This document shows positions 1 to 44,246 of a DNA stretch of 44,246 nt, piece after piece (positions within the stretch are counted from its first letter, which is position 1; the number at the start of each line of letters is the position of its first letter). This stretch comes from Nanobdellota archaeon. GTDB taxonomy: Archaea; Nanobdellota; Nanobdellia; Pacearchaeales; GW2011-AR1. The notes below the pieces were generated by a model. The model did no database searches and was not told where the DNA came from. It worked only from the letters and a program-made list of their open reading frames with translations. The stretch lies in assembly GCA_038045865.1 (NCBI GenBank), contig JBBSXH010000070.1:1-44246 (forward strand), in the 5' to 3' direction. Both the position numbers and the translations under genes were made by a program.

Positions 1-120
1 AAAAAATTCAAGTTAAACTTGTTTTCTTGAATTCTAAATTAAACTAGCATTTATGAAACCTTTAAAAACTAATTAGTCCTATTTAAACAAAAGAATTATC
101 TCTTATATTTAAAAAATAAA

Positions 121-525
121 ATGACAATAACAGAACTTATACAAAATAATCCAAGAACTGCAATAATTATTCTGTCTTTTTTAGTTACACTATTCATAAC
201 TATTATTAATAGTTTAATGATTGATAAAAAAAGAATGAAAGAACTTAAAGACAAGCAAAAATCATTAAAAGAAGAAATGAAACAACATAAAGATAATCCT
301 CAAAAGATGATGGAGATAAACAAGCGAATGATGGAAGATATGCCTGAACAATTAAAACATTCGTTTAAACCTATGTTAGTAACAATTGTGCCTTTGTTAA
401 TCTTGTTTAAATGGTTACAGAGCTCATTTGCACTAACAACAATAGCCTCAACATGGTTATGGTGGTATATTTTATCTTCATTAGTATTCAGTATTGTTTT
501 GAGAAAAATGTTTGGGTTGCAATAG
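121..525 (+). CDS. DUF106 / EMC3-TMCO1-like membrane protein (archaeal YidC/Oxa1-type insertase homologue)
   Basis: The 134-aa ORF has an N-terminal TM helix, a Lys/Glu-rich amphipathic segment (KKRMKELKDKQKSLKEEMKQHKDNPQKMMEINKRMMEDMPEQ) and then two further hydrophobic helices. This is the typical DUF106 layout. Assignment is by architecture only. Confidence 0.55.
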   Translation: MTITELIQNNPRTAIIILSFLVTLFITIINSLMIDKKRMKELKDKQKSLKEEMKQHKDNPQKMMEINKRMMEDMPEQLKHSFKPMLVTIVPLLILFKWLQSSFALTTIASTWLWWYILSSLVFSIVLRKMFGLQ

Positions 526-596
526 TTTTCTTCTCTTTAATAAGAAATAATAATTTTTCTATATTTTTAATAATCTAAGCACAAACTTCTTCTTTT

Positions 597-702
597 AATG
601 TCAGAAATTAAACCCCTTTGAGAGGTAAATAAATGTAGTTTTAATTTCTGAGCATGTCAGGAACAAAGTTCCTGAGCACTATCAAAATCTAAAAGATTTT
701 GA
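597..702. other. Three tandem perfect hairpins between convergent genes
   Basis: The stems are TCAGAAATTAAA (601-612) with TTTAATTTCTGA (640-651); TCAGGAAC (657-664) with GTTCCTGA (668-675); and TCAAAATCT (682-690) with AGATTTTGA (694-702). The first two are framed as ATG-TCAG...CTGA-GCA. Confidence 0.5.
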
Positions 703-723
703 AGTCCTAAAAACAAGTGCCTG

Positions 724-1065
724 TTAAAAATCCACAGGAGGGGCACATTGTTTTTTTGATTCTGGAAGAACATTTTTTTTAGTCAAACTCCAATCAAGCT
801 TTATCAAATTTTTAACAAACTGATTTTCCAAATTGAGTTTAAAATAATCAGACTTACCAATTTTTCTAGTTTTACAGACAATCCCAGACTCTATAAAATA
901 AGGAAAAAATACTTTAAGAGAATTATAACTTACATTGCTTTCTTTTGCTATTTCAGTTATAGGATAATCAAAAAAATGAAATCCTATCAGAAAGTCAAGA
1001 ACTCTTAATTGAGGAGTATCTCCAAACTGCATAAGGAAAAAACTTTTGTTTTCTTTAATTTTCAT
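724..1065 (-). CDS. Winged-helix DNA-binding protein (putative transcriptional regulator)
   Basis: The 113-aa ORF contains an HTH-like stretch, PQLRVLDFLIG...YPITEIAKESNVSYNSLKVFFPYFIESGIVCKTRKIGKSDYFKLN, which reads as helix-turn-helix plus a beta wing. Confidence 0.45.
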   Translation of the reverse strand: MKIKENKSFFLMQFGDTPQLRVLDFLIGFHFFDYPITEIAKESNVSYNSLKVFFPYFIESGIVCKTRKIGKSDYFKLNLENQFVKNLIKLDWSLTKKNVLPESKKQCAPPVDF

Positions 1066-1189
1066 AATATACTTATTTACTTACTCTTTTTAAATCTTTC
1101 TGTAAACTCAAAGAAAACGTCAAAGATAGAAACATTTAAAAATGTCAAAAACCATGTAATAAACATGGAGTGTTGGTTTTTGATCACCT

Positions 1190-1217
1190 AGAAAATCCAA
1201 ATCCATAAGGATTTTCT
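1190..1217. promoter_or_regulatory. 9-bp perfect inverted repeat in the divergent spacer between two small putative DNA-binding protein genes
   Basis: AGAAAATCC (1190-1198) and GGATTTTCT (1209-1217) are separated by 10 nt, 24 nt upstream of the ATG at 1241. Confidence 0.3.
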
Positions 1218-1240
1218 CAGTATTAAAAATATATATTAGT

Positions 1241-1504
1241 ATGGCTTCAAATTTAGAGAAAGCTCAATTAATGTCTGCTTTAGCAAGAAGTAAGGGAAAT
1301 TGGGGAGAAAAGTATGATAGAACTGAGCATTTTAAGAGATTTCAAAATTTAAAAGAAATAATCAAAGAACTTTCTAAAATAGGTTGGTTAATTATTCATA
1401 ATAAATCTCAATATATAGGAATTTCTTTAAACACACGATTCAAAAGAGAAATTATAGAATTTATTGAAAGAGAAATACCTCATCTGAAAGGAATTATAAC
1501 CTAA
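1241..1504 (+). CDS. Small hypothetical protein (possible wHTH)
   Basis: This is a clean 87-aa ORF, divergent from 724-1065, with no overlapping better ORF. I recognise no diagnostic motif. Confidence 0.35.
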   Translation: MASNLEKAQLMSALARSKGNWGEKYDRTEHFKRFQNLKEIIKELSKIGWLIIHNKSQYIGISLNTRFKREIIEFIEREIPHLKGIIT

Positions 1505-1508
1505 ATAT

Positions 1509-1949
1509 TTATTTAGATATTGCTCTCTTTATTTCTTCTACTTGACTATCTCTTTCTTCATTTTTATCTTTAAACCTTAATAGATTCATTAAAGAATAAA
1601 TTAATCCTGCAAAAAGGATTCCTGCAGAATCAATAAGCATATCTGAAATTGTACAACCTCTATTTGGAACAAATAATTGGTGAATTTCATCAGATATTCC
1701 ATAAATAACTGCAATAATTATTCCAAAATAAATCAAATTCTTGTTTTTCTTTTTTCCTTGAATTAATGAGATTAACAAAAATGCTGATAAAAAGAAAAAA
1801 GCATAAAAATGATATACCATAGATTTCCAAGGAAAACCTCCAGGAATACCTGGAGCAAAACTTAACGAAGAAACATAAAATATAATTATTCCAATAATTA
1901 TAGTAATCATCCAACTTATCTTATTATGCTTTTCAAACCAGAGTATCAT
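1509..1949 (-). CDS. VanZ-like family membrane protein
   Basis: The ORF has four hydrophobic helices and the VanZ signature region GISDEIHQLFVPNRGCTISDMLIDSAGILFAG. Confidence 0.6.
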   Translation of the reverse strand: MILWFEKHNKISWMITIIIGIIIFYVSSLSFAPGIPGGFPWKSMVYHFYAFFFLSAFLLISLIQGKKKNKNLIYFGIIIAVIYGISDEIHQLFVPNRGCTISDMLIDSAGILFAGLIYSLMNLLRFKDKNEERDSQVEEIKRAISK

Positions 1950-2080
1950 TTGCCTTTTTTTATTTAATAAGCATAAAAAATTCTCTATTTAAAATTAATC
2001 ACATTAAGAACTATATCTCTTAATATCTATAAAAATAAATTTTAAATCTGCAACAAATAAAACTAATCTAATAATAAACA

Positions 2081-2139
2081 AAACTAAATCGCTATGGCTT
2101 TTTGTTCAAGTTAAGCAATTAATTGCAAAGCTAAATCAA
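2081..2139. repeat. Paired short motifs shared with 7521-7581
   Basis: AAACTAAATCGCT (2081-2093) and CAAAGCTAAATCAA (2126-2139) both recur exactly at 7569-7581 and 7521-7534, in the opposite relative order. Confidence 0.6.
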
Positions 2140-2244
2140 ATAAGCCAAAATAGTTTAAGGGAGTTATAAATTATTAAAAGTAAAGTATAAAATAAGAAAA
2201 ATTAAAGTAGAAACCATTAAAAACCCTTAATTCTCAAATCAAAT

Positions 2245-2649
2245 ATGAACCAAGAAAAATTAATACAATTGCGAATTATAGAACAAGAAGCAAACCAATT
2301 AGAACAACAATTACAGATAATAGAACAGCATATTTCTGACATGCAAAAAATAAATAATGGATTAGATGAAATTGAAAAAACACAAGATAAAGAAATTTTA
2401 GCAAATATTGGAAAAGGCATTTATATTCCTGCTCAGATTAAAAGCAAGGATTTAATTGTAGAAATTGGAAGCAAAAACTTTGTAAAAAAAACAATTCCAG
2501 AAACCAAAAAAATAATTGAAGAACAATTAAAAAAATTAATAGCATTTAAACATCAGGTTATTGAAAAAGTTGGTGAAATGCAAGAACAGATGAATATGCT
2601 GATGAGTGAAGAAAGAGAGGATATGGATGAAGAAGAGAAAGAAGAATAA
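2245..2649 (+). CDS. pfdA: Prefoldin alpha subunit
   Basis: Coiled-coil N- and C-terminal arms (QLEQQLQIIEQHISDMQK and KKIIEEQLKKLIAFKHQVIEKVGEMQEQMNML) flank a double beta-hairpin core (ILANIGKGIYIPAQIKSKDLIVEIGSKNFVKKT). That arrangement is typical of the alpha-class subunit. Confidence 0.7.
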   Translation: MNQEKLIQLRIIEQEANQLEQQLQIIEQHISDMQKINNGLDEIEKTQDKEILANIGKGIYIPAQIKSKDLIVEIGSKNFVKKTIPETKKIIEEQLKKLIAFKHQVIEKVGEMQEQMNMLMSEEREDMDEEEKEE

Positions 2650-3468
2650 TTATTTTCTCACTTTCCTCAAAAACTTATCATAACTCAACTTTCCATATTC
2701 ACTGATTATTGCTGTGACATATTTTTTATCAATTAATTCAAATGCAGGATTTTCTATTCTTATCCCTTTTATTCCTTTTGAAGTATTCCAAACTTCTTTA
2801 AAATTTCTTTGTTCTAATTTTATTTTAGAAATATATTTTAATGAATCTGCGAGGATATAAACAGGAATTTTATTATCATAAGCAATTTCAGAAAACATCC
2901 CGCTTCCTACTTTATTTATTACCCCATTTTTTAAAATAGCATCTGTTCCTAAGATTACTAAATCTGCATGAATTTTATCTTTTCTATTTTCTTTTTCAAG
3001 TGCAATTCCTGCAGCAGAATCTACAAACATTGTAACCTTGATTCCTGCTTTTCTTAATTGTATTGCAGTTATTCTCCCCTGATATAAAGGGCGGGCTTCT
3101 GTATTATAAACTTCAAATCTTTTTCCTTTTTTATTACAATAAATTAATGCTTCAACAACAGTTGAAGAATGGCAGTGAGTAAATACAACATTTCCATTTT
3201 TTATTAGTTTGAAAACTTCTTTATTCATAATATCTTGATTATACTTTAATCTTTCAATTAATCCTTTAGGAGAAAGATTTTCTTTTTTATTTAAGACATT
3301 TATTAAAAATGGCTCAGTTGGACGAACAGAAATTATCTTCTTTTTTGAAGCTTCAGAAGGATTTAATCTATATGCTTTAAGTCCTGCAATAGCAACATTT
3401 CTTGCACCCTGAATTTTAATTGATTTAATATCTCTTAAAATTTTATTAAATTCTTTTTGTTTATTCAT
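2650..3468 (-). CDS. eIF-2B alpha/beta/delta family protein, ribose-1,5-bisphosphate isomerase-like
   Basis: The 272-aa ORF starts with IKIQGARNVAIAGLKAY, carries FTHCHSSTVVEAL and ends with LGTDAILKNGVINKVGSGMFSEIAYDNKIPVYILADSLK. This is the classical IF-2B family core, and the short archaeal form is usually the R15P isomerase type. Confidence 0.7.
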   Translation of the reverse strand: MNKQKEFNKILRDIKSIKIQGARNVAIAGLKAYRLNPSEASKKKIISVRPTEPFLINVLNKKENLSPKGLIERLKYNQDIMNKEVFKLIKNGNVVFTHCHSSTVVEALIYCNKKGKRFEVYNTEARPLYQGRITAIQLRKAGIKVTMFVDSAAGIALEKENRKDKIHADLVILGTDAILKNGVINKVGSGMFSEIAYDNKIPVYILADSLKYISKIKLEQRNFKEVWNTSKGIKGIRIENPAFELIDKKYVTAIISEYGKLSYDKFLRKVRK

Positions 3469-3594
3469 CTTTCCTCTTTAAATTAATTAAAACATTAGTG
3501 TATAAAAATCTGTTGATGACACATGAAAATATAAAGTTAATAACTATTAAATTAAGCAAAACAAGTTTAAGCTTAATTTCTTTTCTTTCTAATA

Positions 3595-3698
3595 GTGTTA
3601 TAATCATAATCGCGAGGTTTAATCATCTGCAAATCTTAAAGAATTAATTTCAAATTTTAAACAATCATCTGCAAAGCGAATAAGGTTTACACATTATC
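3595..3698 (-). repeat. Intergenic repeat, copy B (inverted relative to copy E)
   Basis: See copy E for the shared blocks. Internally it also carries AATCATCTGCAAA twice (3621-3633 and 3663-3675). Confidence 0.7.
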
Positions 3699-3710
3699 AA
3701 AAAGCAAAAG

Positions 3711-3744
3711 AAAATTAGGATTAGGACTTGTCTTTCCTAATTTT
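3711..3744 (-). terminator. 10-bp perfect hairpin followed by a T-rich tract on the minus strand, downstream of the PIN gene
   Basis: AAAATTAGGA (3711-3720) pairs with TCCTAATTTT (3735-3744). On the minus strand it is followed by CTTTTGCTTTTT. Terminator function is inferred only. Confidence 0.25.
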
Positions 3745-3901
3745 CTCTTAACCAGAATATTTATAAATTATGAATGTTTATATAAAATAAGTTAAAATGA
3801 AGAATAAAAAGCAAAAGTCTACTGCTAAAGAAATCAAGAAAATTCAAGATATAGTTATAACCATAAGAAATGACCCCAAAGCTATGGAACAGGCACGAAA
3901 A

Positions 3902-4387
3902 TTAATAGTTAGTTGTTCCTAAATATTTTCTTTTCAAATCAGTATATCTATAAAAACTAGGAGTTCTATAGTTGTATTTTAAGTTTATTTCTTCAAAAGA
4001 CTTTCTTAAAATAGGATTATGCATAGATTTGTTATCATCAGAAAAAATTAGATTAAATCCCTTTATACTTGCACAAGCAACAATTCTTAAATCATTCATA
4101 AAATTCTTATCTTTACTTTGATTTCCTCCAAGATTCTTAAATTCTTTAAAATATAAATCAGCTACTTTTTCTATATGATTATCAATAGGTATTGAAGTAT
4201 TGCATACTAAACTATCATAAAGTGGAAGTATTTTTGGAGCTTGCCTTAATTCATCTCTTATAATCTTAAAATTATGGATTATAAAAAGTTTATCTAGTTT
4301 AATTGCTTCTACAAGTTTTAAAGAATCCTCTTTATCATCAGCTATAATCTTTCCATAAATATTTGTGTCTAAGATTACTCCAACCAT
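3902..4387 (-). CDS. PIN-domain protein (putative ribonuclease)
   Basis: An N-terminal VILDTNIY acidic motif is followed by spaced acidic residues (RDEL, MNDLRIVA, FSDDN), consistent with a PIN fold. No partner antitoxin ORF lies upstream. Confidence 0.5.
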   Translation of the reverse strand: MVGVILDTNIYGKIIADDKEDSLKLVEAIKLDKLFIIHNFKIIRDELRQAPKILPLYDSLVCNTSIPIDNHIEKVADLYFKEFKNLGGNQSKDKNFMNDLRIVACASIKGFNLIFSDDNKSMHNPILRKSFEEINLKYNYRTPSFYRYTDLKRKYLGTTNY

Positions 4388-4420
4388 TTTTATTTAAGAA
4401 TTATAATTAATTATTTAAAT

Positions 4421-4517
4421 ATTGTGTTTTATGAATCATAATAGTTATGGTTTATGTTCATCAAGCTGGATAATTAATCACAAAGCGAATCATTTGAGAT
4501 TATCAACAAATCTCACC
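4421..4517 (-). repeat. Intergenic repeat, degenerate or deleted copy C
   Basis: GTGTTTTATGAATCATAATAGTTATGGTTTAT aligns with the start of copy B. ATTAATCACAAAGCGAATCATTTGAGATT combines the ATTAAT and CAAAGCGAAT blocks. It ends in a 7-bp hairpin, TGAGATT/AATCTCA. Confidence 0.4.
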
Positions 4518-4572
4518 CAATAATATTTAAAAGGATGTTTATACTTATTAATTAAAGGAGATAAAATAAATC

Positions 4573-5433
4573 ATGTTAGAAATGTTAATCAATCCAGCAA
4601 AGGCAGAAAAACAACCCTGGGAAATGTTTTTTATTGGGGCATTTTATGCAATAATTTCTTTATTCTTAGTTAAATGGATTTTTTCAGGAGACCCTGTGCT
4701 TTCAAAATATTCAGGAATATTAGTCGTAACTTTTTGTGTTATGTTTTCTATCCCATTTATTTATTATACTTTTAAATTAGAAGAAGAAAGAGACTTGGCA
4801 GTAACTGGATTTAAAAGATTATTGGTTGAACATAGAAGTGCACTATTTGCAATGATGTTTTTATTTTTTGGATTTGTTCTTGCTTTCTCATTTTGGTATG
4901 TCGCTTTTCCTGGTGGAAATCAAAACTTCAGGGCACAGATTGAAACATATTGTATGATAAATAAACCTGCTAATTTTAATGATTGTATTGCTGAATATGG
5001 GATTAAAGACATTTCAAAAACAACTGGCTTTCTTAGTGCAAAAGAAAAAATAGTCAATATTTTTGCAAATAATATTTATGTCTTAATCTTCACATTAGTC
5101 TTTTCTTTAATTTTTGGGGCAGGAGCAATATTTATATTAGCCTGGAATGCGAGTGTAATAAGCTCTGCAATAGGTATTTTTGCTAATTCTAAATTAATTA
5201 ACCTTCCATTAGGAATAGCAAGATATGCAATACACGGAATTCCTGAAATTGCTGCTTATTTTATAGGAGCCTTGGCAGGAGGAATTATTAGTATAGCGGT
5301 AATAAAACATGATGTTCATTCTGAAAAATTCTGGGTTATTTTGCAAGACTCATTAAATTTAGTAATTATTTCAGTAGTAATCTTGTTTATTGCTGCATTA
5401 ATCGAAGTGTTTGTTACACCGATTGTGTTTTAG
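4573..5433 (+). CDS. SpoIIM/DUF95-family integral membrane protein
   Basis: This is a multi-pass membrane protein with the conserved segment ARYAIHGIPEIAAYFIGALAGG, which is characteristic of the stage II sporulation protein M-like (DUF95) family. Confidence 0.55.
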   Translation: MLEMLINPAKAEKQPWEMFFIGAFYAIISLFLVKWIFSGDPVLSKYSGILVVTFCVMFSIPFIYYTFKLEEERDLAVTGFKRLLVEHRSALFAMMFLFFGFVLAFSFWYVAFPGGNQNFRAQIETYCMINKPANFNDCIAEYGIKDISKTTGFLSAKEKIVNIFANNIYVLIFTLVFSLIFGAGAIFILAWNASVISSAIGIFANSKLINLPLGIARYAIHGIPEIAAYFIGALAGGIISIAVIKHDVHSEKFWVILQDSLNLVIISVVILFIAALIEVFVTPIVF

Positions 5434-5464
5434 AATAATTGATTTATGAATTAGACTATTTTAT

Positions 5465-5580
5465 ATTTGTTAAATCATAATCGCTTTGAATTTAATCTCT
5501 TAATCTTTTAATGTGATAAACATAGCTGTTAAAATTATATCTTATTAGAAAATATATCCTAAGTAAATTTAGGTTACATA
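5465..5580 (-). repeat. Intergenic repeat, degenerate copy D (same orientation as copy B)
   Basis: TGTTAAATCATAATCGCTTTGAATTTAATC aligns with TGTTATAATCATAATCGCGAGGTTTAATC of copy B (12-nt exact AATCATAATCGC). The distal TTAGGTTACATA aligns with AAGGTTTACACA of copy B. Confidence 0.5.
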
Positions 5581-5637
5581 GAGACCTATAATTCTAAATA
5601 CCTAAATCCTTTTAAATAAAATTTTCTCTTAAAATTT

Positions 5638-7059
5638 ATGGATTTCAAGAAGATAATCAATGATTTTTCCAAAAGAAAAATTTTAGTTGTTGGAGATGTT
5701 ATGCTGGATAGTTATATTTATGGAGATGTTGAAAGAATAAGCCCAGAAGCGCCTGTTCCTGTTGTAAGAATAACTAAAGAAGTTTATGAACTAGGAGGAG
5801 CAGCTAATGTTGCTGCAAATATTTCTTCTTTGAGAGGTAAAGCTTTTTTATTAGGTTATGTTGGAAAAGATAATTCTAAAACTATTTTGATAAACAAACT
5901 TAATGAAAAAAATGTGAAATTCAATCTTTATGATTCTTTAGAACAAACAATTCAAAAAACAAGAATAATTGGAAATGGACATCAAATAGCAAGGATTGAT
6001 AAAGAGGGCTCTAAAAAAGTTTCAGAACAAAATGAAGAAGAATTAGCCAAGAGAATAGTTTCAGAAAATCCCGAGATTATAATTGCCTCAGACTATGCAA
6101 AAGGATGTTTAACAAATAATCTTTTTTCTTTAATAAAAAAATATAATCCTACTACAAAAATAATAATTGACCCAAAACCAAAGAATAAGATAGATTATAG
6201 GGGAGCTTATTTAATTACTCCGAATCTTAAAGAGGGTAAAGAACTAACTGGCCTTGAAAACATTAATGAAATAGGAAAAGAATTACAAAAAAAATATGGT
6301 TGTAATGTTCTTTTAACTCTTGGAAAAGATGGATCAATTTTATTTGAAGGAAAAAATATAATCAGCCTACCTACTCAGGCAAAAGAAGTTTTTGATGTTA
6401 CTGGGGCAGGAGATACCTTAATTGCTACTATAGGTTTAGGATTAGGTTCAGGATTAAACTTAGAAAATTCTATTTTTTTAGCGAATCATGCTGCAGGAAT
6501 TGTTGTAGGAAAAGCAGGGACTGCTACAATATCTTCAAGTGAATTAGAGCAAGTTATTGATTCTGAAAATAAGAAAATAAAATCCTTAGATGAATTAATG
6601 GGTATCTGTGCAGATTATAAAAGAAAAGGGAAAAAAATTGCCTGGACAAATGGTTGTTTTGAAATACTTCATGCAGGACATGTAAACTATCTTAAACAAG
6701 CAAAATCAAAAGGAGATTATCTTATTGTAGGATTAAATAGTGATGATTCTGTAAGAGTTTTAAAAGGAGAAGATAAATCTATTGTTCCTCAGGAACAAAG
6801 AGCAGAAGTTTTAGCGGGATTAAACTCTGTAGATTATGTTACTATCTTTAATGAAAAAACTGTTTCAAATTGTTTGGAAGCATTAAGACCAGATGTTTAT
6901 GTAAAAGGAGGAGATTATGATATTGAAAAAATGGATCAAGACGAGAGAAAGATAATTGAAAGATATGGAGGAAATTTTGCATTTATTCCTTTTGTAAATA
7001 ATATTTCAACCTCCAAAATTATTAGGAAGATACAAGGCAAGGGGACAAATGAGAGATAA
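5638..7059 (+). CDS. hldE: Bifunctional D-beta-D-heptose 7-phosphate kinase / D-beta-D-heptose 1-phosphate adenylyltransferase (RfaE/HldE type)
   Basis: The N-terminal pfkB-type kinase domain starts with the RfaE-I signature KILVVGDVMLDSYIYGDVERISPEAPVPVV and carries the anion-hole motif DVTGAGDTLIA. The C-terminal cytidylyltransferase-like domain has WTNGCFEILHAGHVNYLKQAKSKGDYLIVGLNSDDSV (HxGH). Confidence 0.85.
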   Translation: MDFKKIINDFSKRKILVVGDVMLDSYIYGDVERISPEAPVPVVRITKEVYELGGAANVAANISSLRGKAFLLGYVGKDNSKTILINKLNEKNVKFNLYDSLEQTIQKTRIIGNGHQIARIDKEGSKKVSEQNEEELAKRIVSENPEIIIASDYAKGCLTNNLFSLIKKYNPTTKIIIDPKPKNKIDYRGAYLITPNLKEGKELTGLENINEIGKELQKKYGCNVLLTLGKDGSILFEGKNIISLPTQAKEVFDVTGAGDTLIATIGLGLGSGLNLENSIFLANHAAGIVVGKAGTATISSSELEQVIDSENKKIKSLDELMGICADYKRKGKKIAWTNGCFEILHAGHVNYLKQAKSKGDYLIVGLNSDDSVRVLKGEDKSIVPQEQRAEVLAGLNSVDYVTIFNEKTVSNCLEALRPDVYVKGGDYDIEKMDQDERKIIERYGGNFAFIPFVNNISTSKIIRKIQGKGTNER

Positions 7060-7083
7060 TACTCTTTTTAGAATACTATTTAG

Positions 7084-7190
7084 TAATGTGTAAATCTTAC
7101 CATTTTTGCAGATGATAAAGCCATAGCTTTGAAATTAATCATTTAAGATTTGGGTGATGAAAATAATTTTTGAAGATTATAAAATAATTA
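7084..7190 (+). repeat. Intergenic repeat, copy E (taken as reference orientation)
   Basis: It shares four exact 11-12-nt blocks, in the same order and similar spacing, with the reverse complement of 3595-3698. The blocks are TAATGTGTAAA, TTTGCAGATGAT, TTTGAAATTAAT and TTTAAGATTTG. Confidence 0.7.
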
Positions 7191-7358
7191 TTAATTTAAC
7201 ACACAGAGATATCTTCCAACAAAACTTCTTGCTAATTTTTCCAAACATTGTTCTTAGAATATTATCAAAAGTTAAAGTGGTTCTGTCCATCAGAAAACAC
7301 ACCAAATTTCATCTTAAGTAAATTTAAAAACTCCTTTTATCTTAATTTTTCATAAAAA

Positions 7359-7505
7359 ATGGTTAAATGGATATGTACACATTGTAATTTTAGGTTTGAA
7401 ACAAATAAACCAAACGATTGTCCTTATTGTGGAAAAAAATCTCTTGAAAAAGAACCAAATGCAGAAGAATTATTAAATGAAATTGGAGGAATTTTAGATA
7501 ATTAG
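7359..7505 (+). CDS. Small zinc-ribbon protein (48 aa; absent from the supplied ORF track)
   Basis: Hand translation gives MVKWICTHCNFRFETNKPNDCPYCGKKSLEKEPNAEELLNEIGGILDN, with CxxC...CxxC spacing typical of a rubredoxin-like zinc ribbon. It sits in an otherwise empty 600-nt gap. Confidence 0.45.
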   Translation: MVKWICTHCNFRFETNKPNDCPYCGKKSLEKEPNAEELLNEIGGILDN

Positions 7506-7520
7506 ATAAACAATTCACCA

Positions 7521-7581
7521 CAAAGCTAAATCAACTCAAACAATACAAATACTATTTAATAATATTTCAAACTAAATCGCT
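7521..7581. repeat. Paired short motifs shared with 2081-2139
   Basis: CAAAGCTAAATCAA lies at 7521-7534 and AAACTAAATCGCT at 7569-7581. These are exact 14-mer and 13-mer matches to the spacer upstream of pfdA. Confidence 0.6.
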
Positions 7582-7666
7582 TTGGCTAATGAACCCAAGC
7601 GAGTAATAGTTATAGATATTAACAACAAAAATAAAGTAAGTTAAAAGATAAACAAAAACAAATAAA

Positions 7667-10471
7667 ATGGATGAAGAAAAAATAATTCAAGAACGTGAAA
7701 AAAAATTAATTAATTTTTTAAAAAAACCAGTTGTTTGGGTAACTTTCTTTTTAATCTTAGCAATTATCTTAGGAGTTTATATTAGAAGTATGCCAATGCA
7801 AGACCATTCTAAAGGACAAATACCTACCTTATTCCAGTTTGTTACAGGACAATCATTCACAGGAACACCTGGTTTATGGGACATCACAACAAACGATTGG
7901 ACATTAGGTCCTGATTTAGATCCCTGGCTTTTCACAAGACAAGCACAGATTATTGTAGATAATGGTTCTATGCCAGCAAGAGATAATATGAGGTATGTTC
8001 CTCTGGGGTTTAATAATGCAATTGAAACAAAACTATTACCTTATATGATTGCATGGACTTATTATCTAGTTAATTTATTTGGAGATTATTCTGTTAATTT
8101 TGCAGCAGCTTTTTTCCCAGTTTTAATGTTTGCTTTAACAATTATTTCTTTCTTTTTATTCACAAGAGAAATTTTTGTTAGAAAAATAAGTGATAAAAAA
8201 GAAGATAATAAAAATAAACTAAAAGCAAATTTAATTGCATTAATTTCTACTTTTTTCATGATTGTAATACCTATATTTTTATCAAGAACTCTTGCAGGAA
8301 TTCCTGAAAAAGAATCAGCTGCTTTCTTTTTTATGTTTTTAGCATTTTATTTTTTCTTGAAAGCTTGGAAAACTGAAAAAATAAGAAATTCTGCTATTTT
8401 AGGAGGTTTAGCAGGAATATCTACTACATTAATGGGATTAATTTCAGGATTAGTAACTTATATCTTTGTTGCAATTGGTGTAGCTAGTTTTTTAGCATTT
8501 ATCTTAAATAAGGTTTCTAAAAAAGAAGCATTTGCTTATGGGTGCTGGTTAGGGCTATCTATCTTTACATTGAATTTCTTTTCTGAAAAATATAATTTGT
8601 CTGGATTTTTAACATCCACAAGCAATTTAATTAGTGTTTTTGTTTTATTTGTTATTTTAATTCATATATTATTATGGGAAACTAAAATAAACAAATATTT
8701 TGAAAATTATTTAAAAAACATACCTAAAACCATAATCTCAATTATTATGGCTATTTTAATTGGAATTATTTTAGTAAGTATATTTTTTGGGATTAACTTT
8801 ATTCCTGATAAAATCTCTGGGCTCATTGATACCTTTATAAAACCCCTTAGTGGAAGATGGTCTAGTACTGTTGCAGAGAATAAACAACCATATTTCATAG
8901 AATGGGCAGGAAGTTTTGGTCCTTATTTAAAAAATATTCCTATTTTATTCTGGTTGTTTTTTATTGGCTCTATAATCTTGTTTAAGGATATGTTAAAACC
9001 TCTGTTAAAAAAAGATAAGTGGATTTTAACAGGGCTTTATATATTGTTTTTCTTCGGGCTTGTATTTTCAAGATATGCGCCCCATCCAGCATTATTCGAT
9101 GGAGAGGGATTTATTAGCAGGATATTTTATTTTGGTTCTGCATTATTATTAATAGGCACTTTAATTTATCTTTATATAAAATATCACAAACAAGGATTAA
9201 GAAAATTTGAAGAAATTGATTTTGAATATTTATTTTTCTTTTCAATTTTTATCTTGACATTATTTACTGCAAGAAGTGCTGTAAGACTAATTATGGTTTT
9301 AGGCCCAATTTCAGTTATACTAATTGGTTATTTAATCATAAATTCTTTATTTAGTTTTAAAAATTCTAAAGAAGATTTAAATAAGACCATTTTAGGAGTG
9401 CTTATTTTGGTTATTCTTTTATTGTCTATTTTTACTTTTAATTCATATTACAAGCAAATAAAAATTGAATCCTATAGTATGGTCCCTTCTTATTACAATC
9501 AGCAATGGCAAAAAGCAATGAATTGGACTAGATTAGATACTCCAACAAATTCTGTTTTTGCTCACTGGTGGGATTATGGTTATTGGGTTCAGAGTATTGG
9601 AGATAGGGCAACTGTCTTGGATGGAGGTAATGCATATGTTTATTGGAATTATTTAATGGGCAGATTAGTTTTAACAGGCGATAATCAAAAAGACGCATTA
9701 GATTTTTTATATGCTCATAATGCGACCCATCTTTTAATAGATTCTTCAGATATTGGAAAGTATGGAGCATTTTCAAGTATAGGTAGTGATGCAAATTATG
9801 ATAGATATTCTTGGATTGGAAACTTTTTATTAGATGAAAAACAAACTCAAGAAACAAATAATCAAACTCTTTTGGTTTATACAGGAGGAATTGCATTAGA
9901 TGAAGATTTAACTATTAAAGAAAATGGAAAAGATATTTTCCTTCCTGGACAAAAAGCTGGAGTTGGAGCAATTATTATACCTGTAAAAAATGATAATAAT
10001 CAGACTCAACAATTTTTACAACCCTATGTAATAATAGTTTATCAAAACAAACAATATAAAGTTAATTTAAGATATCTTGCAAATTCAAATCAATTTGTTG
10101 ATTTTGGTTCTGGAATTGAAGCTACTGCATTTGTATTACCTGAATTAATAAATTCTGGGCAAGGATTAAGCTCGAATCCTATTGGTTCTGCAATGTTTTT
10201 GTCTCCTAGATTAATGAGAAGTATGCTAATACAAAAATATATCTTAAATGACCCCTTTAAAAAATTTCCTAATTTTAAATTAGCTCATACAGAACCCAAC
10301 CTAATAATAAATGATTTAAATGCCCAAGGAATGAATCTCCCTGATTTTATTTATTATCAAGGTATTCAAGGCCCAATAAAAATTTGGGAAATTAAATATA
10401 CTGGACAAGAAAAAATAAAGCAAGAATATTTAGACACAGACCCAACCAAGTATCTAACCTGGAAATTGTAA
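7667..10471 (+). CDS. aglB: Archaeal oligosaccharyltransferase AglB (STT3 family)
   Basis: The 934-aa protein has about 13 N-terminal TM helices followed by a soluble domain. The catalytic WWDYG motif is seen directly (AHWWDYGYWV, codons at 9566-9580, in frame with the ATG at 7667). Confidence 0.9.
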   Translation: MDEEKIIQEREKKLINFLKKPVVWVTFFLILAIILGVYIRSMPMQDHSKGQIPTLFQFVTGQSFTGTPGLWDITTNDWTLGPDLDPWLFTRQAQIIVDNGSMPARDNMRYVPLGFNNAIETKLLPYMIAWTYYLVNLFGDYSVNFAAAFFPVLMFALTIISFFLFTREIFVRKISDKKEDNKNKLKANLIALISTFFMIVIPIFLSRTLAGIPEKESAAFFFMFLAFYFFLKAWKTEKIRNSAILGGLAGISTTLMGLISGLVTYIFVAIGVASFLAFILNKVSKKEAFAYGCWLGLSIFTLNFFSEKYNLSGFLTSTSNLISVFVLFVILIHILLWETKINKYFENYLKNIPKTIISIIMAILIGIILVSIFFGINFIPDKISGLIDTFIKPLSGRWSSTVAENKQPYFIEWAGSFGPYLKNIPILFWLFFIGSIILFKDMLKPLLKKDKWILTGLYILFFFGLVFSRYAPHPALFDGEGFISRIFYFGSALLLIGTLIYLYIKYHKQGLRKFEEIDFEYLFFFSIFILTLFTARSAVRLIMVLGPISVILIGYLIINSLFSFKNSKEDLNKTILGVLILVILLLSIFTFNSYYKQIKIESYSMVPSYYNQQWQKAMNWTRLDTPTNSVFAHWWDYGYWVQSIGDRATVLDGGNAYVYWNYLMGRLVLTGDNQKDALDFLYAHNATHLLIDSSDIGKYGAFSSIGSDANYDRYSWIGNFLLDEKQTQETNNQTLLVYTGGIALDEDLTIKENGKDIFLPGQKAGVGAIIIPVKNDNNQTQQFLQPYVIIVYQNKQYKVNLRYLANSNQFVDFGSGIEATAFVLPELINSGQGLSSNPIGSAMFLSPRLMRSMLIQKYILNDPFKKFPNFKLAHTEPNLIINDLNAQGMNLPDFIYYQGIQGPIKIWEIKYTGQEKIKQEYLDTDPTKYLTWKL

Positions 10472-10553
10472 ATTAATTAAATAATCCAAAAAAGACAATT
10501 ATTCTTTAGGATTAATATGTAAGATTTAAAAGCATCAAATTTCTTTATAATAT

Positions 10554-11567
10554 ATGAATCTATTAATTTTAATTGGGCTTGCAGTAAGTTTTTTTTCAGT
10601 TTTATTTTTTTTACCTTTCTGGATTAGAAAATGTAAAGAAATAGGATATGTTTGGAATGATATGAATAAGTTTAATCATCAGAAAAATGTTGCAGGTTCT
10701 GGAGGATTAATAGTTGTTTTAAGTTTTATTTTAGGAGTTCTTTGCTATATTGCTATAAGAACATTTGTATTTTCAAATGGAGTTAATATTAATCTTCAAA
10801 TTTTTAGTTTATTAGCAGTTATTTTAATATTTGCTATCCTTGGATTTATTGATGATTTTTTGGGTTGGGAAAGTGGGGGGTTATCAATAAAGTTCAGATT
10901 ATTTTTAGCATTTTTTGCATCAATACCATTAGTAGTAATTAATGCAGGAAATTCTTCAATGAATTTCCCATTTTTTGGATTAGTTGAGTTTGGATTAATT
11001 TACCCATTAATAATTGTCCCAATAGGTATTGCTGGTGCTGCAACAACATATAATTTTTTAGCAGGGTTTAATGGACTGGAAACAGGGCAAGGTGCGATTA
11101 TATTAAGTTTTCTCAGTATTCTTGCTTATATCACTGGAACTCCTTGGCTTGCTTTAGTTGGATTAATCATGGTAACAAGCCTTATCGCATTTTATTTTTA
11201 TAATAAATGTCCTGCAAAAGCATTTCCAGGAGATATACTTACTTATTCAATAGGTTCATTAATTGCGATTATCGCTATTTTAGGTAATCTTGAAAAAATC
11301 GCAGTATTTATTTTTATTCCTTATATTCTAGAAGTATGTTTAAAATTAAGAGGAAGATTAAAAAAACATTCATTCGCTAAACCGAATAAAGATAATAGTC
11401 TAGAAATGCCTTATGATAAAATATATGGAATGACTCATTTATCATTATTTATTCTTAAAAAATTCAAGAAAAAAGTATATGAAAAAGATGTTGTTTATTT
11501 TATATTTGCAGTTCAAATAATCATCTGCTTGCTAGCATTATTAATCTTTAGAGGAAGTTTATTATGA
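10554..11567 (+). CDS. Polyprenyl-phosphate GlcNAc-1-phosphate transferase (MraY/WecA/AglH family)
   Basis: This polytopic membrane protein carries GFIDDFLGW and YNFLAGFNGLETGQ, which are hallmarks of the family. It lies directly downstream of aglB. Confidence 0.8.
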   Translation: MNLLILIGLAVSFFSVLFFLPFWIRKCKEIGYVWNDMNKFNHQKNVAGSGGLIVVLSFILGVLCYIAIRTFVFSNGVNINLQIFSLLAVILIFAILGFIDDFLGWESGGLSIKFRLFLAFFASIPLVVINAGNSSMNFPFFGLVEFGLIYPLIIVPIGIAGAATTYNFLAGFNGLETGQGAIILSFLSILAYITGTPWLALVGLIMVTSLIAFYFYNKCPAKAFPGDILTYSIGSLIAIIAILGNLEKIAVFIFIPYILEVCLKLRGRLKKHSFAKPNKDNSLEMPYDKIYGMTHLSLFILKKFKKKVYEKDVVYFIFAVQIIICLLALLIFRGSLL

Positions 11568-11974
11568 TTAGAAGTTTTATTAAAAATCATTTTTGGAAAT
11601 TTGTGATGTTTTGTTTTGTTGGGCTAACCGCTACTTTGATTCATATAGGGGTCTTTAATCTTTTTAGATTTTTTTTAAGTTTTAGTTTTATTATAGCAGT
11701 ATTATCTGGGGTGTTTGTTTCAATAATCTATAATTTTTTAATGAATAGGACTTTTACATTTAAAGCAAAAGATAATGCAATTAAAAAACAATTACCCCGT
11801 TTTCTTATAATTTACACGGTTTCAATAACTGTTAATATAACTACTGCCCTATTAGTAAATTTAATATTAGGGGCAGGGGTATTAAAAGAAAATATTGCTA
11901 CAATAAGTGGAATAATTTTAAGTATCCCATTTAGTTTTTTTGGTTCCTTGCTATGGGCTTTTAAAAAAGACTGA
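11564..11974 (+). CDS. GtrA-family membrane protein (putative lipid-linked sugar translocation)
   Basis: The 136-aa ORF has four TM helices, FCFVGLTATLIHIGVFNLF at the N-terminus and NRTFTFK after TM2. Its start overlaps the upstream stop as ATGA. Confidence 0.7.
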   Translation: MIRSFIKNHFWKFVMFCFVGLTATLIHIGVFNLFRFFLSFSFIIAVLSGVFVSIIYNFLMNRTFTFKAKDNAIKKQLPRFLIIYTVSITVNITTALLVNLILGAGVLKENIATISGIILSIPFSFFGSLLWAFKKD

Positions 11975-11992
11975 TTTAAAAAGACTGATTTA
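11965..11992 (+). repeat. Perfect 14-nt tandem duplication spanning the GtrA stop codon
   Basis: AAAAGACTGATTTA occurs at 11965-11978 and again at 11979-11992. The first copy contains the TGA stop of 11564-11974. Confidence 0.8.
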
Positions 11993-12066
11993 ATTATATC
12001 TTTCTTGAAACAATATGTATTTAAGAATAAAATTAACTTTTTAAAGGACAATAAGTGCAAGATTAT

Positions 12067-13485
12067 ATGAAAATATTACTAATGAATCCTCCTATGAAAG
12101 AGAAAGAGCTTTTTACTAAGAGTTCAAAAGAAACTGCAAGTAGGATCCCTCCATTAGGACTAGCTTATTTAGGTGCATATCTTGAAAAACAAGGTCATGA
12201 GGTTATGATTTGGGATGGTTTTGTTGAAAGAGATAGTTGGGAAGAAATAAAAAAAAAAGCAGAAAAATATGATTTATTAGGAATACATGTCTTAACAAGT
12301 TTTGCACTAAGGTCTTATCAATTCGCAAAATTTCTTAAAGAAAAACTTCCTAACAAACCAATAGTCTTAGGAGGATGTCATGTTTCTGCATTACCTATTG
12401 AAGCAATAACTAACCCTTTTATAGATTATGTTGTTGTTGGTGAAGGAGAAATTACTTTAGCAGAATTATGTTGGGTTTTAGAAAATAAAAAATATAAAAT
12501 AAAAGATGTCTTGGGAGTATATTACAAAGATAAAAAGAATACTATTAGGTTTAATGGCCAAAGACCTCTTATTAAAAATTTAGATATATTGCCTTTACCT
12601 GCAAGACACTTATTCAAATGGGAGTTATATAAAACAAGTGAAGCAAGAAAAAGTTCTCTTAAGAAAGATGTTGGGATATTAACTAGTAGAGGATGCCCAT
12701 ATCAATGTAGTTATTGTAGTAAAGATGTTACTGGACACAAGATAAGAAATTTTAGTATCCCAAAAGTAATAGAAGAAATTAAACAATTAATTAAGAATTA
12801 TGCTGTGGAAGAAATTTCTATCTGGGACGAAACATTTACTTTACAAAAAGAGAGAGTAATTGAATTTTGCAATGCTCTCAAAAAAGAAAACATAAAGATA
12901 TCTTGGACTTGTTCTAGTAGAGTTGATAAAGTTGATGAAGAATTATTGCAGATAATGAAAAAACATGGATGTAATTTTATTGCTTATGGAATTGAATCAG
13001 GAAATAATGAAATTTTAAAGACTATAAACAAAGGGATAACAAAAGAAAAAATAATTGAAGCTATTAAAATAACTAAAAAAGTAGGAATACCTATAAGAGG
13101 TTATTTTATGATAGGATTATGGGGAGATAATAAAAAAACTATAATGGATACTATCAATTTTTCAAAAAAATTAGATTTAGATATTGCTACTTTTACTCTA
13201 ATGGTTCCTCTCCCAAACACTTTGGATTACAAAAGAGCATCTCAACAAGATAATTTTGTTAAGGAATATTGGAAATTAAGAATGTTTCCAGAATTTAATT
13301 TTTTAGATTCTCCAATATATATTCCAAAAAATATGAAAAAACAAGAATTAATGAGATTACATAAAAAAGCTTATTTTTCTTTTTATTTTAGACCTAAGTT
13401 CATTATTAAACAACTGAAAAATACAAAGTCTATAAAAGATATTAAAAGATTGTCTGCAGGATTAAGAACATTAATAAAAATTTAA
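12067..13485 (+). CDS. B12-binding-domain radical SAM enzyme (class B type)
   Basis: The N-terminus KILLMNPP...GLAYLGAYLEKQGHEV...VLGGCHVSALP forms a cobalamin-binding Rossmann-like domain. The CX3CX2C motif is LTSRGCPYQCSYCS (Cys codons at 12694, 12706 and 12715). I prefer the ATG at 12067 over the GTG at 12055 used by the ORF track. Confidence 0.85.
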   Translation: MKILLMNPPMKEKELFTKSSKETASRIPPLGLAYLGAYLEKQGHEVMIWDGFVERDSWEEIKKKAEKYDLLGIHVLTSFALRSYQFAKFLKEKLPNKPIVLGGCHVSALPIEAITNPFIDYVVVGEGEITLAELCWVLENKKYKIKDVLGVYYKDKKNTIRFNGQRPLIKNLDILPLPARHLFKWELYKTSEARKSSLKKDVGILTSRGCPYQCSYCSKDVTGHKIRNFSIPKVIEEIKQLIKNYAVEEISIWDETFTLQKERVIEFCNALKKENIKISWTCSSRVDKVDEELLQIMKKHGCNFIAYGIESGNNEILKTINKGITKEKIIEAIKITKKVGIPIRGYFMIGLWGDNKKTIMDTINFSKKLDLDIATFTLMVPLPNTLDYKRASQQDNFVKEYWKLRMFPEFNFLDSPIYIPKNMKKQELMRLHKKAYFSFYFRPKFIIKQLKNTKSIKDIKRLSAGLRTLIKI

Positions 13486-13505
13486 AAAATATTCTTTGGA
13501 TAAAC

Positions 13506-14222
13506 TTAAGGTTTTCTGCATACCCCAAATATACTTATTCCTGGAGGAGTTTTAATTTTTTTTTTAAACCAAAAATTTTCTGTTTTAAGGATATTGTACA
13601 AAACAGAATCTATAATAGGATTCGTTATGGGATTTTCTACTTTGGGCTTAGAATATTTTTTTATTAATCTACTAATCACTAAAGGTAAAAATAAAGTGAA
13701 ATTCCAGTAGTTAAAGTATGGATCTTTAAATTCTTTGAAAAGACTTTTCAAATCTTTTTTAGAATATCTTCTTTTATGTTCTACAGCTTTATCATGAGAG
13801 CTGTATATAAATTGAAAAGCAGGTACTGAAAAAATTAGAAAACCATTTTTTTTCAGAACTCTGTATACTTCCGAGATAGCTTTTTTATCATCTTTAATAT
13901 GCTCAAAAACATCAAATGCTACAACTAACTCAAAAAATTCATCAGGATAACTTATATTACAAGCATCACAAATTTTTCTCTCTTTATATAGGTCTTTAGG
14001 TATTAACTTTAATGCTTTTTTTTCTATATCTGTAACATAAACTTCTCCAAATTTATTTAAAGAATATAATTCTTCACCTGTTCCAGCACCCAAACTTAAA
14101 ATTTTTAATTTTTTTGAATGATTTTCAATATATTTTTGCAATAATATTTCTATTAAATCTACTTTGGCTCTAAACCAAAAATTAGTTTTAGAATTTCCTG
14201 CAAGATAATCTTTATAATCCAT
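13506..14222 (-). CDS. Class I SAM-dependent methyltransferase
   Basis: Motif I is ILSLGAGTGEE, followed by an acidic loop (VYVTDIE) and the post-I region VVAFDVFEHI. Confidence 0.7.
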   Translation of the reverse strand: MDYKDYLAGNSKTNFWFRAKVDLIEILLQKYIENHSKKLKILSLGAGTGEELYSLNKFGEVYVTDIEKKALKLIPKDLYKERKICDACNISYPDEFFELVVAFDVFEHIKDDKKAISEVYRVLKKNGFLIFSVPAFQFIYSSHDKAVEHKRRYSKKDLKSLFKEFKDPYFNYWNFTLFLPLVISRLIKKYSKPKVENPITNPIIDSVLYNILKTENFWFKKKIKTPPGISIFGVCRKP

Positions 14223-14925
14223 AGAAAATAGTCTTAAATTTATATTTAAATAACTTTAAAATAGATACAAACCCATCTTTAATAGTTAGTTTAGAACCTT
14301 CTGAATCTTTCCAATTTATAGGGTACTCATAAATCTTAAACCCATTTTTTTTGCAAAGATATAATAAATTCACATCAAATATCCATCCAGATTCAAGATA
14401 ATTTTTAACTAAAAATTTAGCAATATTTTTTTTGAATAACTTTGCTCCACACTGAGTATCATAATATTTTAAATTAAATAATAGTTTAACAAATAAATTA
14501 AAAAAAAAACTGGATAAGTCTTGCATCTTTCTTCTTTTTGGATTAATTATCGCTCCTTTTATTTTTCGAGAACCAACTATTCCTGCATAATTATCTTTGT
14601 ATTTATATAACTTATAGAAATTTTCTGGATTAGTACTATTATCTGCATCACTAAACCCAATATACTCTCCTTTAGCTAATTCAAATCCAGTCATTACAGC
14701 TCTGCCCTTTCCAGAATAATTAGGGATATTGAAAACCCTTATCTGCTTCTTATTTTTAGCAAATTTTTGAGTAATTTCTAAAGTATTATCTTTGCAATTA
14801 TTTGGTATAACAATTATTTCAAATTCATTTCGAAATTTATCATTAAAAAAATTATAATACTCTTCTAAGGTAGGAATAATCCTTTTTTCTTCATTATACG
14901 CAGGAATTATTATTGATAGTTTCAT
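14212..14925 (-). CDS. GT2 glycosyltransferase, polyprenyl/dolichyl-phosphate hexose synthase-like (GtrB/Dpm1 type)
   Basis: The ORF begins MKLSIIIPAYNEEKRI and carries the DxD-like GFSDADNS. It is short (237 aa) and soluble, as in Dpm1/GtrB-type enzymes. Confidence 0.75.
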   Translation of the reverse strand: MKLSIIIPAYNEEKRIIPTLEEYYNFFNDKFRNEFEIIVIPNNCKDNTLEITQKFAKNKKQIRVFNIPNYSGKGRAVMTGFELAKGEYIGFSDADNSTNPENFYKLYKYKDNYAGIVGSRKIKGAIINPKRRKMQDLSSFFFNLFVKLLFNLKYYDTQCGAKLFKKNIAKFLVKNYLESGWIFDVNLLYLCKKNGFKIYEYPINWKDSEGSKLTIKDGFVSILKLFKYKFKTIFYGL

Positions 14926-16424
14926 CTTAAATTATATACTATCAAACTAGGTTGTTTTTTAGTCAAATCTGTAAAATAAATCTGTGCTATTGTTAGATTT
15001 TCCTCTTGGGGAAAAGAATACATCCAGTTGTCATGTCCTTCAAATATAGAAACCACATAAAATTTAAAATTTTTGTCAGAAGAAACTAAGGACTTTAATT
15101 CTTCTTTATCTGATGGGATCATTAAAGTTTTTCTTTCTGAGTAATATTCTATTTGAGGCCAACTTTTGCTAAGGATTTTATCAGAAAACTTAGAGTTTTG
15201 TTTTAACCATAGCCCTGCTTCTTTTACAGGATAATAAGAACTTAATTTATTTTTTATAAGAGAATCTCCAGAATGAATTTGAAAATATGAAAGATAACCC
15301 AATAAAAATATTATAATTAAGATTACTATAATTTTTCCAATTTTTCCTTTTAAAAAATGATATAGAGTTAGAATAAAATAACCTGAAATTATAAAAATTG
15401 CAGGAAATGAATTTAAAATATATCTATCTTCATTAACATGAAGAGAAAAACTTATTAGGAGAATTGGAAATATTAATATTAATATTAAATAAAGATATTT
15501 TTTAATTTCAGTATTATCTTCTTTAAACAACAAATCAAAACCAATGAACAATTTATACATAGCAAATAATCCTAATACAAAAATAATTAATCCAATCCAA
15601 GAAAGATATACTGGAAACAAAAAAATGTAGTTCATTAAAGTAGATATCCCTCCTGAGAGGATATTCTCTTTAGGAGCATTCCATTTTCCAGCTTCTAAGA
15701 TAACAAACTTACCAAATTTAATATATCCCCAGATTATATATGGGGAGATTGTTAAGAAAAATAGAATAACTGAAACCCATACCTCTTTTAATTTAAATAA
15801 TTTTAATCTTTCAGTGATTAATGCATAAATCACTATGGCAAATAATAATGCTACAGTAGGTATTCTAAACATTGTTCCGATGCCGATTAAAACTGTTCCA
15901 ACATATAATGAGATTACAGACTTTTTTATGAAATATCTATAAAAGAAAAATGCAGAAAATGTATAAAATGCAAGAGAAACTAAATCAACAAGAAGCCTAT
16001 ATGTAAAAAAAAGATTTAAGTAAAAAACAGACATGAATAATGCTGAAACTATTCCAATCTTCCTATCAAAAATTTCTTTTCCTAGCAAATAAATTCCAAT
16101 AATTGTGGACATAGAAATCAAAAGAATAAATATTCTTGGTAAAAATTCTGAAACAGAGATTCTTAAGAATAGAGAACTAATGAATGAGAATAAAATCGGT
16201 CTAACTGTTAAAAACGTATAATCCCAACCAAATGCCCAGGCTTTAGCCATACTCATATATTCAGCTTCATCCCACCATAATGCCTGATTATAAGTTAAAA
16301 AAAAATAGTATATCCTGATGATTATTGCAAAAATTAAAACGCCTAAAAAAGCAAGGTTATAGGGATTCTTTATCCATTTAATTATTTTCTCTTTCCTATA
16401 TTCTATAATTTTTGACCCTTCCAT
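14922..16424 (-). CDS. GT-C fold glycosyltransferase (PMT/ArnT-like, family 39/83 type)
   Basis: This 500-aa polytopic protein has an extracytoplasmic first-loop acidic motif (ALWWDEAEYMSMA) and a C-terminal soluble domain. It is translationally coupled (ATGA) to the GT2 downstream. Confidence 0.65.
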   Translation of the reverse strand: MEGSKIIEYRKEKIIKWIKNPYNLAFLGVLIFAIIIRIYYFFLTYNQALWWDEAEYMSMAKAWAFGWDYTFLTVRPILFSFISSLFLRISVSEFLPRIFILLISMSTIIGIYLLGKEIFDRKIGIVSALFMSVFYLNLFFTYRLLVDLVSLAFYTFSAFFFYRYFIKKSVISLYVGTVLIGIGTMFRIPTVALLFAIVIYALITERLKLFKLKEVWVSVILFFLTISPYIIWGYIKFGKFVILEAGKWNAPKENILSGGISTLMNYIFLFPVYLSWIGLIIFVLGLFAMYKLFIGFDLLFKEDNTEIKKYLYLILILIFPILLISFSLHVNEDRYILNSFPAIFIISGYFILTLYHFLKGKIGKIIVILIIIFLLGYLSYFQIHSGDSLIKNKLSSYYPVKEAGLWLKQNSKFSDKILSKSWPQIEYYSERKTLMIPSDKEELKSLVSSDKNFKFYVVSIFEGHDNWMYSFPQEENLTIAQIYFTDLTKKQPSLIVYNLR

Positions 16425-16458
16425 AAGATATATCAGAAATAAAGGTTTTTATAGGTTA

Positions 16459-17445
16459 TTATTCCAAACTTAAAAGAGTTTTTAATACTTCCTCCACAGA
16501 AATACTATTAACAAGTTCTTCACTATATTGGTCTGATTTTTCTGGAAAAAAATTATAAAGCAAAGGAGAAATTATTTTTGTTAATAACCCATAATCTTCT
16601 ACTTCATTTGGAGAAGTGCAAAAAAATAAAGCAATTGTTGGCTTTTTTAATGCTAAAGAAACATGAAGAGCAAAACTATCAGAACAAATCATTTTAGAAC
16701 ATAAATTTACTAATGCAAAAAATTCATTGTCTGAATTATAAGGATTATTTTGAATAACCTTTATGCCTTGTTTTTTTAAATCTTCTGAAATTTTTTTATG
16801 TTTTTCAATTTCATTTGGACCTCCAAAAAGCAGTATCTCATAATTTTTTTGTTTTGCCTGCTTTATGAATTCTTTTATTTTTTCTTCACTCCAGGATTTA
16901 GAAGGCCATCTTGGAGAAGAGCCTATATGAATACCAATTAATTTTTCTGTATTAATATTATTTTTTTTTATAAACTCCTTTGCATAATCCTTATCTTTTT
17001 CTGTTAAATAAATAGGGTGATGGTGCTTATTATAAGTTAATTCTGCTACTTCAAACATCATTTGCTGATAAGTTTTTCTATTTGTTTTTTTTAATTCATC
17101 GTCAAATAAGGTATTTAAATAATATTCAGCAGGCAGATTAAATGCATTTGCATAACCATCCTTATAATAAAAGCCATATTTTTTAACTGCTATTATTTGA
17201 TTTGCTAATTTAGTTGCTTCTTCTTCTATATCAAAATTATACAAGATATCAAAAGTTTCGTTTATTTCACAAGGCAAGGTAATTATCTTTTTTATATACG
17301 GGCTTGTTTCTAAAATTTGTCTAGAAGATTGTTTAGTTATCCAACATATTTCTGAATTGGGATATTTTTCTTTTAATGCTATTAAAACAGGCAAAGTTCT
17401 GATTACATCTCCCTTTGCACCTAACTTGATTATAAGCATTTTCAT
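16459..17445 (-). CDS. GT9 family glycosyltransferase (heptosyltransferase-like)
   Basis: The N-terminus MKMLIIKLGAKGDVIRTLPVLIALKEKYPNSEICWITKQ is the classical RfaC/RfaF opening. The C-terminal region CSKMICSDSFALHVSLALKKPTIALF matches the GT9 donor-binding region. Confidence 0.75.
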   Translation of the reverse strand: MKMLIIKLGAKGDVIRTLPVLIALKEKYPNSEICWITKQSSRQILETSPYIKKIITLPCEINETFDILYNFDIEEEATKLANQIIAVKKYGFYYKDGYANAFNLPAEYYLNTLFDDELKKTNRKTYQQMMFEVAELTYNKHHHPIYLTEKDKDYAKEFIKKNNINTEKLIGIHIGSSPRWPSKSWSEEKIKEFIKQAKQKNYEILLFGGPNEIEKHKKISEDLKKQGIKVIQNNPYNSDNEFFALVNLCSKMICSDSFALHVSLALKKPTIALFFCTSPNEVEDYGLLTKIISPLLYNFFPEKSDQYSEELVNSISVEEVLKTLLSLE

Positions 17446-17481
17446 TATTTAATTTAGCATAGAAAACCTTATATAAATGTT

Positions 17482-17913
17482 ATGAAAATAAGATATATAA
17501 TGAAAGCATATATTGCAGGCCCTTTATGCATAAAAGAAGAAAGAATATTTTTAGAAAGAATTGATAAAATATGCAAAAAATTAAATGTAACTACTTTTTT
17601 GCCTCATAGAGATTGTGGATTATGGAAAAATTTAAAAGATACTAAAAGAATTGCTAAAGGGGATTTAAAGGGATTTGAAAATTGTGATTTTTTGATTGCA
17701 AATTTAAATGGATTTAATATAGGTGCTGGAACTGCTTGGGAAATAGGATATGCTTATGCAAAAAAAATTCCGATTATAGCCCTTAAAACAGATAAAAATC
17801 CAAAAAAAGTTATTGAAGATATAAGTGCTATAATCTTTGGAACAACAAAAATAATTACAAGTTTAGGAAATCTTGAAGAAGAAATAAAAAAATTAATCAA
17901 GAGGTTACATTAA
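17482..17913 (+). CDS. Nucleoside 2-deoxyribosyltransferase-like protein
   Basis: KAYIAGPL at the N-terminus and GTAWEIGYAYAKKIPIIAL are typical of the NDT-like Rossmann family. The true start may be the internal Met at 17500. Confidence 0.5.
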   Translation: MKIRYIMKAYIAGPLCIKEERIFLERIDKICKKLNVTTFLPHRDCGLWKNLKDTKRIAKGDLKGFENCDFLIANLNGFNIGAGTAWEIGYAYAKKIPIIALKTDKNPKKVIEDISAIIFGTTKIITSLGNLEEEIKKLIKRLH

Positions 17914-17939
17914 ATTAATCAGTTTAATAAATAATAAAA

Positions 17940-18632
17940 ATGGAGTTGTTGTTAATTATTCTTTGGATTGCATTAATCACTGCATTTTCATTGTTTGGTT
18001 CATGGTATGCCCGCAAATATAACAAGCCAGATGCACTTATTGGACTCTATGTAGCTTTTATTTTAATCAGTAATATAATTGCCTATAAAATAGTTGTTTT
18101 TGATTTTGGAATTATCACATTTTTTGCAACAGCAGCTACTTTAGTTTTTTCAGTAACTTTCCTTTTAACAGATATTATAAATGAGAAGTTTGGCAGAAAA
18201 GAGACACAAAAAATGATATTTATTGCATTTATTACTCAAATTGCTGTTGCTTTTTTTATTTGGCTGGCAATTTCATTAAAGCCAGCCCCATTTTGGCCAG
18301 ACCAAGAAATTTTTGTTCAAATAATTGGATTTGCTCCGAGAATAATGCTTGCTTCATGGGTTGCTTTTTTAATAAGTGAAAATACAGATGCTTATCTCTT
18401 TTCATGGTTTAAAAAAATAACAAATGGAAAACATCTATGGATAAGAAATGTATTTTCTTCAATTCCTTCAATGGCTTTAGATACACTTATTTTTGTAACA
18501 ATTGCATTCTATAAGGTTCAACCAATTTTACCTTTAATTATAGGAGTTCTTGCAATAAAATGGCTTGTTGGGATAATTGATATACCTTTTATGTATTTGA
18601 ATAGATGGATAATGTATAAAAATAAGGGTTAA
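17940..18632 (+). CDS. yhhQ: Queuosine-precursor transporter family protein (YhhQ / DUF165 / VUT)
   Basis: The ORF has six TM helices and the conserved FLLTDIINEKFGRKETQKMIF segment. Confidence 0.65.
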   Translation: MELLLIILWIALITAFSLFGSWYARKYNKPDALIGLYVAFILISNIIAYKIVVFDFGIITFFATAATLVFSVTFLLTDIINEKFGRKETQKMIFIAFITQIAVAFFIWLAISLKPAPFWPDQEIFVQIIGFAPRIMLASWVAFLISENTDAYLFSWFKKITNGKHLWIRNVFSSIPSMALDTLIFVTIAFYKVQPILPLIIGVLAIKWLVGIIDIPFMYLNRWIMYKNKG

Positions 18633-19534
18633 TCAAGAGGTTTAGTTGAGTTTATTTCAGTTTCTCTCCAACCATCTGAATAACTTTTCATTTTCTTTAG
18701 TTCTCTAAATGCTCTTAAATAAACATATAATCTTGCAAAATAAATCTGAATTGTCCAAAAAAATTGTTTAAGACTTCTTGGGTAAACAAGTGCATATAAA
18801 CCTCCAAACCTCACTTCATTAAAAAATGATTTTGTCCTTGGCAAATCAGGAACTAATTTATTAAGATTTTCATGTCCTTTTATATTCCTAATTTTTTGGT
18901 TTATCCAATCTTTCCAATTATCTGGATTTTTTACATAAACTTCTGCTTTTGAGACATATTTTATTTTATATCCTTTTTTCCAAAATAAATAAGGAATTAC
19001 ACTATCTTCAGAAACATCAATTGGAAATTCTCTTATTATTCCATTTCTAATCGCAAATAAATAACCCGAAGTTTCAAAAAATTTATCTTCTTTAGATAAT
19101 TCAAACCTGACATTATGAATCCCTGAAAAAAGAAGGTTTGCCCAGTACCCATATTTAGTAGATTTATCTTCAACAGGAATAGGTCTTCCAGTTATGCAAC
19201 CAATTTTTTTATCTTCAAATGTTTTAATAATCTCTTTTAATGAGTTTTCAGAAACAAAAACATCTCCGTCTGTGAAAATAATTATATCTTCCTTGTTTTC
19301 AGAATAAATTTTTGTTAACAAAAGATTTAAAGCATAACTTTTGCCTTCTCCAGAATCAAGAAAAAATCCAACCCGTTTGTCTTTAATATTCTGTTTTAAA
19401 AATTCTTTAACTTCTGAAAATGGGTCGCAGATAATTATTCTAAAAGGTTGTTTAATATCTTGATTTAAAAAAGCATTTATTGCTTTTAAAGTAGCTTTCG
19501 GTTCATTGTAAGAAGTTATTATTATATCTATCAT
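18629..19534 (-). CDS. GT2 family glycosyltransferase
   Basis: The ORF begins MIDIIITSYNEPKATLKAI and carries the DxD motif IIFTDGDVF. Confidence 0.7.
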   Translation of the reverse strand: MIDIIITSYNEPKATLKAINAFLNQDIKQPFRIIICDPFSEVKEFLKQNIKDKRVGFFLDSGEGKSYALNLLLTKIYSENKEDIIIFTDGDVFVSENSLKEIIKTFEDKKIGCITGRPIPVEDKSTKYGYWANLLFSGIHNVRFELSKEDKFFETSGYLFAIRNGIIREFPIDVSEDSVIPYLFWKKGYKIKYVSKAEVYVKNPDNWKDWINQKIRNIKGHENLNKLVPDLPRTKSFFNEVRFGGLYALVYPRSLKQFFWTIQIYFARLYVYLRAFRELKKMKSYSDGWRETEINSTKPLD

Positions 19535-19536
19535 TT

Positions 19537-19731
19537 TTAAATAGAATCAAAAATATAATCATCAGGTCTTATTATTATTAATTTTTCTTGTTTTTCACTA
19601 AGTAATTCTAATCTTACTTTTCTTTTTCCTTGCTTTCCTATATCTGATAATTCAATTGTATTTACTAAAAATTTCTGATTAGCAATGGTAACTTTATCTC
19701 CTTTTTTTAAATCTTTAGCATATTTTTTCAT
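19537..19731 (-). CDS. Small protein resembling the N-terminal SH3-like domain of aIF5A
   Basis: The 64-aa sequence DLKKGDKVTIANQKFLVNTIELSDIGKQGKRKVRLEL parallels the aIF5A pattern (ELK.G.YV.I.G.P..V.EI..S..GKHG.AK.R). It has GKQG in place of the hypusination loop GKHG and has no C-terminal OB domain. Confidence 0.35.
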   Translation of the reverse strand: MKKYAKDLKKGDKVTIANQKFLVNTIELSDIGKQGKRKVRLELLSEKQEKLIIIRPDDYIFDSI

Positions 19732-19753
19732 AGATTATCAAGGATAAAGTAAA

Positions 19754-19782
19754 TTTATAAAGTTTATTAAGGTGAGATAAAC
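19754..19782 (+). promoter_or_regulatory. queC upstream region: TATA-like TTTATAAAGTTTATTA plus GGTGA 7 nt before the ATG
   Basis: The sequence is TTTATAAAGTTTATTAAGGTGAGATAAAC-ATG. The A/T box lies about 26 nt before the ATG, compatible with a leaderless transcript, or GGTGA acts as a Shine-Dalgarno-like site. The related AAAAGTTTATTGGTGA occurs at 30114-30129 before the HD gene. Confidence 0.4.
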
Positions 19783-20475
19783 ATGAAAAATGCTATTATT
19801 TTGTGTTCAGGCGGGTTAGATAGTGTTGTAACTGCCTATTATGTGAAAAATAGACTTAATTATGATAATCTAATTATCTTATTTTTTAATTATAGTCAAA
19901 AATCTATTCTAAAAGAAAGAGAATTTAGTAAGAAATGTGCTAAGGATTTGAATGCAAGATTCATAGAAATTGATTTAAAATGGCTTGGTAAAATTTCAAA
20001 TTCTTTAGTAAATAAATTAGGAAAAGTAAAAAAGATTTCAAAAAATAGTTTAAAAAACACAAAAAAAGAAAGTGAAAATTTTTATGTACCTTTTAGAAAT
20101 ACTATTTTTATCTCATATGCTATCGCCTTAGCAGAATCTATATTCTTTAAAGAAAAAATGAAATACAATATTTTTTTAGGTTTTAAAAATGAGGGTAAAG
20201 AAAGTTTTCCAGATACAACTATAAAATATGTAAATGAGGTTAACAGGCTAAGTAAAATTGCAACAGCTGGTTTTAAAATTTTGACTCCTTTAATTAAAAA
20301 GGATAAAGAAGATATAATAATTTTAGGCAATAAATTAGGAGTAGATTTTAGAAAAACTTATAGCTGTTATATTGGAAAAAGATTTCACTGTGGTACCTGT
20401 CTTGCATGTAAATTAAGGCAAGCAGGATTTTACTGGGCAAACATAAGTGACCCTACAAAATACAAAAATCAGTAA
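19783..20475 (+). CDS. queC: 7-cyano-7-deazaguanine synthase (QueC/ExsB family)
   Basis: A PP-loop AIILCSGGLDSVV sits at the N-terminus, followed by YVPFRNTIF. The C-terminal zinc motif is SCYIGKRFHCGTCLACKLRQAGF (C...CxxCxxC). Confidence 0.75.
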   Translation: MKNAIILCSGGLDSVVTAYYVKNRLNYDNLIILFFNYSQKSILKEREFSKKCAKDLNARFIEIDLKWLGKISNSLVNKLGKVKKISKNSLKNTKKESENFYVPFRNTIFISYAIALAESIFFKEKMKYNIFLGFKNEGKESFPDTTIKYVNEVNRLSKIATAGFKILTPLIKKDKEDIIILGNKLGVDFRKTYSCYIGKRFHCGTCLACKLRQAGFYWANISDPTKYKNQ

Positions 20476-20491
20476 TTAGGATTCAATAAAA

Positions 20492-22027
20492 TTATTTATA
20501 TCTCGATTTATCATACCATACCTTAAAGTTGGTGGGCATACTTCTATAAAGGGGTTTAAGAATCTGTTCTCTTATCAAATCTGCAAAACTTAAAACCTTC
20601 AATGCAACCAAAGTTGGAAATTTATTTTTTAAATTTCTTTGAATTCTCCTAGGTTCTAACAAATAATTAATTAAAAAATTAGGCATTAATCCAAATTTTT
20701 TTTCAGTCACTATCCCTCTCATTAAATTAAGAATAAGAACTAAATACATATTTTTTCTTTTTAATAAAATATGTGCACTTCTATCCCAATAATTTAATGT
20801 AACCGCAGAATCTTTTGAACTCTTAATTATTTTATCCTTAATAGCTTTTTCATATAATTTTGAACCATGAAAAAAAACTAAATTATTCACAGAAAGAAAA
20901 TATGGTTTAGGTATTTTTTGCAATAATCTTATCATACTAATCACATCTTCTGAGGTTTCATAAGGATTACAAGTAATCACATCATACATTACTGTTAATT
21001 TATCTTTATATTGATTAATAATATGTGATGCCCTTAGAACTTCTCTATCTGTTTGATTTCTATGATAAATTTCTCTATTTACTCTTTCAGCACCTTGTAT
21101 GCCTACAATTATGTCTGTACATCCTGCATCAACTAATAATCTTATTTTTTCATTATCTACTGTTTTTGGGTCTGCAAGACATTTAAATCTAAGCCCTACT
21201 TTTGCTTTATACTCTTTATTAAATTCTTTAAAATGTTCAAAGGGTCTTAAAGAAAAAGTATCATCTCTTATATCAAAATAACTTAAACTAGGGAATTTAT
21301 TCTTTAATTCTAAGATTCCCCTGATAACATAATTTATACTATGCCATCTAACAATTTTTTTTCTTTTGCCTTTATACAATTCATTTAACAAACTATTACT
21401 ACAATAATCACAACCATAAGGACACCCTCTTCCAGTTAAAAAGAAAATTGCACCATCTAAATCATTTTCTGAAAATTTTCTTATTTTATGATGGCCAAGA
21501 ATATAATGAGTTTTAGTGTCATAATCAGGCAAAGGTATACTATCTAAATCATCAATTAACTCTCTTACTGAGTTTTTCATAATTTTCTCGCCTTTTTTAA
21601 TCCATAAATTTTTTATTTTGTCTATTGATTTATTTTTTGTTAATGCATTTACTAAATCTAAAATCGCTCCTTCCCCTTCTCCAACACAAACAATATTACA
21701 ATTCTTAATACACTCTTGAGGTGAAATTGTTGCATGAATGCCTCCCCAGACAATAGGGATTTTTGGTAGGTGTTTTTCAAGATGTTTTATTATTTGAACT
21801 GCTCTTGGAGCTGTTGAGACAAAAGAAGAAATTCCTATTAAATCAGAATTTTTGCAAATTTTTGCTAACTGAGATAATTCATTTTTAGTATAAAATTTAG
21901 AATAATCTTCACTTAGAGCCATAAATATCATGATTACATTATGTCCTACTTTTTTTAAAACAGAAGAAATTGTTCTTATTCCTTGATCAGAAGGATATGT
22001 TGCTGCAGAAATTAATGTTATTCTCAT
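20492..22027 (-). CDS. B12-binding-domain radical SAM enzyme
   Basis: The N-terminal domain reads MRITLISAA...VWGGIHATISP...VCVGEGEGAILDLV. The CX3CX2C motif is LTGRGCPYGCDYCS. Confidence 0.85.
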   Translation of the reverse strand: MRITLISAATYPSDQGIRTISSVLKKVGHNVIMIFMALSEDYSKFYTKNELSQLAKICKNSDLIGISSFVSTAPRAVQIIKHLEKHLPKIPIVWGGIHATISPQECIKNCNIVCVGEGEGAILDLVNALTKNKSIDKIKNLWIKKGEKIMKNSVRELIDDLDSIPLPDYDTKTHYILGHHKIRKFSENDLDGAIFFLTGRGCPYGCDYCSNSLLNELYKGKRKKIVRWHSINYVIRGILELKNKFPSLSYFDIRDDTFSLRPFEHFKEFNKEYKAKVGLRFKCLADPKTVDNEKIRLLVDAGCTDIIVGIQGAERVNREIYHRNQTDREVLRASHIINQYKDKLTVMYDVITCNPYETSEDVISMIRLLQKIPKPYFLSVNNLVFFHGSKLYEKAIKDKIIKSSKDSAVTLNYWDRSAHILLKRKNMYLVLILNLMRGIVTEKKFGLMPNFLINYLLEPRRIQRNLKNKFPTLVALKVLSFADLIREQILKPLYRSMPTNFKVWYDKSRYK

Positions 22028-23154
22028 TTTTTCAATAAATTTTTATATTCTTGGTCAAAGGTATTTGCTACTCTGTTCCAGGTAAATTTCTTTGATTTTT
22101 CTTTTCCAGATTCTTGAAATTTTTGTCTTAATTGTTTATTTTCAATTAATTTTCTTAATTTTAATTTAAAATCTTCTAAATCATAATCTTTAAAAGTTAA
22201 CCCCTCATTACCCACAACCCAAGGCATGCCTCCTTGATCGCTGGTAAGAACAGCACATCCTTGAGACATTGCTTCTAAAATTGAAATACAAAAAGCTTCA
22301 TAATGACTTGGTGAACAAAAAATATCCGAACCTGCATAAGCTTCTAATTTTTCTTTTTCAGTTACTTCTCCAGTTAATATAACATTATTTAAATTTAGTT
22401 TTTTTATTAGACTTTCTAATTCTTTTTTAAATCCTCCATCTTTACCCATAATAATAAACTTAACATTTGAAAAGAATTTTGCCATGTTTACTAATTGATC
22501 TATCCCTTTACTTTTATGTAATCTTGAAACAGAAAGAACAACTAATTTATTTTTTAATTTATATTTTTCTCTAAATCTCTTTCCATTATGTTTATTAAAA
22601 TATTCTTTAGGAATACAATTAGGAGTTAAAATAATACTTTTCTCCATAACTCCAAAAGTCTTAACCCAATTAGATTCTGGTTCGGTTACCACACAAATTT
22701 TTTTAAATTTTTTAAATATGTATCTTCCAAGAACTTTATCTACAATATCCACAATTAACTGGATAAACTTTTTTCTTTGCCCTTTATACACTGGCCAGTG
22801 GGGTGTTAAAAAACAAGGTTTTTTTGTAAACCAAAAAATAAAATTAAAAGGATGTCTATATCCGTGTACATGAAAAATATCTGCATCAGAATTTTTAACT
22901 GCATTGAATAACCCTGGGAAAAAAATTCCAGAAAAACTAAATTTAAACCAACTCCTAAATCTTTTTATTTTAATTCCGTCTATTTTTTCTTCTTTTTCTT
23001 TAATTCTTTTATCTCTATCCATATCAGAAACATAAATATCTATATCATATCCTTTCTTAATCAATTCTTTAGCGGTGTTGAATATATGAGTTTCAACACC
23101 ACCAATAGTAGGATAGAAAAATGAAGTAACAAAACAAATCTTTGGTTTTTTCAT
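22024..23154 (-). CDS. GT4-type (GT-B fold) glycosyltransferase
   Basis: The N-terminus is KICFVTSFFYPTIGGVETH. The C-terminal region SPSHYEAFCISILEAMSQGCAVLTSDQGG matches the E-x7-E region. Its stop overlaps the downstream radical SAM start as ATGA. Confidence 0.8.
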   Translation of the reverse strand: MKKPKICFVTSFFYPTIGGVETHIFNTAKELIKKGYDIDIYVSDMDRDKRIKEKEEKIDGIKIKRFRSWFKFSFSGIFFPGLFNAVKNSDADIFHVHGYRHPFNFIFWFTKKPCFLTPHWPVYKGQRKKFIQLIVDIVDKVLGRYIFKKFKKICVVTEPESNWVKTFGVMEKSIILTPNCIPKEYFNKHNGKRFREKYKLKNKLVVLSVSRLHKSKGIDQLVNMAKFFSNVKFIIMGKDGGFKKELESLIKKLNLNNVILTGEVTEKEKLEAYAGSDIFCSPSHYEAFCISILEAMSQGCAVLTSDQGGMPWVVGNEGLTFKDYDLEDFKLKLRKLIENKQLRQKFQESGKEKSKKFTWNRVANTFDQEYKNLLKK

Positions 23155-23199
23155 AATTTCTTAAATTAAAGATATTTAAAAAGATTTAGATGGGAGATA

Positions 23200-24879
23200 T
23201 TAAACATTTTTAGTAAGTTTTTTAAGAGGAGAGTTTTTAACATAACTTTTATTTAAATTTAATTTATCCCAATTATGCTTATTAAATATAGACTTAATAA
23301 TGTATTTTATTATAAAGGGATAAGACAAAGACTTTAAAAATAATTTATAAACGTAGGAGGTTTTAAATAATCTTTTTTGATATCCTAATGAAAATAAAGT
23401 AGTTATAAATTTCATATCAAAAGATTTAGTCATATCCTCATAACTAATTATTTTCACATTATTTATTCTTGTAAGAGGCATTGAAACAAATGCTGTATTT
23501 TTTTCATCTATTAATTCAACATCCTTATTATTAAAAAGTTTTTTAATTAACCCTATATTTTTTAAGAAATAATCTTTTTTTATCATTAATTGAGCAATAT
23601 TAATCAATTTATTTGCTTCTTTTCCAATTCTTTTAAATGCAAAATTTGTTCTAAGACGAAGATAATCCCCTAAACTCCTTGAATAAACATAATAATCACA
23701 ACAACTTATTTCTTTATGGGTTTTATCTAAAGAATAAGCTTGAAAGTTATTTTTATAAATTGAATCTTGAGGATTTTCTGAAAAATAAACATAATCCGTA
23801 TTCTTTAACTTAAAATTTAGTGCTTGAATATCTCTTAAATCCTCTTTTTTGATAAGCATTAAATTTTTCTTTATTTTAGGAGAGGTTATTTTTTCTTTAG
23901 TTCTATCCAATATCTTTAAGATAATCTTTCTCATATCTTTTTCAGAATTATATTTAGTAATGACCTTTTCATAAGTTCTTTTTGCAATTTTTTCTCTAAG
24001 TTCTTTATGTTTTAGATAATACTTTATTTTTTTAAGAAGTTCTTCTTTAGAATTAAATAAGATTATTTCCTTAGTTGGTTTAAAGAGATTAATAATCTTA
24101 GGATTAGATTCAACAAGTTGAAAAGATTTACATAGTGCTTTTTCAAATATACTAAATTTTAAATTAAAGATTTGTTTTTGCTCAGAATATCCTGAACGAG
24201 TTAAAGTTAGATTTATTTTTGTTTGATTGATGATTTTAACATATTCTTCTTGGCTAAGTGGACCTTGATATATTTCTTTAAACTCTGGATATTGATACCA
24301 ATCCCAACCAAATAATTTTATTTTAATTCCATTATCTAATAAATATTTTATTATTTTTTGCCTATTTGCCTTAGGCCTTCCAATAAAAGTTACATCATAT
24401 TCTTTTTTTACATTTAAAGGTTCTAACTTATGAGTATTATAGGCTATATGGTAATCTACCTTCTTAATCCCATCTTTCTTATAATCTGGAGTAAAATCTC
24501 CTGAACTAGTAATAGTATGGTCAAAAAGAAGTGCGAAATATCTAGAATAATGGTCAAATCTAGTATCATCATCAGAAATTATAAATAAAGAGCGAGTATT
24601 TGGGTGAAGTTCAGTTATTTTTAAAATAGTTTCTGGATAAAATTCTTCTTCATCCATCGCAAAAATAATAAGATCTAATTCTTTGTCTTTTACATAATCT
24701 AGAAGTTGTTTGTTCATAGCATCTTTTCCAGATTGAAAATATTTTTTTTTAGAATCAAAAGTTAATAATTTAGGGAATATTCTCTTAAACATTAAATAAT
24801 AGATTTGATACATAAATGTATCTTTTTCGTTTTCACAACCCCATCCGACTAATAAAACATTTTTTGATTGTAAATCCAT
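23200..24879 (-). CDS. CgeB-like glycosyltransferase (DUF3880 + Glyco_trans_1_2-like) with an unassigned C-terminal extension
   Basis: Residues about 160-320 (YDVTFIGRPKANRQKIIKYLLDNGIKIKLFGWDW ... FEKALCKSFQLVE ... ELREKIAKRTYEKVITKYN) resemble the CgeB family. The last approximately 230 aa have no motif I recognise. Confidence 0.5.
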   Translation of the reverse strand: MDLQSKNVLLVGWGCENEKDTFMYQIYYLMFKRIFPKLLTFDSKKKYFQSGKDAMNKQLLDYVKDKELDLIIFAMDEEEFYPETILKITELHPNTRSLFIISDDDTRFDHYSRYFALLFDHTITSSGDFTPDYKKDGIKKVDYHIAYNTHKLEPLNVKKEYDVTFIGRPKANRQKIIKYLLDNGIKIKLFGWDWYQYPEFKEIYQGPLSQEEYVKIINQTKINLTLTRSGYSEQKQIFNLKFSIFEKALCKSFQLVESNPKIINLFKPTKEIILFNSKEELLKKIKYYLKHKELREKIAKRTYEKVITKYNSEKDMRKIILKILDRTKEKITSPKIKKNLMLIKKEDLRDIQALNFKLKNTDYVYFSENPQDSIYKNNFQAYSLDKTHKEISCCDYYVYSRSLGDYLRLRTNFAFKRIGKEANKLINIAQLMIKKDYFLKNIGLIKKLFNNKDVELIDEKNTAFVSMPLTRINNVKIISYEDMTKSFDMKFITTLFSLGYQKRLFKTSYVYKLFLKSLSYPFIIKYIIKSIFNKHNWDKLNLNKSYVKNSPLKKLTKNV

Positions 24880-25051
24880 ATTTTTAATTAAGTCTTTATT
24901 TTAAACTAATAATCCTTAAATATAAATACTTATAAAGTTTATTAAGGTGAAAAATATGAAAAAATAATATTATTACTATGAAAAACAATGATTTAATGAA
25001 TAGAATAGACAAAATTTTGAGAAATTTTAAAAGTTTATATCATCATTAAAA

Positions 25052-26581
25052 TCAGATTATTTTCCTTTTAATTGCTCTTAAAATCATTAAGTCATTGTTA
25101 TCTAAACTCTTAGTTATGATTATCAAAAGAAAGTAAAATAAGAAAAATAAAATGCCTTGAAGAATTAGAGTAGTTGTATTTATGGGGATAAATTGTTTCA
25201 CAAAAATTAATAAAATGGTCGGAATAAGTGAAACAAAAAAGATTGTCAGCATCTTTCTCTTTAATGGAATAATTAAAACACTCCTTTTTGCCTGAATTAG
25301 AGATATAAAACTCCAAATAATATATGTTATCATTGTAGAAAATGCAGCTCCGCTAATGCCATATTTGGGCACTAATAAAATATTAAGGATTAGATTTATT
25401 ATAGAAGAAATCAAAATATTAAATAAAACTGTTTTTGATTTGCCAGCCATTGAAAGAAGATTAGCTGATATAATAAATATAGAATAAAAAAAAGTCCCTA
25501 TTGAAAGAAATCTAAGAGACCATGCTGCAGAAAGATATTCTGACCCAAAAAAAAGATTTATAATTGCTCCTGGAAATAAAATCATTATAATAAGTAAGGG
25601 TAAATTCAAAAGAAAAATCCATTTTGCTACTTGTTTACTGATATCTTTTATTAAACTAATTTTATTTCTTGAAAATTCTTTTGTTATCATTGGAAAGAAA
25701 AGCTGAATAAATAATGAAGGAACTATAATCAACAAAAAAGCCAGAGGTACTGCTGCATTGTAAATTCCTACCTCTATTACATTTTTAAAATAACCAATTG
25801 AAAAGGAATCTATCCATGAGAATACAAACGAAATTACACTCAAAAACATTAATGGCCATGAATATGAAAAAAGATCTCGAGTTATCTTGGATTTTAACTC
25901 TTTTTTTAAGGTATATTTTTTGGCTATCTCCGATAACTGAGATTTTAGAATATAATAGGATACTCCCAACATAAAAAATATTCCCATGATATATGAAAAA
26001 ACTATGGCTTCAGTTTTCAATCCTATTGCAATTAATATCAAGATTGATCCTAATTTAATTGTGATATCTAAAACATTTCTTATAAATGAATACCAGTTTA
26101 TTTTTTCAAATGCCTGAAGAATTGAAAGAAATGTGGATGCAAAAATAGAGAAAGGAATTGCTATGCTAAACCATTGAAGATAAATTATCAAATGAGGATC
26201 ATGAAATATGTTAATAGAAATAAATTTAGACAATGAAAATAAGAGAATTCCTGAAAAAACTCCTGAAAAAAATAAAAAGGCTAGAGTTATCTTGAATATG
26301 TGCCTTATTTTACTTATTTCTTTTTTCCCTCGGTAAATAGAGATGTATCTCACTATTCCTTCTACTAATCCGAAAGAAAAAACAGCAACAAACCACCCTA
26401 CAATCATTACTGCTAAAGAAAATAACCCATACTCTTCTGGGCCAAATTGTCTCGCAATTATTATTCTATAAATATAAGTTAAAACTTTAGAAAATAAAAT
26501 AAATATTAAGACTATAAGAGACGATTTTGCAATAAGCTTCAAAGAGCTATTTAGTTTTTCTTTTTCTTTTTCAATCATCAC
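25052..26581 (-). CDS. Wzx-type oligosaccharide flippase (MOP/polysaccharide biosynthesis protein family)
   Basis: The 509-aa protein has about 14 TM helices and the typical N-terminal pattern (LIAKSSLIVLIFILFSKVLTYIYRIIIARQFGPEEYGLF). Confidence 0.75.
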   Translation of the reverse strand: MMIEKEKEKLNSSLKLIAKSSLIVLIFILFSKVLTYIYRIIIARQFGPEEYGLFSLAVMIVGWFVAVFSFGLVEGIVRYISIYRGKKEISKIRHIFKITLAFLFFSGVFSGILLFSLSKFISINIFHDPHLIIYLQWFSIAIPFSIFASTFLSILQAFEKINWYSFIRNVLDITIKLGSILILIAIGLKTEAIVFSYIMGIFFMLGVSYYILKSQLSEIAKKYTLKKELKSKITRDLFSYSWPLMFLSVISFVFSWIDSFSIGYFKNVIEVGIYNAAVPLAFLLIIVPSLFIQLFFPMITKEFSRNKISLIKDISKQVAKWIFLLNLPLLIIMILFPGAIINLFFGSEYLSAAWSLRFLSIGTFFYSIFIISANLLSMAGKSKTVLFNILISSIINLILNILLVPKYGISGAAFSTMITYIIWSFISLIQAKRSVLIIPLKRKMLTIFFVSLIPTILLIFVKQFIPINTTTLILQGILFFLFYFLLIIITKSLDNNDLMILRAIKRKII

Positions 26582-26588
26582 TTGAAGA

Positions 26589-27542
26589 TTATAATTGATT
26601 ATTTAAAATTAATCTATTAGAACTCTGATAGAATTTTATGTCAACACTAGTATGCCCAAGTTCTTGTTTATAATTTGTTTTTACTTTAACATCACAGGGA
26701 TGACATTTTCCATAATTTAAACATTTTAGATATTCTGGTTTTATTTCAAAGTTTGGATCAAGAATATTTCCAGTAGGGAATTCTTCATTGAATAAATCCC
26801 TATGACATTTATGTACATTTCCATTAGGAGCAATTAATAATTCAGAAGTTTTACATAAACAAGATTTAAGCTTAGAACTATTGATAGAACCAAGATATTT
26901 TGAATAATCCCCATAAGTAATACTAAAATCTCTTTTTAAATCATCTTTTCCTTCATATTTCCCTGTAAATTCTTTCAATCTAAAATCAATTCCAGCATCT
27001 TTGCATCTGAACTGCATCTGATTTATTGCAGAAAGTTGTTCAGGACTTGGATAAAGTACAGACCATATGCCTATACTGAATCCAGCATCTTTTAATAATT
27101 CTGTTTTTTTTACTAAATCTTCACCATTACCCATTTGTTCTGGATGATATGAAACCCTTATGGATGCATAAGGAGAATTTCTCTTAATTCTCTCAGGATT
27201 AACTTCCTGAATAAACTTTTCAATTCCTTTTTTACCCCATTTTAAATTTGTTAATATGTCTATATTTAATTCTGGTTTTAGATTATTTAATATATATGTA
27301 AAGTCCTTATGTAAAAATACTTCGCCACCACTAAATGTTACAGGAACATCAGGTTTTGATTCTATTTTATTTAGAGCATTAACCCATTCTTCACCAGAAA
27401 TTTCAAGAAATTTATTTCTATTAAATTCTTTACCCTTGTCTAAGGAATTTAAGCAAAAACTACAGTTAAGATTGCATCTCATTGTGAGAAATGCACAAAT
27501 ATATTTGTATTCTTCTGGGATTTTTATCCTTTTTTTTTGCAT
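26589..27542 (-). CDS. Radical SAM enzyme with Cys-rich C-terminus
   Basis: The CX3CX2C motif is LTMRCNLNCSFC, followed by the GGE motif FSGGEVFL. The C-terminal cysteines are CLCKTSELLIAPNGNVHKCHRD and CLNYGKCHPCD (SPASM/twitch-like). Confidence 0.75.
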   Translation of the reverse strand: MQKKRIKIPEEYKYICAFLTMRCNLNCSFCLNSLDKGKEFNRNKFLEISGEEWVNALNKIESKPDVPVTFSGGEVFLHKDFTYILNNLKPELNIDILTNLKWGKKGIEKFIQEVNPERIKRNSPYASIRVSYHPEQMGNGEDLVKKTELLKDAGFSIGIWSVLYPSPEQLSAINQMQFRCKDAGIDFRLKEFTGKYEGKDDLKRDFSITYGDYSKYLGSINSSKLKSCLCKTSELLIAPNGNVHKCHRDLFNEEFPTGNILDPNFEIKPEYLKCLNYGKCHPCDVKVKTNYKQELGHTSVDIKFYQSSNRLILNNQL

Positions 27543-27595
27543 AAAGATATCATAAAATTACTCTTTAAAAGTATTATGAACTTAAGTTATATATT

Positions 27596-27994
27596 TTAAC
27601 TGAAAATTTTATCTTTATTTTTTAAAATAAATGTTTTAAGAGTTGGAGGTAAAAGGAGTTTATTTAGTTTTTCAAAAGCAAATATTCCTATATTTTGCCC
27701 CTCATAAAATTTTATATTTTTAAAGTTTTCAAAAAAATTTCCTTTAAAATAAAATATTTTACAATTAGATAGATTATCAATTGCTTCTCCTAAAAAGGAA
27801 ATATTGCAAACTCTACAGCTTATTTCTTCGTTTATCTCTCTTTTTATAGCTTCAAGAGGAGTTTCATTGTTTTCAATTTCTCCTCCGATTTCTGCCCAAT
27901 AATTTGGATAAGGAATTTCTGGTTTATTGTCTCTTAAACAAAGTAAAACTTCTTTTTTAGGATTCAAAAGAAGGATTTTAGAGATTTCTTTCAT
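27596..27994 (-). CDS. Nudix hydrolase
   Basis: A complete Nudix box is present: GGEIENNETPLEAIKREINEEI (G-x5-E-x7-REUxEE). Confidence 0.8.
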   Translation of the reverse strand: MKEISKILLLNPKKEVLLCLRDNKPEIPYPNYWAEIGGEIENNETPLEAIKREINEEISCRVCNISFLGEAIDNLSNCKIFYFKGNFFENFKNIKFYEGQNIGIFAFEKLNKLLLPPTLKTFILKNKDKIFS

Positions 27995-28035
27995 ATAATC
28001 TTTATTAAAAGATTATTTAAAAATCCTTTTAAAAA

Positions 28036-29094
28036 TTAAAAAAAATTATCTTGGTGGTTTGGATGATTAACTCTTTCAAGATATCGATTAATAGAATCTA
28101 ACCTACAACCCTTCCTACATTCTTGAATACCTTGCCCCCTTAATCTCTTGAGAATTTCTTTTCTTTTTTCCCCTTCCCAAATTTCGCTGAAGGTATTTTT
28201 ATATAGATTACCATAATTAAAATTTTCATTATCATGAAAAAGATTACATGGGATTATATTCCCTTTTGCTTCTATCAGTGTAAAAAATGAAAGCCCATAA
28301 CATTCAGGATATTTTCTTTCAGAGTCTAATCTTTCTGCAGTTGCTTTCCTGAATAATATTTTAAAATCCGCAGAATTATATTTCTCCAGTTTCTCTCCGA
28401 TGTGATTATATTCTATAGGATTAACATACAGATTATTAAGACTATTTGGATGATGAGAATAAGGTTTTATTTGAAGATTATCTGCCCCAATATCTTTTAA
28501 TTTTTCTGCTAATTTTTCTGATTGATATATATTTTGTGGAATCATTAAAAATTGAGTACCGATTGTTGTTTTTAGATTATGTTTATTTCTATAAATTACA
28601 GCTTCTTTTATATTATTAATAACTTTTTCAAAATCTTTTGGATTTGTTCCATGAACTTTTGCATAATTTTTAGGTTCTCCAGAATCTATACTAAATCTTA
28701 TCCAAGAAAGATTTGGTAAGCATTGTTCTCTTTTCTTTTGTGTAAAAGCTACCCCATTAGTAGTAATAGCTATGTCTAACCCATATCCTTTTGCTTTTTG
28801 AGTAAATAATCCTATATCTTTATGTAAAAGAGGTTCCCCCTCCCCTGCAAACATAATTGATTTTACCCCATGATTTGCCATATTTTCTAATGTTGAAATC
28901 ATTATTTTTGTGTCAATCATATCTGTCCCATTTTCTAAAAAATCAAGTGCACAAAATACACACCCATGATTACATCGATTAGTAGGACCTATTTCTACAT
29001 AGATTGGATAACAATCCCCTTTTTCTTTCCATTCGGCGACTCTCTCGGGATGGTACATTAATTTATGATTATCTACTTCTATCTTGGGTCTCAT
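28036..29094 (-). CDS. Radical SAM enzyme, member of a three-paralogue set (about 355 aa)
   Basis: The CX3CX2C motif is GPTNRCNHGCVFCA, followed by FAGEGEPLL. The C-terminal cysteines are CYGLSFFTLIEAKGNIIPCN and CRKGC. It is collinear with 34178-35263 and 37395-38456. Confidence 0.8.
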   Translation of the reverse strand: MRPKIEVDNHKLMYHPERVAEWKEKGDCYPIYVEIGPTNRCNHGCVFCALDFLENGTDMIDTKIMISTLENMANHGVKSIMFAGEGEPLLHKDIGLFTQKAKGYGLDIAITTNGVAFTQKKREQCLPNLSWIRFSIDSGEPKNYAKVHGTNPKDFEKVINNIKEAVIYRNKHNLKTTIGTQFLMIPQNIYQSEKLAEKLKDIGADNLQIKPYSHHPNSLNNLYVNPIEYNHIGEKLEKYNSADFKILFRKATAERLDSERKYPECYGLSFFTLIEAKGNIIPCNLFHDNENFNYGNLYKNTFSEIWEGEKRKEILKRLRGQGIQECRKGCRLDSINRYLERVNHPNHQDNFF

Positions 29095-30089
29095 TTTAAT
29101 TTAATACCTCTAATTTTAGCTTCTGCCTTATTTAATCTATCTTTAAATATATTCATAGAGTTATTATTACTAAATTTAAGATGTTCCATATATTTTGGAG
29201 AAAGGATATTTAAATATATTAATCCCCAAGTCATAGCAATAAGAGGATTAGCAACACTAATTCTAAAATCAAAAAATTCAGAAGTATTTCTTTGAGATTT
29301 ATATTTTTTTAAAAAAAGATTTTTTAAATTATCTGAAATGTTTGAAGATTTATCATGATGCATAAAATCAAGAATCTGCCTTACAGGATCATCTCTTCCA
29401 AAATATTCAAAATCTAAAAATTTATACTCTTTTCCATCATAGAGAATATTATGAAAACCAAAATCTCCAGGAGTAAGAACCTGCTCCTCTAAATTTAATT
29501 CTTTAAAGATATCAACTCCCAAAGTTTTGTTAAAGAAGAATTCCTTTACTTCAACTATTTTTAGGTGTACCTCTTTATCAAGAAAAATTTTTGCTTTCTT
29601 TCCTATAGGACTATCTTCATTATATTCTTTTATGTTATTAAACCTTCTATCAATTACATCAATATAATTCTTAAGATTCAAACATGCAGAAGAAGCAGGT
29701 CCAAAATCCTGTTTGTTTACCTTTAGATTATGTAATTTTACTAAGAAACTAACAGCACCCAAAATATTTTCTTCTTTAATTTCAAAGTGGTTAAGATTAA
29801 ATCCTTTCTCAAAAGAATAAACTCCTATGTTTTTAGATCCATTAAATTTAATAGGTCGAGGAATATTTCTGAATCCAGTTTTCCAAAGATAATTTAATGC
29901 CTTAAATTCAGAATAACCTCTATTCCAATTTTCTAAATGAATTTTAGAATATTCTTTAATTAAATATTTTGTGTTATCCTTAAGAGTAATACTAAATAGT
30001 TTGTTGTTCCCATTATGGTCTAATCTTTTAAGACTGGAAATATTCTTATCAAAATATTCTTGAAATAGGTCTAATGAATCAGTAGGCAT
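29091..30089 (-). CDS. APH/choline-kinase-fold phosphotransferase (putative sugar or small-molecule kinase)
   Basis: The catalytic loop and Mg site read LTPGDFGFHNILYDGKEYKFLDFEYFGRDDP (D-x4-N, then DFE). Its stop overlaps the downstream radical SAM start as ATGA. Confidence 0.65.
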   Translation of the reverse strand: MPTDSLDLFQEYFDKNISSLKRLDHNGNNKLFSITLKDNTKYLIKEYSKIHLENWNRGYSEFKALNYLWKTGFRNIPRPIKFNGSKNIGVYSFEKGFNLNHFEIKEENILGAVSFLVKLHNLKVNKQDFGPASSACLNLKNYIDVIDRRFNNIKEYNEDSPIGKKAKIFLDKEVHLKIVEVKEFFFNKTLGVDIFKELNLEEQVLTPGDFGFHNILYDGKEYKFLDFEYFGRDDPVRQILDFMHHDKSSNISDNLKNLFLKKYKSQRNTSEFFDFRISVANPLIAMTWGLIYLNILSPKYMEHLKFSNNNSMNIFKDRLNKAEAKIRGIKLK

Positions 30090-30113
30090 TACGCTTTTAA
30101 AAAGGTAAGATTT

Positions 30114-30129
30114 AAAAGTTTATTGGTGA
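30114..30129 (+). promoter_or_regulatory. Upstream motif AAAAGTTTATTGGTGA, 10 nt before the HD-domain gene ATG
   Basis: It has the same AAAGTTTATT..GGTGA arrangement as the region upstream of queC. Confidence 0.35.
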
Positions 30130-30139
30130 TTTAAAATAT

Positions 30140-30934
30140 ATGGATGAAATTAAGAAAGCAAGTATTCTTTTAGATGAAATCCTACCAGATTTAATAAGAG
30201 AAATTGCTACAAACTCTAAAGTTGTTCAATTTCAAGAGAACCCAGATTTCTTAGAAGAACGACTTGTAAAATGGCATCAATTTGGATTATTAACTCATAC
30301 AAGGAATGTAAAAAGAGCTTTTTATGAAGAAGCACCAAAACTAATTAATAGCTGGGGCTTAGAGAATAAATTAAAAGAGAGACTTAATCAAAAAGTTTCA
30401 GAATCTACTAAATATGAACTTTTTGATATAAGTATCACTCTTCATGATCTGGGAAAAATAATTTGTTATTATAATTCTTCAAAAAATAGATGTCATGAAG
30501 AAGAATCTGCAAATCTAATTAAATATTTTGAAAAAAGGTTAATTAACTTGGGTTTATCTCCCAATTCTATAACTAAGATAACTAGATACATTAAAACTCA
30601 TGATGTAGTTGGAAAGGAAATAAGAGATAATCTAACTGAAACCGGAAAATTTTCATTTAGTAGGTTATTAGAATCCTCAACTAAACATTTATGCCAAAAA
30701 ATTGCAAAAAAATATTCAGATGTAGATTTAGAAATAGGATTTTATTTTCTTTGTGATTCTTTAGGTAAAACAGACTTAAGAATTAATGCAAAAGAAGACT
30801 TAGACATATTAAGCTCAAAAGAATCTGTTATTAAAATTATTAAACAAAGAAATCTTAATCAAAAAATAATTTATGCTGCAAATCAATTACCTTTAAATGT
30901 AAAATTAGCTGAAGTTTATTTAAACAGTTTATAA
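30140..30934 (+). CDS. HD-domain protein (putative phosphohydrolase)
   Basis: The spaced His/Asp pattern is WHQFGLLTHTRNV, ITLHDLGK and IKTHDVVGK. Confidence 0.5.
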   Translation: MDEIKKASILLDEILPDLIREIATNSKVVQFQENPDFLEERLVKWHQFGLLTHTRNVKRAFYEEAPKLINSWGLENKLKERLNQKVSESTKYELFDISITLHDLGKIICYYNSSKNRCHEEESANLIKYFEKRLINLGLSPNSITKITRYIKTHDVVGKEIRDNLTETGKFSFSRLLESSTKHLCQKIAKKYSDVDLEIGFYFLCDSLGKTDLRINAKEDLDILSSKESVIKIIKQRNLNQKIIYAANQLPLNVKLAEVYLNSL

Positions 30935-31483
30935 TTTATCTTTTTTTAAACTAATAAAGGTTGGTTTTTTATGTTGATAGGATTCTATTAAAGCAGTTCT
31001 TGTTTCGATAGAATTTTTTGGGAAATAATTTACAATATTTCTCTCATAGGTAATTCTTTTTAAAAATTCTTTTTCTAAATCCAAATTATTTTTTAATGAA
31101 TCAGAATAAACAGATTTACCTACTAACCCCATTAAGATTTCTGCATCTAATTCAGAATGAGTTAATCCTTGTTTAGGATAATCTGCATAACCAATTAACT
31201 TGACATTTACATTTTGTTGATTTACATTTAGTTTAATCTGTTCAAATGCCCTTTCAATAAGAAAAGGAGTTATAGTATAAACATAGGGTTTTAATCCTTC
31301 TAAGGCCATCCCTGATGCAAAACTAACCATACTTTGCTCTCGGATACCTAAATTAATAAATCGGTTTGAAAATTTTTGCCTAAACTCATCAAACACTCCA
31401 TAGCCAATATCTCCTATTATAAGATATATCTCATTATCTTTTTCAGCTAATTCAATAATTGTTTTTCCAAATTCTTTTCTCAT
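30929..31483 (-). CDS. Transketolase-like ThDP enzyme, pyrimidine-binding (C-terminal-type) subunit, short form
   Basis: MRKEFGKTIIELAEKDNEIYLIIGDIGYGVFDEF...NLGIREQSMVSFASGMALEGLKPYVYTITPFL matches the Pyr domain of split transketolases. The protein is only 184 aa. Confidence 0.7.
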   Translation of the reverse strand: MRKEFGKTIIELAEKDNEIYLIIGDIGYGVFDEFRQKFSNRFINLGIREQSMVSFASGMALEGLKPYVYTITPFLIERAFEQIKLNVNQQNVNVKLIGYADYPKQGLTHSELDAEILMGLVGKSVYSDSLKNNLDLEKEFLKRITYERNIVNYFPKNSIETRTALIESYQHKKPTFISLKKDKL

Positions 31484-31485
31484 CT

Positions 31486-32223
31486 TTAACTCCTGTTCAA
31501 TTCTTCATATGCTTTCTTTACTCTTTCAAGAGTAACTTTTCTACCATGCCATTCTGGATTATTTTCCATATAACTTACTCCTTTTCCCTTAATAGTGTGT
31601 GCAATTATCATGTAAGGTTTTCCTTCTGGTTTTTGTTCTAAAACAGGAATTATCTCTGAAAAATCATGTCCATTTATTTCTGAAACATACCAACCAAAAG
31701 TCTTAAATTTATCTGCTAAGTTCATTGTAGATACATCTTTGGTTTTATCTAATGCTTGGACCTTATTAAAATCTACAATTGCAGTTAAATTATCTAAATT
31801 ATGATAAACTGCAATATCTGAAGATTCCCAAGTAGTTCCTTCTTGACATTCCCCATCTCCTATCAAAACATAAATTCTACCAGGTTTTTCTTGTTTTTTT
31901 CTTGCAAATGCCATTCCGACACCTATTGGAAGACCATGTCCTAAACTTCCAGTTGTACAACAAACTCCATTATCTATATCAATATCTGGATGCATGGTTA
32001 TTTTAGGATCATACCCTTTTTCTTGAAGTAATAAATAGAAGGGATAACAAGCATGCCCTTTACTTAAAATAAATTTATCTTGTTTTGTTAAAATTTTATC
32101 ATATAATGAAATGAGAAGCTCTATTTCTGAAAAACTTCCTCCTAAATGCCCTTCTCCAGTTTTTAATGCTAAATCTAATGTTTTTAATCTTAAATTTTTA
32201 GCTTTTTTTTCTAGGTTTTCCAT
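31486..32223 (-). CDS. Transketolase-like ThDP enzyme, diphosphate-binding (N-terminal-type) subunit
   Basis: GEGHLGGSFSEIELL, SKGHACYPFY and the ThDP motif VLIGDGECQEGTTWES...NLDNL are present. Confidence 0.8.
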   Translation of the reverse strand: MENLEKKAKNLRLKTLDLALKTGEGHLGGSFSEIELLISLYDKILTKQDKFILSKGHACYPFYLLLQEKGYDPKITMHPDIDIDNGVCCTTGSLGHGLPIGVGMAFARKKQEKPGRIYVLIGDGECQEGTTWESSDIAVYHNLDNLTAIVDFNKVQALDKTKDVSTMNLADKFKTFGWYVSEINGHDFSEIIPVLEQKPEGKPYMIIAHTIKGKGVSYMENNPEWHGRKVTLERVKKAYEELNRS

Positions 32224-32230
32224 ATGTTAA

Positions 32231-32893
32231 TTATTCAAAATAAATAAATTCAAAATCTCCTTTATAATTAAATTCTTTAAATAACCATTTCCACTCATCT
32301 GGTGTAAAAAAAGAAGCACATGTCAAAGCCCAACATTGTAGATTAAATAATTCTTTTTCATTTCTAAAACTTTCAACAGCAATATATTTGTTTTTACCTA
32401 CTCTTTCTATTTCTTGCAAGGATTTTTTTAAATCTCCTATCTGAAGATTATGTAAAGTAGTTATTGAGGTAACTAAATCAAACTCCTTTGACTTAAATGG
32501 ATATCTATCTCGTGCATTATGAATAAAAAGATACTCTTTTATCTCTTCTTTAGAATTTTGAATTGCATAATTAGAAATATCAAACCCTGATAAATTACTA
32601 TTCGGAAGAATTTTTTTAAATTCATACAACAAAAAACCTTTTCCACAACCTACATCTAAAATTTTAGCACCATCTTTTAATTCATAATGTTCAATTAATT
32701 TTTTTGCTATTGATTCTTGTCTGCCATCATACTTATAACCTCCATAACCATATATTCTATCTCCGTCCCAGAAATCCTTCCCATATTTCTTTGCAATTTT
32801 CATACATTCTACTTTATTATTATTCATACGACCAATATAATCTCTCTGAGTACTCTTATGTAAAGGATTTATAATATTTAATAAATTTCCCAT
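32231..32893 (-). CDS. Class I SAM-dependent methyltransferase
   Basis: Motif I is ILDVGCGKGFLL, followed by LSGFDIS and LVTSITTLHN. Confidence 0.75.
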   Translation of the reverse strand: MGNLLNIINPLHKSTQRDYIGRMNNNKVECMKIAKKYGKDFWDGDRIYGYGGYKYDGRQESIAKKLIEHYELKDGAKILDVGCGKGFLLYEFKKILPNSNLSGFDISNYAIQNSKEEIKEYLFIHNARDRYPFKSKEFDLVTSITTLHNLQIGDLKKSLQEIERVGKNKYIAVESFRNEKELFNLQCWALTCASFFTPDEWKWLFKEFNYKGDFEFIYFE

Positions 32894-33100
32894 TATAAAA
32901 ATCTATTATTTTGATTTATAAAGATTTATATGAAATAAGACCTTGTTAATTTTCGAGATGTTGAAAATAATTATTATAGGTAAGGGCTATTTAGTCTAAT
33001 GACAATAAGTTATCTTATTTCAAAAATAAAAACTAATTCTAAACACAAAACGCTTCAAAAGAGTGGTTTGATTTAATTGATAATTTTAATTTATTTAATG

Positions 33101-33124
33101 TTGATACCACAAATATTGATACCA
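33101..33124 (+). promoter_or_regulatory. Direct repeat TTGATACCA x2 upstream of the radical SAM/SPASM gene
   Basis: TTGATACCA occurs at 33101-33109 and 33116-33124 (15-nt period), 39-62 nt upstream of the ATG at 33163. Confidence 0.3.
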
Positions 33125-33162
33125 TAATAATCTTTATAAACTTCTCTACATAAAAACCTAAA

Positions 33163-34125
33163 ATGGCAAATTCTCAAGAAATAACTAAAAGAGAATTAAT
33201 ATCTATGAAAGATAGACTGGGCCTAGAAGATTTATCCAACTCTCTTTATTTTCCAAAATATTTTGAAATAGAAACTATTCGTGGATGTAATGCCCATTGC
33301 ACTATGTGTACAATACAAGAATGGAACAATAAAAATAATAAGATGGATGATTATTTGTTTAATAAATTTTTAGAAGAAGTAAGTACTTATAATAAATGGG
33401 TAAATAGAGTATGTTTATCGAGGAATGGAGAACCATTAATGGACAAAACAATTGCTAAAAAAATTTATAGACTTAAGGATGCTGGAATAAACTACACAAT
33501 GATTTCTACAAATGCTTCTTTACTAAATGAAAAGAGAGCTATTGAAATTATCGATTCAGGATTGGATGATATAAGATTTTCTATTGATGGAGTAACGAAA
33601 GAAACCTTTGAAAAAATTAGAAAGGGATTAAATTATGAAAATGTTCTTGAAAATTGTTTAAGATTTATTGGTTTAAGAAATAGTAAGGGAACAAAACCCA
33701 TTATTCAAGTAAGAATGGTTTTACAAAATGAAAATAGAGATGAAGAAGAAAGGTTTAAAGAATTTTGGTTATCTAAAGTTTCGAATCAGGACATTGTTTC
33801 CTCAAAATCAATGAATAGTTGGGGGAATCAATTAAAAACTTATGAAAGACCAAGTAGTGAATCAGAAAAGTATTCGGATATGCCTTGTATTTCCCCTTGG
33901 TCAACTATGGTAGTGCATTTTGATGGTGCAGTTCCTTTATGTGGATGTGATTATAACAACAAAATACTCATGGGAGATTTAAATAAAAATACCATAAAAG
34001 ATATTTGGCAATCAAAGAACTTTGAAGAAATACGAAAAAAACATGCTTCTGGTAAAAGAAATAATATTGAACTTTGTAAAGGCTGTAATATTTGGGATCC
34101 TGAAATAAAAAAGGTTTATGATTAA
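33163..34125 (+). CDS. Radical SAM / SPASM-like domain enzyme
   Basis: The CX3CX2C motif is ETIRGCNAHCTMC, followed by SRNGEPLM. The C-terminal region MPCISPWSTMVVHFDGAVPLCGCD ... ELCKGCNIWD follows the SPASM-type Cys pattern. Confidence 0.8.
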   Translation: MANSQEITKRELISMKDRLGLEDLSNSLYFPKYFEIETIRGCNAHCTMCTIQEWNNKNNKMDDYLFNKFLEEVSTYNKWVNRVCLSRNGEPLMDKTIAKKIYRLKDAGINYTMISTNASLLNEKRAIEIIDSGLDDIRFSIDGVTKETFEKIRKGLNYENVLENCLRFIGLRNSKGTKPIIQVRMVLQNENRDEEERFKEFWLSKVSNQDIVSSKSMNSWGNQLKTYERPSSESEKYSDMPCISPWSTMVVHFDGAVPLCGCDYNNKILMGDLNKNTIKDIWQSKNFEEIRKKHASGKRNNIELCKGCNIWDPEIKKVYD

Positions 34126-34177
34126 ATTATAATGTGACTACCATAATGCTTTTATACCTTAATCTAGAAGTTTTTAT

Positions 34178-35263
34178 ATGAGTGGACAAAATACAAAACA
34201 ACCTTATGGAGAATTAAAAATAATTTGGCATCCTGAAAAATTAGAAGCATTATTAAAAGGAGAAATCTCTGCACCAATAGCAATAAGGATTAAACCAACA
34301 AATAAATGTGACCACAGATGTTTTTTTTGTTCTTATAATCCTGAAGCAAAAAATCTACTTTCTGAAGAAATAAATTTAAATGATGAAATCCCTCAAGAAA
34401 AAATGATGGAAGTTTTGTCTGACCTTGGAGAAATGGGAGTTAAAGCAGTTACATATTCTGGAGGAGGAGAACCTTTAATTTACCCACACATCATTCAGAC
34501 TTTTAAAAAGACTTTAGATAATAAATTAGATTTATCAATTATTACTAATGGACAAAGACTTTCAGAAGAGCGAGCAGAATTATTAACTCAGGCAAAATGG
34601 GTGAGAATTTCTGCAGATTATTGTGATATAAGCACATTTGTACAATCTAGAAGAATTACAGAAAAATCTTTTGATAAATTAAAAGAAAATATCAAAAAAT
34701 TTGCTAAGATAAAAAATTTAGAGTGTGAATTAGGGATTAATTTTATTGTGCACCATATGAATCAAGATAAAGTTTATGAAGCAGCTAATTTCTTTAAAGA
34801 TTTAGGAGTTAATCATATAAGATATGCTCCTCGTTGGATGGAAGAAGGATGGGAAAAATATCATACCTCTTTTAAAGAAAATGTAATAGAACAAATTAAA
34901 AAAGCAAGACAAGACCTTAATGACGAAAGATTTAAGGTTTACGATGTTTATGAAAAAGACCTAAATAATCCAAAAATAATTGAAAGACCATATTCAAAAT
35001 GTTCAATAATGCAAATTGTTCCAGTTATTGCAGCAGATTCTGCAGTTTATTTTTGTCATGATAAAGCTTATACAAAAAACGGAAGATTAGGTTATATAAA
35101 AGAACAATCATTCAAAGATTTGTGGTTTAGTAAAGAATCTAAAGAAAAATTTAAAAATTTTGATGCAAAAGTTGAATGCAAACAACATTGTGTTTATGAT
35201 GGTAAAAATAGTCTTATAGAAGAGATAATTAATAGTCATGGAAATCATGTAAATTTTATCTAA
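34178..35263 (+). CDS. Radical SAM enzyme, paralogue 2 of the approximately 355-aa set
   Basis: The motif KPTNKCDHRCFFCSY is followed by YSGGGEPLI. The C-terminal cysteines are CSIMQIVPVIAADSAVYFCHD and CKQHC. It ends with HVNFI. Confidence 0.8.
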   Translation: MSGQNTKQPYGELKIIWHPEKLEALLKGEISAPIAIRIKPTNKCDHRCFFCSYNPEAKNLLSEEINLNDEIPQEKMMEVLSDLGEMGVKAVTYSGGGEPLIYPHIIQTFKKTLDNKLDLSIITNGQRLSEERAELLTQAKWVRISADYCDISTFVQSRRITEKSFDKLKENIKKFAKIKNLECELGINFIVHHMNQDKVYEAANFFKDLGVNHIRYAPRWMEEGWEKYHTSFKENVIEQIKKARQDLNDERFKVYDVYEKDLNNPKIIERPYSKCSIMQIVPVIAADSAVYFCHDKAYTKNGRLGYIKEQSFKDLWFSKESKEKFKNFDAKVECKQHCVYDGKNSLIEEIINSHGNHVNFI

Positions 35264-35282
35264 TCTTTGATTTAACTGTAAA

Positions 35283-36155
35283 TTGAAAAACGAAAAAATA
35301 TTTATTTTTGGAGCCTCTGGATTTATTGGAGGATATTTATTTAATCATTTAAAAAATAAATGTAAAAAAGTAACTGGAACTTATAACCAAAATAAGAAAC
35401 CGGAATTGATTTTTTTTGATACTGCTAATTCTTCTATTGAAGAACTTCCTTTGGATAATGTTAAGTATGGAGTTATATGTTCTACTTTAGCTAATATAGA
35501 CTCTTGTATAAAAGATTTAAATTATTCTAACAAGGTTAATGTTACTGGACTAGAAAAAGTTATTACAAAACTTGTGAAAAAAGATATAATCCCGGTTTTT
35601 ATCTCTTCTGGAGCAGTCTTTGATGGTTTAACAGGAGGATACAAAGAAAATGATTTGAGAAATCCCAAAAATATCTATGGAATACAAAAAAAACAAATGG
35701 AAGATTTTATGATATCTAATCTTAAAGATTATCTTATATTAAGGATAGGAAAAGTATTTGGGATTAACAAAAGAGACAATGGAAAAATATTTATGGATTG
35801 GATTGAAAAATACAAAAGAAATGAAGAGATTAAATGTGCTTATGATGAAGAACTATCATTAACTTCTATTGAAGATGCAGTTAAATGTATAGAGGTTTTA
35901 TTAGATCAAAACAAAAGAGGGATTTTTCATATAGACTCTGGAATTCATAAGAGTAGATTCGACTTTGCAAAAGATTTCTTTGATTATCTAAAAATTAAAG
36001 ATGCAAATTTAATCAGATGTTCCTTAGACGATTTTAATTTTTCAGATAAAAGAGCAAAAAAACCTTATTTGGATTCTTCAAAAGTTATTAAGGAAATAGG
36101 ATTTTCATTTACTTCTTTAGACAGATATTATGAGATTATTAAAAACCAGATTTAA
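35283..36155 (+). CDS. NAD(P)-dependent SDR, RmlD-like (dTDP-4-dehydrorhamnose-reductase family) reductase
   Basis: IFIFGASGFIGGYL provides the GxxGxxG motif and NIYGIQKK provides YxxxK. The size and layout are those of RmlD. The ORF starts at a TTG. Confidence 0.7.
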   Translation: MKNEKIFIFGASGFIGGYLFNHLKNKCKKVTGTYNQNKKPELIFFDTANSSIEELPLDNVKYGVICSTLANIDSCIKDLNYSNKVNVTGLEKVITKLVKKDIIPVFISSGAVFDGLTGGYKENDLRNPKNIYGIQKKQMEDFMISNLKDYLILRIGKVFGINKRDNGKIFMDWIEKYKRNEEIKCAYDEELSLTSIEDAVKCIEVLLDQNKRGIFHIDSGIHKSRFDFAKDFFDYLKIKDANLIRCSLDDFNFSDKRAKKPYLDSSKVIKEIGFSFTSLDRYYEIIKNQI

Positions 36156-37089
36156 TTTCCTTTGCAATCATTTCAGGAAAAATATTATTTATACAAGATT
36201 GGTCATATTTTAAGCATTTAGAATTAAAACACGGAAGACAATCATACTCTCCTCTAGGTAAGATAGTCTTGCCACGATTATAAAAATATATTTCTTTATG
36301 GGATGTTGAACTAAACAAACCAATAACATTTTTTTTAAGTGCAAGTGCAAGATGCAACCCTAAACTATCATTTGTCACCAATGTTTTGCAAGAATTTATC
36401 CAGTCTATATATCCTTCTAAATTTTTTGTTACTTTGTCTCCTTGATTTTCTTGTCTTGAAACAGAATAATGGTCTTTAAGCAAATCTTCTAATTCATCCC
36501 AATTTTCCATAGACCATTTTTTAGAAGGCCATTTACTTCCTATTTGACTGTTAAAACCAATATCATAAACTTCTTGAGTTTTAGGCTTGTAACCTAAAAT
36601 ATACTCTTCACCATTAAATTTTTCTCCAACCATTTCAAATAAAAGATCTTGAAATGTTCGCTCATTACCCTTTTTATATTTTGGATTAAAACTTACTGCG
36701 AGAACTTCATAAGCATTATCTAAAGCTTCTGCTTCACCAGTCTGAGTGTTAAATGTAAATCCATATCTGCTTCTTCTTGCACGGATTTTATCAGACAAAG
36801 CACAAATTCCAGGGACTTTTTCTAAGTTTATAATTTTATCAAATTCTTCAGATTCCAATTGCAGAGTAGTTAACAAATCAAAAGTTAATAGCCTACTAAT
36901 ATAAGAATTATTATTTAAAAGGGGTTTAGCTTCTTCAGAAGTTACCCAAGTAACTTGATGATTATTATATTTATGAAGTAAAGAAGTGGTTCTTAACACA
37001 TCCCCTAGACTAACTATCCGGCTATTTTGATCTCCATCCAAAATTTCAGTATATCCTGTCTTTATAATTAAAATTTTCTGTTTTTCCAT
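36139..37089 (-). CDS. GT9 family glycosyltransferase (second heptosyltransferase-like paralogue)
   Basis: KILIIKTGYTEIL...SLGDVLRTTSLLHKYNNHQVTWVTSEEAKPLL and the C-terminal CKTLVTNDSLGLHLALALKKNVIGLF mirror 16459-17445. Confidence 0.65.
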   Translation of the reverse strand: MEKQKILIIKTGYTEILDGDQNSRIVSLGDVLRTTSLLHKYNNHQVTWVTSEEAKPLLNNNSYISRLLTFDLLTTLQLESEEFDKIINLEKVPGICALSDKIRARRSRYGFTFNTQTGEAEALDNAYEVLAVSFNPKYKKGNERTFQDLLFEMVGEKFNGEEYILGYKPKTQEVYDIGFNSQIGSKWPSKKWSMENWDELEDLLKDHYSVSRQENQGDKVTKNLEGYIDWINSCKTLVTNDSLGLHLALALKKNVIGLFSSTSHKEIYFYNRGKTILPRGEYDCLPCFNSKCLKYDQSCINNIFPEMIAKEIKSGF

Positions 37090-37267
37090 ATTTAATTAAA
37101 ATATTAAATTTACCAATTAAATTACCTATTTTCTTATAAAAGTTTGATGAATTAAGGTTTTTAACCTTTTATATTCTCAAAGAGGTAGTAAAATAATAGA
37201 CATATGATTTATCAATTATTATTAAAGACAGGTTATAGAATATTTATTTTCAAGGTCTTAATACTGA

Positions 37268-37384
37268 GAAAATTAAGTTTGCGTAAACTCCTTACTTTAG
37301 TTTGCGAGAAAACAAACTTAATTTTCGAGGTGCTCAAGAACCATACTTATTAACACGCCATACACTTTGGTGTATGGTTCTTGA
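37268..37384. other. Structured spacer: a 14-bp and a 13-bp perfect stem plus a competing 8-bp hairpin
   Basis: GAAAATTAAGTTTG (37268-37281) pairs with CAAACTTAATTTTC (37313-37326). TCAAGAACCATAC (37334-37346) pairs with GTATGGTTCTTGA (37372-37384). The alternative hairpin CCATACAC (37358-37365) / GTGTATGG (37370-37377) re-uses the same 3' strand. Confidence 0.5.
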
Positions 37385-37394
37385 CATTTAAATT

Positions 37395-38456
37395 TTATAA
37401 AAAATTAGAATGAATTATTGGATTTTTTATTGAATACAATAATTCTATATTTTTTTCAAATTGGCAAGGATTTGGACAGTCTACTAAATTTATTTTATTT
37501 TTAATCTCCCCTCTTTCTTCAGATAACCATATTTCTTTAAAAGATTTTTTTTTCAGATCACCAAAACAATATTTTTCATTTCCTTTTAAAGCACAACAGA
37601 GATAAACTTTTAAATCAGCAGTTATTGAAGTAAGAAAATCTGGAAAATAACATTTATTATAATTTCTTTTTACATCCCCTTCTATTAATTCATATTCACA
37701 ACGATTAAGAGGATATGAAACTGAAAATTTATCATTTTCTAGCTCTTTACATTCCTCTAATTTTTCAATCATCCTCTCTGCTTGTTTTGGGGTAAAATTT
37801 CTTTTTTTCCCACGATTAAGAAAAGGCCTGAATCTTATATAATCCATTCCCAATTCTTTAGAAATTTTAGTTGCATTATAAATCCCTTCAATTGAATGCG
37901 AACCAATCAAATAACAAGCCCCAATAACAATATCACTCTTGTTTTCTTCCTTTGCATTTACCAATCTAGAAATATTTCCAATAACTTTAGAAAAAGCATC
38001 CCCCCTCATACCATGAGTTTTTTTGTAAATTTTAGGTCCATCTGCATCTAAACTTATTCTCGCCCAGGTACAAGAATCCACTATTGAATCTATAACCCCC
38101 TCAGAAAGTTCGTAGCAATTAGTATAAATTGCAGATTCCATTTTTTTGGATTTAACAAATCTTAAAATTTCTTCTAAATTTAGATTACATGAAGGTTCGC
38201 CACCACCCCCAAACCCAATTGCTTTTACATCAACTTCTTTTAATTGTGAAAGAATATTCTTTGCATCAGTTAATTTAACAACTGTAGAATCAAGATTTTT
38301 GGAACCATTACATAGGGGACAATGATTATTGCATTTATTTGACAAATCAAAGTCTACAAAAACAGGATAGGTGGTTTCTCCTTTTTCCCAATTAACTAAT
38401 CTATTAAAATGGTTTAGTAATTTATATTGACTATAGATATTTTTATTTAAGCTCAT
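37395..38456 (-). CDS. Radical SAM enzyme, paralogue 3 of the approximately 355-aa set
   Basis: The motif DLSNKCNNHCPLCNG is followed by FGGGGEPSC. The C-terminal cysteines are CYFPDFLTSITADLKVYLCC and CPNPC. It ends with HSNFL. Confidence 0.8.
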   Translation of the reverse strand: MSLNKNIYSQYKLLNHFNRLVNWEKGETTYPVFVDFDLSNKCNNHCPLCNGSKNLDSTVVKLTDAKNILSQLKEVDVKAIGFGGGGEPSCNLNLEEILRFVKSKKMESAIYTNCYELSEGVIDSIVDSCTWARISLDADGPKIYKKTHGMRGDAFSKVIGNISRLVNAKEENKSDIVIGACYLIGSHSIEGIYNATKISKELGMDYIRFRPFLNRGKKRNFTPKQAERMIEKLEECKELENDKFSVSYPLNRCEYELIEGDVKRNYNKCYFPDFLTSITADLKVYLCCALKGNEKYCFGDLKKKSFKEIWLSEERGEIKNKINLVDCPNPCQFEKNIELLYSIKNPIIHSNFL

Positions 38457-38601
38457 TTTAAATCTAATTTGATAGACTTTTTATTAATTTATAATCTTTT
38501 GTATAATTAAGAATATGGTAAAATAATTATGACTTTGTTTGATTAGTATTGTTAAAAATATATGATAAGTTATAAACATAGTTTAAAAAGTATATTTTGT
38601 A

Positions 38602-39477
38602 TTGGATTTTATGATTTTAGTTATTGGAGGATCTAGTTATATTGGAAGTAAATTGTATAAACATTTTTCTAAGAAAGAAAAATTAGCTATAGGAACATAT
38701 TACAATTCTTATAGAAAGGGTCTTGTTTATTTTAATTTAGAAAATCCTAATATTAATAATCTACCAATAGACCTAAAAAGAGTAGATTATGCAGTAATTT
38801 GTTCTGCAATTACTAATATAGACTCATGCAAAAAAAATGAAGAAAAAGCATATAAAATTAATGTTGAGGGAACTAAAAAAACCATAGAACAATTTTTTGA
38901 TAAAAATATTTTCCCGATTTTTCTTTCTTCAGGATATGTTTTTGATGGAAAGGATTCTAATTATTCAGAAAGCGATAAACCAAATCCATTAACTGCTTAC
39001 GGAAAACATAAAAAGATAATTGAAGATTTTTTATTTAAAAGTAAAAGAGATTTTTTAATAACTAGAATAAGTAAAATTTTTGGCCTGGAATGTGAAGATA
39101 AAACCCTTCTTACTTCAGGGATTAAACAATTAACTAATAATGAAATTATAACTTGTGCATCAGATCAAATATTTTCTCCGACTTATGTTGGAGATTTTGT
39201 TGAAGTACTTGACTCTGCAATAGAAAAGAAATTAACAGGATGTTATAATATTGCTTCCCCAGAATTTATGAGCAGATTTCAATTAATAACAATGCTTAAA
39301 TCCCAATTAAAAATAAAATCTGGAAAAATAGTCCCCTGTTCTATTTTAGATTTTAAATTTTCAGATTCAAGACCATTAAATACTAGTTTAAATCCTAAAA
39401 AAATTATTAAAGATACCGGTTTTAAATTCACTAACCTTGAAGATTGTATAAGTAAATTAGAGATTCTTGTTAAATAA
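38602..39477 (+). CDS. NAD(P)-dependent SDR, RmlD-like reductase (paralogue of 35283-36155)
   Basis: ILVIGGSSYIGSKL and TAYGKHKK (YxxxK) are present, and the protein is collinear with 35283-36155 along its whole length. The ORF-track start is a TTG at 38602; an ATG at 38611 is an alternative. Confidence 0.7.
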   Translation: MDFMILVIGGSSYIGSKLYKHFSKKEKLAIGTYYNSYRKGLVYFNLENPNINNLPIDLKRVDYAVICSAITNIDSCKKNEEKAYKINVEGTKKTIEQFFDKNIFPIFLSSGYVFDGKDSNYSESDKPNPLTAYGKHKKIIEDFLFKSKRDFLITRISKIFGLECEDKTLLTSGIKQLTNNEIITCASDQIFSPTYVGDFVEVLDSAIEKKLTGCYNIASPEFMSRFQLITMLKSQLKIKSGKIVPCSILDFKFSDSRPLNTSLNPKKIIKDTGFKFTNLEDCISKLEILVK

Positions 39478-39485
39478 ATTTGTTT

Positions 39486-40064
39486 CTATTTTTTGCTAAA
39501 AATATTTAAAGAACAGGGAGTCTTGCAGGATTTATTATTGCATGTTAAATCCATAAAATCTACATAGTTTTTTAGCATCTTAGAATAATTAAATTTAGGA
39601 GGGATATGTTTTTTCTTTTCAAAAGGGCCCTGTGTTGTTTCTCTATAAATAACATAATCTTTTAAGGCAAAATAAACATGATAATTATTTCTAGGTATTC
39701 TAAGGATCAAATTATTATCTTGCCCTAAAATTACTTTTTCTTTTAATTCTCCAGAGTCATTTAAAATAAAGGCTACTAAATCTCCTTCAATAGCGTGCAG
39801 GGTTTCATCATTTGTTGGATGCATATGAGGTTTCCTACAATTTTTATCTTGATATTGCAAAATAATCATATCATGAAGTGTTTCATTGCTATTGCTATGT
39901 AAACACAATCTAATGTTTGCATTTTTATTCTCTTTGGATATCTCTTTGAGTTCTGTCAAGAGAGCTCCATTGACTTTTATTGGAGATGTTTTAGCAAAAT
40001 AAGCTAAAGATTTTGCTTTTTCATCAAACCACCAATCATTTGAATTTATCTGTTTTGATATCAT
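39486..40064 (-). CDS. WbuC-family cupin-fold protein
   Basis: IRLCLHSNSNETLHDMIILQYQDKNCRKPHMHP...ETLHAIEGDLVAFILNDSGE matches the WbuC-type cupin pattern. I prefer the Met at 40064; the ORF-track start at 40127 would overlap the upstream radical SAM gene by 52 nt. Confidence 0.55.
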   Translation of the reverse strand: MISKQINSNDWWFDEKAKSLAYFAKTSPIKVNGALLTELKEISKENKNANIRLCLHSNSNETLHDMIILQYQDKNCRKPHMHPTNDETLHAIEGDLVAFILNDSGELKEKVILGQDNNLILRIPRNNYHVYFALKDYVIYRETTQGPFEKKKHIPPKFNYSKMLKNYVDFMDLTCNNKSCKTPCSLNIFSKK

Positions 40065-40075
40065 TTTATTAAAAA

Positions 40076-41530
40076 TTAATCGTAGTCTACTTTTGTTCCA
40101 GCAGTCCTTCTTGTAGATTTTCTCCATTTATCAACTTCATCCAAAGTAATACCATTCATTTCTGCTATTTTCTTTATCTTTTCAGGGCGACTAAAACAAA
40201 TTCTATCCCATTCATAGGCCCTTACAATTTGAAGCTCCTGAGGAGTAAATTCAGGAGTAGTTATAGTTGCTCTTCCAAAACCCCTTGTATCCACATTATC
40301 AAAGCTAAAATTTTCTGAAAGAAAATTACCTTCTTTAGCAATTTGATAAAGTTTTGTTTTAGGAAGAGGTGTTGCGATATTGAAGGAATAACAATCTAAA
40401 TCTAATTCATCTGCTAATTTAAATGAGTTTCTAATTTCTTCCCAGGTTTCCCCAGGAGTGCCTATAACAAATAGGCCTGAAAGTTGGAAATCCAAAGAAC
40501 GAGCTTTTTTAACAATTGGTTTTATCTTCTTTAAAATGCTAGTAGGTTTATTTAATCTTTTCAATCCTTCAAGATTACCTGACTCTATTGCTAAGATTAG
40601 TTGATATCCTCCGCTAGCTCTAGTAAGTTCTAAAATCTCATCATTTAAAGCATAAACTGCTACACTTGGATTTTTCCATTCTAAATCATGTTTTCTTTCT
40701 ATTAAGCCATTCATAATAATTTTAACTCTTTTGTGGTCTAAAAAAAAGTTATCATCCATAAAAATTATTTCTTTTACTCCTTTTTCATCAACAAGCCAAT
40801 CAATTTCCTTAAGCACTGATTCTGGAGAACGATATCGTATTTTAGGACCATTAATTACTTTACTGCTACAAAAGATACAATTAAAAGGGCAACCTCTTGA
40901 AGTTATTGTATTTGCATATGGTAATCTTCGAGGATATACAAAATAAGAATATTTATTTGTAGTATTTGCATAATTATTAAAATCCAGATTATCATAATTT
41001 GGAAGAGGTAGTGCATCTAAATCCTGAATATAACTTTCAACTTTGTTAATTTTAATATCTTCTCCTAAACGAAGAGCAATTCCCTCCATATCATTAACAT
41101 CTTCATTTTTTTCTAATTTTTCTAATAACTTTGGGAATCTATACTCTCCTTCACCAAGAACAGCATAATCAATATTTTTATCGTGCATTATTACTTCAGG
41201 TAAAAGTGTTGGATAAATTCCTCCAACAATCACAGGAGTTTTTGGATATACTTCTTTTACAAGAGCAGTCATTTTTTGAAATTGTCTTGCATATTCCATA
41301 GACATACAAGTCAAACCAAAAACATCAGGATTATAATCGTTTATTCTTTGTTTTACTTGTTCAAAATTTAAATTTTCAAAACCAGCATCCAATATCTTTA
41401 CTTCATATTTGTCTTTTAATACTGAATTAAGAACCCCGAAAGTATAAGGGAAATTATGCCAATGACGATTATCAAACCAAGCATCATTTGGTGCCGCTAA
41501 CATTATTTTTTGTAGATTAGATTCTTTCAT
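40076..41530 (-). CDS. B12-binding-domain radical SAM enzyme
   Basis: The N-terminal domain reads KIMLAAPN...VIVGGIYPTLLP...AVLGEGEYRFPKLL. The CX3CX2C motif is ITSRGCPFNCIFCSS. Confidence 0.85.
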   Translation of the reverse strand: MKESNLQKIMLAAPNDAWFDNRHWHNFPYTFGVLNSVLKDKYEVKILDAGFENLNFEQVKQRINDYNPDVFGLTCMSMEYARQFQKMTALVKEVYPKTPVIVGGIYPTLLPEVIMHDKNIDYAVLGEGEYRFPKLLEKLEKNEDVNDMEGIALRLGEDIKINKVESYIQDLDALPLPNYDNLDFNNYANTTNKYSYFVYPRRLPYANTITSRGCPFNCIFCSSKVINGPKIRYRSPESVLKEIDWLVDEKGVKEIIFMDDNFFLDHKRVKIIMNGLIERKHDLEWKNPSVAVYALNDEILELTRASGGYQLILAIESGNLEGLKRLNKPTSILKKIKPIVKKARSLDFQLSGLFVIGTPGETWEEIRNSFKLADELDLDCYSFNIATPLPKTKLYQIAKEGNFLSENFSFDNVDTRGFGRATITTPEFTPQELQIVRAYEWDRICFSRPEKIKKIAEMNGITLDEVDKWRKSTRRTAGTKVDYD

Positions 41531-41689
41531 TTTAGCTATTAAAAAATATTAAAAACTGTCTATTAATAAAGGTTTATATTGTTGAAAATATTGTTTAAAT
41601 GAAAGTTTAATTCAGAGAAAATTATTAACTTAATATATCAATAAATAAAGAGATAGCACTATTTTGCCCAATGACTATATTTTTTTAGA

Positions 41690-42961
41690 TTAACAAATCT
41701 TATAAAAATAAATCTGTCTAATATTCTTTTTTGTTTTAACAACATCTTTAATAAATTTTTCTAATCTTGGGAACTGTTTTTCCATTGAATAATCCTCTCT
41801 CATTTTTAAAACATTTTTTTCTAATTTAGGATAATCTAATTTTTTTATTATTTTTCTTAAATCTTTAATATCTTTTGGCAAAATTAAATTGATACCATAT
41901 TTCTTTCTAAGATTATTTGTAAAAGTATACCATTTTCCATAAAAAAATGGAATTCCTGCTTCTAAATATGTGGAAATCTTATTTCCGGTACCTAATCCAG
42001 GTTCTAAACCGTCTTCCTTATGCTTTGTAAAAAGGGATATACCAAAATCATATTTTGAAATTTCTTTTACAATTTCTTTGGGATTAAATGATTTTTCTAA
42101 ATGAAAATATTTTATATTTGGATAATCTTTATATTCTTCTAGAAATCGCCTTATTAAATCCTGTTCATTAGGTTCTTCTTTATTTGGAATGCTTAGGGAA
42201 AAATAAAAATGAATATGGATCTTTTGTTCGATGACTTCTTTAGATTGTTTTAAAAAAATAGAATAAAACTCTTTAGATCTTTTTCCAGCGCCTCCAATAT
42301 ATACTAAATGTAGTTTCCCATCCTCTTTAGATAATTTATTTTTGTTTGTAGGAACACAAAATTCTTTTGAGCAATAAGGATGGAAGGCTATTTGATGCTT
42401 GGGTAATTTAATATTATTTCCTAACATTCTACCATTTAGATATTTTAATTCATTTGGAGCCCCCTTATGCATTATTCCGTCAGAATGTTCAAAACAAAAC
42501 CTATCCGCTTTTATTTCAAAAGAAGGAAGCGTTTTTTTGGCTATTTCTAAGGTTGGAAATGCCTGACTCCGAATATCATAAGGGAAATAAACAAAAGGAG
42601 TTTTCTTAAAAAAAATTCTAAAAAAAGCAATAGGGGAACTAAGAGGTGCCCTCCCAATAATTACATAAGGCTTTAATCTTAAAATGTTTACAAAAGAAGT
42701 AATCAAAAATTTCAAATTTTTAATATTTGAAATAATAATTTTTAAAAGATTTTTATAGGTCACTTTATGATAACTTAATTTAAACTCAATAACTTTATCG
42801 TATGCTTGATTGTAAAATCGCTTGTCGGATTCTACTTGTTCTAAAAGCCTGATCAAAATAGTCTCATATCCTTTTTCTTTAAATAATTTAGCGATTTTAT
42901 AAGTTATTACATAAGAGTACCCTTCTATAAACACTATTTGTTTTTTTCTCATTTTATTCAT
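41690..42961 (-). CDS. Uncharacterised protein, possible GT-B-fold glycosyltransferase
   Basis: The N-terminal Rossmann-like start is KQIVFIEGYSYVITYKIAKLFKEKGYE. The C-terminal half has HLVYIGGAGKRS and GLGTGNKISTYLEAGIPFFY, which resemble a GT-B donor-binding domain. The assignment is weak. Its start overlaps the upstream stop as ATGA. Confidence 0.35.
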   Translation of the reverse strand: MNKMRKKQIVFIEGYSYVITYKIAKLFKEKGYETILIRLLEQVESDKRFYNQAYDKVIEFKLSYHKVTYKNLLKIIISNIKNLKFLITSFVNILRLKPYVIIGRAPLSSPIAFFRIFFKKTPFVYFPYDIRSQAFPTLEIAKKTLPSFEIKADRFCFEHSDGIMHKGAPNELKYLNGRMLGNNIKLPKHQIAFHPYCSKEFCVPTNKNKLSKEDGKLHLVYIGGAGKRSKEFYSIFLKQSKEVIEQKIHIHFYFSLSIPNKEEPNEQDLIRRFLEEYKDYPNIKYFHLEKSFNPKEIVKEISKYDFGISLFTKHKEDGLEPGLGTGNKISTYLEAGIPFFYGKWYTFTNNLRKKYGINLILPKDIKDLRKIIKKLDYPKLEKNVLKMREDYSMEKQFPRLEKFIKDVVKTKKNIRQIYFYKIC

Positions 42962-44246
42962 ATTTTTTTCTTTAAAAAATTAGATTTTAGTCTTAAAAAA
43001 CTTTTTCTAAAAAGATCCAGCCTCTGATAGTGTTTAAGTGCAAATTTATACAAGGGACTTGCTATATGAAACCGCATATGGCAATTTTTACAAGAAGTTA
43101 AATCATTATAAAACCTATTTCCAGTTAAGAAGAAATTTTTATAATGTATCTCTTCATTACAAAAAGGGCATTTTATTAAGAGTTCGTAACGATCCTGATT
43201 TTTATTACTTTTGTCTTTTTTAATTTTAAGAGGAGTTATATATTTTACATATTTTGTTCGAGTTTCTAAGATTTCTTTTTTTAATTGTAATACTTCATCA
43301 TCAGTCATCTTTTCAGTCATATTCAACCAATTTGTGATTGGAAGATCATTTTTTATAAAAGAAAGCTTATTTTTTATTATCCCTTTTTTTACACAATAAT
43401 TGTAAATCTCGCTTCCTGGATAAGGTTGAATAAAACCCAAATTGACTTGACCCATACAATTTTTTTTGCAGTAGTCCAAGGTTTCTTTTGCAGTTTCTTT
43501 GGTTTCAGCGATATCACCAAATATAAAATTTCCTTGAATTGCTAAGCCATATTGCATCGTTAATTTAATAGCATTATCAATCTGTTGAGGAGTTATTGGT
43601 TTTTTCATACTCTTCAAAACAATAGAACTATAACTTTCAAAACCATAACTAATCGAGTAACATCCTGCATCTTTTAGGGTTTCAAGCATTTCTTTGTCTA
43701 CATTAATAACAGATAATTGACAAGTCCATTTTATCTCTTGAGAAATCTCGTTACTTAATTTTTTAATCCTTTTGCAAAAATCATATAATCTTTGTTTGTC
43801 AACTGAAAATAAATCATCGTAAATTGAAATAACATTAATTTTATATTTTTTTATTGCGTTTTCTAATTCCTTCATTATGTTATCTAATGAACGTATTCTA
43901 TACTTAAGTCCAAGACAATGATAACAAAAAGTACATTGAAATGGGCATCCTCTGCTACATAAAATAGAATAAACTCTAGGGTAATCAAATATACATCCAT
44001 AAGGAGCATTATTAAAGCTCATATTTCTTAATTGCTCTTCAAAACCAAGACCCTCAAAATCTGGAAAAGGTAAAGAATCTATATTTTTAATAGATTCACG
44101 AAGTTTTGTAAAAACTACTTTTCCTTCATTCCCACTATAAATAATTCCATTCACACCTTTAACATCCATTTTTCTATCCAAACAATCTAATAGTTCAATA
44201 ATTGTTTCTTCTCCTTCTCCAATAACTCCAAAATCTGGTTTTAAAG
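42958..44246 (-). CDS. B12-binding-domain radical SAM enzyme (5' end runs off the window)
   Basis: The CX3CX2C motif is LCSRGCPFQCTFC. The reading frame stays open upstream of the ORF-track start (a TTG at 44181) and reads ...LKPDFGVIGEGEETIIELLDC up to the window edge, which is the usual end of the B12-binding domain. The C-terminus carries an extra CPFCNEE...CKNCH zinc-ribbon-like motif. Confidence 0.8.
   Translation of the reverse strand, partial: LKPDFGVIGEGEETIIELLDCLDRKMDVKGVNGIIYSGNEGKVVFTKLRESIKNIDSLPFPDFEGLGFEEQLRNMSFNNAPYGCIFDYPRVYSILCSRGCPFQCTFCYHCLGLKYRIRSLDNIMKELENAIKKYKINVISIYDDLFSVDKQRLYDFCKRIKKLSNEISQEIKWTCQLSVINVDKEMLETLKDAGCYSISYGFESYSSIVLKSMKKPITPQQIDNAIKLTMQYGLAIQGNFIFGDIAETKETAKETLDYCKKNCMGQVNLGFIQPYPGSEIYNYCVKKGIIKNKLSFIKNDLPITNWLNMTEKMTDDEVLQLKKEILETRTKYVKYITPLKIKKDKSNKNQDRYELLIKCPFCNEEIHYKNFFLTGNRFYNDLTSCKNCHMRFHIASPLYKFALKHYQRLDLFRKSFLRLKSNFLKKKI

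What the first reader, a model, noticed from the sequence alone, without database searches (positions are those of the whole stretch)
5638..10471. Bacterial-type bifunctional HldE (ADP-heptose synthesis) encoded just upstream of the archaeal oligosaccharyltransferase
ORF 5638-7059 fuses an RfaE-I pfkB kinase domain (EAPVPVV, GAGD) to an RfaE-II adenylyltransferase domain (HAGH). This fusion is the hallmark of the Gram-negative ADP-L-glycero-beta-D-manno-heptose pathway used for the LPS inner core. Here it sits in an archaeal context about 600 nt upstream of aglB, separated only by a mini zinc-ribbon ORF and repeat-bearing spacers. GmhA, GmhB and HldD are not in the window. This suggests horizontal acquisition of an activated-heptose supply line for an archaeal glycan.
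Basis: partly seen in the sequence, partly recalled or inferred. Interest (0 to 1): 0.65.

Follow-up and report, generated by a model that had tools for sequence, protein, structure and literature searches.

The report
HldE heptose-activating gene in DPANN archaeon
A tiny (DPANN) archaeon carries an intact copy of the two-domain enzyme that bacteria use to make ADP-heptose, placed in a conserved surface-glycosylation gene island with heptosyltransferase-like genes; such genes are common in this archaeal group, so it is an ordinary family member and not a fresh import from bacteria.

Summary
ORF 5638-7059 (+) is a full-length kinase plus nucleotidyltransferase fusion of the HldE type. All catalytic motifs are intact, and it lies 607 nt upstream of an AglB gene that carries the WWDYG motif. 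GmhA, GmhB and HldD are absent from the window and from 5.9 kb beyond it.

The gene is not a recent bacterial import. Its GC3 and codon usage are typical for the window. Its 120 best relatives (41-95% identity) include every named DPANN sequence. On an NJ tree they separate from 78 sampled bacterial HldEs with 88.5% bootstrap. One bacterial lineage nests inside the DPANN radiation, so the direction of transfer is unresolved. NDP-heptose enzymes in archaea were already reported by Tang et al. 2024.

The "heptose supply for an archaeal glycan" idea is strengthened. In Woesearchaeota and Pacearchaeota relatives the order is GT9 | hldE | PMT_2 within the same island. A Woesearchaeota-labelled MAG has gmhA-hldD-gmhB-hldE followed by three GT9 genes. 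Direct adjacency to aglB is a local rearrangement.

Verdict: a new member of a known kind, of modest interest.

The parts
5610..5619 (+). TATA-like box TTTTAAATAA, centred about 24 nt upstream of the hldE ATG. Putative archaeal promoter giving a leaderless or near-leaderless mRNA.
   Evidence: Read directly from the sequence. A similar box (CTCCTTTTATCTTAA) precedes the Zn-ribbon ORF (repeat D3). Function is inferred, not tested.
5638..7059 (+). [quoted passage not shown]
   Evidence: HldE NF008454 scores 452 bits (E=2e-135) over its full length. PDB matches are HldA 4e84 (E=7e-55) and HldC 5x9q (E=1e-32). All motifs are intact.
5674..6528 (+). Domain I: PfkB-family sugar-phosphate kinase (residues 13-297), with GDVMLD, SPEAPVPVV, GGAANV, SDYAKG, TPNLKE and DVTGAGD (catalytic Asp259).
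   Evidence: (rfaE_dom_I 320.9 bits, cut-off 345).
6643..7026 (+). Domain II: cytidylyltransferase-fold nucleotidyltransferase (residues 336-463), with HAGH at 345-348 and FVNNISTS at 452-459. Position 5 of the latter is Ile, so it is not the STTR5 arginine.
   Evidence: (rfaE_dom_II 182.3 bits, cut-off 181.5).
7359..7505 (+). 48-aa CxxC...CxxC zinc-ribbon ORF. It is not conserved in related loci, and there is no evidence that it belongs to the pathway.
   Evidence: only sub-threshold hits; called as a gene in the NCBI MAG; no tblastn hits in other loci.
7667..10471 (+). AglB/STT3 oligosaccharyltransferase (934 aa) with WWDYG at residue 634.
   Evidence: It is 52% identical to the L004 Woesearchaeota AglB.
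10554..11567 (+). GT4-family (MraY/WecA/AglH-like) polyprenyl-phosphate sugar-1-phosphate transferase. Likely initiates the lipid-linked glycan.
   Evidence: PF00953, E=3e-28. It is 63% identical to its L004 counterpart.
11564..11974 (+). GtrA-family small membrane protein.
   Evidence: PF04138, E=2e-17. Syntenic in L004.
14212..14925 (-). GT2 (DPM1/GtrB-like) glycosyltransferase, overlapping the PMT_2 gene.
   Evidence: It is 56% identical to its L004 counterpart.
14922..16424 (-). PMT_2 (GT-C) membrane glycosyltransferase. In relatives it is the immediate neighbour of hldE.
   Evidence: the L004 and L086 orthologues flank hldE.
16459..17445 (-). GT9 (heptosyltransferase-family) glycosyltransferase 'a', the predicted consumer of ADP-heptose.
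   Evidence: (PF01075, 64.2 bits against 22), (PDB 3tov GT9, E=5e-14; WaaF 1psw and WaaC 6dfe, ~4-5e-8). Its orthologues sit next to hldE in L086 (57% identity, fused to NUDIX) and L004 (35% identity, fused to GT2).
25052..26581 (-). Wzx/MOP-type polysaccharide flippase.
   Evidence: PF01943, E=5e-28.
36139..37089 (-). GT9-family glycosyltransferase 'b', a paralogue of GT9a (27% identity, E~1e-25).
   Evidence: There is no PDB hit at E<0.01.

Best explanation
ORF 5638-7059 encodes a functional member of the HldE family that belongs to a DPANN-wide lineage. Domain I phosphorylates D-glycero-D-manno-heptose 7-phosphate at C1. [quoted passage not shown] The cytoplasmic GT9 enzymes of the same island (16459-17445 and 36139-37089) then use this donor to add heptose to a polyprenyl/dolichyl-phosphate-linked oligosaccharide. 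That oligosaccharide is started by the GT4-family transferase (10554-11567), flipped (25052-26581), and most likely attached to surface proteins by AglB (7667-10471). The gene is resident in this lineage and was not recently imported. In the window's lineage it has moved from its usual GT9 | hldE | PMT_2 slot to the aglB end of the same island. Shown here: the domain architecture, the intact motifs, clade membership, synteny, and GT9 linkage. Inferred: the substrates, ATP preference, the lipid-linked acceptor, and AglB as the final transferase.
For: The ORF aligns full-length to HldE. It shows strong similarity to solved HldA and HldC structures. Every catalytic motif is conserved. The FVNNISTS motif lacks the STTR5 arginine that marks CTP/UTP-promiscuous enzymes. 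Two GT9 genes lie in the window. hldE is immediately flanked by GT9 and PMT_2 orthologues in Pacearchaeota L086 and Woesearchaeota L004. L004 keeps the same island, including AglB, GT4 and GtrA, with aglB 4.5 kb from hldE. Same-clade relatives carry GmhB fused to HldE (P0101; GmhB equivalog 190.9 bits against a cut-off of 178). Another has GmhA adjacent (L087). A further one has a full gmhA-hldD-gmhB-hldE cassette followed by three GT9 genes (L090). GmhA homologues are named from Woesearchaeota, Nanoarchaeales and Micrarchaeota. Archaeal enzymes of this pathway have been shown to make ADP-heptose (Tang et al. 2024, as summarised in PMC11461863 and PMC11573728). An archaeal N-glycan containing a heptose is known from Thermoplasma acidophilum (PMC11407970). 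Composition is native to the window.
Against: No gmhA or gmhB lies in the window or on the 45.7-kb NCBI contig, and the rest of the genome could not be searched. The full-length and domain-I scores fall below NCBIfam's equivalog cut-offs (452 against 521; 320.9 against 345). The GT9 proteins are far from the characterised LPS heptosyltransferases (71 bits against a cut-off of 185), so their donor sugar is not established. Direct hldE-aglB adjacency is not conserved. The closest relatives with long contigs (L084, L085) place hldE beside a T2SSE-type ATPase and unknown proteins instead. Nothing here shows that the heptose ends up on an AglB substrate and not on another glycoconjugate.
Confidence: 0.72

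Rival explanations
1. Recent horizontal acquisition: hldE was picked up by this genome or its close ancestors from a Gram-negative bacterium and inserted next to aglB.
For: The HldE fusion is overwhelmingly a bacterial gene. The gene occupies an unusual position compared with its relatives.
Against: GC3 and codon usage are typical for the window. The nearest relatives are DPANN sequences at 45-95% identity, while the sampled bacteria reach only 38-45%. The bacteria-versus-DPANN split has 88.5% bootstrap. The island, including hldE, is syntenic with Woesearchaeota and Pacearchaeota genomes.
Confidence: 0.05
2. ADP-heptose (or a polyprenyl-phosphate-heptose derived from it) feeds a glycoconjugate that does not depend on AglB. 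One example is a GT9-built glycolipid or lipoglycan. Another is an outside-the-membrane modification by the PMT_2 GT-C enzyme working with the GT2 and GtrA proteins, in the manner of a GtrA/GtrB/GtrC system. On this view the proximity to aglB is incidental.
For: The conserved neighbours of hldE are GT9 and PMT_2, not aglB. In the window GT2 and PMT_2 overlap as an operon, and GtrA is nearby. L090 has hldE and three GT9 genes with no aglB within the stretch seen.
Against: AglB, the GT4-family initiating transferase and GtrA are part of the same conserved island in both the window and L004. No GT-C enzyme is known to use a heptose donor (statement from general knowledge, not tested here).
Confidence: 0.2
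3. The enzyme has drifted to a different substrate or nucleotide, for example another sugar phosphate or CDP/UDP-heptose, and is an HldE only by homology.
For: The full-length and domain-I scores are below the equivalog cut-offs. The C-terminal motif is FVNNISTS, not the canonical (F/L)XXGxSTT. No gmhA or gmhB was seen on this contig. STTR5 is not strictly required for NTP promiscuity (PMC11461863).
Against: All kinase and nucleotidyltransferase motifs are conserved, including the SPEAPVPVV segment shared with the bacterial HldE sequences compared here. Same-clade members are fused or adjacent to bona fide GmhB, GmhA and HldD. Domain II passes its equivalog cut-off.
Confidence: 0.08

Closest known systems
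Enterobacterial HldE (RfaE), the bifunctional heptose 7-phosphate kinase / heptose 1-phosphate adenylyltransferase of LPS inner-core synthesis
   Same: Same two-domain order and length (473 aa against about 477). The alignment runs end to end. All catalytic motifs are shared. Identity to Klebsiella and Pantoea HldE is about 40%.
   Different: The host is an archaeon with no LPS. The score is below the NCBIfam equivalog cut-off (452 against 521). The C-terminal motif is FVNNISTS where enterobacteria have FEDGCSTT. gmhA, gmhB and hldD are not linked. The neighbours are AglB, a GT4-family transferase and PMT_2 in place of waa genes.
Burkholderia HldA (PDB 4e84) and HldC (PDB 5x9q), the separate kinase and nucleotidyltransferase
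   Same: They are the best solved-structure matches for the two domains (E=7e-55 and 1e-32).
   Different: They are separate proteins in Burkholderia. HldC carries the STTR5 arginine (FEHDRSTT) linked to CTP/UTP promiscuity, whereas the window protein has Ile at that position.
Archaeal NDP-heptose biosynthetic enzymes reported by Tang et al. 2024 (Science 385:678), for example Methanococcus maripaludis S2
   Same: They are archaeal homologues of the same pathway and were shown to make ADP-heptose. The didomain kinase/nucleotidyltransferase type is one of their three enzyme classes (PMC11461863 and PMC11573728).
   Different: I could not read the primary paper, so I do not know whether it covered DPANN sequences or their gene neighbourhoods. 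Its authors state that the reason archaea make manno-heptose is unknown. The GT9/PMT_2/AglB island linkage found here speaks to that question.
Woesearchaeota-labelled cassette gmhA-hldD-gmhB-hldE followed by three GT9 genes (L090, GCA_038884715.1)
   Same: Its HldE is of the same DPANN type; its nearest relative is P0092 at 57% identity. It has low GC (28.7%) and GT9 genes directly downstream.
   Different: It carries the complete pathway in one operon, including HldD, so its product would be the L-glycero form. The window has only hldE and two divergent GT9 genes (21-24% identical to those of L090).
Thermoplasma acidophilum N-linked glycan containing a heptose
   Same: It is a precedent for heptose in an archaeal N-glycan (PMC11407970).
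   Different: It is a different phylum, and its biosynthetic genes were not compared here.

Membership tests
HldE (bifunctional heptose 7-P kinase / heptose 1-P adenylyltransferase) | Full-length match to the curated HldE equivalog model (NF008454) at or above its cut-off | tested here: not met
   452 bits against a cut-off of 521, although the alignment covers residues 5-467 of the protein and 3-473 of 475 model positions. L090 and P0063 of the same clade also fall below it (479 and 460 bits), so the model appears tuned to proteobacterial sequences.
HldE | N-terminal rfaE domain I (PfkB-type heptose 7-phosphate kinase; TIGR02198) | tested here: inconclusive
   E=8e-96 and 320.9 bits against a cut-off of 345. 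The PDB match to HldA 4e84 has E=7e-55.
HldE | C-terminal rfaE domain II (heptose 1-phosphate adenylyltransferase; TIGR02199) | tested here: met
   182.3 bits against a cut-off of 181.5. The PDB match to HldC 5x9q has E=1e-32.
HldE | Catalytic and binding motifs: GD(V/I)MLD, SPEAPVP, GGAANV, TPNxxE, GAGD with catalytic Asp, HxGH and a C-terminal S-T-T/S | tested here: met
   All are present at positions 19, 35, 53, 194, 256-259, 345-348 and 457-459 in the alignment with 199 homologues.
HldE | Pathway partners GmhA (isomerase) and GmhB (phosphatase) in the same genome | not testable with these tools
   They are absent from the window and from the 45.7-kb NCBI contig. The other contigs of MAG GCA_964365455.1 could not be searched. 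They are present next to or fused with same-clade HldEs elsewhere.
HldE | [quoted passage not shown] | not testable with these tools
   This requires a biochemical assay.
STTR5-type promiscuous heptose nucleotidyltransferases | Arginine at position 5 of (F/L)XXGRSTT | tested here: not met
   The window has FVNNISTS, with Ile at position 5. Only 5 of 119 clade members have Arg there.
AglB/STT3 oligosaccharyltransferase (neighbour, 7667-10471) | STT3 N-terminal membrane domain, the core domain and the WWDYG motif | tested here: met
   PF02516 scores 36.8 against 24.5, and PF21436 scores 23.5 against 23. WWDYG is at residue 634. The subfamily model TIGR04154 is below its cut-off (77 against 450).
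GT9 glycosyltransferases (16459-17445 and 36139-37089) | Pfam PF01075 above its gathering score | tested here: met
   64.2 and 50.9 bits against 22. GT9a matches PDB GT9 and WaaF/WaaC structures.
LPS heptosyltransferases I/II/III (WaaC/WaaF/WaaQ) | Equivalog models TIGR02193, TIGR02195 and TIGR02201 at or above their cut-offs | tested here: not met
   The best scores are 71.1 against 185.3 (GT9a) and 45.1 against 134.6 (GT9b). These proteins belong to the GT9 family but are not LPS heptosyltransferase orthologues.

The most novel reading that the evidence does not exclude
Woesearchaeota/Pacearchaeota-type DPANN archaea use a resident ADP-heptose pathway and GT9 enzymes to build a heptose-containing oligosaccharide on a dolichol carrier, reminiscent of the LPS inner core. 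AglB, possibly together with a PMT_2 GT-C enzyme, then puts it on surface proteins. This would give a physiological answer to why archaea make manno-heptose. It would also imply that the DPANN lineage of hldE has been exchanged with bacteria in both directions.
Probability: 0.35. Interest if true: 0.55.

Novelty: new member of a known kind. Interest (0 to 1): 0.33.

Why it matters
Tang et al. (2024) showed that archaea can make NDP-heptoses. Their follow-up commentary says the reason is unknown and suggests looking at gene neighbourhoods (PMC11573728). This window and its relatives show that, in one large DPANN lineage, hldE is embedded in a conserved surface-glycosylation island. It is repeatedly adjacent to GT9 heptosyltransferase-like genes, sometimes fused to NUDIX or GT2 domains, and to a GT-C enzyme, with AglB in the same island. 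That yields a concrete, testable hypothesis: heptosylated lipid-linked glycans on DPANN cell surfaces. Such surfaces are thought to mediate attachment to host cells. It does not change what is known about the enzyme family itself.

Tried and rejected
1. I looked for GmhA (SIS), GmhB (HAD) and HldD in every ORF of 90 aa or more in the window, and in the 5.9 kb beyond its end. None was found. The two RmlD-like SDRs and the extra 282-aa SDR score only 26-32 bits on the HldD model, whose cut-off is 274.6.

2. I tested whether the WbuC-family cupin at 39486-40127 resembles the cupin fused to HldE in P0063. It does not (best E=0.031 over 18 residues), so I dropped the idea of a cupin isomerase in the window.

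It was useful as a bacterial sample but is not an unbiased census.

4. I tried to name the bacterial lineage behind L087 and several unnamed hits through cluster look-ups. No organism names came back.

5. I tried to extend the window upstream through its first ORF. That protein is not on record.

6. The primary Tang et al. paper is not held, so I relied on two open commentaries.

7. The Rfam and tRNA scans of the window found nothing.

8. The sigma-70 promoter and intrinsic-terminator scans were at background level, and they do not apply to archaea in any case.

9. The spacer repeats are only marginally above chance. I did not pursue them.

10. I considered that the contig might be bacterial or mis-binned. 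I rejected this because AglB with WWDYG, prefoldin, an EMC3/TMCO1-like insertase and an aIF-2B-family gene lie on the same contig, and they are syntenic with a Woesearchaeota genome.

Full report
**Observation.** The window has about 26% GC throughout. ORF 5638-7059 (+) encodes 473 aa. Pfam places a PfkB kinase domain at residues 13-297 and a cytidylyltransferase-like domain at 336-463. The NCBIfam HldE model aligns over essentially the whole protein (E=2e-135, 452 bits). That score is below the curated cut-off of 521. Domain I scores 320.9 against 345, and domain II scores 182.3 against 181.5.

The best solved-structure matches are Burkholderia HldA (4e84, E=7e-55) for residues 10-303 and HldC (5x9q, E=1e-32) for residues 333-468. 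In an alignment with 199 homologues every catalytic motif is present: GDVMLD, SPEAPVPVV, GGAANV, SDYAKG, TPNLKE, DVTGAGD, HAGH and KGGDY.

The stop codon lies 607 nt upstream of a 934-aa STT3/AglB gene with WWDYG at residue 634. Between them is a 48-aa CxxC...CxxC ORF with only sub-threshold family hits. It has no counterpart in related loci. The "repeat-bearing spacers" amount to a 9-mer, ATMGCTTTG, found 4 times against 0.84 expected. Three copies lie in the spacers around these genes. This is marginal.

The host is archaeal. AglB, prefoldin, an EMC3/TMCO1-like insertase and an aIF-2B-family gene share the contig.

The window is one large glycosylation island. It contains two GT9 (heptosyltransferase-family) genes at 16459-17445(-) and 36139-37089(-). 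It also holds a GT4-family initiating transferase, GtrA, several GT2 and GT1 genes, a PMT_2 GT-C enzyme and a Wzx-type flippase. GT9a matches solved GT9 structures, including WaaF and WaaC. The two GT9 proteins are paralogues (27% identity). Both score far below the LPS heptosyltransferase equivalog cut-offs. No GmhA, GmhB or HldD is present in the window or in the 5.9 kb beyond its end on the matching NCBI contig, GCA_964365455.1.

**Relatives and phylogeny.** The 120 best database hits are 41-95% identical. Every hit that carries an organism name is DPANN: Nanoarchaeota, Nanoarchaeia, Pacearchaeota or "archaeon". It returned one Woesearchaeota genome at 51% identity and 79 bacterial genomes at 38-45%.

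I built a neighbour-joining tree of 200 sequences over 450 columns. It has a split between 78 bacterial sequences plus three unnamed hits on one side and 119 sequences on the other. The second group includes the window protein and all named DPANN sequences. Bootstrap support for the split is 88.5%.

The picture is not purely archaeal. The P0035 group (11 clusters; monophyly 100%) sits on a 45%-GC contig with NusA, IF-2, RbfA and TruB, which is a bacterial context. This group nests inside the DPANN radiation as sister to the window's subclade, with 73-78% support. The tree is unrooted NJ with short internal branches. It shows that the window gene belongs to a large DPANN-type lineage, and that domain-crossing transfers happened. 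It does not show the direction of those transfers.

The gene's GC3 (13.9% against a window mean of 16.3%) and its codon usage (rank 20 of 40) are unremarkable. A recent bacterial import is therefore not supported.

**Gene neighbourhoods.** L004 (Woesearchaeota) is syntenic with the window across EMC3, prefoldin, aIF-2B, SpoIIM, AglB, GT4, GtrA, a methyltransferase, GT2 and PMT_2. Protein identities are 39-63% for all of these except the EMC3-like protein, which matches at 26%. In L004, however, hldE lies between PMT_2 and a 634-aa protein that is a GT9-GT2 fusion. Its GT9 part is 35% identical to the window's GT9a (E=5e-49).

In L086 (Pacearchaeota) the order is GT1, B12-radical SAM, QueC, GT2, nucleoside deoxyribosyltransferase, a GT9-NUDIX fusion, hldE, PMT_2. 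This is the same block as window 14.9-23.2 kb, with hldE again between GT9 and PMT_2. The recurring core is therefore GT9 | hldE | PMT_2. In the window's lineage GT9 and PMT_2 are adjacent, and hldE has moved in inverted orientation to the SpoIIM/AglB junction of the same island.

Two closer relatives (L084, L085; 59-63% identity) have hldE in a different setting. There it sits beside a T2SSE-type ATPase and unknown proteins. The linkage is therefore frequent but not universal.

**Pathway completeness in the clade.** P0101 is an HldE-GmhB fusion whose GmhB part passes its equivalog cut-off. In L087 a GmhA gene that passes TIGR00441 lies directly downstream of hldE, and a GT1-GT9 fusion lies upstream. 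Using that GmhA as a probe found named homologues in Woesearchaeota, Nanoarchaeales, Micrarchaeota and Methanocaldococcus.

One of these is L090, a Woesearchaeota-labelled MAG with 28.7% GC. It carries gmhA, hldD (415.9 bits against a cut-off of 274.6), gmhB (177.4 against 178), hldE (both domains above their cut-offs), three GT9 genes and a GT2 gene in a row. Its HldE is closest to basal members of the DPANN-type clade. I did not independently verify that this contig is archaeal.

**Mechanism.** The most likely account is the canonical one. Heptose 7-phosphate is phosphorylated by domain I. A GmhB encoded elsewhere removes the 7-phosphate. Domain II adenylylates heptose 1-phosphate. The GT9 enzymes then transfer heptose to a lipid-linked oligosaccharide on the cytoplasmic face of the membrane. 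AglB is the probable final transferase.

The specificity motif is FVNNISTS. It lacks the arginine of (F/L)XXGRSTT that marks CTP/UTP-promiscuous enzymes, so ATP is the expected nucleotide. The commentary notes that the arginine is not strictly required. No HldD was seen, so the product may remain the D-glycero form.

The main rival is that the heptose goes to a glycoconjugate independent of AglB, through GT9 or through the GT2/GtrA/PMT_2 trio. The conserved neighbours of hldE are GT9 and PMT_2, not aglB, which favours that rival to some degree.

**Comparison with what is known.** Functional NDP-heptose enzymes in archaea, including the didomain type, were reported by Tang et al. 2024. I read only two open commentaries on that work, because the primary paper is not held. 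A heptose occurs in the Thermoplasma acidophilum N-glycan. Full-text searches found no report linking archaeal hldE to GT9/AglB islands or to DPANN.

The gene is a new member of a known family. The neighbourhood evidence is a modest addition that bears on an openly stated question: why archaea make manno-heptose.

**Verdict.** The "bacterial-type, horizontally acquired here" part is not supported. Interest is modest (0.33).

Noticed in passing
window 12055-13485, 20492-22027, 26589-27542, 28036-29094, 33163-34125, 34178-35263, 37395-38456, 40076-41530, 42958-44181: Nine radical-SAM genes lie in one 44-kb glycosylation island: three with B12-binding domains, four with SPASM domains and two plain. 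They are interleaved with glycosyltransferases, two RmlD-like SDRs, a WbuC cupin and methyltransferases. This density suggests extensive radical chemistry on the sugars, such as C-methylation or epimerisation. L086 has a similar set of B12-radical-SAM paralogues.
   Followed up: partly
L086:8586-9956 and L004:8073-9977; window 27596-27994: The GT9 gene next to hldE is fused to a NUDIX hydrolase in a Pacearchaeota genome (MCK9596947.1) and to a GT2 domain in a Woesearchaeota genome. The window has a free-standing NUDIX gene. A NUDIX domain on a heptosyltransferase could act on ADP-heptose or ADP.
   Followed up: partly
L087 (GCA_964346815.1, contig CAYFWF010000068.1), hldE at 10001-11446: A 45%-GC bacterial contig (NusA, IF-2, RbfA, TruB) carries a DPANN-type hldE with gmhA downstream and an 863-aa GT1-GT9 fusion upstream. 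Its 11-member clade nests inside the DPANN radiation with 73-78% NJ bootstrap, which suggests exchange between DPANN archaea and bacteria. The bacterial lineage could not be named.
   Followed up: partly
L090 (GCA_038884715.1) 6391-13505: A Woesearchaeota-labelled MAG has a complete gmhA-hldD-gmhB-hldE cassette followed by three GT9 genes and a GT2 gene. This looks like an LPS-inner-core-type heptose module at 28.7% GC. I did not independently verify that the contig is archaeal.
   Followed up: partly
P0063, P0078, P0082, P0094, P0102; L088:10001-11737: Some clade members carry an N-terminal cupin domain fused to HldE. In L088 this gene sits between gyrB and gyrA in an archaeal ribosomal-protein context. 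The cupin is unrelated to the window's WbuC cupin, and its role is unknown.
   Followed up: partly
P0090, P0101: These are HldE-GmhB triple-domain fusions (676 aa). The GmhB part passes its NCBIfam equivalog cut-off.
   Followed up: yes
window 29091-32223: A short split transketolase-like pair (245 and 184 aa; 196 bits against a cut-off of 488) lies beside a weak APH-like kinase (29091-30089) and a weak HD-domain ORF (30140-30934). In a sugar cluster this could be a ThDP-dependent two-carbon branching enzyme and not a pentose-phosphate transketolase. It should therefore not be assumed to supply sedoheptulose 7-phosphate.
   Followed up: no
window 17482-20475: A nucleoside 2-deoxyribosyltransferase-like gene, a Vut_1/YhhQ-type transporter and QueC are embedded in the glycosylation island. 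QueC and the deoxyribosyltransferase keep the same positions in the Pacearchaeota locus L086.
   Followed up: no
window 5455-5488, 7072-7151, 7548-7584: The intergenic spacers flanking hldE, the Zn-ribbon ORF and aglB share ACTATTT[AT][AG]TAAT ... AT[CA]GCTTTG. The 9-mer occurs 4 times in the window against 0.84 expected. This may be a local regulatory site, but the enrichment is marginal.
   Followed up: partly
L084 1-771, 5954-9796, 16420-19281: In the contig of the 63%-identical relative, three neighbouring genes (a DEAD helicase, a T2SSE-type ATPase and RtcB) all carry inteins with LAGLIDADG domains.
   Followed up: no

Follow-up and report, generated by a model that had tools for sequence, protein, structure and literature searches.

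The 44,246-nucleotide stretch of DNA analyzed here (the window), part of a Nanoarchaeota (DPANN) MAG from Hainich groundwater, probably holds a modular cell-envelope glycan locus of a DPANN (Nanoarchaeota/Pacearchaeota-type) archaeon, in which nine radical SAM proteins would serve as tailoring enzymes for sugar building blocks. Most likely they use radical chemistry to tailor NDP-heptose-type and lipid-linked sugars destined for the cell envelope. In anaerobes, radical SAM enzymes usually account for about 1-2% of the gene content. The window has 31 ORFs of 100 aa or more and one of 64 aa between 12.0 and 44.2 kb, and nine of these approximately 32 (about 28%) encode radical SAM proteins, a very strong local enrichment; the first 12 kb contain 11 genes, none of them radical SAM. 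A sequence-only reading of this DNA had counted nine of 32 CDS, in agreement with our recount, and each of the nine CX3CX2C motifs it quoted occurs exactly as given in its ORF. The ORF starts it listed hold for the plus strand, while for minus-strand genes the low coordinate is the stop end.

All nine proteins pass the Pfam Radical_SAM gathering threshold (35.8-100.2 bits vs. 29.5), and their CX3CX2C motifs are thus not chance cysteine patterns. Four have B12 domains (class-B-like; rSAM1, rSAM2, rSAM8, and rSAM9) and five are of the SPASM/twitch type (rSAM3 to rSAM7), the whole set being deep paralogs with 20-33% identity to one another. In an NCBIfam search none of the nine attains the curated cut-off of any family, housekeeping or other, with top scores of 229 bits for HpnJ (rSAM1; cut-off 577.6), at most 69 for MoaA (325), at most 49 for MiaB/RimO (251), at most 23 for HemN (325), and at most 35 for Tes (450). 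Membership of most of these ORFs in housekeeping radical SAM families, a check proposed in the sequence-only reading, was therefore found for 0 of 9. Several of the genes are tightly coupled to their neighbors. Overlaps of 4 bp join rSAM2 to the upstream GT4 gene, rSAM4 to the kinase-like unk332, and rSAM9 to unk423, and rSAM2, rSAM3, and rSAM4 share a strand with GT4, Glyco_trans_1_2, Wzx, and Nudix genes, separated by short gaps.

The four B12-domain proteins are putative cobalamin binders, although AprD4, which has a related B12 domain, binds no cobalamin (PMC12931638). The HpnJ/AprD4-like rSAM1 (12055 or 12067 to 13485, plus strand; CPYQCSYC at 214) scores 100.2 bits for Radical_SAM and 64.2 for B12-binding in Pfam, and has HpnJ as its best NCBIfam family. 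Its top PDB sequence match is AprD4 (2.9e-24), also the top Foldseek match of its model (pLDDT 92.8; TM 0.74/0.77), by a small margin over the protein methylase MgmA (9.1e-26 vs. 4.3e-25). For rSAM2 (20492 to 22027, minus strand; CPYGCDYC at 202; B12-binding 58.6, Radical_SAM 51.6) the only PDB matches are weak ones to TokK and OxsB. The rSAM8 gene (40076 to 41530, minus strand; CPFNCIFC at 214; Radical_SAM 71.1, B12-binding 66.5) lies directly upstream of a WbuC cupin gene; the best NCBIfam match of its product is the Sden_1168 P-methyltransferase family (181 vs. a cut-off of 575), and its PDB matches are MgmA, TokK, and AprD4. The last of the four, rSAM9 (42958 to 44246, minus strand; ORF 42958-44181+; CPFQCTFC), scores 69.4 for Radical_SAM in Pfam and 145 bits for HpnJ in NCBIfam, and matches AprD4 in the PDB at 1.2e-16. 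Its ORF is open to the window end at 44246, with a GEGE B12-domain motif in frame. In MAG contig L007 a run of Ns falls exactly at this window end with an in-frame B12-domain N-terminus upstream of it, and an ortholog (59% identity) of 535 aa is annotated as B12-binding; rSAM9 is therefore the fourth complete enzyme of the B12 type, truncated here by a scaffold gap. For both rSAM1 and rSAM9 the closest solved structure is that of AprD4, a sugar-acting enzyme.

Among the SPASM/twitch proteins, rSAM4 (28036 to 29094, minus strand; CNHGCVFC at 41; Radical_SAM 61.1, SPASM 37.7) is the core of a conserved sugar-nucleotide cassette, with relatives in more than 120 clusters (58-74% identity) named Nanoarchaeota or Pacearchaeota. 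The closest solved structure to its model (pLDDT 92.4) is the sugar-acting DesII, by a small Foldseek margin over the peptide maturase SuiB (1.7e-16 vs. 9.7e-16), and in PDB sequence searches the closest structures for rSAM4 and rSAM5 are BtrN and BlsE, both sugar-acting. The rSAM5 protein (33163 to 34125, plus strand; CNAHCTMC at 42; Radical_SAM 58.5, SPASM 53.2) has a BtrN-like C-terminal domain, matching BtrN over residues 238-320 (1.6e-15) and BlsE at 8.6e-6. Relatives of rSAM6 (34178 to 35263, plus strand; CDHRCFFC at 44; Radical_SAM 64.6, SPASM 30.4) are likewise found in more than 120 Nanoarchaeota/Pacearchaeota clusters (51-74% identity). The proteins rSAM4, rSAM5, and rSAM6 have just 4-5 cysteines at the C-terminus and lack an N-terminal extension, in line with the twitch type of BtrN. 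A paralog of rSAM4 and rSAM6 (26-27% identity), rSAM7 (37395 to 38456, minus strand; CNNHCPLC at 42; Radical_SAM 48.9, SPASM 33.7) has only weak PDB matches. The small rSAM3 (26589 to 27542, minus strand; CNLNCSFC at 23) has a cysteine-rich C-terminus, a Radical_SAM score of 35.8, and a SPASM score of 18.7, under the 21.5 cut-off.

The glycan-assembly and sugar-metabolism neighbors named in the sequence-only reading were all found. These include an AglB oligosaccharyltransferase of the STT3 family (7667 to 10471, plus strand; Pfam STT3 and STT3-PglB_core; WWDYG at residue 634; 13 TM-like segments), followed by a polyprenyl-phosphate phosphoglycosyl transferase (GPT; Glycos_transf_4) and a GtrA-like membrane protein whose genes overlap by 4 bp (10554 to 11974, plus strand). 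An operon of MT1, GT2a (a small polyprenyl-P-sugar-synthase-like GT2), and a PMT_2-type GT-C (13506 to 16424, minus strand; overlaps of 11 and 4 bp) is laid out, together with GtrA, like a three-component extracytoplasmic glycosylation system. Further glycosyltransferases are the heptosyltransferase-family GT9a (16459 to 17445, minus strand; Glyco_transf_9 64.2 bits) and GT9b (36139-37089, minus strand), GT2b (18629 to 19534, minus strand; 35% ortholog in L094), and a GT4 encoded with a Glyco_trans_1_2 protein and a Wzx-type flippase of 15 TM-like segments (22024 to 26581, minus strand). A Nudix hydrolase (27596 to 27994, minus strand), the class I SAM methyltransferase MT2 (32231 to 32893, minus strand), two RmlD-like reductases (35283-36155 and 38602-39477, plus strand), and a WbuC-family cupin (39486-40127, minus strand; cupin_WbuC 87.7, above the cut-off of 42) are also present. 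The putative sugar kinase unk332 (29091 to 30089, minus strand) has a weak NCBIfam APH match, and its L157 homolog matches Pfam APH. A probable Gtf3-like GT-B glycosyltransferase, unk423 (41690 to 42961, minus strand), has no Pfam match in the window copy and a weak sugar-transferase match in NCBIfam; its homologs are annotated Gtf3_C, and a 53% paralog lies just past the window end in L007. Missed in the sequence-only reading were a split transketolase-like ThDP enzyme (30929 to 32223, minus strand; Transketolase_N, 245 aa, and Transket_pyr, 184 aa) and an HldE-like bifunctional heptose-7-P kinase/heptose-1-P adenylyltransferase (5638 to 7059, plus strand; Pfam PfkB and CTP_transf_like; HldE 452 bits vs. 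a cut-off of 521, domain II 182.3, above 181.5). A domain search of the window found no GmhA (SIS) or GmhB gene, and the heptose route is therefore incomplete there.

Radical SAM genes also sit alongside glycosyltransferases in related DPANN genomes and metagenome contigs; the proposal of the sequence-only reading thus also survives its second check, which would have refuted it had this co-localization been conserved in no related genome. Among 31 related metagenome loci that carry rSAM4 orthologs and span 12 kb or more, 18 contain at least three radical SAM genes, and rSAM4 is accompanied by the transketolase halves (18 loci), MT2 (16), HldE (16), rSAM3 (13), the APH-like kinase (12), and GT9b (10). 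Locus L092 is colinear for MT2-TK_N-TK_C-rSAM4-Nudix-rSAM3 and packs six radical SAM genes into 21 kb; L095 and L096 have five each, plus ThDP enzymes, HldE-like genes, and GTs. Orthologs of rSAM3 (55-68%) come after rSAM4/Nudix in L092, L158, and L133, and Nudix adjoins rSAM4 orthologs in L092 and L095 and shares a locus with an rSAM6 ortholog in L096. The related island L094 has orthologs of GPT (78%) and GtrA (58%) at its edge. An rSAM1 ortholog (72%) stands in the order GT2-rSAM-MT-PMT-Wzx, a Pseudodesulfovibrio homolog (39%) in the order epimerase-GT2-rSAM, and GT2a homologs share a locus (±10 kb) with rSAM1-like genes in 19 of 80 distant loci. Among Pacearchaeota/Nanoarchaeota, rSAM4 and rSAM6 orthologs are common (50-74% identity for the two together). 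This locus is not alone in having a radical SAM battery, which is a feature of the DPANN lineage as a whole, and uncultured bacteria carry comparable ones. Some members of the battery vary between loci and are of uncertain pathway membership, since just 2-3 of the 31 loci carry each of rSAM2, rSAM5, and rSAM7.

Gene fusions at other loci link rSAM4 and rSAM6, in Rosetta-stone fashion, to sugar-nucleotide metabolism. In L094 the GT9b ortholog (61%) is joined to a transketolase-N/E1-like domain, Transket_pyr to rSAM6, and MT2 to rSAM4; the GT9 link is indirect. The MT2-rSAM4 fusion recurs in at least five other clusters, four Transket_pyr-rSAM6 fusions were found (L094, P0333, P0349, and P0357), and one nucleotidyltransferase domain-rSAM4 fusion occurs in L158. 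Four higher-G+C loci, L084 (titled Omnitrophota) and the metagenome contigs L157, L166, and L172, carry the cassette SDR-HldE-like-SIS(GmhA-like)-rSAM4-TK_N-TK_C-...-APH kinase-MT2-...-TylC3-like C-methyltransferase-WbuC-RmlD. In this bacterial cassette rSAM4 lies between GmhA-like/HldE-like genes and transketolase, and the RmlD-like reductase and WbuC cupin recur in rSAM4 cassettes.

From the enzyme classes, operon coupling, conservation, and fusions observed, we infer every substrate and every reaction as follows. A first module (GPT, GtrA, rSAM1, MT1, GT2a, and the PMT_2 GT-C) would resemble a three-component system, in which the small GT2 places a sugar on polyprenyl phosphate, rSAM1 and MT1 probably modify the linked sugar, GtrA aids flipping across the membrane, and the GT-C performs transfer outside. 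The second, conserved core module (HldE, the APH-like kinase, rSAM4, Nudix, rSAM3, the split ThDP enzyme, MT2, rSAM5, rSAM6, RmlD-like reductases, the WbuC cupin, and GT9) most likely yields an NDP-activated heptose-type sugar. The ThDP enzyme may supply or carbon-extend sedoheptulose-7-P, and the twitch-type enzymes would generate keto/deoxy intermediates by radical dehydrogenation or dehydration, as in BtrN, DesII, and AprD4. Epimerization by the cupin, reduction by RmlD-like enzymes, methylation by MT2, and transfer by GT9-type enzymes could follow. Each coupled to a GT or cupin, rSAM2, rSAM8, and rSAM9 probably perform C-methylation or AprD4-like deoxygenation, and Wzx would export the finished glycans for attachment by AglB or GT-C. 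The core shared by related archaea and some bacteria points, on genomic grounds, to new radical sugar chemistry.

The earlier proposal that sugars are built here by radical chemistry gains support from operon coupling, fusions, and the carbohydrate enzymes AprD4, DesII, BtrN, and BlsE as the closest sequence and structure neighbors of several of the nine; the island reads more readily as a set of modules than as a single pathway. The sugar-tailoring reading draws on genomic context and remote similarity, with C-methylation, deoxygenation, epimerization, and chain extension as candidate reactions. Counting against it, the Foldseek margins over peptide maturases and methylases are small, SuiB falling close to DesII for rSAM4 and MgmA close to AprD4 for rSAM1, the top match of either model being sugar-acting, and the best PDB matches of rSAM3 are the peptide maturases SkfB and CteB. 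A RiPP with an unseen precursor is disfavored. Modification of a lipid head group stays partly open for rSAM1, whose substrate may be a polyprenyl-phosphate-linked sugar. The transketolase-like pair lacks a Transketolase_C domain in Pfam searches of the window and could be a simple housekeeping source of sedoheptulose-7-P. Apart from sugar tailoring, the statement that no cofactor pathway gene lies nearby was not quite right, as QueC, a YhhQ/Vut_1 transporter, and a nucleoside deoxyribosyltransferase-like gene are encoded at 17482-20475.

The nine CX3CX2C motifs from which the sequence-only reading had proposed a battery of sugar-tailoring radical SAM enzymes are all present as quoted, one per protein and with identical residues in the ORF translations, and the Pfam model Radical_SAM (PF04055) is passed by all nine proteins with 35.8-100.2 bits against a gathering threshold of 29.5. 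Pairwise identity among these proteins, numbered rSAM1 to rSAM9 by position, is 20-33%, and judged from their sequences they are old paralogs, with recent duplication excluded. The count of nine among 32 coding sequences likewise stands: between 12.0 and 44.2 kb, radical SAM genes make up 9 of about 32 genes, a very large local excess, and of the 11 genes that lie below 12 kb in the window, 0 are of this kind.

Four of the nine are of the B12-domain type. The B12-binding domain (PF02310, threshold 32.1 bits) scores 64.2 bits in rSAM1 (12055-13485), 58.6 bits in rSAM2 (20492-22027), and 66.5 bits in rSAM8 (40076-41530); cobalamin use by these enzymes and by rSAM9 (42958 onward) is putative and follows from the domain call. 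The B12 domain of rSAM9 straddles the end of the window, where the reading frame is open through the last base and the conserved GEGE stretch of the domain is already visible as an in-frame tail. On a MAG contig carrying the same genes (L007, CAYIPX010000001.1) a run of N lies exactly at the rSAM9 break (window 44182-44246, L007 5578-5944), with an in-frame B12-type N-terminus upstream, and the rSAM9 ortholog of a Pacearchaeota locus, L096 (59% identity, 535 aa), is annotated as B12-binding. On this sequence evidence rSAM9 is a fourth B12-type enzyme split by a scaffold gap, and its missing domain is apparent only. The window stops inside rSAM9, and the TTG "start" listed for its ORF at 44181 is artefactual. 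Past the window end the continuing contig holds a Gtf3-like paralog, an unknown 471-aa protein, a GT2, and an SDR, with no more radical SAM genes.

The other five enzymes are of the SPASM/twitch type. The SPASM model (PF13186, threshold 21.5 bits) is passed by rSAM4 (at 28036; 37.7 bits), rSAM5 (33163; 53.2 bits), rSAM6 (34178; 30.4 bits), and rSAM7 (37395; 33.7 bits), while rSAM3 (26589) stays under it with 18.7 bits. At least six C-terminal cysteines are found in rSAM3 and rSAM7, five in rSAM5, and four each in rSAM4 and rSAM6. The seven-cysteine pattern of full SPASM (CX9-15GX4C...CX2CX5CX3C...C) is absent from rSAM4, rSAM5, and rSAM6, whose four to five C-terminal cysteines would suffice for one auxiliary cluster, as in a "twitch", and speak against a full SPASM domain.

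Family membership was assessed for all nine ORFs with the curated cut-offs of NCBIfam. HpnJ (TIGR03471, cut-off 577.6 bits) scores 229 bits in rSAM1, 78 in rSAM2, 160 in rSAM8, and 145 in rSAM9; the corresponding scores for AprD4 (NF033070, cut-off 500) are 102, 30, 60, and 76 bits, and DesII (TIGR04426, cut-off 450) scores 51 bits in rSAM4, 39 in rSAM6, and 35 in rSAM7. The best scores among the nine ORFs are 69 bits for MoaA (cut-off 325), 49 for MiaB/RimO (251), 23 for HemN (325), 28 for QueE (260), 35 for Tes (450), and 117 for MgmA (360), and the cut-offs of NrdG and HemW are likewise reached by none. Because all scores lie far under the cut-offs, none of the nine belongs to a characterized family, housekeeping or other; the prospect that most of them are housekeeping enzymes, which the sequence-only reading had recognized as fatal to its proposal, applies to 0 of 9. 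Phosphonate chemistry, brought up by the P-methyltransferases PhpK and Sden_1168 among the better matches, was rejected, as the window has no PEP mutase and these scores are also far under the cut-offs.

Among structurally characterized proteins, the nearest PDB sequences are AprD4 for rSAM1 (2.9e-24) and rSAM9 (1.2e-16), BtrN and BlsE for rSAM4 and rSAM5, MgmA (entry 9CCB) and TokK for rSAM8, and MoaA for rSAM6; rSAM3 and rSAM7 have weak matches only, the best for rSAM3 being SkfB and CteB. The predicted structure of rSAM4 (pLDDT 92.4) has DesII as its top Foldseek match (8hzv, E 1.7e-16, TMq up to 0.73), with SuiB, SkfB, BlsE, and anSME close behind and CteB also matched, and that of rSAM1 (pLDDT 92.8) has AprD4 (TM 0.74/0.77), with MgmA, OxsB, and TsrM close behind. 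Both models thus place a sugar enzyme as the top structural neighbor, by margins too small for a call on function. DesII, the TDP-4-amino-4,6-dideoxy-D-glucose deaminase/dehydrogenase of the desosamine pathway, offers a precedent for radical SAM chemistry on a nucleotide sugar that leads to a keto-deoxy sugar, and its NCBIfam model (rSAM_desII) matches rSAM4, rSAM6, and rSAM7 weakly. It differs from rSAM4 in sequence (16% identity) and length (~470-480 aa vs. 352 aa), and it works alone in an actinomycete antibiotic cluster, whereas rSAM4 sits in a heptose-type cassette and has a twitch-like C-terminal cluster domain. BtrN (2-deoxy-scyllo-inosamine dehydrogenase) and BlsE resemble rSAM4 and rSAM5 in being small, with a single auxiliary-cluster twitch, and act on carbohydrate or nucleoside-sugar substrates, although the BtrN match of rSAM5 is limited to C-terminal residues 238-320 and core E-values are weak.

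Among the precedents for the B12-type enzymes, HpnJ, which carries out the ring contraction of the hopanoid cyclitol ether, is a class-B-like radical SAM enzyme that remodels a lipid-attached sugar, as is the calditol synthase Cds. The placement of rSAM1 in a module of the polyprenyl-phosphate-sugar type accords with this likeness, but the HpnJ scores (78-229 bits vs. 577.6) and the lack of a hopanoid or calditol context in the window set the two apart. Class B methylases of the GenK/GenD1/Fom3 type share the B12-binding and radical SAM architecture and C-methylate unactivated carbons of sugars or phosphonates; their cut-offs are matched by no window protein, and the described members are found one at a time in antibiotic clusters, in contrast to the four B12-type enzymes that stand together here in a primary cell-envelope locus of an archaeon. 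AprD4, the radical SAM 1,2-diol dehydratase of apramycin, is alike in its N-terminal Rossmann-like domain joined to a radical SAM core and in its carbohydrate substrate, and differs in sequence (19% identity; NCBIfam 102 bits vs. 500). Its B12-related domain binds no cobalamin (PMC12931638), whereas the B12-type proteins of the window pass the Pfam B12-binding threshold, their cofactor being putative.

Pfam and NCBIfam scans of all other ORFs bore out the glycan-assembly neighborhood described in the sequence-only reading. They identify an HldE-like heptose kinase/adenylyltransferase, AglB, a Glycos_transf_4 phosphoglycosyl transferase (GPT), and GtrA, a set of glycosyltransferases (two GT2, one GT4, a Glyco_trans_1_2 protein, two GT9, and a PMT_2-type GT-C), and Wzx, a Nudix protein, two RmlD-like SDRs, a WbuC cupin, two class I methyltransferases, and, by a weak match, an APH-like kinase (29091-30089, minus strand). 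They also reveal what that reading had missed, a split transketolase-like ThDP enzyme (30929-32223, minus strand) made up of Transketolase_N and Transket_pyr halves (TK_N and TK_Pyr) without the C-terminal domain. AglB reaches 36.8 bits for STT3 (cut-off 24.5) and 23.5 for STT3-PglB_core (cut-off 23), carries its WWDXG catalytic motif as WWDYG at residue 634, and marks the island as N-glycosylation-linked; together with a prefoldin and an eIF-2B-family protein, it agrees with an archaeal origin of the window. The HldE-like protein scores 452 against an NCBIfam cut-off of 521 as a whole protein, 320.9 against 345 for domain I, and 182.3 against 181.5 for domain II, the last being passed. Neither GmhA (SIS) nor GmhB was found in the window by the Pfam scan of its ORFs. 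Proteins identical to those of the window occur on Hainich groundwater metagenome contigs (0.2 µm fraction) and in MAG GCA_964365455.1; at their source these proteins are named 'Nanoarchaeota archaeon'.

The spacing of the genes ties the radical SAM genes to these glycan neighbors. The pairs rSAM2 and GT4, rSAM4 and the kinase-like gene, and rSAM9 and a Gtf3-like gene each overlap by 4 bp, and a single minus-strand array with short gaps comprises the kinase-like gene, rSAM4, the Nudix gene, rSAM3, Wzx, the Glyco_trans_1_2 gene, GT4, and rSAM2. The rSAM1 gene sits between GtrA and an operon of methyltransferase, GT2, and GT-C genes. The 423-aa protein coupled to rSAM9 (41690-42961) has no Pfam match, but the Gtf3_C annotation of its homologs makes it a probable glycosyltransferase of the GT-B type; its 53% paralog just past the window end (409 aa, L007 4349-5578) is also without a Pfam match.

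Conservation was traced through a metagenome scan with an rSAM4 alignment and local BLAST against the window proteins, in which 31 loci spanned at least 12 kb. The two halves of the transketolase recur together in 18 of these, the methyltransferase MT2 and HldE in 16 each, rSAM3 in 13, the kinase-like gene in 12, and the glycosyltransferase GT9b in 10. At least three radical SAM genes are present in 18/31 loci, and five to eight in 10/31. Orthologs of rSAM2, rSAM5, and rSAM7 were each found in only 2-3 of the 31 and appear to be the variable part of the battery. More than 120 sequence clusters each exist for rSAM4 and rSAM6 (50-74% identity; names, where given, are Nanoarchaeota or Pacearchaeota), and many rSAM4 and rSAM6 pairs share a contig. 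One locus (L092) is colinear over MT2-TK_N-TK_C-rSAM4-Nudix-rSAM3 (TK_C being the TK_Pyr half) and has six radical SAM genes in 21 kb, amid GT4s, a DegT aminotransferase, TylC3-type C-methyltransferases, and a WbuC-like gene. Two Pacearchaeota loci (L095 and L096) have five radical SAM genes each, along with ThDP enzymes, Nudix and RmlD-like genes, and glycosyltransferases, and L096 includes an HldE-like gene. The sequence-only reading would have given up its claim had the pairing of radical SAM and glycosyltransferase genes been found in no relative; the pairing is kept across DPANN loci and, by these gene comparisons, is a lineage-wide feature. The ThDP enzymes of L095 (6011-7792, 593 aa) and L096 (3322-5874, 850 aa) are of the acetolactate-synthase type (TPP_enzyme_N/M/C), a second ThDP kind recurring with these batteries amid radical SAM and sugar genes.

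For rSAM1, the genes around a 72% ortholog follow the order GT2-rSAM1-MT-PMT-Wzx, and two more radical SAM genes are close by. A 39% homolog in Pseudodesulfovibrio methanolicus follows the order epimerase-GT2-rSAM with LPG_synthase_TM nearby, such that the GT2-rSAM1 adjacency is kept from DPANN archaea to Pseudodesulfovibrio. Among the matches listed in a profile search of genome contigs with the rSAM1 alignment there were only distant paralogs, at no more than 38% identity. In the relative with the 72% ortholog, an rSAM5-like SPASM gene (33%; L008-L010) lies amid several sulfatase and phosphodiesterase genes and could encode an anaerobic sulfatase maturase; the same role was rejected for the window enzymes, as the window contains no sulfatase gene. 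Batteries of 6-9 radical SAM genes within 11-21 kb, mostly of the B12 type, also occur at five loci of a groundwater Deltaproteobacterium, unclassified bacteria, Bacteroidales, and one Woesearchaeote (L068, L014, L058, L029, and L034). A neighbor scan placed membrane acyltransferases, methyltransferases, and LPG_synthase_TM near the bacterial battery L068, GT2 beside L014, and GT9 beside L058, and BLAST placed GT2 beside L034. The phenomenon is broader than the window locus, yet undescribed in the literature searched.

Several members of the conserved core are fused to one another elsewhere. Three consecutive fusion genes in one related locus (L094 6772-11812) join a GT9b ortholog to a transketolase-N/E1-like domain (528 aa), Transket_pyr to an rSAM6 ortholog (559 aa), and an MT2 ortholog to an rSAM4 ortholog (603 aa), and additional fusions of the latter two kinds were seen among homologs. 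A protein of 509 aa in another locus (L158 9521-11047) combines an rSAM4 ortholog with a cytidylyl/adenylyltransferase domain that matches the HldE C-terminal domain of the window at 51%. A ThDP active site requires the PP and Pyr halves together, and thus the GT9-TK_N and TK_Pyr-rSAM6 fusions would join GT9b and rSAM6 in one complex; with the methyltransferase-rSAM4 and nucleotidyltransferase-rSAM4 fusions, they suggest physical coupling of the core. Neither the ThDP-half-radical SAM nor the transketolase-half-GT9 architecture was found described in the literature searched. On four contigs of 45-49% G+C (L084, titled Omnitrophota, L157, L166, and L172), rSAM4 orthologs (39-52%) lie in a compact operon with the order SDR epimerase, HldE-like, SIS (GmhA-like), rSAM4, TK_N, TK_C, x, APH kinase, MT2, Zn-ADH, epimerase, TylC3-like C-methyltransferase, WbuC, and RmlD. 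By its gene content this operon appears to serve nucleotide-heptose-type tailoring with the radical SAM gene central, and its occurrence implies a probable exchange of the rSAM4 cassette between bacteria and DPANN archaea.

Tailoring of cell-envelope sugars is the probable function of the battery, and from the enzyme classes, operon coupling, conservation, and fusions observed we infer the following substrates and reactions. A first module (GPT, GtrA, rSAM1, the methyltransferase MT1, GT2a, and GT-C) resembles the three-component extracytoplasmic glycosylation system, whose layout has been described for bacteria (PMC11127046), and in it rSAM1 and MT1 would probably modify a polyprenyl-phosphate sugar. 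A second module probably yields a sugar of the NDP-heptose type. Here the twitch radical SAM enzymes would, like BtrN, DesII, and AprD4, generate intermediates of the keto or deoxy kind, to be worked up by the cupin, the RmlD-like reductases, and MT2 before transfer by the GT9 enzymes. The ThDP enzyme might either supply sedoheptulose-7-P or add a two-carbon unit, and the other B12-type enzymes may perform C-methylation or deoxygenation. Archaea are known to possess NDP-heptose enzymes (PMC11461863). The bacterial NDP-heptose pathways (GmhA-HldE-GmhB, the Campylobacter-type 4,6-dehydratase/epimerase/reductase, and GT9 heptosyltransferases) find counterparts in the HldE, two GT9s, RmlD-like reductases, and cupin of the window, and the SIS/GmhA-like gene of the bacterial rSAM4 cassette adds to the likeness, but these pathways employ SDR dehydratases, not radical SAM enzymes. 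The heptose scheme has its weak points in the absence of GmhA and GmhB from the window, the variability of rSAM2, rSAM5, and rSAM7, and the cobalamin-free precedent of AprD4. A more far-reaching and quite tentative possibility is that the conserved core (HldE-like, rSAM4, rSAM3, split ThDP enzyme, rSAM6, MT2, and GT9b) forms one physically coupled assembly in which ThDP carbon-carbon and radical SAM chemistry together produce an unknown branched or chain-extended, methylated, heptose-derived sugar, a surface signature of Pacearchaeota/Nanoarchaeota shared by some bacteria, e.g., Omnitrophota.

Some or all of the radical SAM enzymes might instead find their substrates not among soluble nucleotide sugars but among lipid-linked compounds, whether polyprenyl-phosphate sugars or the head groups of membrane lipids, and act on them by an HpnJ- or calditol-synthase-like ring contraction or carbocycle formation. 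This applies chiefly to the B12-type enzymes, notably rSAM1, and we regard it as rather unlikely, if deserving of attention: HpnJ is the top NCBIfam match for rSAM1 and rSAM9 and the second for rSAM2 and rSAM8, a ladderane-lipid B12 family is also among the scoring models, rSAM1 is flanked by GtrA and the MT-GT2-GT-C operon, and LPG_synthase_TM accompanies both the GT2-rSAM1 pair in Pseudodesulfovibrio and, with membrane acyltransferases, the bacterial battery L068. The scores are nonetheless far under the cut-offs (HpnJ 229 vs. 577.6, Tes at most 35 vs. 450), no transmembrane segment is predicted in any of the nine proteins, lipid-core biosynthesis genes are absent from the window, and the fusions of SPASM/twitch enzymes to nucleotidyltransferase, methyltransferase, and ThDP domains point to soluble sugar metabolism. 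A polyprenyl-phosphate-sugar substrate is, moreover, a sub-case of envelope-sugar tailoring and not an alternative to it. Of the lipid-head-group role kept open in the sequence-only reading, a lipid-linked substrate is plausible for rSAM1, given its HpnJ likeness and its module, and a core-lipid role is unlikely, given the low NCBIfam scores and the lack of transmembrane segments.

That reading had also kept open a RiPP, and the SPASM domain is indeed typical of peptide maturases; SkfB and CteB are the best PDB matches of rSAM3, and SuiB, SkfB, anSME, and CteB come just behind DesII for the rSAM4 model. Maturation of a RiPP or cross-linking of a surface protein by enzymes whose genes are mere neighbors of the glycan genes is nevertheless improbable. 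Short ORFs rich in cysteine or resembling a leader are lacking from all intergenic gaps of the window, and the one of appreciable size (64 aa, 19537-19731, minus strand) is free of cysteines and looks OB-fold-like; the CX3CX2C motif at residues 23-51 of the five SPASM/twitch proteins leaves no space for an N-terminal RRE, and no PqqD/RRE Pfam match was found among the scanned ORFs of at least 100 aa. A peptidase and an ABC exporter are absent from the window, the four to five C-terminal cysteines of rSAM4, rSAM5, and rSAM6 depart from the seven of full SPASM, and both the fusions (methyltransferase, nucleotidyltransferase, transketolase-Pyr) and the placement between GmhA-like/HldE-like and transketolase genes fit sugar metabolism. 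Least probable of all, and only slightly credible in our view, is the absence of any joint function, in which a hypervariable, horizontally assembled island accumulated unrelated radical SAM genes, some perhaps inactive. The depth of the nine paralogs, the rarity of rSAM2, rSAM5, and rSAM7 orthologs, the housekeeping-type QueC and YhhQ genes interspersed, and the lateral transfer suggested by a cassette common to bacteria speak for it, but all ORFs are intact with their motifs kept, several overlap glycosyltransferase genes by 4 bp, G+C content is uniform at ~26% across the window, and the core (rSAM4, rSAM3, rSAM6, transketolase halves, MT2, HldE, and GT9b) recurs together with members fused elsewhere.

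To our knowledge, sugar tailoring by radical SAM enzymes is known mainly as the work of single enzymes of antibiotic pathways. No description of radical SAM enzymes in archaeal glycosylation pathways, or of batteries in glycan loci, was found in the literature searched (archaeal N-glycosylation, DPANN glycans, capsule and O-antigen, transketolase and heptose, B12 radical SAM in EPS and LPS); it yielded only single unannotated cases, and the reviews found are silent on glycans. One such case is the C. jejuni HS:19 capsule locus; single unannotated radical SAM genes are present in capsule loci of bacteria (PMC8743553). What is new here, as known from the genome context of uncultured organisms, are sets of uncharacterized radical SAM enzymes, multiplied and embedded in the primary machinery by which DPANN archaea build their cell-envelope glycans, with a core cassette common to uncultured bacteria. 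Envelope-sugar tailoring by these sets would place unusual sugars (deoxy, C-methyl, branched, or extended heptoses) on ultra-small symbiotic archaea, whose surface chemistry probably mediates host attachment. With rSAM4 and rSAM6 it would define no fewer than two enzyme families that are large, well conserved, and provided with candidate substrates and fusion partners for biochemical study, and it would raise a cofactor question, that of four putative cobalamin enzymes in a reduced genome.

The island is interrupted at 17482-20475 by three non-glycan genes, encoding a nucleoside 2-deoxyribosyltransferase-like protein, a Vut_1/YhhQ-type transporter (preQ0/queuosine-precursor family), and QueC, which together suggest a small group for 7-deazaguanine (archaeosine) salvage; the end of QueC lies 16 bp from that of rSAM2, which converges on it. 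A role as QueE or in queuosine salvage for the radical SAM proteins neighboring QueC and YhhQ was rejected, as rSAM3 reaches 28 bits against 260 and QueE is not among the listed matches of rSAM2. Within the same interval, the intergenic 64-aa ORF has an ATG start (MKKYAKDLKKGDKVTIANQKFLVNTIELSDIGKQGKRKVRLELL...), and its product resembles a small protein of the OB-fold or eIF5A-N kind more than a peptide precursor. No gap in the island is longer than that between HldE and AglB (7060-7666), which spans 607 bp without an ORF of at least 100 aa, and tRNA and Rfam scans of the window gave no matches. Flanked by the kinase-like gene and the transketolase halves, but read from the other strand, is a gene (30140-30934, plus strand) for a 264-aa protein that has no Pfam match and a weak HD-domain (Cas3'' HD) similarity, and that could be the missing sugar-phosphate phosphatase.

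Follow-up and report, generated by a model that had tools for sequence, protein, structure and literature searches.

Three ancient radical SAM paralogues of a DPANN archaeon and a conserved transketolase-containing cassette predicted to act on a heptose-type sugar

The 44,246-nt stretch of archaeal DNA analyzed here (the window) carries three related radical SAM genes, two of which lie next to genes for RmlD-like SDRs, and raises the question of whether enzyme and reductase form a unit or whether the radical SAM enzymes have other partners. The initial annotation proposed the former: each radical SAM and its neighbouring SDR would constitute a module of two enzymes for deoxygenation or epimerisation, with the radical SAM dehydrating or oxidising a sugar and the SDR reducing it with NAD(P)H, like AprD4/AprD3, at two positions of one sugar.

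The three genes are located at 28036-29094 (minus strand, 352 aa), 34178-35263 (plus strand, 361 aa) and 37395-38456 (minus strand, 353 aa), and each type is named below by its first coordinate. The N-terminal lead-in stretches pointed out earlier are readable in all three translations, as are the GEGEP/GGGEP motifs and the tails HQDNFF, HVNFI and HSNFL, respectively; the three share a CX3CX2C motif and all match PF04055 (Radical_SAM) and PF13186 (SPASM). Full-length pairwise BLASTP bore out their paralogy (25.6-27.2% identity, 114-123 bits, E 1e-32 to 1e-35); of the other radical SAMs of the locus the nearest, 33163-34125, scored 65 bits to 28036 but about 30 bits to both 34178 and 37395. The two C-terminal Cys pairs are four invariant residues arranged C-X17-C ... 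C-X3-C across 25-80 homologues (C275, C293, C334 and C338 in 34178), and each paralogue would hold one SAM cluster and one auxiliary cluster ligated by these four Cys. Most members of the three subfamilies carry the tail H-x(1,2)-N-[FY] (28036 type, 63/64; 34178 type, 58/81; 37395 type, 21/26), and no member of the 33163 type (0/16) or the 26589 type (0/6) does. The two latter types correspond to further genes, as the span holds five SPASM/twitch-type radical SAMs and not three: a fourth SPASM enzyme at 33163-34125 (plus strand; PF04055 and PF13186 at 53 bits; without the H-x-N-F tail) and a fifth, divergent one at 26589-27542 (minus strand; PF04055 35.8 bits).

In a neighbour-joining analysis, each of the five subfamilies was recovered in 200/200 bootstraps. 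The full tree separated 28036, 34178 and 37395 from 33163 and 26589, but this split was found in only 100/200 bootstraps (50% support). Among species-representative genomes, the 34178 type was found in 411 stretches (44-61% identity) from DPANN archaea and many bacteria; the rarer 37395 type has 81 homologues and is mostly from DPANN. Each of the three types is 44-61% identical between archaea and bacteria, and the types are about 25% identical to one another. Judged by these sequences, the three are ancient orthologous groups, and local duplication is not their origin. No curated family fits them (best NCBIfam matches of 66-100 bits against cutoffs of 325-380), and they make up a clade of twitch-type radical SAMs that is so far uncharacterised.

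Structure comparison covered two of the three paralogues, 34178 and 37395, whose AF2 models (pLDDT 93.5 and 92.9) were compared with solved structures by Foldseek. The top match of both was DesII, a TDP-sugar deaminase/dehydrogenase (E 2.5e-17 and 7.6e-17; TM 0.59-0.72, query-normalised), followed by SuiB, SkfB, BlsE and anSME, with BtrN at ranks 30-34; by sequence, BtrN is the closest solved structure to 28036 (33 bits). Unlike DesII, for which we know of no reported auxiliary cluster, the paralogues carry four extra conserved Cys. DesII proceeds through a C3' alpha-hydroxyalkyl radical to deamination or dehydrogenation (PMC11434129). Because the peptide-modifying enzymes SuiB, SkfB and anSME score nearly like DesII (TM 0.57-0.68), the fold alone does not decide the substrate class. 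Most SPASM enzymes are peptide or protein maturases, and the three paralogues might modify a surface protein (flagellin, an S-layer protein or a glycosyltransferase) instead of a sugar; CteB-like sactisynthases also rank high in Foldseek, and peptide maturases are among the partial NCBIfam matches. However, the paralogues are only 350-360 aa long, start about 40 residues ahead of CX3CX2C, contain no RiPP recognition element or N-terminal extension, and have just four extra Cys compared to seven in a full SPASM domain. Furthermore, no conserved small precursor gene was seen in the gene tables, the genes nearby encode sugar-activation enzymes, transketolase, aminotransferases and glycosyltransferases, and a radical SAM fused to a DegT sugar aminotransferase exists. 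We regard a maturase role as very improbable, and the proposal that the three enzymes act in a sugar context is supported.

The comparison with AprD4 did not hold in the same way as those with DesII and BtrN. AprD4 is of a different radical SAM class and groups with the B12-class network (PMC12931638). Its family model, NF033070, was outside the top 25 NCBIfam matches of each of the three paralogues and instead matched, at 59.9 bits, the B12-binding-domain radical SAM at 40076-41530 (minus strand; PF02310 and PF04055; best NCBIfam matches to a P-methyltransferase family, HpnJ and BchE). The B12-type enzymes of the window, of which a second lies at 42958-44181, are closer to the AprD4 class than the paralogues are.

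The SDRs themselves, at 35283-36155 (plus strand; GASGFIG, YGIQK; PF04321 RmlD_sub_bind 104.5 bits) and 38602-39477 (plus strand; GGSSYIG, YGKHK; PF04321 129 bits), are paralogous (38.6% identity, E 1e-62). They score 101.7 and 131.1, respectively, against a cutoff of 224 for TIGR01214 (rmlD), and the best PDB matches of the second are RmlD entries. Both keep YxxxK, but the GxxGxxG motif described as intact in both reads GxxSxxG in 38602. An assignment of these SDRs to the paralogues has some basis in gene order: in the window, 34178 is followed by 35283 and 37395 is divergent from 38602; SDR-then-34178-type adjacency is found repeatedly in DPANN loci (the window, L008, L015, L128 and L129) and was also seen in L088; an SDR immediately follows a 37395-type gene in the bacterial locus L009; and pDCAR1 carries a radical SAM/SPASM gene followed by an NAD(P)-dependent oxidoreductase gene. 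The DesII-like fold would also suit such chemistry. Counts over many loci give a different picture. Among the 80 best-scoring loci anchored on the 34178 type, an RmlD-like SDR was present within 10 kb in 21 and directly adjacent in 2, and in 37395-type loci it was present in 2/27 and adjacent in 1, whilst 28036 has no SDR partner. RmlD-fold SDRs are enriched near these genes, but their neighbour is more often the B12-type radical SAM (8/25 SDR genes), the 33163 type (6/25) or a WbuC cupin than one of the three paralogues; in L128 the order is 33163 type, SDR, 34178 type. WbuC, a B12-type radical SAM and an SDR also occur together as a trio in L011, L040, L068, L082 and L129. In the window, the WbuC-family cupin adjoining SDR 38602 (39486-40127, minus strand; TIGR04366 87.7 bits against a cutoff of 42) is a candidate sugar epimerase partner of that SDR. 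The initial annotation had seen no RmlA, RmlB or RmlC gene; given this cupin and the HldE-like gene described below, the RmlA/RmlC part of that statement is not quite right.

The position of 37395 adds to this. The GT9-family glycosyltransferase gene between the two supposed pairs (36139-37089, minus strand; heptosyltransferase family; PF01075 50.9 bits, C-terminal part only) has the same orientation as 37395 and is located downstream of it, so that 37395 is arranged with GT9 and not with SDR 38602. In other loci, GT9 homologues adjoin the 37395 type (L008, L095, L114 and L116) or the 26589 type, the latter in Planctomycetales and Riflebacteria. A Nudix hydrolase gene at 27596-27994 (minus strand; PF00293) recurs in L004, L011, L016, L020 and L097. 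Combined, these data do not support a duplicated radical SAM-SDR module as a conserved unit; RmlD-like reductases are only optional extras, and a two-enzyme action at two sugar positions is unlikely.

Which genes, then, accompany the radical SAMs? In the same 80 loci, the 34178 type is found with a transketolase N subunit (69/80; directly after the 34178 type in 47), a transketolase pyr subunit (61/80), a 28036-type radical SAM (60/80, 300-560 bits; adjoining in 40), homologues of a 220-aa methyltransferase (58/80, 250-370 bits) and an HldE-like kinase/nucleotidyltransferase (55/80). These are its conserved partners. In the window they are the transketolase N-terminal, ThDP-binding subunit (31486-32223, minus strand; NF004559 196 bits over residues 1-244, with a readable GDG...DFN ThDP motif), the pyrimidine-binding subunit (30929-31483, minus strand; 184 aa, PF02779, without a TK_C domain), the class I SAM methyltransferase (32231-32893, minus strand; 220 aa, matching methyltransferase Pfam families) and, 21 kb upstream, an HldE-like bifunctional heptose-7-P kinase/heptose-1-P adenylyltransferase (5638-7059, plus strand; NF008454 452 bits against a cutoff of 521, domain II model TIGR02199 182.3 against 181.5), likely the activation step. 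Two genes with weak matches complete the set: an APH-like kinase candidate (29091-30089, minus strand; APH(3') E 0.003, PF01636 E 0.09), whose type is found together with transketolase in L010, L013, L014, L008 and L128, and a 264-aa protein with an HD-type motif (30140-30934, plus strand; PF01966 E 0.09), possibly a phosphohydrolase. Fusions join many of these members: transketolase-pyr to the 34178 type (P0093, P0109 and P0117), to the 28036 type, to the methyltransferase and to the 30140 type (L128); the kinase candidate to transketolase N (L092); and the methyltransferase to a radical SAM.

Bacterial loci point to the same type of sugar. In Selenomonas ruminantium, the genes ahead of the cassette encode a GmhA-like SIS protein (95 bits), an extended SDR and an HldE-like protein whose domain order is swapped, and PseC comes after the cassette; L048 encodes a GmhB-like HAD phosphatase (162.5 bits, with the cutoff at 178), and Butyrivibrio carries Maf/MptE-like glycosyltransferases. 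No GmhA-, GmhB- or 4,6-dehydratase-like gene was found in the 44,246 nt of the window, whose glycan genes include the HldE-like gene, two GT9, AglB, a GT4-family GPT and PMT_2.

The transketolase could supply a precursor or act downstream on the radical SAM product. Transketolases accept aldehydes, and carbonyls are the products of the SPASM/twitch dehydrogenases anSME and BtrN; the radical SAMs might generate a sugar aldehyde, ketone or radical to be captured by the ThDP carbanion, so that the carbon chain is lengthened or branched, as from a heptose to a nonose. No other neighbours are as conserved as the transketolase subunits, which also occur as fusions with radical SAMs of both types, and the archaeal pyr subunit is without its usual C-terminal domain. 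However, operon adjacency alone can yield fusions, and the transketolase halves of bacterial cassettes look ordinary (277 and 222 bits to NF004559). As they lie beside GmhA-, GmhB- and HldE-like genes, the more economical view is that they simply supply sedoheptulose-7-P, and we consider a direct coupling of the two chemistries rather improbable.

The explanation that we prefer, with a probability of about one half, is that the 28036 and 34178 types form a pair at the radical SAM core of a cassette making a heptose-type sugar for a surface glycan. The split transketolase would provide a ketose phosphate, which GmhA-, GmhB- and HldE-like enzymes in bacteria, or the HldE-like enzyme, APH-like kinase and HD-motif protein in the window, would convert to a nucleotide-activated heptose or longer sugar. 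The radical SAMs would abstract a carbinol C-H of the sugar, and dehydrogenation or elimination of the DesII/BtrN type would leave a keto or keto-deoxy intermediate; methylation would follow. Where present, an accessory module of RmlD-fold SDR, WbuC cupin, B12-type radical SAM and 33163-type radical SAM may reduce, epimerise or further modify the sugar before GT9 glycosyltransferases attach it to the glycan. The paralogy, the gene neighbourhood, the fusions, the fold similarity and the setting in a glycan locus are observations, and the substrate, the sequence of reactions and the formation of a carbonyl are predictions from them. Of the initial interpretation, the sugar context is retained, with DesII, one of the enzymes that it named for comparison, as the best structural match; the SDR module and the likeness to AprD4 are not supported. 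We found no paper that describes this cassette. In conclusion, this uncharacterised cassette is common to DPANN archaea and anaerobic bacteria, and its enzymes are predicted, most likely, to modify a nucleotide sugar of the heptose type that is destined for a surface glycan.

The three radical SAM ORFs of the initial annotation are present in the window as described, at 28036-29094 (minus strand), 34178-35263 (plus strand) and 37395-38456 (minus strand), and encode proteins of 352, 361 and 353 aa. They are paralogues over their full length (25.6-27.2% identity, 114-123 bits, E values of 1e-32 to 1e-35), and the next local radical SAM, encoded at 33163-34125, scores 65 bits against one of them and about 30 bits against the other two. 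Radical SAM enzymes were recognized by a CX3CX2C motif for the SAM-cleaving [4Fe-4S] cluster and a GGE-type SAM-binding motif on a partial TIM barrel. The paralogues score 61, 65 and 49 bits against PF04055 (cutoff 29.5), the CX3CX2C cysteines are invariant across 80 sequences, and GEGEP or GGGEP can be read in the translations. The SPASM profile PF13186 also matches all three at 30-38 bits; the SPASM subgroup is defined by two auxiliary clusters and the seven-Cys motif CX9-15GX4C ... CX2CX5CX3C ... C. Across alignments of 25, 80 and 68 homologues, invariance was limited to the CX3CX2C triad, the glycines of GGGEP and precisely four further Cys, laid out as C-X17-C ... C-X3-C in the C-terminal part; an N-terminal Lys/His and a C-terminal His-x-Asn-Phe were near-invariant. 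As only four C-terminal Cys are conserved in these alignments and not seven, the three proteins fall outside the SPASM subgroup and the pattern agrees with a single, twitch-type auxiliary cluster, predicted from the conserved Cys.

The unusual C-terminus noticed initially was traced through the homologues. The H-x-N-F tail was found in 63 of 64, 58 of 81 and 21 of 26 complete homologues of the 28036, 34178 and 37395 types (each type named after the start of the window gene), and in 0 of 16 and 0 of 6 homologues of the other two SPASM-type radical SAMs of the window. Judged from these alignments, the tail is a shared derived character of the three types. Five subfamilies were compared in a neighbour-joining tree (Poisson distance, 200 bootstraps), in which each subfamily was recovered in 200/200 replicates. 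The expected monophyly of the three types was obtained in part: a split uniting them is present in the full tree, but only in 100 of the 200 replicates, and a competing group of the 28036 and 33163 types appeared in 82. A recent local duplication of a radical SAM plus reductase module was ruled out, as the radical SAMs and the reductases of the window have their own orthologues elsewhere at 45-70% identity, compared to 25-39% between paralogues. Three members of the clade (P0282, P0284 and P0349) are split by inteins with LAGLIDADG homing endonuclease domains.

To describe the genes that accompany these enzymes, ORFs were called in all fetched loci and classified by the window proteins, and neighbours were counted in the 80 best-scoring loci anchored on the 34178 type. 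The N subunit of a predicted split transketolase was present in 69 loci (directly adjacent in 47) and the pyr/C subunit in 61 (directly adjacent in 2). The 28036-type radical SAM was found in 60 loci, 40 times as the direct neighbour, a methyltransferase of the 32231 type in 58 (10 times adjacent) and an HldE-like kinase/nucleotidyltransferase in 55 (never adjacent). The typical order of the bacterial operon is HldE-like, 28036 type, 34178 type, transketolase N, transketolase C and methyltransferase. The window carries the same set, rearranged, within 28036-35263: the 28036 type is followed by an APH-like kinase, an HD-motif protein, transketolase pyr (30929-31483), transketolase N (31486-32223) and the 220-aa methyltransferase (32231-32893), with the 33163 type, the 34178 type and a reductase on the opposite strand. 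Transketolase subunits are also found fused to the 34178 type (proteins P0093, P0109 and P0117), to the 28036 type (locus L013), to the methyltransferase (L018), to the APH-like kinase (L092) and to a 30140-type protein (L128). Elsewhere in the radical SAM clade, members carry a fused methyltransferase, a fused DegT sugar aminotransferase (P0273) or extra radical SAM domains. These fusions were treated with some caution because the long products are metagenome gene calls.

A transketolase was expected to show the ThDP-binding GDG...N motif, the Glu of the pyr domain and a full-length score of at least 488 bits against NF004559. GDG...DFN and GIREQ motifs are readable in the predicted translations of the window. 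Against this full-length cutoff, the two halves score separately, at 196 bits (31486-32223) and 53 bits (30929-31483), and those of a bacterial cassette at 277 and 222 bits. The archaeal pyr subunit is 184 aa long and has no TK_C domain, whereas the bacterial subunits are 303-316 aa long and have one. Combined, these results show that the three paralogues are twitch-type radical SAMs whose genes lie, within glycan loci, in a conserved cassette together with genes for a putative transketolase, a methyltransferase and heptose-type activation.

This arrangement differs from the module proposed initially, in which a duplicated pair of radical SAM and RmlD-like reductase (SDR) would deoxygenate or epimerise a sugar as AprD4 and AprD3 do. 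The two SDRs, encoded at 35283-36155 and 38602-39477 on the plus strand, are 38.6% identical (E 1e-62) and have the RmlD fold (PF04321, with RmlD entries as best PDB matches). Of the motifs thought to be intact, Tyr-x3-Lys is found in both and GxxGxxG in 35283, but 38602 reads GGSSYIG (GxxSxxG). Assignment as RmlD was made to depend on at least 224 bits against TIGR01214 together with RmlA, RmlB and RmlC in the genomic context; the SDRs score 101.7 and 131.1 bits. The window has no RmlA, RmlB or RmlC equivalog, as had been noted, but a WbuC cupin gene (39486-40127, minus strand) adjoins SDR 38602. The SDR is present in 21 of the 80 loci of the 34178 type (directly adjacent in 2) and in 2 of 27 loci of the 37395 type (directly adjacent in 1), so that the claimed pair is not the conserved unit, and the SDR is missing from about three quarters of the cassette loci. 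Among the 25 RmlD-like SDR genes of these loci, the commonest neighbour was the 40076-type radical SAM with a B12 domain (8 genes), followed by the 33163-type radical SAM (6), the WbuC cupin and the 28036 type (3 each), the 34178 type (2) and the 37395 type (1). WbuC, the B12-type radical SAM and the SDR form a trio in loci L011, L040, L068, L082 and L129, and at 38602-41530 in the window. In DPANN loci anchored on the SDR, the 34178 type is often the very next gene after it (L128, L129 and L008), which indicates a facultative association. The three paralogues are thus not defined by a partnership with the SDR, which is an accessory tailoring enzyme of the cassette.

The GT9 gene said to be bracketed by the two pairs (36139-37089, minus strand) needed a correction of position: it has the same orientation as 37395 and is found on its downstream side. 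Its product belongs to the GT9 family by its C-terminal part only (PF01075, 50.9 bits with a cutoff of 22) and scores 45 bits against the heptosyltransferase II equivalog (cutoff 134.6). GT9 genes of the 36139 type repeatedly adjoin a radical SAM gene (36139-38456 in the window; L008, L095, L114 and L116; L028, L036, L057 and L071), the partner being of the 37395 type in DPANN and of the 26589 type in Planctomycetales and Riflebacteria.

No curated NCBIfam family claims the three paralogues, the best partial matches being 66-100 bits with cutoffs of 325-380. AprD4/AprD3, which carry out the C3 deoxygenation of apramycin, offer a likeness in concept, with a radical SAM diol dehydratase followed by an NADPH reductase on a sugar. 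AprD4 itself belongs to the Rossmann/B12-like radical SAM network, without binding cobalamin (PMC12931638), and membership of its family was taken to require at least 500 bits against NF033070 and a Rossmann/B12-like N-terminal domain. None of the three paralogues has NF033070 among its best 25 NCBIfam families (the 25th-ranked scoring 25-33 bits), Pfam finds no B12-binding-like domain in them, and the same profile matches the B12-type ORF 40076-41530 at 59.9 bits (cutoff 500). An AprD4-like assignment of the paralogues was thus ruled out, as its profile is absent from their top matches and present for the 40076 enzyme, and AprD4 is of another radical SAM class: the analogy points to the wrong class. 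A pairing in the style of AprD4/AprD3 is possible for the accessory module of the window.

The models of 34178 and 37395 are confident (AF2, pLDDT of 93.5 and 92.9), and DesII (PDB 8hzv and 8hzy) was the top Foldseek match of both (E values of 2.5e-17 and 7.6e-17; TM 0.59-0.72 normalised to the query). DesII is a TDP-4-amino-4,6-dideoxy-D-glucose deaminase and TDP-quinovose dehydrogenase that works on a nucleotide sugar via a carbinol radical: the C3' hydrogen of the TDP-sugar is abstracted, followed by elimination of ammonia or by oxidation to a ketone, and the structure paper mentions no auxiliary cluster (PMC11434129). The upstream partner of DesII is a DegT-type aminotransferase, the domain that is fused to clade member P0273. 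In contrast, sequence identity with the paralogues is only 14-17%, and DesII has about 485 aa with an N-terminal extension whereas the paralogues have about 355 aa, four extra conserved Cys and the H-x-N-F tail. Against the DesII family (TIGR04426, a model of 468 positions with a cutoff of 450) they score 50.8, 38.7 and 35.4 bits, by the N-terminal core only. As the similarity of fold is real, the paralogues may work like DesII, yet outside the DesII family.

After DesII, the Foldseek matches of both models were SuiB, SkfB, BlsE, anSME, PqqE, viperins, MoaA and BtrN. The paralogues might alternatively be read as peptide maturases, which we regard as of low probability for genes placed in glycan loci. 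By sequence, the nearest protein to 34178 is MoaA (35 bits), and the closest solved protein to 28036 is the 2-deoxy-scyllo-inosamine dehydrogenase BtrN, a radical SAM with a twitch domain (PDB 4m7t; 33 bits, E 2e-7), the match being limited to residues 32-138 of the N-terminal core. BtrN has one auxiliary cluster with four Cys, C-X18-C ... C-X2-C, similar in layout to the C-X17-C ... C-X3-C of the paralogues, and oxidises a carbohydrate-like carbinol to a ketone. However, it ranks only 30-34 for the models of 34178 and 37395, is about 250 aa long, and acts on a free aminocyclitol and not on a sugar in a heptose/transketolase setting.

The surroundings of the cassette are those of glycan synthesis. 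The window (26% G+C) is a dense surface-glycan locus with an AglB/STT3 oligosaccharyltransferase, a GT4-family phosphosugar transferase, GtrA, PMT_2, GT2, GT4, two GT9, a flippase and an HldE-like enzyme. Its ORFs have identical protein records in a metagenome-assembled genome of a Nanoarchaeota (DPANN) archaeon. Upstream of the cassette, Selenomonas ruminantium encodes a SIS protein similar to GmhA, an extended SDR (GalE/LegB/RmlB type) and an HldE-like protein with its domains swapped; a bona fide PseC aminotransferase is encoded downstream. A SIS protein recurs in 34 loci, a DegT aminotransferase in 29 and a GmhB-like phosphatase (162.5 bits, cutoff 178) in 23. Butyrivibrio loci have in addition Maf/MptE-like proteins, a family of flagellin glycosyltransferases. 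The cassette thus resembles the ADP-heptose pathway (GmhA, HldE, GmhB, GT9): the window has the HldE-like gene and two GT9, and bacterial cassettes have GmhA-, GmhB- and HldE-like genes directly upstream. It differs in that all scores except that of HldE domain II are below the equivalog cutoffs, and in that the known pathway has no radical SAMs, transketolase or methyltransferase. Furthermore, the HldE-like protein of the cassette (L070 7330-8901, equivalents in 53 loci, about 510-523 aa) has its nucleotidyltransferase before the PfkB kinase, the reverse of canonical HldE and of the window gene 5638-7059. The RmlC/RmlD and 6-deoxyheptose pathways, in which a cupin epimerase and a 4-reductase act on a 4-keto sugar, share with these loci the RmlD-fold SDRs, the cupin beside 38602 and, in bacterial cassettes, an extended SDR of the 4,6-dehydratase/epimerase type; the sub-cutoff scores of the SDRs, the lack of Rml equivalogs in the window and the scarcity of the SDR among cassette loci set them apart.

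Several other features of the window were recorded. Nine radical SAM genes are present in 44 kb, five of SPASM/twitch type and four with a B12-binding domain; the latter (12055-13485, 20492-22027, 40076-41530 and 42958-44181) are mutual paralogues (E values of 1e-12 to 1e-45). A phosphonate pathway was considered, as the best match of the B12-type enzyme is to a P-methyltransferase family, and was dropped: no PEP mutase was suggested by the window ORFs, of which a subset was scanned against Pfam, and the ThDP enzyme is of transketolase and not phosphonopyruvate decarboxylase type. An IF-2B family protein, a family that includes ribose-1,5-bisphosphate and methylthioribose-1-P isomerases, is encoded at 2650-3468 (PF01008, 139 bits), 2.2 kb upstream of the HldE-like gene. 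A small non-glycan cluster at 17482-20475 encodes a nucleoside 2-deoxyribosyltransferase-like protein, Vut_1 (a putative vitamin uptake transporter in Pfam) and QueC, with a GT2 gene in between. The 423-aa ORF 41690-42961 has no match in Pfam or NCBIfam; its homologues recur in many DPANN loci and, as genes at these positions are weakly annotated Gtf3_C, it is probably a glycosyltransferase. The 122-aa ORF 9528-9896 (minus strand) lies wholly within the AglB gene on the opposite strand and is most likely a spurious ORF of AT-rich sequence. A tRNA scan of the window found none.

Beyond the window, 2,632 clusters at 50% identity match the profile of the three subfamilies (E of at most 1e-30). 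Genome scans were run per subfamily; the three together have no sufficiently conserved stretch. The 34178 type gave 411 matching stretches in species-representative genomes. It is very common in DPANN archaea (Nanoarchaeota, Pacearchaeota and Woesearchaeota) and also occurs, with identities of 44-52%, in many bacteria, among them Lachnospiraceae, Butyrivibrio, Selenomonas ruminantium, Eubacterium plexicaudatum, Bacteroides, Syntrophomonas, Planctomycetales and Omnitrophota. The 37395 type is less common and largely limited to DPANN. The annotations found for cassette members are all generic, such as 'radical SAM protein'. In a plasmid collection, one related annotated locus was found, on pDCAR1 of Solidesulfovibrio carbinolicus, adjoining pseB and pseC and again with generic product names, and a literature search returned nothing relevant on the cassette. 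It is widespread, unannotated and apparently unstudied.

The initial interpretation is supported in part: it is plausible that a radical SAM enzyme of DesII-like fold acts here on a sugar, but the conserved reductase pair and the AprD4 analogy are not retained. In the pathway that we propose, the transketolase would supply a ketose phosphate for conversion to a nucleotide sugar, through GmhA/HldE/GmhB-like steps or, in the window archaeon, through its APH-like kinase and HD-motif protein. The two core radical SAMs would then abstract carbinol hydrogens, and the auxiliary cluster as electron acceptor, or a beta-elimination, would give keto or keto-deoxy positions. The methyltransferase would complete the tailoring, joined in loci that have them by the cupin, the SDR and the B12-type and 33163-type radical SAMs, before GT9 enzymes transfer the finished sugar. 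A carbonyl product would account for the recurrent partners, as transketolase, SDR and aminotransferase all act on carbonyls. A bolder and rather improbable version is a radical SAM-ThDP partnership of a kind not seen before, in which the two radical SAMs would make, on a nucleotide-activated heptose, a carbonyl or radical for capture by the dedicated and in some cases fused transketolase, which would extend or branch the carbon skeleton, giving a new higher-carbon surface sugar common to DPANN archaea and gut/rumen Firmicutes. Direct action of transketolase on a radical SAM product would, if true, be new chemistry.

For annotation, the results advise caution: a radical SAM gene beside an SDR in a single genome does not make a functional pair, and the conserved partners of the cassette are visible only when many genomes are compared. 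Elucidation of the pathway would give twitch-type radical SAM enzymes a new anaerobic carbohydrate chemistry, with a possible link between radical SAM and ThDP catalysis. It would also reveal a new sugar in the surface or flagellar glycans of abundant gut/rumen anaerobes and of episymbiotic DPANN archaea, whose surfaces mediate attachment to the host.
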